A stretch of DNA of 64,000 nucleotides from Klebsormidium nitens (taxonomy: Eukaryota > Plantae > Klebsormidiophyceae): contig DF237021.1 of assembly GCA_000708835.1 (NCBI GenBank), positions 175,624 through 239,623 of the forward strand, read 5' to 3'. The notes beneath the pieces are model-generated. The model saw only the letters and a list, made by a program, of their open reading frames with translations. It was not told the DNA's origin and did not search any database. The position numbers and the translations under genes are program-made. Below are positions 1 through 64,000 of this stretch, piece after piece (position 1 is the first letter of the stretch; the number at the start of each line of letters is the position of its first letter).

Positions 1-212
1 GGCATCGTGTCAGAACACATGTGTGCAAGGGCGTCCGGAACTCCGAAAATTGGCCCTCGCCGGGGGGGGGCTGGAGGCTGGTGGGAGCAACATCTAGGGG
101 CAATTTTACCCCTAGGTAAAATCGGGCATTCTAATTGGAGGGGGGAGGGCTGGAGGCCGGTTTTATTTTCGGAGTTCCGGACGCCCCTGCAGACATGTTT
201 TGACACGATGCC
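1..212. mobile_element. MITE-like foldback element with ~48-50 bp terminal inverted repeats
   Basis: Positions 1-50 (ggcatcgtgtcagaacacatgtgtgcaagggcgtccggaactccgaaaat) match the reverse complement of 165-212 (ggcatcgtgtcaaaacatgtctgcaggggcgtccggaactccgaaaat) apart from a 2-nt indel and a few mismatches. There is a central palindrome ATTTTACC-CCTA-GGTAAAAT and no credible coding capacity. The left flank and target-site duplication lie outside the window. Confidence 0.75.
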
Positions 213-889
213 TGGCTCTCACAGACGCGTCCTCTACTGAGCTGCAGCCACCAGCTCTAGCTGGTTTCTCAATATCATGCGGCCATGCAGAGTGACTGTT
301 GGTGACCCGTGACCACATGACTCATCCAACGTGCTTAATCGTTCCCGTTCCCGATCCACCACATGTGCCCCGCACAATTCTAAATCACGATATATACAGT
401 TCCTTGCATCGCTGTTTGTGTCCCCAGGGTGTGGACCGGGAATATGTTGCGGATCATGCAAAATTAGCCCCATGCCTCGTCATGTGCATCATCCTATTCA
501 GAAGTATCCATATTGCGCGATAGCCAAGCTTAGTGGCAATACGGGAAAAATAGAACCATGCTTGGCAACTCTATCCAGGTACTGGTATGCGTAACTTCAA
601 ATCCACATGACCAGGCCTGTCGCCCATACCGAAAGCGCGTCCAGAGGAACAGGTCAACTAACTGTCCGAGGCTTTTGAAGCTTCTTGACCATTTAACAGA
701 TCAAAAACGGAAATATAACTTTGTCTTGAGACCGTTTTATTTTCTAAAGCCCTTATCGATGGCTCTGCACCGAACAAGAAAATCTTAGACGAACATCCAA
801 ATTTACCAGAATTCTGTACAGACTTTTTGACACCTATGTGCTAAGACCTGCGTGCATGACAGAGGACCTGAAAGCTTCCACGGCTTGCT

Positions 890-2462
890 TCAAGCGGCTG
901 CTGCTTGTAATTGCTCCTCCTGTGTATCTGCTGCTGGGTTTGCCTTTTGCCGCTTTGCTTTGATATCCGCAATCGCCGCCTTGATTGCATCTTCCGCAAG
1001 CATGCTGCAGTGAAGCTTGACAGGCGGGAGCACGAGGTGCTTTGCAATCTCGCTGCAGGGAAGCAACATATGAAGTCAGGTGCGGCCAGCATGCACGAAG
1101 CGACACTCGATACATATTTGGCTAGTGCTTCTCTTCACCAAAACAGTATTATGATGAGCTCCGACTTGCGGTTCGTGGCATGGCAACCTACTTATCGGCC
1201 AAGCTGACAGAGCAGGGACAAGGAAAGTCGATTCTACGCCTCACCAAGAGAAGCAACTCGGAATCTCAGATCTCTCACTTGGTCAAGCGGTCTGATCCCT
1301 TGATATGTACTGTGAAACTTGTTTTGAACGGTTATCTTTTTTTCTCTCACATGGCCGACGCAAAAAGAAGGGGCACCACATCAACCCTTTCCAAAGCCCT
1401 GCCAACCAGGCAGCGGGGTGGCCGAAAATGAATCCTCCTTTTCTCAATCGAAGCACGCAACATGCCCAAAGTCATCAGGGCGGAGGGGCAGAACGCGCTT
1501 CTGTTGCATCTGATAAGATCGCTTAGAAGGCTTGCAACAATCCTGCAACATGCAACCGCAGAGCAGCGCAGAAAGCGATTGCATCGTAAGTAGGGTAAAG
1601 TTCAGGGGGAAAATATATCTCACGTGTTCTTGATCTTCAGCGCCTCATCCATAGCCTTCCCTTTGATCCACTCGGTTGCTGCAGGCGTAAAGCAACGAAT
1701 CCATTAAGAGGTTGTGCTAAGCTAATCAATACTTTCTGCAGCAAGTCATTCAGAAATATGACCAGATAAAGCTGACGCAGCAGTCCTTTTGACCGCAGAA
1801 TGATGGGAAAACAGAGCGTGGCCTGCCACAAACCCATGCACAACCTTGCGGTGCGGAGCTTGTGGCACATCTTCACAATTCCTCACTTAAGCAGCATTGC
1901 ACCATGCACGAAGAAAAGTCCGGGTAAGCCCAAACCTTAACAGCAACGGGCCAAGCCTGTCTTTAAAGCCCGATGATAAAGGTTGCCCGACCAAGGACCA
2001 TGAAAATAGAGCATGGAATAGGTTCTGTCCATCCGAAACACTTCCCTTTCAACCTCTCCTTAAAAGACACAAGCTACCCAGAAAGATTTTCCTACAAGTG
2101 CTGTTGCAAACTGATATACTTCCAAGGAAATAGCTGCGCCACTAAGTAATGTTGTGAGCCCACTTACCCACAGAGGACGACGCAATTGCTGAGCCACACC
2201 CGAAAGTCTTGAAGCACGAGTCTATGATCTCCCCGTTCTCATTAACCCTTATCTGCAGCTTCATGACATCACCGCAAGCTGGAGCCCCGACCAGACCCGT
2301 CCCGACATTGGTGTCGTTCTTATCAAATGACCCGACGTTCCTCGGCTTGTTGTAGTGATCTACCACGTTCTTATGATAAGCCCGTGCAGCAGATGCTGCA
2401 CCTAGGTTGCTTCGCAGGGTGCCCGCGCACCTGAGGCCCCTGCCCGCTAGGGCGCCTGACAT
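890..2462 (-). CDS. ISU1: Mitochondrial Fe-S cluster scaffold protein IscU/ISU1 (3 exons)
   Basis: Exons complement(2168..2462, 1624..1678, 890..1052) with GT-AG introns and matching phases. The protein carries the IscU motifs YHKNVVDHYNKPRNVGSF, GLVGAPACGDVMKLQI, FKTFGCGSAIASSS, ATEWIKGK and LPPVKLHCSMLAEDAIKAA. The N-terminus is Arg/Ala-rich, like a presequence. Confidence 0.96.
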
Positions 2463-3238
2463 ATCGACCTTTTGCCTGACAGAATCGTTCCTTCTTTGCA
2501 CCTCTCCTTGCACTAGCCAAGATGCTTAGCAGCTGACAAGCGCCGGATTAAGTAAGGAATGACAAGATTTCGAAATGCTTGCGCTTTCTCGTGGGCTCCC
2601 TGTAGGCTGTAGAAATGCCTGGGCTTCGTGTACAGCTAGGGACTCGGAGTCGTTGTCGGAGCCTGCTGTATTTGCTACGCCATCATCTTCCTCTCCCAAG
2701 TGCAACTAGGTTCGCGAATATCTATTATGAGGTTATGTACTCGAACCCTCTCGGTACAAAGTTAGAACTTTATTAGCTTGTGTGGTCGACGAGTGTTGAG
2801 AGTGCAAAAGTTCTGCATCGAGGGCCTATACTTGCCACGTCACACTGTACTTTATAGGTGACGTCAGAGAATCTGGAGGAGGATCAAAGGTCTTCTGACC
2901 GCCGTCCGTTCTTCCAGAGTGGCGCATCTGACGCTTGAGAAACCCCTGAAGCTCGCTTAGGCCCAGGGACTTGGCACGAGAGAGCAGTACTTAGATACCG
3001 AAGAGGGAGGAGGAAGAGGAAGGCCCAGTCATGAGTCCAGGAGTCGTAGGACTAGCAGAGGAGCTAGTAGAGCCTGGAGAAAGGAGAGCACAGGGGGAAG
3101 GGCGCAGAAGCTGGGGAGCAATCTGGTTTGGTTTTGAAGTTCTGTAACGTCTGTAACGTCTGAAAAGCAGGGCCCGCCATACATTCCATTCTCAGAGGGC
3201 ATTGCTGCGTCTCGAAATAGACTTGGAGGGCGGCCTAA
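2463..3238. promoter_or_regulatory. Divergent intergenic promoter region between ISU1 and YCF54
   Basis: 776 bp lie between the head-to-head ATGs. The region contains GCCACGTCA (~2834) and the palindrome TGACGTCA (~2860), both ACGT-core bZIP-type boxes. Their function is inferred only. Confidence 0.4.
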
Positions 3239-6200
3239 ATGGCGCTTGCCGGAGCTATCAAAGTAGCCACTAGCGGGAGGGCCGCTTTTGCGGCTTCTCA
3301 GGATAGCGCACTTTCAAAGAAGTGGGAGCAATGCCAACAACACCGTGCGGTTTACATGGGGGCAAAGCCCTCAACAGCAAACCTTCTGAACAACTCAATC
3401 ATTGGCGAAAAGTCGGCTCTTTCAGCGGGTAGACCTGTGGGGCCAGTCCATCGCACTCGGAGGGATGTTTGCAGAGCTGTCGCTGCGCAAGATGTAAAGA
3501 GCGCGGAGAGTGAAACGGCCACTGGCGACAAGGTGGGTTGCTCGGTAGAAGAAGTTTGCTTTGCGGCTCTGGTTAGTCATCGGGGATTGGAAAAGAATTG
3601 AATCAAACGAGTCTGCAGTTGCTTCGCCGCGGTCCGTGACGCTTGTCATGGACTCAATTTCAGTATATCATTACCAATGCCACAAGAGAGACACCTTGAC
3701 ATTGCTCGATGGTCGTTGCAAACCAGTGTGACAGTAGGAAACCCTCAAAGATTTTCGTGAGGGCTCCTAACCATTCTCCTCACAGTCAACGTTGTCCTAC
3801 TTTTCTGGTGTCTCCTCTCTTGTGCTGCCACAATCCCTGCAGCACCTGGAAACCTTTGAGGCGCCACCCTAATGCCACCTGTGGCGCCATTAGGAGCGGT
3901 TTGACAATGTGGTGGTGGCAGATTTATAATTCATAGCATCCATGGGAGTTGGACAGGTGCTTGAAGACCACTTCATTTTTGAATGTGCATCCCTCTGGTT
4001 CTCCGGTGCTCATACCTGGTTTGTTGATCACCAACTCAACCGCTGGTGGTCAGAGCGGTCCAGGACCTGCATTTTGTCTTCATTGTTGTCAGCATCATGC
4101 AAACCAGATGCTAGCAATGCTGTATCAATGGTAGCATTAGGGTTTGCAAGGGGGTGACACGAGTCTCTCAGGTCAGCAGCCGCTTGAATATTCGAGCTGT
4201 CTTGAATTTGTCAAATGCTAAGTCGTTGTGAATGTGGTCTGTTTTCTGCCAAGGCACCACTTGAACACCCGGCATATCCGTCAAAATGTGTCACCCAAAT
4301 GTTGAAGCACTGATTGACAAAAGATCACCCCCCTCGTAATAGTCATGCCAATATCAGCTGCACGCTGTAAAACCGATTCTGATGGATGCTCCTGAGTGGC
4401 ACCCCTAGGGCATTGTTAGCTTGCTTCTTATCAGGCATAAGTGCTGCCCTCATGCGGCAAATGCAAGTCTTCAAGCAAACTGATTTGTACTCTGTCACCA
4501 AAGATCGGCATGCCAAAACGGTGACAGACTTGGCGCTGGTTTTGATATTCAACCAGCTTTCTAGAAAGTTTACCATTTTTATTTCCCATGGCACAAGTAG
4601 CTTGCTTATTTGCAAAGGATTGTTCACTTGATGTCCACCAAACATTGATGCAGATCTTCTTCTTTAGAATGTACCTCAGTTATGTTCCCTGTTGCTGGCA
4701 AAATTACAACTCATATTGCCCACCCTTTTCATCAGACTTGTCCTCTGGGTTTTACCACACAGTATCGGAAGCGGATAACTCCTTCCAGGTGGCTTTTCTT
4801 CCTTGAACCCAGCCTTCGTCAGGTCCCTTCCTTCTTCAGGTTCCTTCCTATCGAACATGTCTTCCGCTCAAACACGTCTTCCGCCAGGAAGTTTCTTACA
4901 AGCCACACCTCCCTTCTTATGAAATCCTTGTTCTTGACAAAGTTTCTGCTTCACCAACCTTTTCTTTACGCTGCGGGAATATCTGCATGGCTTCAACTTT
5001 TCCACTGTTGACAGGATTAGATACCTTTCCACATAAACCTTTGGCTCCCAAAACAATTCTCCTTGCCAGACTCTTCCTCCTGAGCTTCTAATCGAGTGTA
5101 CATTGTGCGATTGTTGACTTCACTAGTTGCTTAGATTTTCACCATCTGCAGGTTGGAAATCGCTGGGATTGCCCGGTTCTGTGATGCAGCTCTAGTTAGT
5201 CCAGTCTCAGTCAATCACAGCTTTCTGGACTCCTCTTGTTTAGAGGCACAACCACCTGTTTGTTGTTGCCACTTCTGGTTCATGTTAAACTCGAATATGA
5301 CTGTCCCGTTCTGCTTCAGTGATCCTTTGTAGCGTGACTCGGAATCCGTCTCTTTCTCTGGTTGAATCAATTTGGTCTTTGTCGCTAAAGCACGTTTCAT
5401 TCAGCACATCCGCGCAGTGATCAGAATTGAGCGTTCCACCTGTTCTCAAAGCGTCAAACTTCTTTGGTCGACTATTTGTTCCCTTTTTGACAGGTTGCTC
5501 CGGTCATGTGGCAATGCGCATAGCACACCATTTTCCCACTTGCACCCAGCTTAGAGAGTCCTGGATTCACCATATTGTGTCAGGTCAATTACACATTCGT
5601 TTTGGCCGACATCAACTTCAGGCTTTTGTAGGAGAAGCACTCTTTGGGGCTGCCGAAGTTCTCACTTGCAGTGACGAGAGAAACATAAACTCCATCAAAT
5701 TTAATCAGGTCAAATACCCCTTCGCTGTGGCCAACGAGTCGATCAATTTTCTGCAGGTCAAATACTCCTTCGTTGTGGCCAACGCCAAGTTCATGCTGTG
5801 GGAGGAGGAGCACTTCGTGGAGCTGATGAAGGAGCGGCTTCGCTACTACGAGGAGCAGAACCGGGAGCTCGACTTCTGGATTGTCTACGAGCCCGAGTTC
5901 CTCCAGAACTTCCCCGACATCACAAAGCGCCTCGGGCGCCCGGCCGTCGCGCTCGTCTCGAGGGACGCCACCTGGATCACGTGAGCGGTTTGTTGTCGTA
6001 TTTGGAGAACCAACCTGCTTAGCTGTCTGATCTCGTTCTTAGCTGTCCGTTCACCTTATCAGATGTGAGAACTTCCTTCTTATGAGTCGGTCTAGAAAGC
6101 CAGCAGAGGCTTGCGCTTCCATACCGACCGGAAATCTGCATTTCGATCGTCCGTTGACTGTCGGTATGCATCTCGAATGTGCCACTCATCCTTGGTTCTG

Positions 6201-7381
6201 GGTGTTCTAGACAGGAAGCCGATGTGTTGGTTATGTGACTTCGCGAGGTGCTGAAGGTCCTTTGCAGAGGCCCGTCTTGAATATTGTATGGTTGAATGGA
6301 TTTGACAGATGCTACCAACGCAATGCCTTTCACTACTGGTTTGAATTGACTGGTTTGCTTGAGATTTGCAGTTGGTTCGTGTGGTGCCGGCTGACTCGAC
6401 TTACTCTGTAAAACTCGTCTTGATGGTGGCACCCTGAACATTCCCAGTCTGTTCTTTCCTTGAGCGTTTCGGAAGCGCCCAACTTGGTGAAGTCAAACTG
6501 AACCTCTTTGCCATTGCGGCCCCTTGTTCTGGTCCGCCTTGTCAGGTTCAGTTCGGTTCATCTGACGGTATGTGAATTTTCTAGGTTGCCGTCCGTTCTG
6601 CAAAATCGATTCCTTTTGCGTGTTTATTTTGGATGTAAGACTGCATATGGTCAGATCAGCTGAAATACATGCTGGTGCGGGCCAGCCAGGACGTAGTTCG
6701 GGTAGATTACCTTGGGGGAATAATGAGAAGGTTTTGTCCGAAGAAGCGTTACAGGTCTACCGGCACTCGCTGTTTATGTACATGGTTTGAGCAAGGAAAG
6801 GATCTTTTCATGTCTTCCGCAGGCTTCCTATTTTGGACAAGCTCGATCGTCTTCAGGTTGGACCAAGTCCCATGTCGTGACTGGACGTCGCCTTTGACCA
6901 TCCTTTAACTGAAACATTTGTCATTTTGTCCAAGAATACTGACAAGGTTTCTGCTATCCCTTAATCTTCCATGACTCTGAAAGGCACAATCAGCTTGACG
7001 GAGTCCAGGAGCTTTGGCTCTGCTTCGACCTGCCTGTCCGGCTTACCCTCTGATATTTGTTCTCCTTCTGTCCTCCCCCCAGTCCTCACCCATTACCTCC
7101 TACCTGTTCGTTGATGTCGACTAGCATCTCGTGATAAAGAATGAAGTTACGTGTCAAGCGTTGAAAATAGGTTCTTGCTTTGAGCAATTTCTTTCCTGTA
7201 CCGCAGGTTCATGAAGCTGCGACTCGACCGCGTGTTGAAGGGGGAGTTCGAAGCGTCTGCAAACGCTGCGGAAGCCTTGAAAGGAGAGACGCCAAAGGCC
7301 GACTTCAAGCGACCAGAGCCCTGGACCGCCCCGTACTCAAAGTACGAGGACAAGTGGTGGGAGCCGTTCCTGCCCAAGTAG
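3239..7381 (+). CDS. YCF54: Chloroplast YCF54 (LCAA) protein, partner of Mg-protoporphyrin IX monomethyl ester cyclase (3 exons)
   Basis: Exons join(3239..3532, 5757..5980, 7207..7381) with consistent phases. Exon 1 resembles a transit peptide. The core KYSFVVANAKFMLWEEEHF...DFWIVYEPEFL...RPAVALVS...WITFMKLRLDRVL...WTAPYSKYEDKWWEPFLPK* matches plant YCF54. Confidence 0.93.
5706..5740 (+). repeat. Tandem duplicate of the YCF54 exon-2 acceptor and first ~28 coding nt
   Basis: caggtcaaataccccttcgctgtggccaacg (5706-) versus caggtcaaatactccttcgttgtggccaacg (5754-). The offset is 48 nt, in frame, with no stop between the two AG sites. Confidence 0.85.
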
Positions 7382-7719
7382 AGCGCACGGGGGCTTTCCA
7401 TAATTGACTGAGGTTCAGCTAACCCCAAATGCTTTGCTGGGGGACGTTTTGCACGGAGGCTGGTCGATGACGAGACAATGAGCGGTCACACAGTCTGTAG
7501 TGAGTAAAGGAAGTTGTCAGGATGTTCGGTTGTCCCCGCAGTAAGAACGAACGTAGAGACAGGTTCAGCTCACCGGCCAACCACTGTGAAGGCAGGCATG
7601 CCAGCCTGCTGCATAAGTTGTTGAGACTCGTCCGGCCTTAATTTTGCAATCACGATGAGCGCTTGTCGTTTTTCGGCTTCATTGACTCGGGTCGTTTAGC
7701 TTTAGACATCCATGCCTAA

Positions 7720-7814
7720 GGGCGCTGACCCGCGTCATTGCTAGCCATCCGGGCGCCGCCTGGGTGGCATAGGCTCTCTAGAGACGCCCGTTCCGGACTC
7801 AGAGGTCAGGGCCC
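7720..7814. other. GC-rich multi-stem structured element downstream of YCF54
   Basis: The outer stem GGGCGCTGACC (7720-7730) / GGTCAGGGCCC (7804-7814) pairs at 10 of 11 positions. The inner 11-bp stem is GCCATCCGGGC-GCC-GCCTGGGTGGC (7744-7768), and there is a TCTCTAGAGA palindrome. No known RNA family was recognised. Confidence 0.35.
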
Positions 7815-9083
7815 GCAGTATCTTATATATTGCAGGCTAGGCGGCCTGCCAGGAATGCCCCTTTCTCCTGGACAGAGCTCCACGGCGTCGGTCATGCTGG
7901 CCTAACCTCAATACGAATGGCAGAGCCGGAAGCATTCTCACCACTTGCGGTCCTCAAGATAGCAAGAATGATTCCGTCTGAAGGACAAGTCAGACACTTG
8001 TTCCGTCTTCCATGCTTATCATTATAATGTATTGTCCGAGTCAATCGATTTACGGTATTTGCGTATAATAAATCGTCCATATCGACCTTAATGACGAAAT
8101 TTGGCATGGAGGATCGATTGCGCGGATGACGGTTCTTGACATTCTGAAATTCCTAAAGGTTTATACGGGATACTACGTACTGCATGTAGCATATCTGAGG
8201 GCCCCCACCGCGTGGCATACTTTCACAACCACGCGTCGAGTGCAGCCTTAGTTTATAATATTACACACATGGTCGGAGATAACGGCTATAGCTATACTGC
8301 GCCTCGAGTAATGATATATAGCTAGTTCGAACATGTGCATACATGCCATATCGATATCATGCAGACTCGATCATGTACCACGGTTTATATCGGTACGTTG
8401 CAAAGGTCGCATTTGTTGAAGCTGGCGTGCAACCATGCACATGATGCATGCCACATTATGATGCATCATTCCCATATAAACGAGCTAGTACAGCTTCGGA
8501 GCATCCCAGGGCTTGGAACGAACAGTACATGAAGGACAGCGACTGAGCCTGCTTAGTATAGCCTATCATAGTATGGCTTAGCGGCCTTCTGCATTGATCA
8601 TTGCCTGACTCGTTGTCAAACAATTTGCAGGCGCCATCTTTCTAGGGTCATTTGTGCTCACCTGAGTGCCCGCTACTTCAAAGCTTCCCAGGCCCGTCAT
8701 TCATACTCCAGATGAAGAGGTGAGCTGACTGCAATAATGATGCTCAGTAGTACCTTGTGACGAAGCAACACGTGCAAACTAGCTCGATCATAAGCTGACT
8801 ACGTGCCAACACTTGCAGACGTTTGCAAGCTCGTCGAACACTGGTTCAACGAAAGGTCTATCAGAAACAAAAGGCAAGCTCTTTATTTGGCCAGAATCAA
8901 GCACAGGTCTACTCGTAGCAACCTCTTTGTCTCTGGTGCTAATCCAGGCCCCGTCGAAGCGGCCTCCCATAAATGGATAATCCTGGCTGCTACACTCCCG
9001 CAAAGCTAGACAAGCTGCAATCGAACGTTCCCTATTGTTTTGACATCCTAAGGACCTGCTATGGATTCTGTTGAAGGTCTATG

Positions 9084-12037
9084 TCAATCCTCCACAAGCC
9101 TGCCAAGGGTCTCGATAACCTGTTTCAAGTTGTACTTAGTCACCGGATCGCCCAGGAAGCCACTCAGATCCTGGCTGATGGTCTGCAAAGCCGGAAAGGA
9201 GTCGAGGGCTTCAGTCACGCGAACCGTCACTCCTGGCTCAAGTGACTCAGGTACTTGTAACAGCTACGTCCTAAGTAGCCAGGTTTGCTTTATTACGATT
9301 TACCGTATCAGCAATGAGTTTTAATCGGGAAGTGATGACCTTGTGGCCGACTTCGGCCCAGTCTGTTGTGCCTGATACACGACCTGCGAACGAACCTTCT
9401 GAGAAGATTGCTAACGATCTGGGTCTCTAGGACGATTGCAGTTATTGAAGGCAAGAGCCTCACCTCGATGTTCTTCAGCGTGCCTGTCAAGTCCTTGACC
9501 GAGTCTCTTAGGTGCGCAAGGTTGCCGTCTGTCAGCACCGCGTTGTTCATTCTCCTAAACAAAGAAAGCAAGTGGAGCGTGTTGGATCAGCGAGTACCCC
9601 AATCAGATCTGAAGAAACAGCTGACGTAATCCCCTCTCACGAGATTACCACTCGCACCTATTGGTACCAAAAGGTCGCTCCCTTCTGACACGTAAATCAA
9701 AGATGATCATTCAATTGTACTCATCACAAGTTTTTCGAGCTGATTTTCTTGACGAAATAGCAAAGCACGATTCGCGCGGTTGTGTTGCATTCGGATCAGA
9801 ACCTGAGGGAAGAATCTCAAGTACCTGAAAGTGAGACTTCTGGAAAATGAACTGCGAGGTCAGCAGACTTCAAGCAGATGCCAGACGACATACTGACCCC
9901 AAATTGAAAGTGCCACGTGGCAAGTTGGTAGCGCCAGCAATCTGACGACTCGGAGGCAGACTCTAACTTGTAGCCTTCTCCTTTGCAGATTTCGAATCCC
10001 TCCCAATCATGATAGTTCTAAGAAGTCACTCTTCTTTGCTCTTTGTGGTGAATCTAAGAAGCACCGGGCCAGCTGCAGAGAATAATCTGTAGTCACGTTT
10101 TTGAAAGAACAAAAGTCGTTCAGGGTGTGATGTTATGACAAACAAGTCTCCCAACCAGGCCCCTGATATCTCTCCTCTGAGTAACGCGCAACTGGCCCTC
10201 ACCTGATGTCTTGGGACAACGATGTCGCGACCACCATCAGGTTCTGCAGCGCAGTCACCGACTTGCCCTCTCGCACCTCTTTCAGGAGGGGCCCAACGTC
10301 CTCCGCCATTTTGTCAACCTGCGCCCCAATGTGCAGGCAGACTCTTAGAATTAGCAAAGTTTGGGGCCGCTGAGGAGATCAGGATACAGAAATGGGGCAA
10401 AGTGTCTGCACAACCTTGCCTGCCTGCCAGGCGATCACAGCGCGAACCTAAGACACAGGTACAATGTACCAGAATGGAGCGGCAGACACTGGATCTATAC
10501 ATTGTTGCGCTGTACTTTCAGCGTGACGAACTCAAACCAGCTGAATAAGCGGTCATTGAATCCCATGTTACGAAGCATAAAGTTCTGTTGCAATTGCAAC
10601 AGGATCGCAAGCACACCCGCAAAGAGGCGCTGCAAATTGCCAGATCATGATGCGTTTGCACCCGCCTCGTATGGACTACTATGCAGCGTGCGCGCTGTCG
10701 TTATCACCAGCCTGGCTTCTCGTTGACACCAAGAATGCGGACCCTAGCTTCAATGAGGCTGATTAGAAGCTCCTCAGCGGACAAACAAAGTCCTAGGATC
10801 TTGCGGCAACATCTCCTGCTGTGTCCGAGTCACGGCAACATCCCGGAATGCGTGACCTCTCTCCTACCTTAAGTGCAGCCAAGGTTCCTTCAATTGCCGT
10901 GTAGAAAACCATGCTAATCAATCTCAGGCATTCTTTAACTTGCTTCAAATGCATTGCAATTTCCTCCCTCTCCTTCCTGTTCTGGAGGAGACAAATGAAG
11001 CAGCTGCAACAAAATAAACAGAAAGTGAGAGTCTTGTTTACCTGCAGTAAAAGGGGCCTCGTATCTGCAAGCGCCTGCTTCACCGCGGCCGCCGTCTCAA
11101 ACATTTTGTCAATCCCCTGCGCGTCCATCTGCTTTGCAATCTTCGTGCAGACCCCCACGAGCTCGTCCAGACTCACGCCCTGCTCGCCCTTGATCTTATG
11201 CCGGTCGCACACGATCAGCCCCTCCTCATCGCACCCCGCGTCGAGCGGCCCGTACTTTGGCGCGGGGATCGGATGCCGCGGCGTGATGTCAATCAGCGTC
11301 TCGCTGATCAGACCGCTTTGATTCACTTCTACCAGCGCATTGCGAGGAATGACGACCGCCTGGTCTTGCAACTCGACAACCACGTCAATTGCCGCCAGCG
11401 ACGGCTTCACCTTTACGGCCTGACCGACGTCCACCCCCCGGATCCTCACAGGAGTCCCAACCGTGATCCCGCACGCTTGTTGAAACTCAACCACCGCCGT
11501 GTACTTGTGCGAGCGTGAGCGGACTTGCTGGCCTTTTATCCACGCAAAGACAAGCATGAGCAAACCCGCCCCGACCATGATGAAGAGGCCGACGCCGCCC
11601 TCCCACATGCTGCGCCGGCCGTAGCCAAAGTTGCGCAGCGGCTGCGTCAGCTGCATCCATATTGCTTTAGGCAGGTTCACGACCGTGGGCCGCTTTTGCT
11701 CCGCAGGGGGCGGTTTTTCGGCCTCGTATGCAGCAACCAATCTGTACCGGGCATTGTGAGGGGGGGCTATGCGCTTTTGCTGACGGAGGGACGGCAATCC
11801 AAGACAAAGACTGTGTGAGCTGCTGAGCACAGGCGGGCCTGCATGCAGGAATGCAGGGTTATTGGGGAGCGCTTGAGGGGGCTTGAGGCAACTAGGCGCA
11901 AGACTGCGCCGGGAGCGAATGGGGATTGCAGGGAATGAACAGGCTGCTATATGGTGTGGTCTAAGTGCACAACTGGATGAGAATGCGCCCGGATTGGCCT
12001 GCGGCACTCCCAAAGGACTGCGGAGCAATGCAGCCAT
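9084..12037 (-). CDS. TGD2: TGD2-like MCE/MlaD-domain chloroplast lipid-transport protein (4 exons)
   Basis: Exons complement(11042..12037, 10203..10318, 9464..9554, 9084..9182) with GT-AG boundaries. The protein has a transit peptide, the segment GYGRRSMWEGGVGLF with a TM helix, the MCE domain (ACGITVGTPVRIRGVDVG, VEVNQSGLISETLIDITP, CDEEGLIVCDR) and a C-terminus (TLKNIETISQDLSGFLGDPVTKYNLKQVIETLGRL) resembling Arabidopsis TGD2. Confidence 0.93.
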
Positions 12038-13355
12038 CTTTTCAGCTGGAAACAAGATCCGACTTGCTAAGGCATCGCTGTCGCTCGTTGCAGAAACCAG
12101 GAATGAGCGGCCAGTCTAAGATCAATCCCAAACATAAAAGGCAAGAGACTACTCCGATGGCTGCTGCGTTATCCTAGAGCAGGATACTACGGTAGACCTT
12201 GTGCGAGGAAGAGCGTGCTTGGCGCCCCAGGTTGAAGAGTTTGGGCCGTGTCTGCAATGCACTCCTGCAGCTCACCGCTAGGCCACCATTGCTCTGCCCT
12301 TCGTACCTAACTTGTATGCATAGTGTGAATGGACCTCTCATGAATGCTGACTGTACCATCGCTCTGCAGAGGATGCCCGGGACATCATTGCCTGGGGACA
12401 ATGTATATGATGATATATCCCGACCTCAGTGGATTCCCCGGGAGGTTTTGAAGCATTCACCCGAGGAGAATGCTTTAGGTTGAAGCTGTATTCACACCCT
12501 TTCATCCAATGAGGCCCGAGGTCAATCCCGATGCCTTTGCGGGCGCCACGTGTACCAGAACAATTCGCCACGGGTTTTCACGCGCGCGGGTAGTAGTTTC
12601 ACTTGCCAGAGCCGGCGGCCTTGCTCGCAGTCGATGAATCTACAGTAGCGACCGTAGTCTGGACAATGATTTATGCAGATTTATGCAATGGCTGCTTGAT
12701 CATTTTTGAAAAGTGAGTATTAAGAGGGCCGGAAGTAGGGCGGTTGACTCGTCAAGAAAGGGAGTCAAAGTAAAGCAGACGCATCAAAAGGGGCCAGTGG
12801 CAGAAGTATCTGCAATGAGATTGCAGAATCTCGTCAGATGATTGCGATCGCTCTTCGTCTCTCCTGATCCATCATCCCCTTCTGAATGGTCCATTTGCTT
12901 TCTTTTGGGCAGGTATGGAAGTGCCCCTTGCATCCCCTGAGCCAAAATAAGTCAGGCTACATATCAGGTCAATCTTTCATATCAGCACACGGGCAGGCAT
13001 ACTCTTGTGAAATTCTCGTGCTGGCAGCAATCTGCCTGTGATCTGCATTGTAGGCGCTTGAAAGTGAGGTCCAGTAGCGGTCCCCTTGCAAGAAGCAACA
13101 GAGAGAAGGGAGTGGGGCCACAATGTCTCAAGCAGCCCGAGTAAGGATTCATGAAATGCTGTCAGCATTGCTTCCTGCGTGAGTTTACTGGTTGTGCGGA
13201 CTTTCAGGGCCACTGCATTCTGTAGCCATTTGAAAATTCCCCTGGTAATTCTTCAAGTAGGGGTTTTTCTTAAGAGCTTTTCTTAGATATTTTTCTACTG
13301 CCTTCTATTTGGACCGGCAGCATAAGTTTTGCTACTCAGTTTTCTAACAAGCTGA

Positions 13356-15525
13356 ATGACTTTTCAATGTTCACAGTGGATATCTTCTGACTTTCTGCAG
13401 GAACGCTTCGCCAAGAAGAGCGAGGCGGATGACTTGCGGAGGGCATTTGATAAACTTGATTCCAAAGGTGATGGGAAGATAGATGCAGACGAGATTGCTG
13501 CAATGTTCAACAAGCTCGGACACAAGGCAAAACGGGTAAGCGAGCAAAAGTGGAGGTGCAAGCCGCCTGAGCCCAGCAAGGATGCCATGTTATATTCGTA
13601 GCTCTGCTGTAAGGATCAAGAGAGTCAGGCCTTGTGACCTTAGAACACAAGGGCCACCCATGGCAATTGCTTGTGATTCGACGCACTGACGTATTAGCAA
13701 TTTGTAAAGTTCCCCAAGCCACGAGCGTGTTTGGTAATTTTTACCATACCAGAAGAGCTCGGGAAGCATATCTGGAGGACAGAACATTGACTTTTGACTT
13801 GCGGAGAAAGTTTTTCAGGCTTGCATCTTGATTGAAACCTTTTCTTGAGACCGACAGCAAGAAAGCTTCAATCCAACAATGGATCCAAATCAGTATATTC
13901 TGTCAGAGAAACAGCAACAAACTGGCATGGTCAGGTGAGCTGATGGCTTGTTAGGTTGTGACGGAATCAAGTCTGCATTACTCAAAGAGCAAACTTTTGC
14001 AGGCGGAAATCGACGATATGATTTGGGAGGTGGACGAGGACTGTGATAAGGCGGTAAAGTGGCCAGAGTTCCAGCAGATGTATCATAGATGCCGGCACGA
14101 TAAGACAGGTAAGCTTTGCTGTTGACTTGGTTGTGAGAGATTACAAAACGCAGCCCTTGAGGAACTTTTCCTTTTTCTGTGACGTGCAGAAGCTGGCTTG
14201 CCATCGTAGCCAGACCTCGAAGCGTCATGCCAAACCTGCGTAGGAAGGATCGTTGCTGAAACTTTGTAAGAGAGACCTTGAAACATCCAGGATAGAGGAG
14301 AGCTATAAAAGGTCAATCTCAAAGATTCAGACTGGTCTTCCGCAGGATACGAGCCTCGACGACTATACAACATCGTGGAATTCATGATGAACGACAAGGA
14401 CGACAGCGGAACAGTATCGGCTGAGGAGGCGATGCAGATTTTGTACATGAGGTTCGGGAGGACGCTTCTCGACTCGGTAAGCAGCTTTCTGGGTCTGATT
14501 TGAAGACTTGGGTTTCGAAAGTTTGACTGTGACCAGCGGATTCGCACGAAGCCTCTCAAAGTTCATGTGCCGATCGGTCAGGAATTTCAGCATTCACGAG
14601 GACGAAGTTACTCATGTGTAGTACAGTAGCTTATAGTTTCTATAAAACGTCATTTGGACGAGCGAAACTTCGAGCTTTTTGCATAGCACGGGGGGTGGAA
14701 CAGAGAAAGACATGAGACAAACTATTGGGACAAAGGGTTTGTCAGACCGACATTTTGCAAAGATTTCTCCTCTGCCATTTGCAAAGCGGAGTTCGAACTG
14801 TCTGCCTTCTCATTCTGCCAACGGATCGATGTAGAGATTGTCGAAGCCTGAAAACCTTCGCATCTAGGATGCGTAGAATGAGCGCCGGTTAAGGAACCCT
14901 CTCCGCTCCTCCGGCAACGAGGAGAAAGTTTCCTAAGTTCTGAAACGGGACAGCGAGTTTCTTAATCTGCTGGCGAAGATTCTCCGGGTTGTCTGTTGGC
15001 CAGTCTTTTGAAGCCGAATAGCTTCTACGGATGGCATTTCGAAGTGGCTGACTTTTGAGGGGGGGCAAAAAATCCACACGATGAAGAGAAAACGGGAACT
15101 AACAAACGAACCGCTTACCAGCGAGCTTCCGTGACGGGAATCCGACCACTTATCATATAATATCGCGGCTTCTATGGATTGGTCCGAAAGGGACGCCCGT
15201 CAACAAGTCGAACTTTACAGCCTTCCAACCAGGCCTCGAAGAATCTCATCCAATATGATGACAACCTTGCGATCATTCTCCTCTCCTTCGCCTGACCTCT
15301 TCGCTTGTTGTTGTCAACTTTCAGCAACTCGAGGAGATATTTGGACACTCGGACACGAATGCGCTCAAGGATCTGACGCTTACGGAGTTTCTGCACAGCC
15401 TCAACATGTCGCAGATAAAGCAGCTAAGGTCGAAAGTGACCGCCAAAACGTACAAGCCGCCTCCAGTGCACACGAAGAAGGTCGACACCTCTAAACGGCA
15501 GGGCCTTACTTTGATGATGTCATAA
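13356..15525 (+). CDS. Calmodulin-like EF-hand Ca2+-binding protein (possibly related to flagellar outer-dynein-arm docking subunit DC3)
   Basis: Exons 13401 (or 13356/13378)..13535, 14003..14108, 14346..14476 and 15325..15525 have matching phases. EF loops include DSKGDGKIDADE, DEDCDKAVKWPE and DKDDSGTVSAEE, and the linker is GYEPRRLYNIVEF. The true start codon is unresolved. The DC3 resemblance is from memory and unverified. Confidence 0.85.
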
Positions 15526-17365
15526 TCCCGTATGAGGCCCCTGTAGGGGATCAGGTTGAATCGTACAGTCAAAAGCTAGGTGGAGTACTTTCAGAAAACG
15601 GTGGTGCATTGCGTAGGCAGCAACATGAAAGCTGAGTCGTAGATCCCCGGCATGCAGCTTTGGAGCATAACGACTAGCCACGAGTAGAAGGAGCTCGCTT
15701 TGTGTCGGATGGAGGAATTTGATGCACGCAGATTGTTCAGATAAAACGGGTGCATATGCTACCCTTCCCCTACCTGGTGAATTGACACGTAGCATGCCCC
15801 TAGCTGCATGTATAGAGCTGCGGTTGCCCCCGCTCAGGGCAAGACTGGTTGTTAGTCGTTGTGACCAACGGCATAAAAAAGACGTTTCCTCCGAACCATC
15901 CGCGTTTGTACATGTCGTCGTTGATCACCTGGGTGAACCAACCAGGACGAAGCAACCTCCCTGCGGCCCTCAATTGCAATGATTGCAAGAAGAGAGAATC
16001 TGGTGGCGTCACAATATAATGATAGAAGTTGAACTAATGACCACCGACTTAAAAGAATCTTCGCTACCGCCATGCAGCTTTAGTGCTTTACTCAGTTACT
16101 GATCGACTGCAACGTCTATCCAGCTACTGTGTTACGATCACTGTAGTCGGGACTGTAGTAAGATGCTTGTCGGAGCTGATTGGTAGACGACAAGCACATC
16201 AAATCTGGCCGCACGTGGCACAACTTTTCGGACGGTAATGTATGCGGCAATGTTTTACCAAGCTTAGCTTGAATGACCAGATCGATCGGATATCGGCAAC
16301 GTACATTACAATAGATCATCATCCATTCATGTTTCAATATTGCCCCCATGAGCTGTTCGGCCCCTTCGAAGTCACGTGGCCTTTGTGCATGTGGCCGATC
16401 TGTGCGCACTGTGTAGCTACTAATTTGGCCCAATCTCACTGACACGATCAAGAAAAACATGTCAACATGTAAAGTCGTTTCGAGATTACGACAAGAAATT
16501 CACAAGCGGTCACAATCATAAGTGGATTTTGGAATGGGATCTAATTCATATCTGAGAACGATTCTCGATGCAACATTCTTATTTCTCAAAGTCACTCCTA
16601 GCCCGATACGCTAAAAGTGAGGCGACAGTCGTTTTAGAATCGGTTGCACGGAGGAGGCCAAACGATGTACGAACTGAAGACCGAGACATGAACGAACTCG
16701 ACCAGATTTTCATTATGCAGCAAGAGAGTCACGCTCTTCATGACGGTGTTGGTGCGCCATACATGATATGAACGCTGAACATCCTGCTGCGTGCTTATAG
16801 TCATCAATACCGTACATATTCGTAGCTAGCTAGCTGGCTGAATGCATGAGCTTCCTTGCTGATCCATTTCGGTGAGCCGAAGTGCTGAAGAGCACTCGCT
16901 CCCCACCTGCGGCATCATTGTGCACTCGGGCCCTACTTGGGCAACGCTGCGTTGCATGCATTGAAGTCATGAAGGAGCATGCTGCCCACATGCTGCCGCA
17001 CTGATTAGGCCACCAACTTCAACGGAGATTTGCGGACGACACCTGAGACGCCTGAACCGTTCGATGGGCTAGTCGAGTCGTCTCAACGGACGCCTTTCGC
17101 GATGGGGCTGCCCGCTCGAACTCCAGCCTAGCTGGCCTCTGCCAAGTCCTTAGACTCTAGTCTGCTTGCGCGGATTGCGACCTGAGTAGGGCGCTGCGCA
17201 TGGCCCTGGCGCTTCTGGCGTTGCTTCTTGGTTTGAACAGCTGATCAGCTTTGTGTAAGGGGTGAATTGGCTGTTGCACTGGGACTGTGGAGCAACCTCA
17301 TAGCTCAGTGGCAGGTAATCTTTCGGTAGGCATTCAGCCAGAGCCTTGTCCAGCATTGATCAAGC

Positions 17366-20300
17366 ATGCCGGAGCTTCCAGAGGTCGAGGCGGCTCGCAA
17401 GCTGGCCCATGAGCACTGTGCAGGGAAGAAGATCATCAAGGTCGTCTGCGAGGACGACGAGACTGTGATCCAGGTAAGCTGTCGTTTCAAATGAAACGTC
17501 TCGGCCCGATGGTGCAAGGAATAGCGATTGGATCGATTGGTAATTCTTGCTGTGCAGGTTTTGATCAGATGTTTCAGCGTCGTTGCATCTGCTTTGGCAT
17601 GGGATTGACAGTCTTTTAATTTCTGCAATTTGCAGGCGTTACATTGTGTTCTTTTCTCAGTCTTTCAACCATGTTGTAGTTCCTTGATAGAATGATTGTG
17701 CTGCTCATACCTTTTTGGCTGGGAAAAGTGTGGCTGGTTCAAGGAAGGAGCATCTCTTCCAGTGCATGACATTCTGCGAGTTTCCGCAATCCTACAGAAT
17801 CAGTCTCCTTCCATGCATTAACGTTTTCACGGCAATTGCCCACCTTTTGAGGCTTCCTATCAGCGTTGTGTGGTGTTATATTCTGGTCCTTACAGTGACT
17901 GGTACAGAGCTTGTAATTGACTGGTTCATCTGCATTCCTATCTGATAATGAAGTGGCTGAATGCGCTGCTTTCCCTGTCCACTTCATCCTGAAATTGGCA
18001 GATCGATAAATGCAGGTTGCTGGCAGTACATGATGCACGCCTTTTCAAATGCTGTCAAGCCTTGGCTATCAAGAAAGAAGCAAGCAACCTCCGTGTTGTT
18101 TGCAATCTGCTGAAGTTCTTAAACCAGTTGTTACAAACGAGGGGAAAAGAACAAAGATCAAATCACCTGAGGATCTCATGCGGGGAAGTCTTGAGATACA
18201 CAGTTCCTTAAGTTGCTTCTGAAGCGCCAGAGATGTACATTTGCATTGCAGTTGTGGCTCTGGTTGTGTAACACTGGCTGTTCCATAGTTCACCAAAGGT
18301 TTTCTTGAAAGGGCCGGGGCCCTTCAAATTGCTTCTGGACGGCGTTCCCTTGTCCCCTCTCTGGAATGGTCTGAGTTGTTAGTTCACTTAATAAATGATT
18401 CTGCAAGGATCTGCAGGATTTGATGGGATGACTCTGCAGCTGAAGATCTGAAAGGCAGCATTCTCAACCCACTCAATTACCAGACCCCCAGATTAGACGG
18501 ACGGCCACCCGATCAGCGCATGGACTCTACACCCTCTCTTAAGACTGCTAGGGTCAATTGAAACCCGCTATTAAAGCAGGGAAGTTTTTTCAGCTGGCGG
18601 TGATGGCTTTCAAGACGATGAAGTCAGATTTTATCCAACAAACAAATCCACAAACCGGTTTTTGCAGGATGTGAAGCCTGCTGAGCTGGCGCGCGAGCTG
18701 GAGGGCCGCACCGTGAAGGCCGTCCAGCGCAAGGGCAAGTCGCTGTGGTTCGAGATGGCGGACGACGGGCCGTGGCCTTCGTTCCACTTTGGGATGACGG
18801 GGTCCTTCGCGGTACAGGGCGTCGAGAGCGTCAAGTACAAGTCGATCGGCGCGAGCGACCCTGAGCAGTGGCCGCCCCGCTTCCACAAGGTGGGTTAGGG
18901 GGAAGGAGTCTTGTTTAACCTACATTCTGATCAGAGGCTTGATATTCTGTCTGGACAGTGTGAAGGTTTGCTTAATGAGGGGGTTGAGGGAGCGGTGAGT
19001 AATGGTTCTGCTTGCATAGTGAAAGTCTGTTGAAACTATGTCTTTTTTTCGGAGAGACAATCACCCCTTAGCAATGCTTGCTGAATCTATGGACAACCTT
19101 TCAGCGGTGATGACGACTTTCGGGCTTGGCCACAGAGGTCATCCTCCCCTTTCACCTTGTCCGAAACCGCTGTTACGGGTTCACTTCACTGCCTAAAATA
19201 TGTCTGTACTAATTTATTGCACCGATTGTTTGGAATGTCTTCTGTCGTGGTGCCCAGCTTTGAACATTACTGAGATTTTCAATACTCCGTAGACGCCTCA
19301 GATAAGTGGCTCTTCAGCCCATGACGTTTGCCTTGATTCTGCTCGCTAATTGTGACTCGATAAACCTTTCCAATGAACGGCCTTCATTTACTTTTCTTCA
19401 TGTCAGTTTCGTGTTCAAAGTGCTGCTAAGTTTCACTGGGATGAATACTTTGTACCTTGTTTGTCCCTTTAGAAGCAACTGCGGAGATCGGACTGCTCTC
19501 AACTGCGCCCTAAGTTGTGGGACCTTCCACTCCTTTGTTCCTTCCTTCCCAAGAGGAATTTGCCATAATAGCAGAACGAGTTTCAGCGCCAAACCCATCA
19601 AGCCCTCTACCTGCTGATCCAATGCCACATGGGAGTGGACAACCATCTGGAATATTGGGCTTTCTTAGAGATTGGGCACTGACAAAACGGCAGTGCGACA
19701 TCCGCCTTTCTATAAGCTTGCTCGCTATGCCCGCGTCTCCTGCTAGGCAGCTCTGAAGACCCCAATGCAGCTTCAGTGTTTATGCCGCTGCTTCTGTTGG
19801 GATTCCTTCGGTTTCTTCTGAGATCGAGATGATGTGCTCTTTCGCTTCCCCTTGCTTGTACCTTGGCAGGCATCTGAGTCCTTGCGGCCCCTGTCAGCAA
19901 TTATCCTACAACTTGCTTTAGCTGCCATGTCCTTATGTAAAAGCTTTGTAACTCGCTGTCTGTATCTGTATGTTTTTGGAAGTTTGCCAGTTCCAGATTG
20001 TGTCTCCGAAAATCCATGGACGATCTGGGCCATCAGAATATCCAGCATAGCCCAAGCGAAGCCGTTTTGTACTTTCTAAGTACTGACTGCACAAATTGAT
20101 ACTTTTGTTGACACAAGCGGCTTTTGTGAGCAAAAAGCTTTGCAATAATGGTTCTGCGAATGCTTGGTAACACGGACAGTTTGGCCAACATGCAGAGTGT
20201 TTCGCATCGGAGCCAACTGATTGCATGGCGTCAATTCCTTGATTGTTTTCTTGTTTTCACATTTCAGATAAAGTCCGATTGAGGAAGAGGTTGAGTATTG

Positions 20301-23300
20301 GCTTCTACTTTAGAATCGTTGTCTCAAGAACCCCGGGTTTGCATCCTGCGAGCGGACCTCGGGGACCCCTTTCGAAAGCTGACCGCTGTGTTCTTGAGCT
20401 CTTGCTCTATGCTGCTCCTCATTTTTCCATCTCTATATTTTGAGTTAACAAAAGCTGCCGCGCTCGTCAGGGTAATGAATATTGAATCTTGTGTGGCTGG
20501 ACGCCAGTAGGAGTATGGCCATACATCAGATGCCCTGTAAGGATTTGGTTCTTCATGCAGGCTGACTGAGCCATGCTCTTGCAACGTGGTCCGTCGTTGT
20601 ACTTGTTCTGGGGCTTTTCAAATCCTTTCCCGCCTCCAAAGCCTTTAGGTACATAATTCCTCGTTTGCTATCGTCAAGGACGGTGGCTTACGTTAGACGG
20701 ACTACAGTGTGTCGTCGTTTTTAGCTTGTCCCTTTTCGCAACGTATTCCATCTCATTGAATTTCTCTCATTGAGTCCGGAGGTCCATCCTGTGTCCATCT
20801 CAACATGACTCACGGAGGTTGGCCATTCGACTCGACTCAGATCAAGGCTAGCCTGCTAACTGAGCTCGTAACCAAGACAATCCTGGCTATTGTTCCTTGA
20901 AGAATCAAGGTCTTCGAATTTTAGGAGACCCTCAATTGTACTCGCAGGTTGCTTCGAGAACAACAACAGGATAGGGAACTGCCTATCAATACCTGGTTGG
21001 CCAAACCGTGCCCGGTGCCATTGACCACGTTTTGATGGACTTTTATACTAGTAGATAATCAAGCACATTCCGGGTCATCTCGGAGCTGTCGGTGTCAAAT
21101 CTGGATGAGCACAGAGCAGTAAGTCGGGTCCATAGGCTTACCTCGGATGTCTTCTCTTAGTTTTCACGATGACCAAGGGCATCCGATGAGCAGCCAAGTT
21201 TCTTCTGGATGTTGAGAGGCCTGATGCCAGTTGAAGTCGTGCAGCTTTTGTTTGTACACTTGTCCCTCTTCTGGTGGCAGCAAATCTTCCAGGGGGCTTC
21301 TCAGGTCTGAGCAAGAGAGTGGTTGCCACCTCCCTTTCCACGGACTCTCAAGCACGGGGCGCATTTCGGACCTGGCCTTGTTTTCCTCGTGCTTCAAAGT
21401 CTCCTTTTTTACGCGGCTATACTAGCCTGTTCCAGAGCCCTCTCAAAGCTCCACCCAATACGGTTCTGACACGTGTCACTTCCCCTTCACCCCCGGGCAG
21501 GTGGTCATCTCCTTCGAGGGCGGCGTCGAGCTGGCCTTCTGCGACGCGCGACGCTTCGCGCGCGTGCGCTACCTCGATGACGTCACCCTCCAGTCGCCCA
21601 TCGCCGACCTCGGCTTCGACGCGCTCACCGAGCTCCCCGCCCCGGGGCCGTTTCACACCGCGCTCACGAAGCGCCGCGCCGCAGTGAAAGCGGTGTTGCT
21701 GGACCAGGGCTTTCTGGCGGGCATCGGGAACTGGGTCGCGGACGAGGTTCTGTACCACGCGAGGGTGCACCCGGAGAGTCTCGCGGCGGAGCTGGACGAG
21801 GAGGCGAGCGGGCGGCTGCGCGAGAGCATCAAGATGGTGAGTTGGCGTTGAGGATCTGGTGATGTTGGACTTGATCATATTTAGTTTTGTGAGTCAAGTC
21901 GAGGTCTTGGTTTTGGGTGACAACCTTTGTGTTCTTTCTAGCGGAAGCTGGTCGGTTGAGTGGTTGACTCGTTCAACTATTGAAAGTGGACGTGCCTGTT
22001 CAAAATTTCAGCAGCTGCCTTTTGGTTCGTTCCGAACATACAAAATGTGTCGAGGAGTGGGGCCCTTCTTGTCATCAGCTTTTAGTCAATCTGCAATGCA
22101 GCAAAGAACTCCTGGATGCGCCCTACTTTTTTGGGTCTCTATGCAGATTTGGAGTCCGCTCTTGTCTATGGAGCAGAGATTCTGCCGAGTCTTCTGACCA
22201 CGTTGATCATTCGCAGGTGCTCGAGACGGCGGTCGCGGCCAATGCTGTGAGCGACAAGTACCCCTCCGACTGGCTGTTCCACCACCGGTGGGACGTGCGC
22301 GGGTCCAAGAAGGAAGCGCCCAGCATCAATGGTGAGCCGGTCCCGAGTCTGCTCGACCGGTTAATAGTTTGCTGGTTGGACTTGACCTACTTTCCTTCTG
22401 TGTCAGCTTTCGACAGTGCTGTGTCTTAGGAGGTACTGTGACCCGATTACAAAGTGGAGCCTGGTGGAAAGAAGGTACTCGAATTGCCCATTGTTCCATC
22501 TATTTCAATGGTCCAAAAAGGAAGCGCCCAGCATCAATGGCGAGCCACACGCTGAACTTGATCAACCAGCTGCTTCTTTTACCAGCCTACTTTTCTTTTC
22601 GTCACTTCGTTCCTCTCTCTCGTGTGTCTTATAAGGCCCTGACGGAATCGTGCAGTAGGACAAAGCAAAGTGGAACCGACTTCTACTTGCTGGGTGCATC
22701 GTCATTTTTGTGATCTGTCTATGGGTGCTGGTGTTGTACTCTCGTTTCAGCGAGACCCGAGTGGACTGGCTTTACTCACTCAACGGAAGGCTCTTTGAGT
22801 CGGCAATGAAGCACGCTTTTGGGACATGAAGTCCCAGCCATTGACGTTGAGCCAACGGCGATGTCCACTCCATTCGACCTCCATGCCTTTCTCAAACTGA
22901 TTAAGAAGCGCAAAAGATTGTGACATCGCGTTCCGGCTTACCACGGGGTACAAGGAGAGGGCATTGTCACATATGCGTGGAATAGTCCGTTGTTTTTGCA
23001 CCAACTATTTCCTGCGAAGTTAATGGCTCCCTCGTCAGCTTCACGTCAAGCGTTTCACCAGATCCGTCGGCAATGTCCTTGTTGGGGTTGCTGGCTGCCT
23101 TGAGGCACGACAATGAGCCTCAACCTCCTCTCGTGCACTTAGGAATCAATGCTGAATGAATTCGGACCATCTTTGAAACCTAACAGCACGAAAGCTAGTC
23201 ACTCGAACGATTGTCCAGACCATAAGAAAGCATGCATGACTTTTGGAATCACTACTGTGGCGCTCGTTGCTTTGAGGCATCCCACTCGACCCAGATTTGT

Positions 23301-25586
23301 TATTCGCTTCCAGAGGCACGTAACCATCCCTGCAGAGGGGCTGAAAACCTGCGTTGGCATTGATGACGACTTGGGACGTTCCGTCTCAGTACTCTATGCC
23401 TACTTCCTGGAGCCGACGGGTTGATGGTTGCGATTCTAAGGGCGTGGCTTCTGTTTACTGCTTTTGCCTGCGGTCTCCTGACGAACATATATCTGGGCTG
23501 TGCTACTTTTCTACATATTCGCTTGCTGTTTCTTGGCCCGTCGCATTGAAAGGTTGCGTTTCAAAGTGAGCATCCTCGGAAATGACTTATCGAAATTTAT
23601 GGGCTGAGATTGCGGGCACCAACGGTTCACATCTATAGCCTGATGTTCTCAAAGAGCACTGATTGATTTCTAACCAATCATACGTTCCCTGATCATGCAG
23701 GACACGCCGTGGCTTTCTTGAAGGTTGGCGGCCGGGTAAGGCTCAAGTAACACCTTCCAGTCTGGATGTCCACGTTCTTTGTCATAGGCGTCTGTTGGGC
23801 ATTCAGTTTGGGCACCTGTCTTCAGCGCTTAAAGGCCGTCTTACCACTCGTAGCCCATCGAAAAACCGGCTGCCCTTCAGTGCACTTCGTATGAAGTTGT
23901 TCTCTTGATTAGTCTCAGGGCTTTTCCATTTCATATTGTCCTGTGTTGCCCTTCTCGGATGTGCACTTCAGCCACAGATGGAGGCGCAAGCGATCTGATC
24001 TGGACACTCAACCGAGTCAGGCTGACTTACCATTGTGCAGAGCAGAAGCTATCTGGTTGGAAAGAGGAAAGATGTTCCCCAGCGTGAAGACTAATACACT
24101 TGCCGAATGCTGCTCGTTATCATTATGAGACCTCCCCTTTTCAAAAGCAGCGCCTCTCGTTTTACATTCGCTCTTGGATATCCTCTGCGTGCCCGCAGAC
24201 TCGGATCTGTGGGGGCCCTCAGATTGCAACCAAAGCTTCAAAGTCTTCAAGACTTCCTCTGCTGGTCGTACTGACTCTCCTCTCCCGCAAACAATGAGCT
24301 AGGGTCCTAGATTCTTCTGCATTGGTTGAATCCGGAAGCCCTTTTGAAGAAATGAGGCGTTCTAGACTTGTGGTCTTCTCCCACCAGACTTTCCTGTTGA
24401 AAACGGAAAACTGAGGGTCTCCACAGTCTTGGTTCTCCCTGCGAACACACAAGCGGGGTTGTCTAAACTCGTGTCCGTCTTTCTCCAGACGTCAGCGTAC
24501 CTGCCGGACCTCCAGAAGCGCGTCGGCGGCAGCGGCGCGGCTAAGCCCAAGCGGAAGTCCAAGGCCAAAGCGGCAAAGGACGCGGACTCGGACGAAGACG
24601 AAGAAGTCGAAGAGCCCACCCCGGCAGAGAGCAGCAAAGCCGGCGGACGGCGAGGGGGTGCCGGCAGGGGCAAAAAGAGGGGGGGTGCGGAGGAAGATGC
24701 GGCGGGGGTGGCGGAGGAGGAGGTAACTAAAGCGGAGGAAAAGCCGAAAGCTGGTGGAAGAGCGAAGGGGAGAGCCGCGAAGAAAGAAGAAGCGGTGGCT
24801 GAGGTCGAGGAACCGGCTCCGGAAACGGCAGAGGGGGGGGTGGAGATGGGGGAGATTGAGGGGGGGGAAATGGAGGGGATGGAAGCCCAGGGGGGAAGGA
24901 AGAGGAAGGGAAAGGCAGAGGCGGTCGTGGAGAAAGAAGCAGCCCCCGTGAAAAGGGGCAAGAAAGAGAAGGTCGAAGAAGCGGCGGCGAGCGTTGCGGA
25001 AGAGGCTCCGGCAGAAACAGGTCGGAAGAAACCGGGGGCACGAGAGGAGCCGGTTGAAAAAGAGGCGCCGGCAAAGAGAGGGCGCGCTAGGAAGGGGGCG
25101 GCGGGTGCAGGTAAGGCCGACGAGGGGGCTGGAGTTGAGTTGAAGGGGACAGTTGAAGATGAAGAGAAAGGGACGGCAGGAAAGGAGGAGGCAGTTGAAA
25201 AGGAAGAGACGGCAGAAGAGAAGGAGACGGTTGGAGAGGAGACGGTAGGAACAGAAGAGACCGTAGCGAAGGAAAAGAAGGCGGAAGAAAAGGAGGGGCC
25301 GTCAGAACCGGCCGTCGAAGTTGAGGCTCCGGCCGAAGAACCCGGTCCGAACGAAGAGACGAAGGAAGCAGTAGGAAACGGGAAAGGGAAGGATGAGGAA
25401 CCGGGGACTGGGCAGGCCGCTGTAGAAAGCACTAAAGAAACGGAGGGGCAAGCGGGAGAGAAGAACGGGCGCGATGAGAAGGAAAAGGTTGCTGGTGCGA
25501 AACGAGGGAGGGGGCAAAAGGCCCGGGGCGGGGCAGGAGAAGTTAGGGAGGCGGCACCGACGAGGAAGTCGTCGAGGAGAAAGTAA
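17366..25586 (+). CDS. FPG1: Formamidopyrimidine-DNA glycosylase (Fpg/MutM, plant FPG1 type) with ~350-aa low-complexity charged C-terminal tail (6 exons)
   Basis: Exons join(17366..17473, 18668..18889, 21501..21836, 22217..22331, 23701..23735, 24489..25586) are all GT-AG and in phase (~637 aa). The protein has the catalytic N-terminus MPELPEVE, RKGK, HFGMTG, the H2TH motif LLDQGFLAGIGNWVADEVLYHARVHP, and the plant-type zincless finger WLFHHRW...KVGGRTSAYLPDLQK. Confidence 0.96.
22510..22546 (+). repeat. Intronic duplicate of the FPG exon-4 3' end and donor site
   Basis: ggtccaaaaaggaagcgcccagcatcaatggcgagcc (22510-22546) versus ggtccaagaaggaagcgcccagcatcaatggtgagcc (22302-22338). They differ at 2 of 37 nt, and the donor changes from GT to GC. 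Confidence 0.85.
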
Positions 25587-27329
25587 GTTTGGTGTAGAGG
25601 GAAAGGCTGTTCTTAAACAGCGTAAGGTTGTTGTGAGGATATGATGAGTAGAGAGACACTTGCAGCCCGGACGTGTTGTGTTGCATGATCGACTGTAGGG
25701 CAACGAGACATGCAGTCAAGAATGACGTACATAGAGACAGTTGCTGAAACATCGACTGAGAGCTGGTACCTTGTGGACAATAAGACGCTTTCCTTTCACT
25801 TGTCCTCAACCCAGCTGTCGACTAAGTCTGCGTTCCTCATTGTGCAAGAACAAGGCAATGAAAGGCTCACCCAGAGCATACTACTCTCAAGCAGTTGCAA
25901 GCTGAAAAGCGTGATTGGGTTACCACAGATCTCGTTGTGCGATGCTTCAAGATTTCCATGTTACCAGGTTTAGTAACGTACTATCTTTTTCAAAGTGAGC
26001 GTGCGTGGGCGGATGCAAATATTGGTCCGGCCTTTTTTGTGTTGCATGGTTGACTCAGGCCTGACGGGAGTCGGAAATTATAATACCAAGTTGTGTACGT
26101 TACAAGTTACTCTTTGATACTCTGTTTAATTGCGATCGAGAGCGCGTTTGGCACACTCACTTTCAATAGCTGGTGATGAAGATCACTCCACGTGGCTGGC
26201 GGCTGACGTCTCCAAATCCCGAAGTCGACTAGACACGATCTGATGCCCTGTTCTTGTACGCGCCCGGCCTACAACCATGTCATGCGCGAGGCTTCCGAAC
26301 GGAACTGTGGCTTGTTGTCTGTGCAAGCGGAATTGGTCTCAAACGAGTGCAGTTGCAATAAGTCTCCGTTTCCAAGGATTCTTGTTCTTGCCATTGCCAG
26401 TCCCATGATGAGCTTCTCCCCTTCGATCTTGCGGCAACGCTATTTCGTTTTGGTCTTAATCTTCGATCATCCTTCGCCCGTAGTTGTACTTGCCTCTTGC
26501 TTTGAGTCTCCGTGCGCGGCTTTGGAAATGCTGCCGACCCGGCGCCTTGGTTCTCGATATCGACTTTCTGGCAATACAAAAGCAATAATTTTTCTGAGAT
26601 TTCTTTCTCCCCGATCGGCTGGAGCTACTTATTTGTTTTCAAACATGTTGAGGGCCTTGCAAATAGGCTCTACAGCTCTACCGACTGCCCCTTCTGATCT
26701 ACCGTACTTCTGCCAGTGCTACTATACCTGTGAGATGGAACAATTGGAACTTCAGGAAGTCCTGCACATCTGCGTTTTGGCAATGATGCTTTATGACTGG
26801 CCACGTGCCACACGTTTCTCAGTATCTCACAGTATGATCGGATGCCAGGTTATTTGGTTGTTGTACTGAGCGTCGAGGAAGCTAGACGTAAGCCGAGGAC
26901 TTGTGCTTCCTTGCGACTTCTTGCATATCAGTCGAGAGCCGTGCTTAAAAAAGTCATGCTGCTTTCTTTCTTCGTTCTATAGGGACTGCTAAGACGATCA
27001 AAGGGCTACAGGTTCATCCCGACTCAATCTTATGAGGCTAAGAAGGCTCGCTTCTCCGACCTGACACGAAGAAATGTGTCAGTGTGTACGCGACAAGTTG
27101 TTTTGCATTACTTCCGAGCCGCGCCAGTTCTCTAATCTGCAAGACGCTGTCTTTTTCTTGAAGAGATAAATACAGGCTTACAAATGGGACATAAATTGGT
27201 CGGTCTTTTCGTCGGCCGCTGCAAATACAAAAGCCGCTTCAATGTCAGTACAATTTGACGCCTTCTTCGCATACGACGGCCTCCCATCTTGCCGTTTTGA
27301 AGAGGGCCCCTTCCCACTGTGTGCATCCT

Positions 27330-27900
27330 CGTCTTTCGATCGCTGCTGTGTGCCGACCAGACAAAGTTTGAATCGGTAGGACCTAGATGCTCTGAACATG
27401 GACTTTCAGACGTGCGGAAAGATACTGATGATTTAACGACGACGTCGGCGCACAAGGCCTGTTACTGAAGCGGGCAGATGGCAATGAGATCAGTCTACGT
27501 GTGGTGGGCTTGCAGTTTCTGCCACCTACTGAATTCAAAGGGAGCCAAGGCTAATATCACGGCTCTTTCCTTGGCTTTACCACTTGTTTTAATGAGGCTT
27601 CAGGCTAAAGGCACGGTCTCGTTCAGACTTCGGTCGTCCCAAGATTTCAGTGCGTGGGTTCTCGTCTTCGTATGCCGCTGTGTCCCTACCGGACAAAGTT
27701 TTTGCATGAGTACTACGGCCCAGAGTCCGGCAACGTGGACTTTTACACGTGCGTACGGATACTAGATTGATAGTCAACGGCGTCGGTGCACAAGGCCTCT
27801 ATTGAAGCTGGCAGAAGGCAATGAGATCAGTCTCCGTGTGGTGGGCTTGTGGTTCCTGCCACGCCGTCAGCTTCAGTGAGCCAAGGCAAATACCACAGCT
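27330..27900. repeat. ~340-bp internal tandem dimer within Array I (also present at ~33380-33950)
   Basis: The block gacgtcggygcacaaggcct...gaagc...ggcaatgagatcagtct...gtggtgggcttg recurs 337-340 bp apart (27479/27816 and 33531/33871). Confidence 0.85.
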
Positions 27901-29519
27901 CTTTTTTTGGCTTTACTTCCTCTTTCATCAGAGCTTGTGAATACGCGAACGTTTCCCTTTTTGAATTCGCTCGTCTTAAGTTGCTCCGTGCTCCTTTTGC
28001 CAACAAATTCTGACTTCGATAGCAAGCGAACCGACAGTCACCGGGCCGACCCAGCACCCAGCATTATTGGTAGCGACCGTTCTGCGGGGGAGTTCGACAA
28101 CTTGGTCGCCATGTCAGCCGGGCACCTTCGGCCACTTTGAATACGTTTTCCGTCAGCCTTGTTGCAAAGGTCACAAAAGAGTCAATCTTCTTATGACGGC
28201 ATGAGTGGGCGGGTCTCCTGTCGAAATAATGGGCGACTCAATCTCCTTTAAGCACACTTTTGGTCGCCCGAAAAGTTGGACACGTGGGCAAGGGCTTTTG
28301 CAGTGGACGGAGCGCTGCCAATTTAGACTCTGGAGGGTTTGCCACGTGGCTATGACGAGCTCCGGCTATGAACTGCTTGTCAGTTCAGCTGAATGTCGGA
28401 CCTTCCCGACCGAGGCCGCTGCTTTGACAATGTCAGAACGACCTCCATTCACCGTATTAGAATGATCAAGGGACGTTTTTGTTTTGGTGGCGAGTGCTCT
28501 GTATTGTGTGTGAGAGGAAACGTCCCTGAAAAGGAAACGGAAGAGTTGTTTCTGCTGATGTTGGCACCGATCCAGTCACACATCGATGTATGTAGGTTGT
28601 TGCAGATTCTAGCATAACAATCACGCTTTTTATCTGTGCGGAAGGGATCGCTCAGGTGAAAGCTTCCATTATTTGGTCCTTCGCGTCACGACTTGTCGCC
28701 GGAACTTCGAAAAGTGAACGGCCCTTGTGTCAACGCCGCCTGACGCCTTGCGTTGTCAAAACATGTTTCGTAAACCCAGCTTGGAGCTAGACCGGCGGCA
28801 GCAACGGCTTCGCAACGGATTATCCTCAGCCCTAAAGGATTGCCTGCGCTCTCTTTGTCAATCATTTACTATCTAGCCAACGACTGTCTCCAGATTATCG
28901 TGTTGGCAGAACCGAGTCTCGTTTCCGGCCCCTGCCGATCACCAATTTTTCTTTCGGACTTTACCTGCTTTTCATCCCAAATCGCAATTCCCAAAGCTGT
29001 CCCAGATTGTTTTGAAGCGCCACGTGACGTACGCCGCAGTGCAAATCGGTGTCCATCACACAGCGAAAACTAGTGGCTGGCAGACCCGGGCCTCATAATT
29101 CATGGTTTCTTTCTGTCGATCAAGTGTGCTGCAAGCCACATGCAAGCGTTTCACGATTTCCGGCTGCTTATCTTTTTCCTCTTTCGATTCGGGAAAGATA
29201 CGCCAAGTTGGGTCGCACGTCGTACCTTCCTGGTCGAGATTCTTACGGCATTTGTTCGGCTTTCTTGTGACCGTCATTACGGAGCGATCGGCCTGGTCGT
29301 CTGAGTGGTACACGTGGCCATGACGAAGGGCGCTGTGGTGGATAAACCACTCGTTGTGACTCCCCTCGACTGACGCTACGGGATTGAAACTGGATTCAAA
29401 TTACCTCGCTCAAGTTCATTCCCCGTCCTCCGAACGCGTTCAGATCCAAGTCTCCCGGTGCTTTACGTGGCACCAGCGCTCTAAAAGTAGCAATATGCGA
29501 GGAGAATCAAAGTAATCAA

Positions 29520-29960
29520 TGGAAACGGACCTTACTTCGATTCTTACGTCCGACGGGACGTTGCTTGATCTCCTTCTTCATCGCTTCGTGCCGCCAGTGG
29601 ATTCTCTGGCCGTACGTGATGGAAAGCCTTGTCGGCGTAGAGACAATTAGCTCCTTTTCCTTCCAGATAGCCAACTCGTCTATCGGCTTTGCCAGCGTCA
29701 AAAAGCTTACCTTGTACAATTGGAGAGTCGCTACCTCTCCTGTAGTTTAGCAACTTGAAACTTCTGGTCTGGCAGTGGTGCGTCAGATTGACCCGGGTCG
29801 ACTTTTCTTCTTTCGTTATCACGCCAGACCCAAGTCAAAAGCAATCCGTGGCCCCTCGGGCAAGTCTTGGGGCTAGTATCATTCTCCACCTGTCTCTTCT
29901 GATCTTTGCAAGAGCTGCATATGCATGTTTCACATTCGTACGTGATTCCAGTCATTTCTG
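29520..29960 (-). pseudogene. Frameshifted remnant of an unidentified protein-coding gene inside the Array I unit (paralog at ~32140-32480)
   Basis: Both copies translate to similar peptides: PGQSDAPLPDQKFQVAK...YKVS...LAK...DELAIWKEKEL versus PGRSDAPLPDQDFQVAK...YKVS...LAK...DELAIWKAREL, and VENDTSPKTCPR versus VKNDVSPRTCPR. Both are broken by frameshifts or stops. The family was not recognised. Confidence 0.4.
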
Positions 29961-32900
29961 CGCATCTGTTCCTCTACGCTTTCTTTGCTTGGTGTCTCTT
30001 CAGCTATAGGACCCTACAAGCCCTTTTCTGTCAGAACCTGGATCCGGTCCTTCACACCTTCACACTCTCACACCTTCACAGTGACACGGTCGGACCAGCA
30101 GGCATTGAGAGGCGATGATGCATATCACTACTGGCGGGCGGTGATTCCAAAAGGTACTGTGTTATCGATCGTACCGTTTTATTTCAAGCCTTCCATCGAG
30201 CGCGTGCGCAACTTACGCGCCCGAATGACGTCACTCAGGCGATCTTCGATGGAATGCCACGTCTGCCCCGACCAGTTCCATGACCTTTTTGTTAGTATAA
30301 TCAACGTTTGGGAAGGTGGCTGCCATGCATGAGACGGCTTCAAGGGTACTTTACTTCCTGTTTGCAAACCGTGTCCAATTGGAGTTCGATGTGGGTGCAG
30401 GCACGGGTTTAGACTGACCTCTGGAGTGCCTAACCGGGACGTACTGTACTTGCCCTCGCCGCCCAGCTGAGGCACGGCTCTTTTCCTGGTCACAGGAAGG
30501 TGGAAATTTTCTTCTGCCAAAGTATGCAACGCAGGTTATCCGATCACGGAGAAGGCTCAGCCCAGAATTCTCTGCGAAGCATTGATCTGGTCGACTACCT
30601 TTTGTCCTCGAGGCATCTGGGAAATTACATCGTGCCTGCTTGAACGCGTCCGCAGGTGGGAAGTGAATAAATCACACTAGGCTTCGGATGGGTCGGTCGT
30701 CGTTCGGCCTCTCGTTGGAGTGGGTTGGTATAATCTCTCTTCCTCCACCAGTGTGCTCAAGAGCGATGACGGTGTGGTTCAGTTGGTGGCCGCTGTAAGC
30801 GGGCCACTCGCGGAATCGTTGTCTGTGAATCGGACGCCAGGTTGTCAAAACCTTTGAAAAGAGCTGAGTCGAGGAACCCTGCTTGCTTGCGACTTCGGTC
30901 TTGCGTATCAGTTCGAAGTGCTCAATAAACACATGCCCGCTTCCTATCTAGGTTCTAGGGAATGCAAAAAGGGCCAAAGAGCTGCAAGTTCATTCCTAAA
31001 CGTTATGAGGCCAAGAAGACTCGCTTCTCGCGACTTGACACGAGGAATTCGTGCTCCGCGATGAGCTTTCTTGTTAAGTTCCGAGCCGCGCCTCTGCTGT
31101 AAACTCTTCCACCTAAAAGCCGCTGTCTCTGCATTGAGTGAATCAAGCTAGAGAACTCGCCAGGGCAGGCTAGAGACTTGGACATGGATCACGTCCTTTT
31201 CATCGAGTGCTCCAAAGTCACAAGCCGCTTCAACCTCGGTCCGCTTGACGCCTTCGTCGCATAAGACGACCGCCCATCGCTTTGAAAGACGAAGTGCGTG
31301 CATTCCCGTCTTTCGTATGTTGTTAGGTGCCGACCAGACAGAGTTTGATCGGAAGGACCTAGATGCTCTGAACGTGGAATTCCAAACGTGCGTAAAGCTA
31401 CTCATTGTTTAACGACGTCGGTGCACAGGCTATTAAATCGAAGCGGGCAGATGGCAATGAGATCATTCTGCGTCTGGTGGGCTTGCACTTCCTGCCACTC
31501 AGTTAACTCCGGGAGCCAAGGCAAAAACCTCAACTCTTGTCTAGGCTTTGCCACTTGTTTGATAGGGCGTTAGGCTGCACGCACAGTCTCTTTTTGAGTT
31601 CGGTCGTCCCGACTTGCACCGTGCCTGTTTTGCCAACAATGTTTGACTTTGACAACAAGCGAACAGACAGTCACAACCCAGCACCCAGCACTGTTGATAG
31701 CGACCGTTTTGCGGGGAGTTCGACAAATTTGTTCGCCGCATCAGCCCCTACGGCCACTTTGAGTACGTGTATGTCAGCCTAGATGCAAACAGTTGAGAAA
31801 ATTTGCTTGACAGGGCCAGGGGCTAAAAAGAGAGTCGCTCTTTTTATGAGGGCATGGGTGGGCGGGTCTGCCAAAGAGATGGGCAAATCGAATCTCTTGA
31901 AGCACATTCGTTGGTCGCCGGAAAAGTTGGACAGTTCACAAAAGACTTTTGCAACGGATAAACCGCTACCAATCGAGGGTTTGCCACTTGGCTGTGACGA
32001 GCTCCGACTATTGTCTGCTTGTCAGTTCAAGAGGATGACGGACCTTCACCCGCCGTGCTTCAAGTGGCGACGTTGCTCTGAGACCTTAATTGATCAAAGT
32101 GCCGCCGGACCTTTCTTCGTCGAAATATGACGCCTGGCCGGATGTTGCTTGGTATCCTTTCTCAGCACTACGTGCCTTTGGATTCTCTGGCCGTGGTGGA
32201 AAGCCTTCAATTCGTTGCGGAGACAAGCTCTCTTGCCTTCCAGATAGCCAACTCGTCTTGTACAGACTTTGCCAGTAGCAACTTGGAGCTTACCTTGTAC
32301 AGTGGAAAGTCGCTAAATCCCTTGACTTTAGCAACTTGGAAATCCTGGTCTGGCAGTGGTGCGTCAGATCGACCGGGGGCCAACTTTTCATGTTTCGTCG
32401 TGACGCCAGACCCTAATGAATCCAAAGCGGTTCGTGGGCCTCGGGCAAGTCCTGGGGCTGACATCATTCTTCACAATTAATGTGTCTTTAATCTTGCAAG
32501 AGCTGCATGCATGTTTTGCGGTAAGTTGTACCAGTCGTTTTTGAGTACGTGTCGCTATACGGTTTCTTCTGAACGAATGGTGTCTTTCCGCTCAAAAAGA
32601 GCCATAAGCCCTCTTCTATCAGGATCGGATTCCGGTCCTTCAACACGGACGAGCTAGCAGGGAGTGAGTTCTCTGCATTTCGATGATTCATAATGCTACT
32701 GGTGGGCGGTCATTTGAAAAGGGACTATAAATTTGACTGCACCTTTTTATTTTGAAGCCTTCCATCGAGCGAGTGCGCCACGCGGGCCTGCCTCTGAATG
32801 ACGTCACTCAGGGGTTCTCCCGGTGGGACTGCCACTTCAGCCCGACCGGTTCGGTGGCCTCGGTGTTAGTACACAGTGACATTAATGAGGAAGGTGGAGC

Positions 32901-35900
32901 TGCCACATGACACGGCTTCAAGGGTACCCTAGCTAGTTTCAATCCGCAAACTGTGTGTCTGAAACTTTGGGTCAAGGCACGGGATTAGACTGACCTTTGG
33001 AGTGACTCACTGCTCCTTAACCAGTAACGGAGGGACGAGAGTCAACGGAGGGACGTACAGTCTGTACTCGCCCTCGCCGCACAGCTGAGGCACGGCTGTT
33101 TTCTGGTTACAAAAAGGCGGATTTCTTTTTTTAGCAGAATCTGCAACGTAGCCTTAAGTTATCCAAATCAAGGAGAAGGCTCAACCGAAACCACTCTACG
33201 AAGCATCCTGTTCGGATTCCGTTTTATCTCCAGGTATCTTGGACATTTCACGTGATGATCGCACTCGGCCTTCCTTCTGAGTACCAGGTGTCATATTGAC
33301 TTTGTACGCGTCTGTGACGACTAGCATTCAACTAGTACTGCTCGCGAATTACTCTTTCTTGAGCGGGTGCAGACTTCTTTAAAGTAACGACAGAAGCCTT
33401 CGTCGACAGAATTTGATTAGCAGGACCTAGATGCCCGCAAGATGGGCTTTCAGACGTGCATAAAGATGCTGAGTAACTAGCAACGTTGGTGTACAAATGT
33501 GCCTTAAGGCCTGTTACTGAAGCTCGCAAATCGCAATGATATCAGTCTACGACGTATGGTACGTGGGCTTGCAGTTCCTGCCACACAGTCCATTTACAGT
33601 ACCTTGAGCCAAGGCAAAACCGACAGCTCTTTCCTTGGCTCTACTCCTTGTTTGATAGGGCTTTGGGCTACACGCACGGTCTCCTTTTGAATTCGGTCGT
33701 CCCAACTTTTCAGTGCGTGGGTTCTCGTCTTTCGCATGCCGCTGTGTGCCGACCAGACAGAGTTTGACTGGTAGGACGCAGATGCTCGCAACGTGGAATT
33801 TCAGCCGTGCGCAAAGATATCCATTGTTTAACGACGTCGATGCACAAGGCCCTTGATTGAAGCAGGCGAATGGCAATGAGATCAGTCTCCGTGTGGTGGG
33901 CTTGCAGTTCCTGCCACGCCGTCAGCTTCAGTGAGCCAACGCAAAACCACAGCTTTTTTCTTGGCTTTAGCCACCATCTTTTTCAAAGCATTGGGTTACA
34001 TGTTCGTTCGGTTTTCGAGGTCGGTCGTCCCATCCTGCCCCGTGCCTCTCTTGCCAACAAAGTCTGACTTTGATAGCAACCGAACGGACAGTCAGATCCA
34101 GCAACCCAGCACTATTGGCAGCGACCGTTCTGCTGAGGAGTTCGACAGTTTGGTCGCCGTGTCAGCCGCGCACCTACGGCCACCTTGAGTACCTTATCTG
34201 TCAGCCGTCAGCCCTTGATGCAAAAACTTGAGGAAGTTTTCTTGACAGGGCAGAGGACCAAAGAAGAATCGTCCTTGTCGTTAGGGCATGGGTGGGCGGG
34301 TCTGCTGCCATACTAATGGGCGACTCGAATCTCTTAGAAGCACACAATGTGGTCGCCTGAAATCTTGAAGACGGCGGCAAGGGCTTTTGTAAGGCATAGA
34401 ACGCTGCTGATCGAGGTTTTGCCACGTGGCTATGACGACGTCCGACTATGGACTGCTTGTCAGTTTAATTTTTGGCCCTTCATGCAGAAAGCCGCCATGT
34501 CACAGTGTCAGTTCAACCTCCATTTGCCGTATGGCTAGCGGTCAAGAAGCGTTGCTTTTCGTCGCAAGTTCCCTGTACTCCGTACAATTCTGTGGAAGGA
34601 ACCTTTGGAAAGAGGAAATCTAAGGTTCCTCCTTTGCTGATGTTGGCACCGATTCAGTCACAGAGCAATACGTGTGGTTGTATCTTTAATTCTGCTGATT
34701 ACTGAGGCACTCGATCTCCGCCGTAAGGATCCTTCAGGTGGGTGTTTTCTACTTGCTGCCCTTTGCGTGTAGGATTGTCCTTCCCGCAACCTGCAATCGC
34801 GGAGAACATGTTGGCCTTTGTACACCGGTTTTCGACGTTCTGAGTCTGGAACCTATTTCTTTTAAAGCCGGGGTAAACTTACCGGCAGCAGCAATGGCTG
34901 GCCAACGCACGATTCTCAGCCTTCAACAGATCATCCTTCAGCCTGTGCTCTCTTTGGAAATCGATTCCTCTGTCGGCCGATCCACTGAGTGTTTCCAGAT
35001 CATTGTGCTAGCAACAGCTTTCGACTCTGGGTTCCCCTTGCCAATCAAAGACCTTTTTTGAGATTTATCAAAGCCTACCTCTTTTACCTCCCATCTCACG
35101 CCGTGTACATGTTGCGCTAAGCTGTTATGGAGTAACCTGGTCGGACCGCAGTGCCTATGGTTCCCGCCAAGAACCGATCGCACTGCGGAAGCCTGTGGCT
35201 GGCGGACGCGCCCTCGTACTTTTGTCGTTTCGATCTTGTTCTTTCAACACTACGAGCCACGCGCAAGCGCTCATACCGCACTTTCAAGTGCGGGCTCCTC
35301 CCTTCGTATGACTCGGACAACGTTTTCACTAGCCGACTTGTGATTTTTATTCTGGCCAAGTCCATTTTTGGATTACGGCTCTGATCCTAGGTGCATGTGG
35401 AACGGCCTAGGTGGCTCACGTGGCAATGACGTAGGGCGCTGTGGCAGACAGCCACTGTGCGCCATCGGTTCCGCGGACGGCCACAGTAGCGAAGTTTGAT
35501 TTGATCTTGATAAGTCCATCCCTTGTCCTTTTGTCCTTCCAACTACTGTACTTTCAGCCTTTACTAGCCCGGTGCTTATGGTGACGTTGCTCCGAGGGGG
35601 CAGATGTGTGCGACGGCGGCTCTCTAAACCAATACGTTGACGAACGGTCCTTGAACAAAGTATGGGTGTGATGCTCTCTCCGGCGATAGCATGAAGAAAC
35701 ATCAAGGTCACTCTCGTTTGGCGTAAAACAAGAACGCCCTGTGTTCGACCGAGTTACCGAGAGTGTCTAGCTTACTCGCCAATCTTATAACTGACACAAC
35801 GTTTGGCAAATCCTCACGTGTATCGTCTGAGCAGCCCGGGCCTGCTGAGCTGTGCAAAATTTTCGGGGGGAATTGAAAGTTATGGGGTTATGCAGTCTGG

Positions 35901-36149
35901 GCTGCGTGTAATGTATCCAAGTTTTTTGATTTTTTGATGACAGTACCTTCTTCAAGGACTGGCGCGTTCAAATCCTCTGGACCGTGACGAAATGCCTTGT
36001 CGACGTACAGACAGGCCTCAACATGCAATTTCAACTCCAGAAGCCAGTAGGGTCTGTAGCTTCTACTGGCAAGGAATATACCTCGTCAATCCAAGAGTCC
36101 CCACCCCTTCTTGAGCAGAACTTAAGCATATAGCAGTTTTAAACTTCTT

Positions 36150-38380
36150 TGGCCGCTCCATTTCACTTAGACCTGCGCCGGTAGTCCTGCCGTTTGTGGG
36201 TTTCGTTGACGGGGCGCACGACTTCAACATCTGAAATCTTCTCAGGAAGCTTTCAGGACGTTTGCAGGGTGGAAACGAGAACGATGATCAGGTCCGCAAT
36301 CCGTTTGTCGAGCGTCTTCCGTTGCCGATTTGCCGCGCACATGAGGTCCCGTTATCTGGAAGCGTACCGGGTCTTTTCTCACCGCGTTTTATTTGCCAAT
36401 TTGTATCTTTCTGCCATTATCAAAACACAGGGGTCCGCATCTGACCGTCCGCGCATCGTTGCTTTTCTTGAGGGGTAAATAGCCTGACCGATTCGTCTCC
36501 TGAGATCCGCTTTGCCCTGATCGAGTATCTCCACTCTAGGTCCTTTATCAGCGTTTGGTCTGGCGGTGTCTCTGGCTTACCGGCCCCTTTCTTTGCTTGA
36601 TGCAACTTCGATTGGCAATGATTACGCCTTTGGCAGTATGCCAATGAGGGACACGTTCAATCGAGCCGCCGACGTTTTTGAAGTTCTGGGAAGTTTCGGC
36701 GGGCCTTGTTGGAGCGCTGGTCCCTGTATCACGAATCTGTTTCGTCTGTGCATGCTTCCAACACCCTGAACCTGTCTCCAAAAAAGGTTTCTCCTAGCCT
36801 TTCCGCCGACGCGCTCATTTCATCAGAAATCCGGGCAAAGAAGTTTCTTTCAGATCCGCTGCCTTTTTTCAGGTTCGAGCGCTTTCAAAAACAGGTTCGG
36901 GTATCCGCCGCGTGTCACGTTGACGCCTTCGTGCTTCCGCATTTCATCCCGTACGTACCGTCGAATATAGTAACTTCCGTGCATCTTCTCGCACTCGCTT
37001 TTCCGGACTACCTTTCAGGTGCCAGTGGGCTGTGGATGGTTGCACAGTTATGCAGTATTTGTTTCTTCTCCTGCTCCGCCGCTACAATCAAGTCGTACGT
37101 CCGTTCGTCCGCGCCTTCTAAGGAAATTGACCGTTTCAAATTTTACCCAGCTAAAACGCTCAATCCATAATCCAGTGTCTTACAAAAATTCTTCGCCGTT
37201 TTCGCATCTGCCTGGAGAACTTCAAGGATTGGATCCGAGAAGCTCTTGAAAAGTCATTAGTATCTCAGCATGTTGCGAGCAGCAATAGCGCTGCCGCGAC
37301 TGAGTTGCGTCTTCGTCGGTTGGCCGCGTGTCGTGACATAGCTGTTCAATTTACCATGTTCTGCACAGAGTTGCATGCAGGCCTTTAAATTCTCTTGTGA
37401 GACAACCGCAGAAGACATAAATTTCCGGAAAAGTCCCAGTGTCACGTGTGGCAATGATGGTTCATCTGGCTCGTGCCAGCGATAAGATTTTCCCATGATG
37501 CCAGACCAAATATGCTATGTTACTAATCAGAGTAAGTCTTGCACGAGCCTGTGGACTTCCTATCTCGTCGATATTAGCCCGCGAGCTGCGTACAGATCAC
37601 CTTACTCATGCAGAGTAATATTCGTATTGGGCACGTTTCTCTGTGCACCTTCAAGGTTTTTCCTCGTTTGATCTTCTTCTATTGCACGCCTTTGCAGTTA
37701 CACAAATCCGGTTGAGTAGATTCGCAACACCCTGCCATACGAATTCCTCCGCCCAATGAATGTGCGATCAATTGGTTGTCTCTAACCTCCAGACTATCGT
37801 ATTCACGGCGGTCTGTATTCTAGACCAGATTTAGCCACTTTCCAGACATGCTCGCTTTGGGTGCAAGTGATGAATGAGTGCCTCATCGGCTTTGGTTGAT
37901 TGAAGCGCAATCAAAACCGTGTCCTTCTTCAAAACTGCGCGGGAAGGCAAGGAGGATGTGGCTTTATGGCGGCGTTGAATTTCCGCCAACAAGTTACCAG
38001 GGCGATCAATTGAAGGTAGAGCTGGCAAAACAGTTGAGGAAAACTTGCGAAACATCATTGCTGTTTGTTTGCGAGGGTAGTCACTTCTTTGCAGATACAA
38101 TCCGCCAAAGGACGCGGTGTTTGCGGGCTCCCATTGCATACGAAAGTCAAGTACTTCCATGATACGTTTGCATGCTTACTCCGTTAAGTAACCTCGATTC
38201 TTTCTTTCTTTCCTTTTGGGCTGGCAAGCGAAACATCTGGTACTGGAAAAATCTTATATTTGGAATGCATATTGTGACGTTGATTCTGTCAAAAGCGAGT
38301 TTCAGTTCAAGTGCGCGCTTGGCAATGATATAGGCGTCTGCTCCGGTGGGCTCGCAGTTTCCACTAGTAGAACCCAATGA
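36150..38380 (-). pseudogene. Decayed coding-like segment of unknown family (possible TE remnant)
   Basis: A run of protein-like minus-strand frames (38147-38377, 37831-38160, 37257-37496 and ...SLEGADERTYDLIVAAEQEKKQILH...) is interrupted by stops and frameshifts. No diagnostic domain was identified. Confidence 0.25.
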
Positions 38381-38859
38381 CGGCCACCGGCAGCCTTCGA
38401 TTCAAATTTCTGACAATCAGCTCAAACCCCAAACCTCCTCGCCAAAGCCGCGCTTTGACTGGAAGTGCTGCAGCTCGCGGAGCACCCACGCGCCGCGCTC
38501 CATGGCCGCGCGCACATAGTACTTGCCCGCGCGCGCATGAGCGCGGACACAGCGGACAGCGCGGCTGCGTCGAGCCGGCCCTTGAATTGGACCAATATGC
38601 GATCCGAGGGAAGCTTGCAATGCCTAGACGGTCCGCGGCCGCCAGCGTGCTTTTTGGAGGCGCTGACGGCGGGTTTTTGCAGCGCGCCGCTGTCGCGTGG
38701 GCGCGTGCGAACGCGCGGCCGGGATGTCGCCAGTGTCGCACACACCTCCTAGCGAAGTGCACGTGCCCATCGCGGCAGCCCACTTTTGCCAGGGAGGATC
38801 AAAGACGCTTTCTGGTGGTTAGAAAGATTCTCATGCAAACGACGTCACCGCGAGTCTGT

Positions 38860-38960
38860 GGTAGCGACCGTTATGCGGAGAGGGTCTAGCGTTGGTCGCC
38901 GCGGCGATTGAGGCGGTCGCGGCGCCCAGTTCAATTGCGTTGTCCGTCAGCCTGTCACGG
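38860..38960. repeat. Isolated fragment of the Array I unit
   Basis: tagcgaccgttatgcggagag...ttggtcgcc...tccgtcagcc matches 28070-28160 and 34123-34210. GCGACC...GGTCGC forms an inverted pair. Confidence 0.65.
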
Positions 38961-39382
38961 TTTGAACGTTGAAGGACTTTCTGCGATAGGCGCAATATAA
39001 TCTGGCCGCAATGCAAGAGTTGACAACCACCTACTTAAGTTTGTGCTAAAATCAGGCGGGGATTGCCCCTAAAACTTCCCTTATGATATTTACATTCGCT
39101 TTTAAAGGTGGTTCAAGATGCTCAGCGGGAAACGCGCACTGTCATCGGACTTTCGGTCAATATCAGTCTTGCAAATATCCTGCGTAGAGGCCTACAAGAG
39201 TTGTATTGTTTCTGAAAGTTGGCAGTGAGATGGGCGCGTCTGGTGGCGCGACGTAACAATCTGCCATGAGAGTAGACGTAGCAACTTGTCGAGCCACTTC
39301 AAGCTTTTGCTATCTGTCTATAGCTCTCGCAGTCCCTTCGTGGAGAAGTCTTACTCCTCGGCCTTCGTCCATGAGAACTATC

Positions 39383-39432
39383 TTGTGAAGGACCTCTACG
39401 CATTCTGTTGTGAAGGACCTCTACGCATTCTG
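39383..39432. repeat. Perfect 25-bp tandem duplication
   Basis: ttgtgaaggacctctacgcattctg occurs twice (39383-39407 and 39408-39432). Confidence 0.95.
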
Positions 39433-42139
39433 ATTGAAGGCATTCACTCAAGTTCAGCCCACTGGGCACCTTCGACGTTTCCTCCTGTTGGCTGAGCGCA
39501 AATTGTTCTCACACAAAACCGGGCAATTCCGACATGAGGCACAATCCTTTTTGAATCATAATCAGTCACTCCCCTTTCAAGAGCCTCGCACGTTCACGAT
39601 TTCGCTTCCCTTTCAAGCGTATTCAGGTGTTCTTTGTGAGAACAGTCTGCACTGGCGACCCAAAAGTCCGAAGCTGTCTCGTCCGCCCAAGTTTCAAAAT
39701 CTTTCTTTTTCGCAATCCGGCGACTCGATTCAATGGTAAGTGGGCAAGTTGCGGATGACTGTTGCAGCGGACATATATTGTCATGCGAGGCTTCTCTCGA
39801 TATAGAACGTTCCGGCTGTGATGAGAAGCTTTGATTGGCCCGCTCGTCAAGAACTCGAACATCTTCTCGACGCCGAACAAGCGTGTCCTCTAGGATCTTA
39901 GGGATTCCAGAGCACCTCGTATCGAAGAAGTGTCTCCTTGCCGATAGCATTGCTTCGTTTCTTGTCATTATTGGAAAGAGCTGTCAATTGGGGTGCGCTA
40001 AGCCGGCTTACCAGGCAATCATTGCGTCACCCTGAGAAGACTACGATCCACAGCAGCCGAAAGCTGCTACTAGACGCTGAAGCGAGCAGCATTTCAACGT
40101 AGTATGAAAATCACGGAGTATCTACCCCGGGTGCCTTGCCTTAAATCCCGTCCGGATCGAACCCGAGTGACAGGTCCTATCTTGATTATCTCTTTTGACC
40201 TTCAGGTGTCTTTGAACCAACTATACATCAAATCCGTGATCGTAGAAAGGAGAGGTATGCTTTATGTACGGTTGCAAACTCGTCCGTCGAATACGATATC
40301 CGATCGACGTTTCCAAAACGTGACATGATTTTTAATTCTCCTTCTTCAAAGGCGTGCCAAAGGCAATGACGACGGAGTTTTGCTGGCGGCTTTGAAGCAC
40401 CGTCAGCTCTTCCTTCCTGGATGCCGATCTGACAAATGTGTGTGAGCAAGACCTAGATTGAGAACTACTGCAAGTGTCTTGCAATCAGTGCAGCTTTCAA
40501 CGTACCCATTTTGACTCTGCACCTCGAAGAGGCAGTGTCTGCTTTTCTTTGAGGAACCAAGAGAAAATCTGAAAAGGTGTCATGATCAAACTCGAGTCGG
40601 GCTCTTATCACGACGCTCTTTCCCGCTGATCTCCAAAATCAAATCAATCTGGTACACGATGCGAAGAAATGTGGCTTACAGAGGCATTACTATCAGAAGG
40701 TCGTTTGATTAGTTTGCGGTTGGCAATGATAATGTTGTGAATTGGTGGGCTTGCCGTCTCAGCCCAGCAACATCTCGTCACGAAAGCCAGCCAAAGTGCA
40801 GAACTCAAACTGATCAGTATTGCTTCTTCTGACTAGCCTCATGGCAGGTTTCGCGCGCCCTTTGCAGCAGCGCCGCAGACTGCGTGTGTTGGGTTCTGAC
40901 AGCTGGATTCGCAGGTGACGCAAGACATCGTCACACAACTTTGGAGTAGCTACAGCGACCACTTGATGTAGTCGCCGGTGCCAGTCGAGCCCCGGCTCCC
41001 ACTTAGACAGATTGAATCAAACGGTCCGACCTCCTGAGCACTTGGTGCAAAAGGCTCCAAAAGGCTTAGGACCAATAAGGAAAGCTGCGAGTAGTAGCTG
41101 GTCGTGGAAAGGCGCGCCCCGGAGTCGCTTTTACAGGCGACTCCTCTGCGCCGTAGTGCATTTGAATAATTTGGAGAACGGAAGAGCAGCCGGGTTCAGG
41201 GCTGTAAACCGTGTGCATGACATTCTGCCACGTGGCCGTGATGCGCGCTCTGCTACGGGTCACTTGCCAGCTCGATCACACATACAAGAGCGTCAAAGAC
41301 TTTTCCAAAGCCGCTGATCCGATTCGGCCATACTCAAAGCTTTGAGTTTTTGATATTGAAAGTCCCGAAATGTCTGTTGATGTTGTAGATGTTGTAGAGC
41401 TGGCAAGTAGAGTCAAGATAGCCGGAAGAAGGCGCATTTGAGAGCTTGGACGTGAAATATTTAGATGCCATGATCACTTCAAAAACTGTTTCCTACGCTT
41501 AGAACGTCACTTTCGGTTGGTTCAAGGAAAATTGCGCTCCTTCTTTTTCTTCGCCTTCGCGTTTTCACCACCAAAAGCTGGCATGCACAATCTTCTGTCG
41601 TGACCTGATCATTTTCGATGATATGGGTGAATTGAAGCACTACTAGGTATGCGCGAGACGCACCCGCCAGATGGAGTTATATTCCAGTGAAAACATGCTA
41701 GCAGAAAACAGGCTATTTGGAGGAATTTTGGCATAGCCGTGAAGATCTGCAAACGCGCGGCACTATGCCATGTCCCTACCACTTCTTTCTTCTGAGGCTG
41801 TAGATCTCTCGGCAAGGTACGAGACCCACGTTTCCTTACGCTTTCCCTTCTGTTCACAACGCTCAAGCCAGATTCTCTGCTTTCGTTATCTCGTGATGGC
41901 TGCTGCAAGAAGGCTTCCGCCCGGCTTGATCAATGTCGCCACGCGCAGATTTTCGTGTGCTTCGGAAATCTCTTTAGGCTGGTCACGTTTCCATCTTTCA
42001 CTCATTCGGTGATGGGCTCTTGTTGATGGAGAACCGTTCCGTGTCTTTATCAATTGGTCGCGACAAAAGCGGTTGCAAATTCTGCTGTCTCCATCATCAG
42101 GTTCGTCGCTTTCTTGTACCCGTCTGTACTATGAAAGGT

Positions 42140-45100
42140 GTGCCAAGGACGTGCTTTGCAGAAGGGCAGCTGGGCAGTGCGCCCAATTATATACATGAGG
42201 GAGTGGACGGCACCGTGGCTTAAGCTTGGACTCGACCTTTCTTCCCAACCTTTCCGCTGCCTCATTGCAAACATGCTCATCCTCTTGCTCGTGCTTTCAG
42301 TGAATGATGCTCACAATCGATAAAAATAACATCCGAAGTCTAACCAAGGCGGAGCCTGGCGCCAAGGACCTTGCGGACGTCCGCATCTGGTTGTCCGCAC
42401 ATAGTGACGATTTGGGTCGTGTTGCCCGCATATCATTCCCCGGTCGTCCTGATGATCGATCGCACCCGTCGCCCGCATTGACCCAATCTGGTTGAGCGTC
42501 TCTGCCAGTGGCCGTCACCAGAAAGGTTTGGCTGTCCGCTTCTCGACGTCCGCCTACTTGGCTGTCCGCATATCTGGTTGTACATAGTGCGCTGTCCGCA
42601 TCTCACCGCGCGCATCTGCTTCCTGTCATCTTTTCCGGCAACTGCCAGTCACACTGACTGACCGCAGATGTTTCCGTTTGGTCATCTGGCAACCTCGTCG
42701 CCTGAGAGTGTTGTCTTTGCAACCTGTCTGAAAGAAAGAGGTCCTAAGACTTAGATCCAAAGTTTTACCCAGGTTTTGGCCCTGTCTGTCGCTTACAGCT
42801 CGCTCTGCCGATTGGTGCACCGGAGCCCTCCGGCAGTGATAGCAGACGGAATGGCTTTACCAGTCACACCTCCTCTCGTCTGTGAAGATAAGTGAAGCCG
42901 ATCGAAGATCTTCTCTGAAGTTTGTTTTGGGCTGCCGCATCATCCAATGCGGGAGTACTTGATTTTACATCTCTTTGATATGCCTTTTGTTTTCAGATAA
43001 CTTTTCGCGACGCCGCAGCCCGCGAAGTGGGAGCGCGCTTCCAGTTCCTCGACGGCCGCATGTATGACGTGTCCGTCTCTTCCGTAAGTTAATCGGCGCC
43101 AACCTGCTTCGTATATAGCCATCGACGGAGGCGTTGCCAAGTTCGGAGTTGCCGAACTCACATCTGTAAACCAGTGGCTTTCGCCGCTCCTTTTTGGTGG
43201 ACGTTTGACGTTTTCCTTCTGCGACTGTCGACGTGGCAACGAAGAAGCTTTGGCCGTGGGTGAGCGGTCTCAAAGCTCACACGCAGTTATTGCACGGAAC
43301 GAGATCAGAGCCACACGAGGTAATCATAAAAGCATGACGTCAAAAGCTAGCTCCGCTTGCGGGCGGCGAGAATCCGTCTGATCTCTCAATTTTCCGCTTG
43401 TCAAAGAAGGGCTCCGATCGTCGCATTTGGTGAACTTTCTCTGAAGCCCACCGAAGCTTCCGCTCCTAACGGGCACACGACGAGCTTGAATGAAAAGAAA
43501 TTTATGGGTCTGACCCCATTGCGGTGCCGGAGAGTTGTCTCTGTGACGTGTCCACGTGGCAATGATCCAGCATCAACCAACGGTGAGAGCTGTCTTAAAG
43601 CCCATCAATATTGCTCTGGTGGAAACGGGAGCCAAATCACGAAATTGACCCCAAAAGTTGGAGTCGGGGTCAGCTTTTCTTGAAGGCCAGTGCTAGCGGA
43701 GCAGCTAGCTTGGCGGCATGCTGCGCATACGGCGTGCTGTCGTGGTGCAGGGAATTCGCTTTCGATCGTTCAAATCTACGACTTGAGAAAGCGCAAATTG
43801 AGGAAGATTCACCCAGAAAGCGGCTCTTTCTTCGCTCGTTTCTTTTGTCGTTGGCGAGGATCTCAGAGCACGAGCGACTCGCGCGCGTCATGTATATCAA
43901 GCATCAGCTGCTCTGTACGTACAAGGCCCAAGAATCAAACAAGCGCACTTCGGCGGCCTACATGTTCAACTTCCAATTTCTGCAACTGGTCCGGCAATGA
44001 TAAGACCTTGGATCCGCTAGTTGTCGGACACTCCGATTCTGTCACCTGAAGCCGGCCAAAATATCTTCAGCCAAGGTTTTTGACGAGTAATCCTCACTGC
44101 GCAGAGCCGAGATTCCACTCCTTTTCCATTCAGAGCGTCCACTCTTGGATGACATTGCGGAACGAAGCTGCATCATTTCGTGCCCCGGCCGTCGCGCGGG
44201 CCAAGCTCCCTGTAAGAGCAGGCAATTCAGCAGATTAATCTTATTTTCGTCTTCGAGGGTCCGTCGCTCTCCACGCAGAAATCAACGCACCTAGCGACGC
44301 CACTCGTCCGTTTTTTGCGGGTCCCCCAGGGGTCTCCGGGATTGCTGATCCGCTGTATGCGTCCTGAAAAGGTGCACTTGCGTCTCTTAACAAGCGTCGG
44401 ACTTCTCGATGGAATGCAAACGCCGACTTGAGTTGTTGGAAAGCGTCGAAGAGCCCGGGTGTTTACAAGACTAATCCGTGACTGATTTCAGACGCAACCA
44501 AATTGGCCACAGTGCTTTGTCTGAGCTTGTTGAATCTCGATCCGATCCTGGTTGATCTATTTAGCAGTGCTGAGAGAGATGGATGACAACGTCGTGCCAA
44601 CAGTCGTGCTGATTCTAGAGCTGCATTACCGCGACGCCAGACGACGTACGCATATGGCCATCCTTGCAAGCGGTGTGTCCTATCCAGGAGGTTTCCGTCT
44701 TCAAACACGCTGCTGCTTCCAACCGTTTATCAGTGCCAACCATAATCGTTCTGCTCAGTGAGACTTTTCTGGAATACATATGCCATTTTGTCCCTTCTGG
44801 TTGCGATGGGGAGCCAAGCACGGCTTTCATATACTAGCGATAGCTGGCATGGAGTTGAAACCAGCCCATCAATACCGTCAAGCGCCAAGTCCGCGTGCTT
44901 GACAGATCTTCTAAAGCATACGTCCATCTTCTACGAATCTGACTGTGGTGGGCTGGTTCTACTCGCACTCGTAGCTTTCCCTCGTTACATGTTCACGGTC
45001 ATTTATGCTGTTCCTTGAAGTGAGGCCTTCAAACCCTCTTTGATTATCTGCATGATGGGGTGTATGCCAATGACGCGCCTTGCGGTTGGGAACCCTATGG

Positions 45101-48100
45101 AGAGTGCCCAGATAGCGCTCGCAAATGCCAGCTCTGACGGCCTCTTCTTTGGCGCTCCGGTTTAGGCTCATCATATTAGATCAAAAGCTGTTGCTTCCTC
45201 TCTTTTCTCGAACGAATACCGCTGTATTTTGCAACACTTTGTTCTCACGAAGCAACGCAGGAAAACTCCAAGTATGTTCGAGGCCACGCCTGGCGTCACC
45301 CGATCTGCGGACGTCCGCGGGTGGTGGTTGCACCTGTTTGTCCGAGTCTCGTTGTCCCCACTGTATACTTGTCAGAGCTTGACTTTCCGCATCTCGTTGC
45401 CGGCCTCTGACTAGCATTCGCGTTTGGTTCCTCGTATTCTTTGTTTGCAGTGTCAGGCCGCTCCTAGCATGGCTTGGCTGCCCTCTTCTCGACCTCCACT
45501 TGGCTATAGCCTGTCCGCGTCTGGTTCTACGGAGTCGGGCTGTCGCATGTCGCCATCTCTAGATCTGGCTCTCGTGTCCGAATCGCGTCATGTAACTGAC
45601 AATCGCAGCAACCTTCTGTACGCTCCGTCTTTGCGCACCTTGATGTTATGCTTTGGTGTGCTGACGGTCATAACGGTGGCTTACTACGTACTAGTGTCGA
45701 TTCATACTCGCAGCTTCGTCGCAGATGTTAGCGAGGCTGGCCGTCGCTTCCTTGCCCAACTGAAAACTGCAAGGTTCTGATTCGGCGATGATGTCATGCT
45801 GATTGATTTGACCAGTCAAGGCGCCGTGCGTGTCACCTATGACGTCGATCAGGTTTGCACATACTTTCAGGGTTCCGCACGATCTTCTCTGCATAACTAG
45901 CGGGACCATTTGCAACATTGCACCATTTGCTTATCGTGTATGCCTGTATCTCTCTCTTGAAGGACCTTTGCTAGCAACAGCGGGAAATGCCTTGGCGCAG
46001 CAGCCGCATGCATGATGACATCATCATTGCGCACGTGATGCGGTACCAAGTCGCCTACCTGACTCGCAAGAATGGTCAGAGGTGCTTTGCCCAAATTCTC
46101 GAATGCGGGAATTTCATATGCCGGCCCGGTGACTTTATCCAGCTGCTTTTCGTAAACACCTGAGGTCTCGTTTTCGGCTGTCCACGTGGCAAGGAAGCTA
46201 CTTAGGCCCCTGCTGGGCTTTTGGAAAGCTCACTCCAATCTCAGCTTTTATAATGAAGCCACACCACGTCGAGTTTGCTTTGACTTCGACGGCTCTGACC
46301 CTGTTTGCGAAGCCGAAAATTCTTCTATCTTTCACCTTTTCATAAGAATAAGAAGTTCTGGCCGATGACGTCGGTGAGCTGTTGCTAAGCTTCCTGGTAG
46401 TTCGAGGATTTGGTACGTAAGGGAGCCACATGACCACGTCAACCGCAAGATTCAAACAGCAAAAACCCTACGGACCGGAGAACTTGAATGTATCTTAGCA
46501 GGCTGCTTTTGTCAAGCGGCGCTCGAGCTCACGGCACCGTTTAGATCCTCAGGTTCTTCACCCGTATCGTACCAAACTGTATCATCTTGTAAGTGTGCCA
46601 AGGACGTGATTTGCAGCTGGGCATCTGGGCACACCGGCCAGTGCTCAACAGAAGTTGCTCGGGTCTGACGGCACCGCGGGAAGCGGATGATCAGTGTAGC
46701 CCTCTTCAGGGTTTGTCGCCTTTCAAACTACATGCCATCCTCTCTCAAGTAGTGCGCAACTTTTCATTAGAAGGAACTCAATGTCTTAAGTGCTGTCTCA
46801 ACCCCGCCTGGCCCAAAGCACTTTACGGACGTCCACGTCTGGTTCTCCCCACTTTTCATCCGGATCTCGTTTTCCGCAGCTTGTCTGCATCGGGAATTAT
46901 GCACCTATTTGTTTAGACCTTGAAGTTGCTCTCTGTATCTTGGTAACCTACCCTGTTAACATTTGTCCGCACTTGATTGCAGGTAGCACCAGTCCGACCT
47001 AAAATATTACCGGCACCCTATCTTATTGTCCGCATCCCGTCGTCCGCATCTGGGTGTCCTTAGCACGATCGCCCACTTGTCTCGACGATCGCCCACGATC
47101 ACTTGTCTGTCCGTCGATTCTGATTGTCCGTATACTAGGCTGCACCTCGCTAGTGCGCGTCTGTTATTTGAATAGCCAATGGTCTCCGGTCGCAGTCCCA
47201 CTGATCCTAAGGCGGAATAGTTTGTCGTTTCCGTTGAAGAACCCGCTATCAGTTCATCGTGTAACTTTGTCACGATCTGTTAAGTAAACTGCCTATGTGG
47301 TTTCTAACTTCACTCTCCCAAAAACTTGCTCCTTGCCGTCGCTGCTTGCTCTGTGGGAACTGGTGCAACGAGATCCTGCGGCAGTGATGTCAACATGATT
47401 GACTGGAACAGTCAAGTCAGGTCACCGCCTCTGTACGTGAAGCCAATCAGCTCTTGTTATGGTGAATGAGGGGCGGCCGGATTCCCTTCGCGAACTGGCA
47501 AAATCCCTTCAGTTTCCAATCTCGTTTCTTGTGCGCGCGTGTGTATAGCAGCTCTGCCTGCAAGAGCGCTGCCACAAGCTGGATCGTCTCCCTACCACTA
47601 GTGGTCGCTTGTAAGCCTTCTTGATGGCTAACGTAAGGCGGTCGTCTACATGCTTCGCAACAGCTAGTGTCGGGGCTGTAGGGAGTTTCGAAACTCACAT
47701 ATGCAGTTACCGTGGGCTTTCACCTACTTCTCTGTTCAAATTTGAGGTTTGTATCTGGCTGCTTTGCACGAGAGTAGCTTCAGAAAATCCTGGTGAGCTT
47801 TCGCAAAGTCCACCGCGGTCCCTTTGACAATCTCGAGTCACTTCACGAAGTTAGAACGCAAGACTCCCAGCGGCTCTGAACAAGTCACGTTGCTGAATGA
47901 TCCTCATCGTCAACCTCTCACGTGGCAATGAAGAAGCGCCGGCCAATGGTGAGCTGTCGCAAAGCCCACAGTGGGAGTCGTGTTTTGAATGGAGCCACAC
48001 CACGAGGTTGATTGGAAGACTCCGACGGCTCCAACGTCCCCCGTTTAGACGCTAGATTCCGGTTCAGTCAAATATTGTCTATGTGGCAATGAGGAATCTG

Positions 48101-51100
48101 GCCATTTACGGTTAGTTGTTGAAAAGCCCATGGATATGGGAGCGGCGCCACGCCATGGAAGTACCAAAGCAGTCGGACCGCTCAAGCCCTTCTGCGGCCA
48201 AAAGCCAACTTGAGAGGCCGCTTATATAGCGCGCCGTTCGAGTAGTCGACTTTTTCTTATCATTTTGTAGCTTCTGTATCATCTTAGACGGGTGCCAATT
48301 AGGACGTGCTCTGTAGCCGGGCAACTGGGCAGACCGGCTGGCCAGTGCTCAGCAGGTGTAGGATGAGAGTGACGGCGCCTCATGGCTGGGCAGGACTTCG
48401 GTGAAGGCCGCATCTGTAGTTCGTAATCTTCAGACTGCGTGCTCATGCTGCCTTTCTCGATAATGGAGACGAGGGTTAAGAACGAGGTTAGGAGTTTCCA
48501 ATGTGCTCCGAGGCCCCGCTTGGTGTGAAGCACCCTAAAGGTGTTCGAGTCTGGCTGTCCTTAATATGATAGTATAGTATAGTCGCCAATGATTCCACGG
48601 AACTGTTTGTCGTTCGCCGTCTTTTCACTATCACTTGTATACATATTGTATCATCATCTGCTAATTTAGATTGCTTACGTGGGTTCGAAAGTTAAACCTC
48701 CCTGAAATTTTGCCCTCGATCGCCGTTGCTTGCTTGTTTTATATCGACTGGTGCAACAGATTCTGCGGCAGTGATGCATCTCAAGCTGATTGACTGGAAA
48801 AGTCACGATTTCAGCGTCTGGACATGAAGCCAAACAGCTGTTGTTTGCATTCATGAGAATAGTTATTCGGCGGCCGGAGTCTTTTTTGCACACTAGCAGG
48901 TGCCCTTTGCAATCTCGTTTCTTGTGCGTTCGTAAGGGAGCTCTGCCTGCTAGAGCGTTGCCACAAGACAGACGCGTCTACCTAGGCGGGCGCATATATA
49001 ACGTCTTGACTGCTTAAAAGGCGGTCGCCTACCTGCTTCGCAACAGCTGTCGTGGCGTTACCGAGTTCCAGAAGTCACATCTGCGATTTTAGTACCTTTC
49101 CATGAACTTCTTAGTCTAATCCAATCGTGAGGGACGGTTGCATCTAGCTGATGTGGGCATGGAAGCAGCTTCAGCCAGTACTGATGAACTTCTGCAAAGG
49201 CCCCCGCGGTTTCTCCGACAGTCGAGACGGCACGTCACGTCGAAAATAACACGAAAGGCTCTCAACGGCTCTAGCCAGGGTTACGTTGCTGACAACTCCT
49301 CATAGTCTTCTCACGTGGCAATGAAGAAGGGCCGGCCAATGGTGAGCTGTCGCAAAGCCCAATGTGCCAGCTCTATGCTCAAACGGAGCCACGCTACGAG
49401 GTCGTTGGAAGATTTCAACGGCTCCAACCCCGTTTTACACGCTGAAATTCTGTTTGCCTGTCAACTGGCCACGTGGCAATGAAGGGTTCTGGCCGATCAC
49501 GGTGAGCTGTTGCAAAGCCCACCGAATATGGAAGGCGAGCCACACCATAAGGCCAGTCAAAGCAGTCAGACCGCTCAAACCCTTCTGCGGCCAAAAGCAA
49601 ACTTGACACGCTGCTTCTTTGAGCCCCGTTTCAACATGATCAGGTTCTTCTGAACCTTTCTTACCAATCTGTCCCATCTTAGGAGTGTGCCAAAGACGTG
49701 CTCTGCAGCTAGGTAACTGAGCAGACCGGCCAATGCTCAGTAGGTTGCGTTCCAATCTGACGGCACCAGGGAAGGTGATCTTGAATCTATCGGCACCAGC
49801 TAGGGAAGGTGAAATTGGAGTGTGAAGGCACCTGTGGTGGCAGAATGTCGGCGAAGTCAGCCGCGTCAGCTGTTTTATCTTCAGACTGCGTGCTCATGCT
49901 GCCTTTGTCAACAGTGGTGAAAAAGTTTGGGGACGAAGTTAAGATTGTCCAACGTATGTGCGAGGCCTCGCCTGGTGCGAAGCGCCTCACAGACGTCCGC
50001 GTCTGGTTGTCCGGATTCCAATGTCCGCATCTTGTTGTCTGGCGTTTGGTTTTTATCACCTATCTGTCGGTTTTCATGTCGTCCGCGTTTGGTTTTACGG
50101 ACCTGCTTCACGGCACTATTAGTGTGTCCCAGTCTTGTCGTGCGTACCTAGTTGTTACATACTTGTCTGGGCTAATCTTGTGGTACAAGAGAACCAGTCC
50201 GCACCTATCTATTCGTCGCAGTTTCTTGTCCGTGTCTAGCCATCCCTAGCAAATGTGCTCGCGTGTGTTTCGACGACCGCCCGTTTGGGTACGCGCGCGC
50301 ATATGGTGGTACTTAGCGAGCCGTCCGCATTCCGTCACATCTGGGCGTCTGTCCGGATCTTTGATCCAGGATTCCACACTGTACTGGTCCGCAACCGTGG
50401 TGCGTTCGTTCATGATCCCGCACTTCGTCGCAGCTCGTAGTATTTCTGTGAGGAGGCGGGCGTCCATCTCTGGCTTCGGAACCACCGGCTCAGATGTATG
50501 GCCGGTTGGCCTCGCCGTCTCTTACTCGCTCTACTAATTCGAAATCTTGCAACATATTTTGGCTGTGACATTGACCTTCTTGACTCGACCCAGTCAATGG
50601 CGGCTATCGAAATTTGCTTGAATCCAATGATTTTCTATGTTTCTGATGCATTTTAAAGAGTTTTGAAGCAAGAGAGGCGCTACTGCTCTCGGAGCGCGCG
50701 TCGCTTGGCAGCCAGGATGCATGACGTCTTTCAATCCTTACATGGAGCACCTGCTTCCCAACTGCTGTCAGAGGCGTTTCTAGGTCACCAAACGCGGAGC
50801 TTCACATTTTTTCGCGCATGGTGTTGGAGTAATGATAGCGCTTCTTAATGTGCAGCTTTTTGGTCTTGCATTTGAAGTTGACCCGCTGTGAGCCAAATCT
50901 CGAGATATGTTGATAGAACACTCTGGGATGGTCTCCAATACTGTTATGGATAGCAATCTAGGTCCATCATATAATGCACGGCGGGAGCGTGCATCCAAAA
51001 CCGTTGAAGGAAGGACCATGTGGCTCGACGTCAGAGAACGGGCCAAACCCGTGACTGTAAGCCCGCAAAGGATCCGGCTAGGTCTTCGAACCGGACCCGC

Positions 51101-54100
51101 ATCTCTAGTTACCTTCGCCCTGAGCCTACTTGTGCGTATAGCTGGACAAGCTCTTCTCTGCGAGGCGAAGACAGTTGCACCACACTTATGGTTCATTGCA
51201 TTGACCAAGCTTACACTGGACGAGCTTTTATGCCACCGCCAAAGGTTTTATTTCTCTCCGTGTTTCTCGAAGGAGCGCGTGTTGAACAGATTCTCTCCTT
51301 TCTGATCCGTTCTGGAGCCCTTTCTGCTTAGTGTTAAACCCTTGCAACTTTGTTTCTGAACATGCCCTGTTGTAAACGGTGCCCACTTAGGGCACCTCGT
51401 AGGTGGGTGCAAGCTGTCGTCGACTAAAAGTGAGTCATACTGAAGTTGGGTACGCACCGGAAAAGGCTAGATGTCGATCACAGCATTTAAAAGGGCCATG
51501 AAGGTACTCAAAACGGTGGTCCTACGCCAGTGCGTTTCTGGTAACTGACGCCCGCTAACACTGCAATGAAGTCTTTGAAGAAGCGAAACGAGCGTTCCCT
51601 ATGCGTTGGAATCGTGAAGCCGGAATCCCCAGTAGGTCTTATTTGTGTTGAGCACTGCAGGGACGAGGTTTCCAAAGTTTCTACCAGTCCCTTTCTTCTT
51701 TCTGCTCGACAACAGGGATATCGAGGTTAACATATTCACTGCCCATATTTGTAGAATCTGTTCTCAGCAAATATGAAAGGTAAGAGTTTGCGCCATGCTG
51801 TTGCTTTAAAAAGTTAAAGCACCGCTCTTCAATCGCTCGTTCTCGGATGGGAGACCAGCCCAATCACTGTCGTCAAGCGCCGAATCCCCAGTGCTTGACA
51901 GACCTCTTCACAGACTGCTACTTTAGTGCTGCACATGACGCTTCGTAAATCGTCAGGTTCCTTACCAGCTTCCTACCGGGCCGACGTGTCGTCTTAGAAG
52001 CGTGCCAAGGACATGCTTTGCAGCTGGGCACCAGGACGGACTGGCCAGTGCTCAACAGGCGGTAGATGTGGGAATCTGACGGCACCTTGAGTAACAAAAC
52101 GGCGGTAAAGCCCTCGTCGTTACCTGTCGCTTTCCAGGCTACATGCTCATTCCACCTTAATTCCTCAAGAGTGCTCAACTTTTGATACGAAGAAATCTGA
52201 TGCAATTTGCGCCCTAGGCCCCCGCCTGGGGCGAAGCACTTCACGGATCGACGTCCGCGCCTGGTTTTGTTCGTTCATTCGTCCGCATCTCCTTCTTTGT
52301 CCGCATTCCGCCTTCGGTAGTCCGCACCCTTGTTGGCAGTGGCCCTATGATCGGGCCGTCCCTATAGGCGCATGCTTCGGCCGCTGGACTCGTGTCTCGA
52401 CTTCAGCACAAGTGGCTGCCCGTGTCTGTGTATGTGTAGCAAGCTGTCCGCACCTTGCTACAAGTGGCTCCGATTCCCGCCTAAATGTCGTCATCCAGGT
52501 TGACTGTCCGCAGCTGTTTGTCTATTCCGTCTTCCGGCACCGACTTGTAGTTTTCGGTGTCTCTGACGGTGATCAGAAAGAGGTCCACTACCGTCAATTC
52601 AGAATCAGAGCTTCGCCGAGAATCTGGTCCGGCCGTCTCCTGCCAGTGCTTGCTCTACTGATTGTTGCAAGAGAATCCTGGGCAACGATGCAAAGCCTCC
52701 CGACCTCACTCACCGTGCAGTGACAAATACATGAGGAGCGGGTCTTGACGCCAAGTGGCTCTTTTTGGGAACATATTGAAAAAATACTCTGCTGGATTGG
52801 CGGGGTCACTTTCCATAGTCTTCCTTGTGTAATATCTGAGATATTTGCTTGGGAGAGCGCTGCCGAAATCGAGACGCACCTTTGATTCCTTGGCGCGGCG
52901 GCTGCACATATGACGTAAGGCGACGCCTACCTGCCTCGCTCTTATTATCAAACGCGTTGCTGACTTTTCGCATGCGGATTGAACATCTCCAGTACCAGAA
53001 AGCTATTCCAAAAAGTACGTTTCGATTTGATATCAGGGGAACTTTATTTAGAGGCTTTTCACGTGGCAACGAAGAAGCTCCGGCCACGAGTGGGCTGCCG
53101 CAAAGCCTATTGTACTTGCAAATCCGAACGGAGCCGCACCACGAAAGAGCATGATTGAGAATTCTTTATGGCGCTCCAGCCCCATTTCCGCCATGTGGCA
53201 ATGAAAATGTTGCTAAACGTTTCCATGTGGCAATGAAACGGGTGCTGATCTGATTTCTGGTGGGCTGTCGCGAAGCCCAACGACGTAGTTCCTACTCATA
53301 CGGAGCCATAGCACTCGGTTGACTCCTGGAAGAAAGGCTCAATCCAACCCCGCTGACTCTTGACGATGAAAATTGAAATCTGTCAAATATCCACGTGGCA
53401 ATGAAAGGGCATCAGCCAGCGGTGAGCTTTCGTAAAGCTCACCAATTTCTTCTTCAAGTGGGAGTCACCCTGATAGGCCTGAACGAAAGCAATGCCAGAA
53501 GCTTGAAATACACTATGTAGCGAAGCTATCTTGGCGGGCTGCGATCTTTGGACGGCGCTCGATGTGGTCTGGCTCACGGGTAGAGATCTCCTTTCCTCTT
53601 TTCTGTGCTACAAAGAGTGCTCACACCTTGGAAATACAAATGCTGGGTTCTCTCCTCGGAACGCCTTCCTCGTGAGCGCCCCGCCATTGGCGGGGGATGC
53701 TTTTCGGTGGCAGAACAGTCTCGAGCAATGCTTTTCTAGTGCTACGATCAGTAGAATAATCCGATGCTGCCACTTGACATGGAAAGGTTTCTTGCCACCC
53801 GTAACACAATACGATAAAGTCTTTATAGTCAGTAAAATTGATGGTGGCGTTTATCAAAAAGCAACTTGTAGCATTTTTCAGTGGGTCCGAGTCTGTTCTC
53901 CACACGTCAGGAGCTGAATACTGATGTTTTCAGTCGCGTGGAATTGGGAACAAAAACCTTGCCCAAGTGGCTCAGGCCTGACGTTCTTGCAGGGTCATAG
54001 CAGTTGGTCAGGATCGCCCGTCGATCTTGACAAAGATGAAGGTGGAGTGGGACGAACCCACTAACGGACCACATACAACCGCGAACTAAGCGTTGGAGAT

Positions 54101-57100
54101 TTAACCGGGCTGCTGTGGCAGCTCTATGCACCTTCGCCGGCTGGAACTCAGGATGAGCTTTTTTACAAATTCTATTCTGCCTCGACAGAATATGTGTAGG
54201 CGCACACGTGTGTATCTATCTTTCGTGCGATCGTGTGCTTGACACTCCTGATTCATCGGCCTCAGCGACCCTGCAGGAAGAAACAAAGCATATTGTGGCA
54301 ATGACGATCTCGCTTAGCGGCATCGAAGTCGCTCGCCATATTTGGCTTGATTCTGGAGGATGCCATGCAGGTGCCACGACTTTTGACGATTTCTGTGCAG
54401 TGAAGTTACCATGATCGCTTCAAATGAGCAAGGTGCTCAATGACGAGCGTGTGATCCGATGAATTCAGGCTGTCTTTCATCACTCGCTAGCCTTTTTACC
54501 TGTATACAGCCTCGCAATCTGCATGCCGGCCCGGGCCGACAAAAAAGGTCTTCTTCCTTAGACCGTTCGCTACGAGATGGGCATGTCTGATATTCCTGTT
54601 TGCTACGTCGCACCGCCGTCACCATCCGCCATGATTCCTTAATCAGCAGCGTCTTGTTAGGGAACTCCCTCCGTCGAGAGCAGACGCTTGATTTACAACC
54701 AAGCATAAAACCCGTTATGCAATACCTAAGCTAGCAAGCGCTTCACTGACCCGATATGAAGTGCAGCGCGCGCGTCCGCGCCGTCGCTCCTGCCGCGATT
54801 GTGACACGCGCGCGCGATCAGAGCGCGCGCGCGGCTCTGTTCTCTTGGCTCGGCGGCCGCATCCATGCGTCTTCATTGCATACGAAACGCGGTACTGAGC
54901 CGCCTGCCTGCCTCGCAATAACGGTCAGAGGCGTTGCCGTTTTCTGGAATGAGGAACTTTCAAATCTTCAAATGCAGTCCCGGTGACTTTCTTCAGCTAC
55001 TTTCGTGAACACTTGTCTCGTTTTAAGCAGCTGTCTACGTGGCAATGACGCATGCAGCTTCGGCCCCTGCTGGGCTCTTGAGAAGCTCACCGGAGTATTC
55101 ACCATGTCGAACGGAGCCACACGACGTCGCGTTTACTTGGAATAGGTTCTGCGGCAGTGATGTCGAGCGTTTTGTCCGGTACAGCCAGAACATTAGCCAT
55201 ATGTGAAGCCAGTCAGCTCTTCTGTGAGAATACTACCTAGCTTTCCGGAGGCCGGAGGCTCAGCTTCGCGGACTGGCAGGTTCCTTTAAAAATCTCGTTT
55301 CTTGTGCTTGTGTAAGGGAGCTCTGCCTGCTAGAACGAAGCCGAATTGGACGCGTCTCCCCAGGCGGCCGAATGTATGACGTCTTGCCTGCATAAGGCGG
55401 TCGCCTGTACGTGCTTCGTATTGGCAACAGCTGTCGTGGTGTTGCGGAGTTCCGAAACTCACATTTGCAGTCCCAGTGGCGTTTCCACCCACTTTAATGT
55501 TCAGTAATGGTTTGAGAGTTTGTATCTGGCCGGTTTGGCATGGAAGCCGCTCCAGCCAATACAGGTTTCGCAATGCCCACCGCATTTCAATCGACATTCG
55601 AGAGCCACACCACGAGGTTAAAACGAGATTTAAGACTCCCCAATGGTTTCGACCACGCGTACTTTGCTGAATAATCCTCATCGTACTTCTCACGTGGCAA
55701 CGAGGAAGCACCGGCCAATGGTGAGCTGTCGAAGAGCCCACTGGACCGCGTCACTTGCACGGAGCCGACAACACGAGGTTGAATGGAAGACTTCGACGGC
55801 TCCAACCCCGTTTTTTGGCGCTGACATTTCTTTCACCAGTCAACTGTCCACGTGTAGTGGCAGTGAAGTAAATGTGGCCAATCACGGTCAGTTATAAGAA
55901 AACTCACCGGTACACAAGGAAGCGGAGCTACACTAAAAGGTTACTCGAAACAGACGTCAGAGTGCTCAAGCCCTTATGCGGCCATTTGAAAGCTAACTTG
56001 GCGGGCGTGCTTCCACTAAGCGCCGTTTGAATGGTCAAGTTCTTCAAGCAATTCTTATTGGTCTGTTCCATTGTGAAAGTGTGCCAAGGACGTTCTCTGC
56101 AGCTGGGCAACTGGGCCGGCCGCTGCTCAACAGGCGATGGCCAGTTCTGACGGCACCAGGTATAGGCGTTGGAAAGCCCGCGTCGTTGCTTCTTTCATTT
56201 TCAGAGAGCATGCTCATCTTGCGCCCTCTCTCTACAATGGTGACGGCGTTTGAGGACGAACTTGAGAATGTCCACCTAAGTCCGAGGCTCCGCTCGGTGC
56301 GGAGCACCTTATAGACTTCCGCGTCTGATTTTCCGCACTAATCGCATTTTTCAACGACGTGTCTGTCAGGGGGAGGTCCTACTGTGAGGTGATTGATGGC
56401 ATCTTCCGGCTCAGATTTTGGCCCTTGCCCTATTAGCGTAACGGTACCCGCTCTGCTGAAACATATTAATGTCAATGCAACAGTCCTTTGGCTGTGATGT
56501 TGACCCTCTTGTTTCGACCAATTACAGGAGTTGTTTTCGAGCGCACTCTTGAAGCCAAAAAGCTCTTACGTATTCATCTGAAAGTTCTGCAGCCAGAGCG
56601 CTACCCCTTTGATCTGGGCGGCCGCACGTAGGCGTGTTTGTTTTCACGTAGACTAAGGTGCCTGCTTCGAATCTACGGTCAAGAGGCGTTGCCAAGTCAC
56701 CAAACGCGGAGCTTCACAGTCGCAGCTCCGATAAGGTTTTCCCAATTACTTTTTAGTTAGATGCACCTTAAGAGATTGTCCTTGCATTGGCGGCTTTCCA
56801 CGTACGTGGCAATGAAGCAATGAAACTTTGGTGGCCGCGATCGGGAATCCAACCAGCATTTCCGGGCTTCATTGGAGGGGAGCCACAGCAGAAGAACTTC
56901 AAAAAGAGCTCAACGGCTCTTTCCCCGTTCGCTAATGATTCATTGGTTTAGATGTCATCTGTCCACGTGGCAATGAGAAGTTCCGGTCATCGGTGAGCTG
57001 CCGCGTGTCGCAAAGCCCACCACGATCTCTTCGGATTTGAAAGAAGCCTACATTACAATAGACGGATTCAACCCGCACTGATGCTTTTGCTGCGGCATTT

Positions 57101-58784
57101 GTTGACAGCCTGCTTTTCTCAAGCGTCACACACAGGGAAGGGGCGGGCTAGATCTACTGCCTCACGGGTCGAGCGGCCCAGTCACAAGCAAGTTCTTCGA
57201 AGCTGCTCTTCCATCTCCGACCTGTTATTGTTTGCTTCTCTCTCAGTCGTCTGTTCATGAGGCACCAAGCAGAAAGCGAGATCAGTCGTTTGATTCTTTT
57301 GGTTCCTCTATTGCACATTGCTTTTGCGTGATCCTTGGTAGATGTCCTTCGGGACGTTTCCCTTCAGGGAAAATTGTCAATCTCGAAGGAAACCGGAAGC
57401 AAGCTGTCGAAGCACAGCGAAGACAGGTGTTGGAAAGGTGAATATGAGACCGATGAAGACCGAAGGTCCACGCTTTGGTTAATTTGGTCCCAACACTAGC
57501 ATTGTCGCCCAACTTTGAACGGAAGTTTTGTGGCAATGACAAACCGCTTTGGCGGCAACGTGTTGCCAGGCTCGGTTCTCGCTGAAATTCACGTGGCTTA
57601 TTAATTGAGATCTACTGTACCTGATCTTTGCCTTAAGTATGTCGTCAAAGACGCGCAGTAACGAGCAAGCCAGGAACTCAGCTGCTTTGTTATTCATTTT
57701 ATCTCACAATCTGCTTAGAGGCCTAAAAGAGAGGTCTTCTTTATCAGATTGGCAAGGAGAGGGGCCAGTGGTGTGACAGCAATTTCTGCTGGCAGATACA
57801 GCTCGTCTGGAGCCACGTGTCAGGATACTTCGTGCTTTCTTTATGCGCTCAATGACCTCAATTCGAGTAGAGATGGTCATGTCCTGTTTTCTTCTGAACT
57901 CGCGCCGCGGTGTCGTTGGATTTTCGTGTCTTCGACGAAGATCATTTGCTCCTTGATCCAATAGGGCATCATGTTCGTTTTCTCCTTGGGTAGGCGCAGA
58001 CCTTCTTCGGAGTAAACGACAAAGCCCTCATCTGACACCATGCGTTTCGCTTGAGGAATCTAGAGCCTTCAGTGGGTCTCCTCTCGAAAGCAGTATTCCT
58101 TAAAGCATTGGTTCCCACCGACGTAGTTTCTTTTGCCCATTTGAAGCATCCTGAGTGTGGGCGCAAGCTTAGATTTGTCACCAACATCGTCTGAGTCTAG
58201 TAGCATTGGAAGACTTTCCGTTCATTTTATTTTTTTCCATGCACGGCACGCAGTGTGCGGAGCGGCGGCCGCGGACATGCCTGATCCCGTCAAAATTCGA
58301 CGGCAGCGATGAGGGCCTCGGATCGGCTTTTCAAATCGTACAGAACTTCCTCGTGAGTACGCATGCGGCCACAAGTTCCTCAAAAAATTCTTCATTCTGG
58401 GAAGCCCTCTAGCTCAGCCTCAAAATAAGCTGAAAGCCGTTCCTTGCTGACGGCATCACTTCAAGTTTCACGAAGCCTTCGGGATCGAATCTCGTCAAGT
58501 ATGACGTCACGAGCGCCATACGAGGAAGCTTTTCTGTACGAGGAAGCTTTTCTTCATTCTTGTTTCTCCGCTTCTCTGTCGTCACCGCTTTTCCTCTTTG
58601 AATGTTTGTGAAGAATTAACGGTTGCACGGACTGCAGTTTACATCGTCAAGTCCTTCTACTCTGTCGTATTCTGACTCTCATCAAAGTTGTGTCAAGGAC
58701 GTGCTTTGGCGCAGCTGGGCACTTCGGCAGACCGGCCAGTGCTCAAAAGTTGTTTGCTACGAGCTGGCCAGCTCTTAAGGCACC
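42140..58784 (+). repeat. Module A: seven ~75-95 bp nested-stem elements GTGCCAAGGACGTGC...TCTGACGGCACC
   Basis: Copies lie at 42140-42214, 46595-46675, 48291-48379, 49687-49767, 52002-52086, 56081-56157 and 58690-58784. The terminal GTGCC/GGCAC and internal TGRGCA/TGCTCA sequences can pair. Confidence 0.85.
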
Positions 58785-59450
58785 GTGCCTAATGCTAATT
58801 GGATTCATTCCTTGTCGTTACCTTCCGCTTCTGTCTTTTCCAAGCTGCACGCTTATCCTGCTCACAGCGATAAATGCTCAAGACCCACAAAAAAGAATCC
58901 ATAATAATTGTTTCCAAGGCCCCAACGCCTGGCCCCAAGACCTGATTGCGATGGTGCGCGTCCGAACGTCCGCACCTGGGTGTCCGAGTCGTCTTGCGTC
59001 CGCACCCATTTGTCCGAATCTCACTTTACATTGCTGTTTCTGTGTTTGTTTGACCGCATCTTTCCGCCGGCACCTACGTACTCCCATCTAGTTGTTCGCA
59101 TCTAGTACTCGTCCTCATCTGACCGTCTCCGGCCTAATGAGAAGGTTTTGGCATTTAACCGTGGATGGTTATGGGCTGCTAATGTGGCTGGTTAGCTAGA
59201 GTATCGTACCCAGCCCCGAACAAGTTCATGCTCGGTTATTGGTCGAACGACCTGGGACCGTCTTAAGTCAAGTCTGGCAATCAACCTGGTCATAAGCAGC
59301 CAAATTGCTGCCCGCGTCGACTTTGACTTGGCTGGTGTCGGCATCTGCGGTAATTAGCATCGGACTGTCCGCGTTACGCTGCACGCGTCCGGTTTCGGTC
59401 CGGATCTTGTCGTCCTCATGTCCCAATACTCTAACGAATATCTAACTGTC
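42380..59450 (+). repeat. Clusters of the short motif (T)GTCCGCA(T/C)C downstream of module A
   Basis: Dense clusters occur at about 42380-42620, 45300-45400, 46960-47150, 49990-50400, 52250-52510, 58960-59100 and 59360-59450, mostly in the same orientation. Confidence 0.75.
54760..54835. repeat. Alternating (CG)n tracts with Z-DNA potential
   Basis: gcgcgcgcgt, cacgcgcgcgcg and gagcgcgcgcgcgg lie within about 75 bp. Similar GC-rich islands occur at 38440-38780 and 63965-64000. Confidence 0.55.
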
Positions 59451-62400
59451 CGTTCTCACGAGCCTCCCGCTCTAGATTTGAGTTGAAATGCATCTGCCCC
59501 CAAGATCCGTGGGGCCGAAATGTATGCTTTTGCAAACACCTTTGACCTTACCATCGCGAGCTTGCTCATACGTAGTCTGACAAGTTCGCAGAAACCGGCC
59601 GGCCTGTGGCCGTGATGTCAAGCTCAATGACTGCACCAAACAAGTCAAGAGCGGTTCGTCAACCGTTGAAGCCAATCAGCCCCTGTTTCCGGATAGTTCC
59701 CCGCTTGCGCCTCTTCCTCGAAACTGATTCCCCTGCGGTCTTCTTTATCGTGCATCGTGCGTGAAAACGTTCATCAGACGTGAGCTTTGCAAGCCAGAAG
59801 GGCGCAGCCGCAAGAAAAACGCCTCCGAACCCTGCGCGCACGCGGTCGGAGGCCGCCCGCATGTATGTCGTATACATAGCTGACGTAAGGCGGTCGCCTG
59901 CCGGCTTCGCACTGACTGTCAGAGGCGTTGCCGAAACATCTATCTTGGAAACTCATCTTTGCAGCCCCCTGAGTGGCCTTTTCCAGCTGCTCGCCAGTAC
60001 GCGTCAATTCTGTCAGCTGTCCACGTCGTGGCAATGAAGACGCTCCAGCCGATGGTGGGCTGTCGTTTAGCCCACCTGTCTCATTGTAAACTAGGAGCCA
60101 CACCACGAGGTTCCAAACAAGGCTTCAACACCATTAGCGGCGACGTTAATATGTAACCTAATCAACTGTCCACGTGGCAATGAAGGATTACCAGCCAATG
60201 GTGAGCTTTCGTAGAGCCCCCCGGTCCTCTTTTATCCAATGAGAGCCACACTACGAGTTTAAGCGAAAGGGTCGCCGACTGATCTATAACTCCATTGATC
60301 ACGGCGGGTTTGGCTTGGAGGGCTGCTTATCTGGCAGCAAACGACTCGGTCGGATTTAGGGGATGCAATCCTTGCTTCTTTTCGTTGCTTGATGAGAGCA
60401 CCTTGAAAAGCTTCTGCTGGGTCCCCGTGTTTGAAAGTCGCTTCTGCTCTCTTTCTCTGGCTCATCAATCAATGCTTGATCATGAGGCGGGAGAGGAAGG
60501 CCGTCGAGAGAAATTGAGGGGAACGGCAGGAATCGACCAGTAAGGGGCTGCCACGTGGAAGTGACAACCTTCTGGCAACCTCTAACCCGACCTTTCAAAG
60601 TAAAAGCGGAAGGGCAGTGTTTTCGCAAGCGCTGCGGCTGTCCTAGATACAGTTGCCGAATGTTGCCGAAAGAACTTCAGGAACAGCTGTGTTACTTGGG
60701 AATGCTTCGTTTTCACGCTGAGCTTTTCATATGTACTTTCTCTCTACCATTTCAGAGGCCTACTAGAAAGGTATCTCTGTTTGGTTGGATATAAGATGGT
60801 CTGCCGGTCTAGTAGTTCCACGTCAAAGGCTGCACTGAGGTATTTGTGGCACAACGCGAAGTCAAGCTAACTCGTAAAGCCGACTCATGCTTACACGTCT
60901 GCGTCGAAACAACTCATGCTCCCTCCCCTGGCAGCTCGAGTCAGGGCAGTTTGCAGCATGCTCGGTCGCTGGGTGAGGTCGCAACTAAACTGGTTGAATT
61001 TCTTTGTTCTGTATTGTCTATGATTTATAGCCTTCGTTTGGCGACGATGAAAGTAATGATGTATGGCACGTTACTTCAGACAAAGCTCGATGTCGCACTG
61101 CTTCACGGGGCCATTCTGCCCGAGCACCTTCAATCTTCTCGCACCAACGGAGCTGCCCTATGGTCATATAAAGGTTAGAAACGTGCTGGGCCACACCAAA
61201 ATTCCGAATCTGGTGACGAATCACGTCCCTCTCTGCGTGATAGGAGAAAACTCCAAAAGTCAAAAGTGGGCTCGTGGATCGTGAGTCACGCGTTCCAAAT
61301 ATCCCCGGCAAATAAAGTTCACCCAGCTTGAAGCGAGCAACTCGTTCCACTTTGGACAGAATCGGAGGTTTCTTGAATACCTGGACTGTATCAGGCCCCC
61401 TCCCAAGAAGAATCGTAGCAGTGGCGACAAGGTCTGGCCGATCAGATTGACCGGATCGACCAGAGAGTGAAGAAAAGCGAACCACATTTAGAGCCGCAAG
61501 AGTTCATTTTCACGGACGATCGACTTAATAGGTGCCGCCGGTGCTCTAGCGGGCTCTAGCTTTCTGTTCATCGTGGCCCACTTATTATGAGATCTGATTC
61601 TGCCTTTGCGCTCTAACGCTCGAATATTGAAGGAAGGTCTGTGAATTCGATGTCGGTTTTCTCTGTGGATCAACGGCGTGAGAAAGACCCGATTGCGAGT
61701 CTGCTCATTGTGCTCGCCATCTTTGTTTCACAATCTTGGACCCTTTCAAACAGGAACGGGTGAATCGAAAGATCTTCCTTCCCGAGCTAGCTGGGACCGG
61801 CTATGAAAATCAACTCTAGCTAGAGTTCGATAAGCATTTTTTGTTTGCAAGTCGATCGAAGCAAGCGCCGCTACAAGCTTTCACGTGGCAATGACCAGCC
61901 TCATATATTCTGGTGGGATGTCAGTAAACCACGACGCGAATGGGAACAGTTTCAGAGCCAACGTGGACTGTTTCAGATGAGGGTCGGCTCCAACTACGAG
62001 CTTGTCATTAAGGTTCTTTCGTTGAGCGCAAGCTGTTTTTAGCCGCAAATACCTCTGATTCAACGTGACCCACGCACTGGCAAGACCGATACCATGCTTC
62101 CTGTCCATATTCTTAGATGATTAAGAATCCGAGGAAACAGAAGAGCTTAGTAAGTCATGTGATTACGTCCCGTGCTAGCTCTGTAAGGAAGCAAGGCACA
62201 ATCTTCCAAATGGAGCTGCAGTGGTCTGTACTAGTGTGCTTTTAGAAGCTAGCAATCGTCTAGACGTCAGCTGCGCCGGCGGCGTCCGGTCCAGTACTGC
62301 TGTCATGCAATCGCCTCTGTCAAAAATCTGGCGATGAGTGATGTGGGGGTAATTTGGCACACTTCTGCCATGTCAGTTCCCTCTCGTGAGTGCCACATGA

Positions 62401-64000
62401 AAAGACTCAAGAATTCAACGTCCATTAGCTTTTTCCAAGTCTTCTTTTCTGCGTCTTCTCACTACCACAGGTGAAAGTCCTGTGCTTTCTCCTCTACGCA
62501 ACGGTGCTGGTCGGAGCCTTCACGAGAGTCAGGGGGCTAAGATATACCCTGTATTCATTCAAGCGGTAGATCGATTTAAAGGTGGACGATTCAGACGTGT
62601 TGTCGACGTCGCTTCTGGGACTGTGTCGCTACTGTATCGATCAGTTCGAGTAGGCTTGGAAAAAGAGATTTACGCGCAGATTAGCAGGCATGAGCCCTCC
62701 ATCCAGCTGAACTTTCTTAGATAGTCGGAACACGTCTGGCCTTTGCTCCGGTTTGAAGTACGTGTGGTGGGCTCTCGAGCAGGCATTAGCGTTTACGCTC
62801 TCTGGAAAGCTACGTCGCAGCCCCGACTCCAAACAGAGGGCGTTCATGTTGAAAAGGTGGATTATTCTGACAGATTCACTCCATCTTGAGCTTCTGAATG
62901 TCCTTGTGAGGCTGCGGCGTCAATCAAAGAGGACTTGAATGGCTTGCTGCCGGACGCCAAGTTCATCACCGCCGCACCGCTTTTAATTAGTCTTCTGCGC
63001 GTTCGCCATGCACGCGCGTGCTAGGACCGGTATGCTGCAATCTTAGCTTTGACCCCCCGACAAATCTCTCCAGACAGAGGCAGCAGTGTCAGGGGATCAA
63101 TCTGATGATTGCTTGCAAGCTTAGCGAAACCAAAGTGCTGATTTTGTGAGATAAAGCCATGCCATGGCCTGACTCTCTTCGATCAAGAGGGACCCCTGAT
63201 ATTCAATGTAAAAGCTTAAGGCCAGGAAAAAATCACATAAAACTGACGAGAACGACGACATAGAGAAAAGATCTCTTGCCCTGACATCACGGTGGCTTCC
63301 CTGATCAAAAGTACTGTTGCCTAGGCGCCACACTGAGGCTGAAAGTCATGACCACAAGCAACAATATCAATTGGCCTCGAAATTGCGACGAGACACTTTT
63401 CATCCACCACATCCTTCTTCGTGCAGACGAGATTTGAACGGAGAGCGAGATTTGGCAAACGAAGGTGTCGAAGAGCAGAGTCTGCGGCGCTAGGAACGCT
63501 AAATAATGGGGGACAGTACCAACATGATAAAATCTGTCGCGGACCCAGAAGTCGAGTCCGGGTCCAGCAGTGACTTTGCAAGGTAAAATCACAAAGTAAA
63601 TGCTATCTCCGGACTGCTTATTTAAACGGGTCGAAGAACGGCATGTCCGGGGATTCACGCGAGTTGCCCCACTTCTCCGCTGATACTGGCACGGGCTGAT
63701 GGAATCGGCGCACCGGCTCCAAAAGGAGCTGATCAATCATTGCGTAATAGACGCAAAGACGCAGCACCGGCAAGTGCAACTCGTTCATTTTGGAGTTTAT
63801 TGTCACGCATCAGCATCAGCAATTAGACCTTGCATTGGAGAAGCTAAGACCTATTGCACCGGGGCTTCGCGCCGCCGCGCCATCTCGAGTCAAGGCGTCG
63901 AGAACCTGAAATTAGCTGTTAATCATCTTTGTCACGCCAGATTGGCTCCTTGCCATAGCGTGTCCTGAGCGCGCACGTGCGCGCATCGCGCCGCCGCCAC

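Follow-up and report, generated by a model that had tools for sequence, protein, structure and literature searches.

A tandem array of kink-turn-closed, box C/D snoRNA-like units beside the Fpg gene of Klebsormidium nitens

The most familiar giant tandem arrays of orphan box C/D snoRNA genes lie at imprinted loci of mammals. In the snoRNAs that act on rRNA, the guide is the conserved part of the molecule. The mammalian SNORD115/116 and SNORD113/114 clusters consist of tandem orphan C/D genes with birth-and-death turnover, in which stems and boxes are constrained while the gene changes faster than its flanks (PMC4063771); their non-coding hosts carry one unit per intron, and the functional elements are constrained. 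Box C/D snoRNA genes form intronic and polycistronic clusters in Chlamydomonas, Ostreococcus and land plants. Published algal snoRNA clusters are small, with 49 snoRNAs in 12 clusters in Ostreococcus (PMC7671301). Box C/D-like anchors arrayed with variable spacers are also found in the TIGR arrays of TIGR-Tas, known from prokaryotes and the viruses that infect them, where 36-nt units with alternating edge and loop repeats and 9-nt spacers, and without kink-turns, lie beside a Nop-domain tas gene (PMC12045711). Our literature search found no paper on snoRNA-like arrays in Klebsormidium.

Within the window, a 64,000-nt stretch of the K. nitens genome, our curated census places an array of kink-turn-closed box C/D-like units on the plus strand at 26777..62395, with 45 clear and about 18 degenerate units (about 63 in total, 26.8-62.4 kb). 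The units measure about 60-85 nt and are irregularly spaced (median 439 nt); the array's first 10 kb carry no annotated gene, and the array stops 1.6 kb short of the scaffold end. A preliminary description of this DNA had counted about 35-40 copies ending at 61990. The array it described is real, but the units are more numerous and the last one found (62329..62395, plus strand) lies beyond that limit.

The preliminary description was built around an exact 13-mer, CACGTGGCAATGA, and we recovered its nine copies, all on the plus strand and none before 26 kb, with 0 expected; when up to two mismatches were allowed, 29 matches were found where 1.8 were expected, all on the plus strand and all but one beyond 27 kb. 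The motif had been taken for a G-box. Its invariant part is instead TGGCAATGA, which occurs in 25 exact copies on the plus strand, with 0 on the minus strand and 0 in 1-26.7 kb, whereas CACGTG stands ahead of just 13 of the 45 clear units and the proposed extended consensus has a single exact occurrence, at 60163. The main pairing, previously missed, joins the motif's UGGC to the GCCA after a second GA. This partner, GA-GCCA, lies 50-75 nt downstream of the core, and the pairing builds a kink-turn with a 4-7 bp stem, a 3-nt bulge (mostly AAU) and tandem GA, a box C/D-like frame. A partner at 48-85 nt was found for 17 of the 25 exact cores, against a background of 11%, and a descriptor of the frame matched 38 times on the plus strand in the array, compared with 1, 2 and 2 matches in controls and 2.4±1.6 in shuffles; kink-turn frames occur on one strand only. 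RNAalifold predicted the closing stem unprompted, G-U wobble being the sole variation seen in the four inner pairs of its alignment, and a compensatory change from G-C to C-G distinguishes the closing stem of family A from that of family M.

Inside this frame, a covarying stem-loop had been proposed, and the hairpins and GGAGCC/GGCTCC pairs named in its favour are all in place. The covariation itself is weak, the variable pair of family M being an A.C mismatch five times, G-C three times, A-U twice, G-U twice and another combination once. Over the inner stem-loop, 89.0% of cells are paired, compared with 87.7% in shuffles (61/500), whereas two pair-count measures beat the shuffles (2/500 and 5/500). 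GGAGCC proved to be the second half of the main pairing, and GGAGCC...GGCTCC, although present as described, forms a competing helix, which follows 13 of the 45 clear units here but none of the 39 examined in relatives. C'/D' boxes were not found, the inner stem (UGRGC...GCYCA) having no tandem GA in that place.

Compared with RUGAUGA, box C is degenerate in K. nitens, with U at L3 in 35 of 45 units and G at 4b in 28 of 45; the purine at L2 in all 45 was largely imposed by the descriptor. Box D is an exact CUGA in seven of 45 units and mostly NNGA otherwise, its GA being present by construction in all units counted, and pair 4b-4n is formed in 25 of 45. Given the scarcity of CUGA and of this pair, many units may bind Snu13 without assembling a methylating RNP, or may be decaying.

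Judged from self-comparison, the units have multiplied through tandem duplication of 0.15-4 kb: 71 of 72 matches are direct, none is inverted inside the array, and copies keep colinear flanks, as in tandem duplication. Duplication block I (26884..35269, plus strand) contains copies of 0.3-2 kb that are 67-76% identical, with the unit families 27479/27816/31452/33531/33871 and 28347/31989/34427 and the related pair 29315/35421. Block II (42070..60422, plus strand) is made of macro-units of about 1.4 kb, 57-72% identical, with families M, A and B. The surrounding DNA, earlier called heavily diverged, is at 57-76% identity divergent but not unrelated, as expected of old tandem duplication. Tandem Repeats Finder reported no tandem monomer and nothing relevant in the array.

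The type unit of family M (47922..47998; this and all following units are on the plus strand) runs from arm GUGGC, bulge AAU and a box C-like GA through spacer A, an inner stem (47948-47970) and the variable slot B to a box D-like UGGA and arm GCCAC. Further members lie at 49314..49393, with a 6-bp closing stem, at 53395..53468, whose perfect inner hairpin (53421-53443) had been picked out before, and at 55039..55120, 60028..60101 and 60174..60249. Family A includes 46595..46674, with stem GUGCC/GGCAC and a canonical box D CUGA, together with 42140-42213, 52002-52085, 56081-56156 and 49688; family B includes 42831..42900, with a RUGAU box C, and units at 45783, 47379, 48766, 55151 and 59607. 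The block I unit at 27479..27547 lacks CACGTG, and the unit at 29313..29380, with box C AUGACGA and a canonical box D CUGA, has a paralogue at 35420..35484.

Directly upstream of the array, on the same strand, lies the Fpg/MutM gene GAQ81163.1 (17366..25586, plus strand), the likely host or former host of the K. nitens array. In three related lineages, units free of CACGTG lie on the sense strand inside Fpg intron 2, which spans 16 kb in one relative read end to end; intron borders in the relatives are GT-AG at the orthologous position, and sense and antisense units number 17 and 0 in one lineage and 18 and 3 in another. At the level of sequence, therefore, the relatives have the sense-strand intronic organisation that is a trait of box C/D genes. 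The position of the array relative to Fpg differs, being behind the gene in K. nitens and in intron 2 in relatives; K. nitens intron 2 (18890-21500) holds 0 units, and its intron 4 holds one unit (23352..23418; 7-bp stem, inner hairpin) and one candidate (22801..22853; 3-bp stem, inner hairpin). In one relative, box C reads RUGAYGA in 13 of 22 units (exact RUGAUGA in 6 of 22) and box D is an exact CUGA in 8 of 22, and pair 4b-4n is kept in 21 of 23 and 14 of 16 units of two relatives, with G-C/A-U exchange. No one-to-one orthology was found between units of K. nitens and of relatives, except that family M weakly resembles a single unit, and the last Fpg exon, used as a homologue query, matched the gene itself only.

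Frame identity within the duplicated blocks of K. nitens is 94% as against 76%, a contrast inflated by the choice of units by their frames. Across orthologue comparisons, frames are 91-96% identical, the intron 80-83%, and the 16 nt before box D 66-68% (p 0.001-0.03); read from these alignments, the frame is shown to be under purifying selection. One such comparison gave 91% for the C frame, 96% for the D frame, 87% for spacer A, 68% for slot B and 83% for the intron, and slot B changes about twice as fast as the intron between orthologues. Its identity is also low among K. nitens duplicates (0.62 versus 0.70, p 0.009). Paralogues gave no sign of having exchanged slots: in no case was slot B clearly nearer to a paralogue than to its own orthologue. 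Slot B could alternatively be just the sole unconstrained DNA amid a constrained background.

In their kink-turn motif and their box C, degenerate as it is, the units resemble box C/D RNAs. They share with box C/D snoRNAs the terminal stem and kink-turn, the 60-85 nt size and the sense-strand intronic cluster (PMC8162545, PMC7671301), and differ in the prevailing NNGA box D, an inner stem in place of C'/D', a lack of rRNA antisense, a slot before box D that changes fastest, and dozens of units per locus. The mammalian clusters are alike in their tandem orphan C/D genes, their birth-and-death turnover, their constrained stems and boxes and a gene that changes faster than its surroundings. Unlike in those clusters, many units share the intron of one protein-coding gene (relatives) or lie behind it, and several unrelated interior families coexist; by this comparison the array would be of independent origin in a streptophyte alga, apart from the mammalian clusters. 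The C-stem ending in GC(C), the AAU bulge and the tandem GA also resemble the U4 snRNA 5' stem-loop. This likeness falls in the kink-turn motif class as described in PMC8162545; in U4, however, the kink-turn encloses a small loop inside a single snRNA, and the array units have no Rfam U4 match. A TIGR array was rejected, as units are 60-85 nt long, irregularly spaced and kink-turned, and Pfam searches of 35 ORFs found no adjacent tas gene.

On balance we lean towards reading the array as tandemly repeated orphan RNA genes of a box C/D-snoRNA-like kind. This agrees with the earlier suggestions of an arrayed element selected for specific sequence and structure and, as one of three options, of an ncRNA array. 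By what is known of C/D snoRNP biology, the array would be transcribed as one long Pol II precursor, in relatives as the Fpg intron and in K. nitens via read-through, a 3' intron or promoters of its own. A donor-like site at 25583 may open such a 3' intron, a giant one, across the array. Snu13, followed by Nop56/Nop58/fibrillarin, would bind every kink-turn, and nucleases would trim away the spacers, with the RNA ends set by the bound proteins. With the inner stem occupying the place of C'/D', the single-stranded slot before box D would act as a guide, pairing with non-ribosomal RNA targets of quick evolutionary turnover; this guiding step is the weakest link, because no target was found. Two runs from two studies, which we guessed to be RNA, contained 3% of the sequence words from 46-56 kb, a weak signal. 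We regard as a long shot the extension of this scheme to a genome-wide diversifying library, in which hundreds of C/D-framed guides, their slot before box D under positive selection, would keep pace with rapidly changing targets, whether viral, transposon or messenger RNA, as a eukaryotic variable-guide system on a snoRNP chassis. The gapped motif pattern gave 0 matches in viral contigs and one chance match in a metagenome search, in an actinobacterial-type cytochrome oxidase operon; two slot-B 20-mers had 0 exact viral matches, a very weak test.

The strongest competitor, which we consider unlikely yet worth serious attention, is an array of guide-less kink-turns for Snu13-type binding, acting as scaffold, sponge or stabiliser in a long RNA or as released RNPs, with slot B a free linker. 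In its favour, the K. nitens units have a degenerate box D and a weak stem II, the target searches found nothing, and slot B identity within family M is at random level (0.47 versus 0.44); the SNORD116 locus, moreover, is known for sno-lncRNAs that act as sponges for proteins (PMC8162545). Against it, slot B is less conserved than Fpg intron 3 (0.79) and anchor-adjacent windows (0.75, p 0.027), its length range is narrow (17.7±2.9 nt), and boxes are near-canonical in relatives.

It is rather improbable that the units are instead standard guides for the methylation of rRNA, snRNA or tRNA, with targets missed through the use of surrogate rRNAs. The C/D architecture and an intronic clustering like that of Chlamydomonas and Ostreococcus (PMC7671301) would fit, as would a few 10-11 bp duplexes beside box D (for example at 29315, 43992, 53228 and 62329), but such duplexes are at least as frequent in shuffles across six rRNA sets, and here, against the rule for rRNA guides, conservation is lowest in the slot. 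Antisense matches to rRNA showed no excess over shuffles in K. nitens or a relative, against six surrogate rDNAs of plant, fungal and other eukaryotic type, which came from eukaryotic rDNA contaminating bacterial assemblies rather than from K. nitens, on contigs none of which was considered human; their ends were placed by conserved terminal motifs and by length (1.8 and 3.4 kb). No Rfam family reached its gathering score in the window, and with E up to 10 the array and the relative gave chance matches only.

We give very little credence to DNA-level binding sites of G-box (bZIP/bHLH) or CDEI-like type, possibly in a centromere-like satellite. CACGTG is conserved in family M and the array lies near a scaffold end, yet none of the 39 units from two related lineages carries CACGTG; the core is asymmetric and one-stranded, with its complementary kink-turn partner at an RNA-like distance of about 65 nt, there is no tandem monomer, and in relatives the units are intronic, in a sense-strand GT-AG intron. 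The missing CACGTG, the one-stranded core with its kink-turn partner and the intronic setting also speak against the G-box/ABRE/CDEI, satellite and HUH/integron readings offered earlier. Equally hard to credit are mobile-element remnants or recombination sites (LTR sub-repeats, Helitron/MULE ends, integron-like cassettes or a snoRNA-derived retroposon): nested repeats of several sizes and the different placement relative to Fpg would suit them, but matches are direct with colinear flanks, viral or metagenome matches are absent, paralogues do not swap slots, and Pfam returned nothing below E 0.027 for the 35 ORFs of 26-64 kb, from which spliced or broken genes could escape. Of the traits of transposon termini and integron cassettes, terminal inverted repeats or LTRs, a transposase or integrase gene and dispersed both-strand copies were not found in the self-comparison and the 35 ORFs. 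In SECIS elements, which lie in the 3' UTRs of selenoprotein mRNAs, an AUGA/GA core precedes a helix II that is regular over 11-14 bp; folds showed no regular helix II, and there was no Rfam SECIS match. Also set aside were protein-coding sequence (HVAM or RGN frames), with no long ORF and no codon-like conservation, and tRNA-derived SINEs or type 3 Pol III genes, with 0 tRNAs by ARAGORN and 28 USE matches against 24.5 expected for the land-plant USE, from which that of Klebsormidium may differ.

In rRNA guides the slot is conserved; here it changes fastest, which, if real, would point to selection on changing targets. Fifty to sixty units at one locus in a culturable streptophyte alga would constitute an independent case of an orphan C/D array, and because the organism can be cultured, the old question of orphan snoRNA function would become directly testable.

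Word counts showed that the invariant part of the repeated motif is TGGCAATGA, which occurs in 25 exact copies, none on the - strand and none in the genic 26.7 kb, and which is common to unit families otherwise sharing little sequence. The longer 13-mer of the preliminary description was borne out, with nine exact copies on the + strand only where none were expected; allowing two mismatches gave 29 matches, again only on the + strand, 28 of them within the array. A kink-turn pairing accompanies this motif: a GA-GCCA element 50-75 nt downstream complements UGGC-AAU-GA, and a partner of this type lies 48-85 nt away for 17 of the 25 exact cores, versus a background of 11%. A descriptor requiring only GC, a 3-nt bulge, GA and, at a distance, GA followed by the complementary arm matched 38 times on the + strand of the array, compared with 1, 2 and 2 matches in strand and region controls and 2.4 ± 1.6 in shuffles. 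Relaxing it brought in families A and B, two unit groups of the second duplicated block.

The closing stem of this frame was predicted unprompted by RNAalifold. Its inner four pairs vary to G-U only, and family A, which was detected as a plain direct repeat, has GUGCC/GGCAC versus GUGGC/GCCAC, a two-sided change. A covariance model of family M, another group in that block, recovered 18 copies at E <0.01, all on the + strand and 14 of them its own training set, together with weaker matches in other unit families. In total, 45 clear units were counted in the array, or about 63 with degenerate copies. At the RNA level, the 5' strand resembles box C, with an AAU bulge in 23 of the 45, while the 3' strand is box D-like (CUGA in seven, CGGA in eight, other forms in the rest). 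Judged by sequence against the definition that we took from PMC8162545, the unit frame is a degenerate form of the C/D kink-turn.

The hairpins named in the preliminary description were found in place. The inner stem, about 16 nt past box C, is conserved in sequence (arm identity 0.82 and 0.70); it had been described as covarying, but 5 of 13 copies have A.C, a mismatch, at the variable pair, so that covariation is weak. The second reported pair, GGAGCC...GGCTCC, also exists, but follows only 13 of the 45 units and none of 39 in related lineages; since this helix takes up box D and the 3' arm, it is a competitor of the kink-turn; if it has a role at all, our guess would be a processing aid. 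Units of the first block carry a hairpin of equal geometry that would sequester box D and the 3' arm with up to 9 bp (27541-27592, 27877-27928, 31512-31563 and 33605-33656), is retained through G-U changes and is missing from the relatives.

The array region is composed of old direct duplications (57-76% identity) in two blocks, at 26.9-35.3 and 42-60.4 kb. The genes 5' of it, within 2142-25586, are an IscU-like exon (2142-2513, - strand), YCF54, TGD2/MlaD (- strand), an EF-hand protein gene and Fpg, which reaches 25586 and whose protein shows 99% identity to the Klebsormidium nitens entry; the 10 kb 3' of Fpg hold no annotated gene. The Fpg stop codon overlaps GTAAGT (25583-25588), a perfect splice-donor word that could open a giant 3' intron across the array or may be chance. 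Promoter-like GC-rich islands lie inside the array (38460-38760, 54770-54860 and 59790-59860); several transcription units may exist there. The second block also contains a conserved macro-unit element (D19; 54901-54939, 59895-59933, 46052-46090, 50744-50782 and 52924-52962) that begins CGCCTRCCTG and ends GAGGCGTTGCC, with GC-rich DNA and a TGACGT word ahead of it; it is not a kink-turn unit and may be a promoter or a different RNA. The short word GTCCGCAT(CT) forms clusters, on the + strand only, 3' of family A units (42370-42610, 46820-47140, 49990-50400, 52250-52520 and 58960-59110). The window is the terminal 64 kb of scaffold DF237021.1 (assembly GCA_000708835.1), 62400-64000 lying between array and scaffold end; because it stops at that end (239,623), another scaffold may hold a continuation of the array or of its host transcript. 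The sole inverted self-match in the window pairs 1-50 with 165-212 (90% over 50 nt).

Within the duplicated blocks, identity is 94% in the frame, somewhat inflated because units were selected by frame, versus 77% in interiors and 76% in DNA outside units. In ten orthologous units of two related lineages, the C frame stands at 91%, the D frame at 96% and spacer A, between box C and the inner stem, at 87%. The same comparison, by aligned columns, gave 68% for the variable slot, the 16 nt before box D, versus 83% for intron background. By windows, the slot reached 0.66 versus 0.80 for intron (Mann-Whitney p 0.001, permutation p 0.006) and 0.75 for windows flanking conserved anchors (p 0.027). Three-lineage figures agreed with this result, and K. 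nitens duplicates, whose data are partly non-independent, gave 0.62 versus 0.70 (p 0.009). The orthologue comparison showed no CpG excess in the slot, and there was no sign of slot swapping between paralogues. Should constraint act on the background as well, the slot may simply be the neutral part. Tandem orphan snoRNA genes at the Prader-Willi locus have likewise been reported to change faster inside than in their flanks (PMC4063771). The units at 27816 and 33871 share an identical 20-nt slot although their blocks match at 67-75%, pointing either to gene conversion in the recent past or to a guide under constraint.

By analogy with known snoRNP biology (PMC8162545, PMC7671301), on which the cutting and end-protection steps are modelled, we lean slightly towards a long precursor transcript that would be cut into separate C/D-like RNPs, with Snu13-type binding at each kink-turn shielding their ends and the slot guiding a non-ribosomal RNA; the array would then operate as box C/D snoRNA clusters do. 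Of the words in 46-56 kb, 3% also occurred in two runs, each from a different study, that we guessed to be RNA. The main rival, a scaffold or sponge without guide function, strikes us as rather unlikely. The units are not to be classed as rRNA methylation guides, since neither K. nitens nor relative units showed an antisense excess against six surrogate rRNA sets of plant, fungal and other eukaryote type. Eukaryotic rDNA of plant and fungal type is present as contamination in at least 110 contigs (L003-L112) of bacterial reference genomes. No Rfam family matched the window, the array or a relative, and no Pfam family matched 35 ORFs from 26-64 kb. Identity with a TIGR array (defined in PMC12045711) was rejected, and of the earlier suggestions neither a satellite, given CACGTG before only 13 of the 45 clear units and none of 39 in relatives, nor a mobile element holds.

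Searching with an Fpg exon yielded contigs from three lineages that, on exons at 83-84% to K. nitens and introns at about 80% among themselves, we took as Klebsormidium relatives. Units of this type are present in all three, in Fpg intron 2 upstream of the H2TH exon: 17 versus 0 by strand in one lineage (stems of at least 4 bp), 18 versus 3 in the second, and several on the short contig of the third. In the second lineage this intron, bounded by GT-AG at the orthologous position, is 16.2 kb long, versus 2.6 kb and no unit in K. nitens, whose Fpg intron 4 has two; no array was found in the first 4.7-5.7 kb past the Fpg stop codon in two relatives. Just within intron 2, the relatives' contigs L115 and L119 hold a diverged duplicate of the Fpg exon 2 3' end plus its GT donor (L115:19-75; L119:2799-2842, about 170 nt in). 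The relatives' boxes are closer to canon (RUGAYGA 13/22, CUGA 8/22), their stem II pair is retained through G-C/A-U exchange in 21/23 and 14/16, and the K. nitens covariance model matched their units at a best E of 0.0007. The unit family is thus an old one that belongs to the Fpg locus and lies on the sense strand of its introns; the K. nitens array may have been relocated, or both Fpg sites may formerly have been filled.
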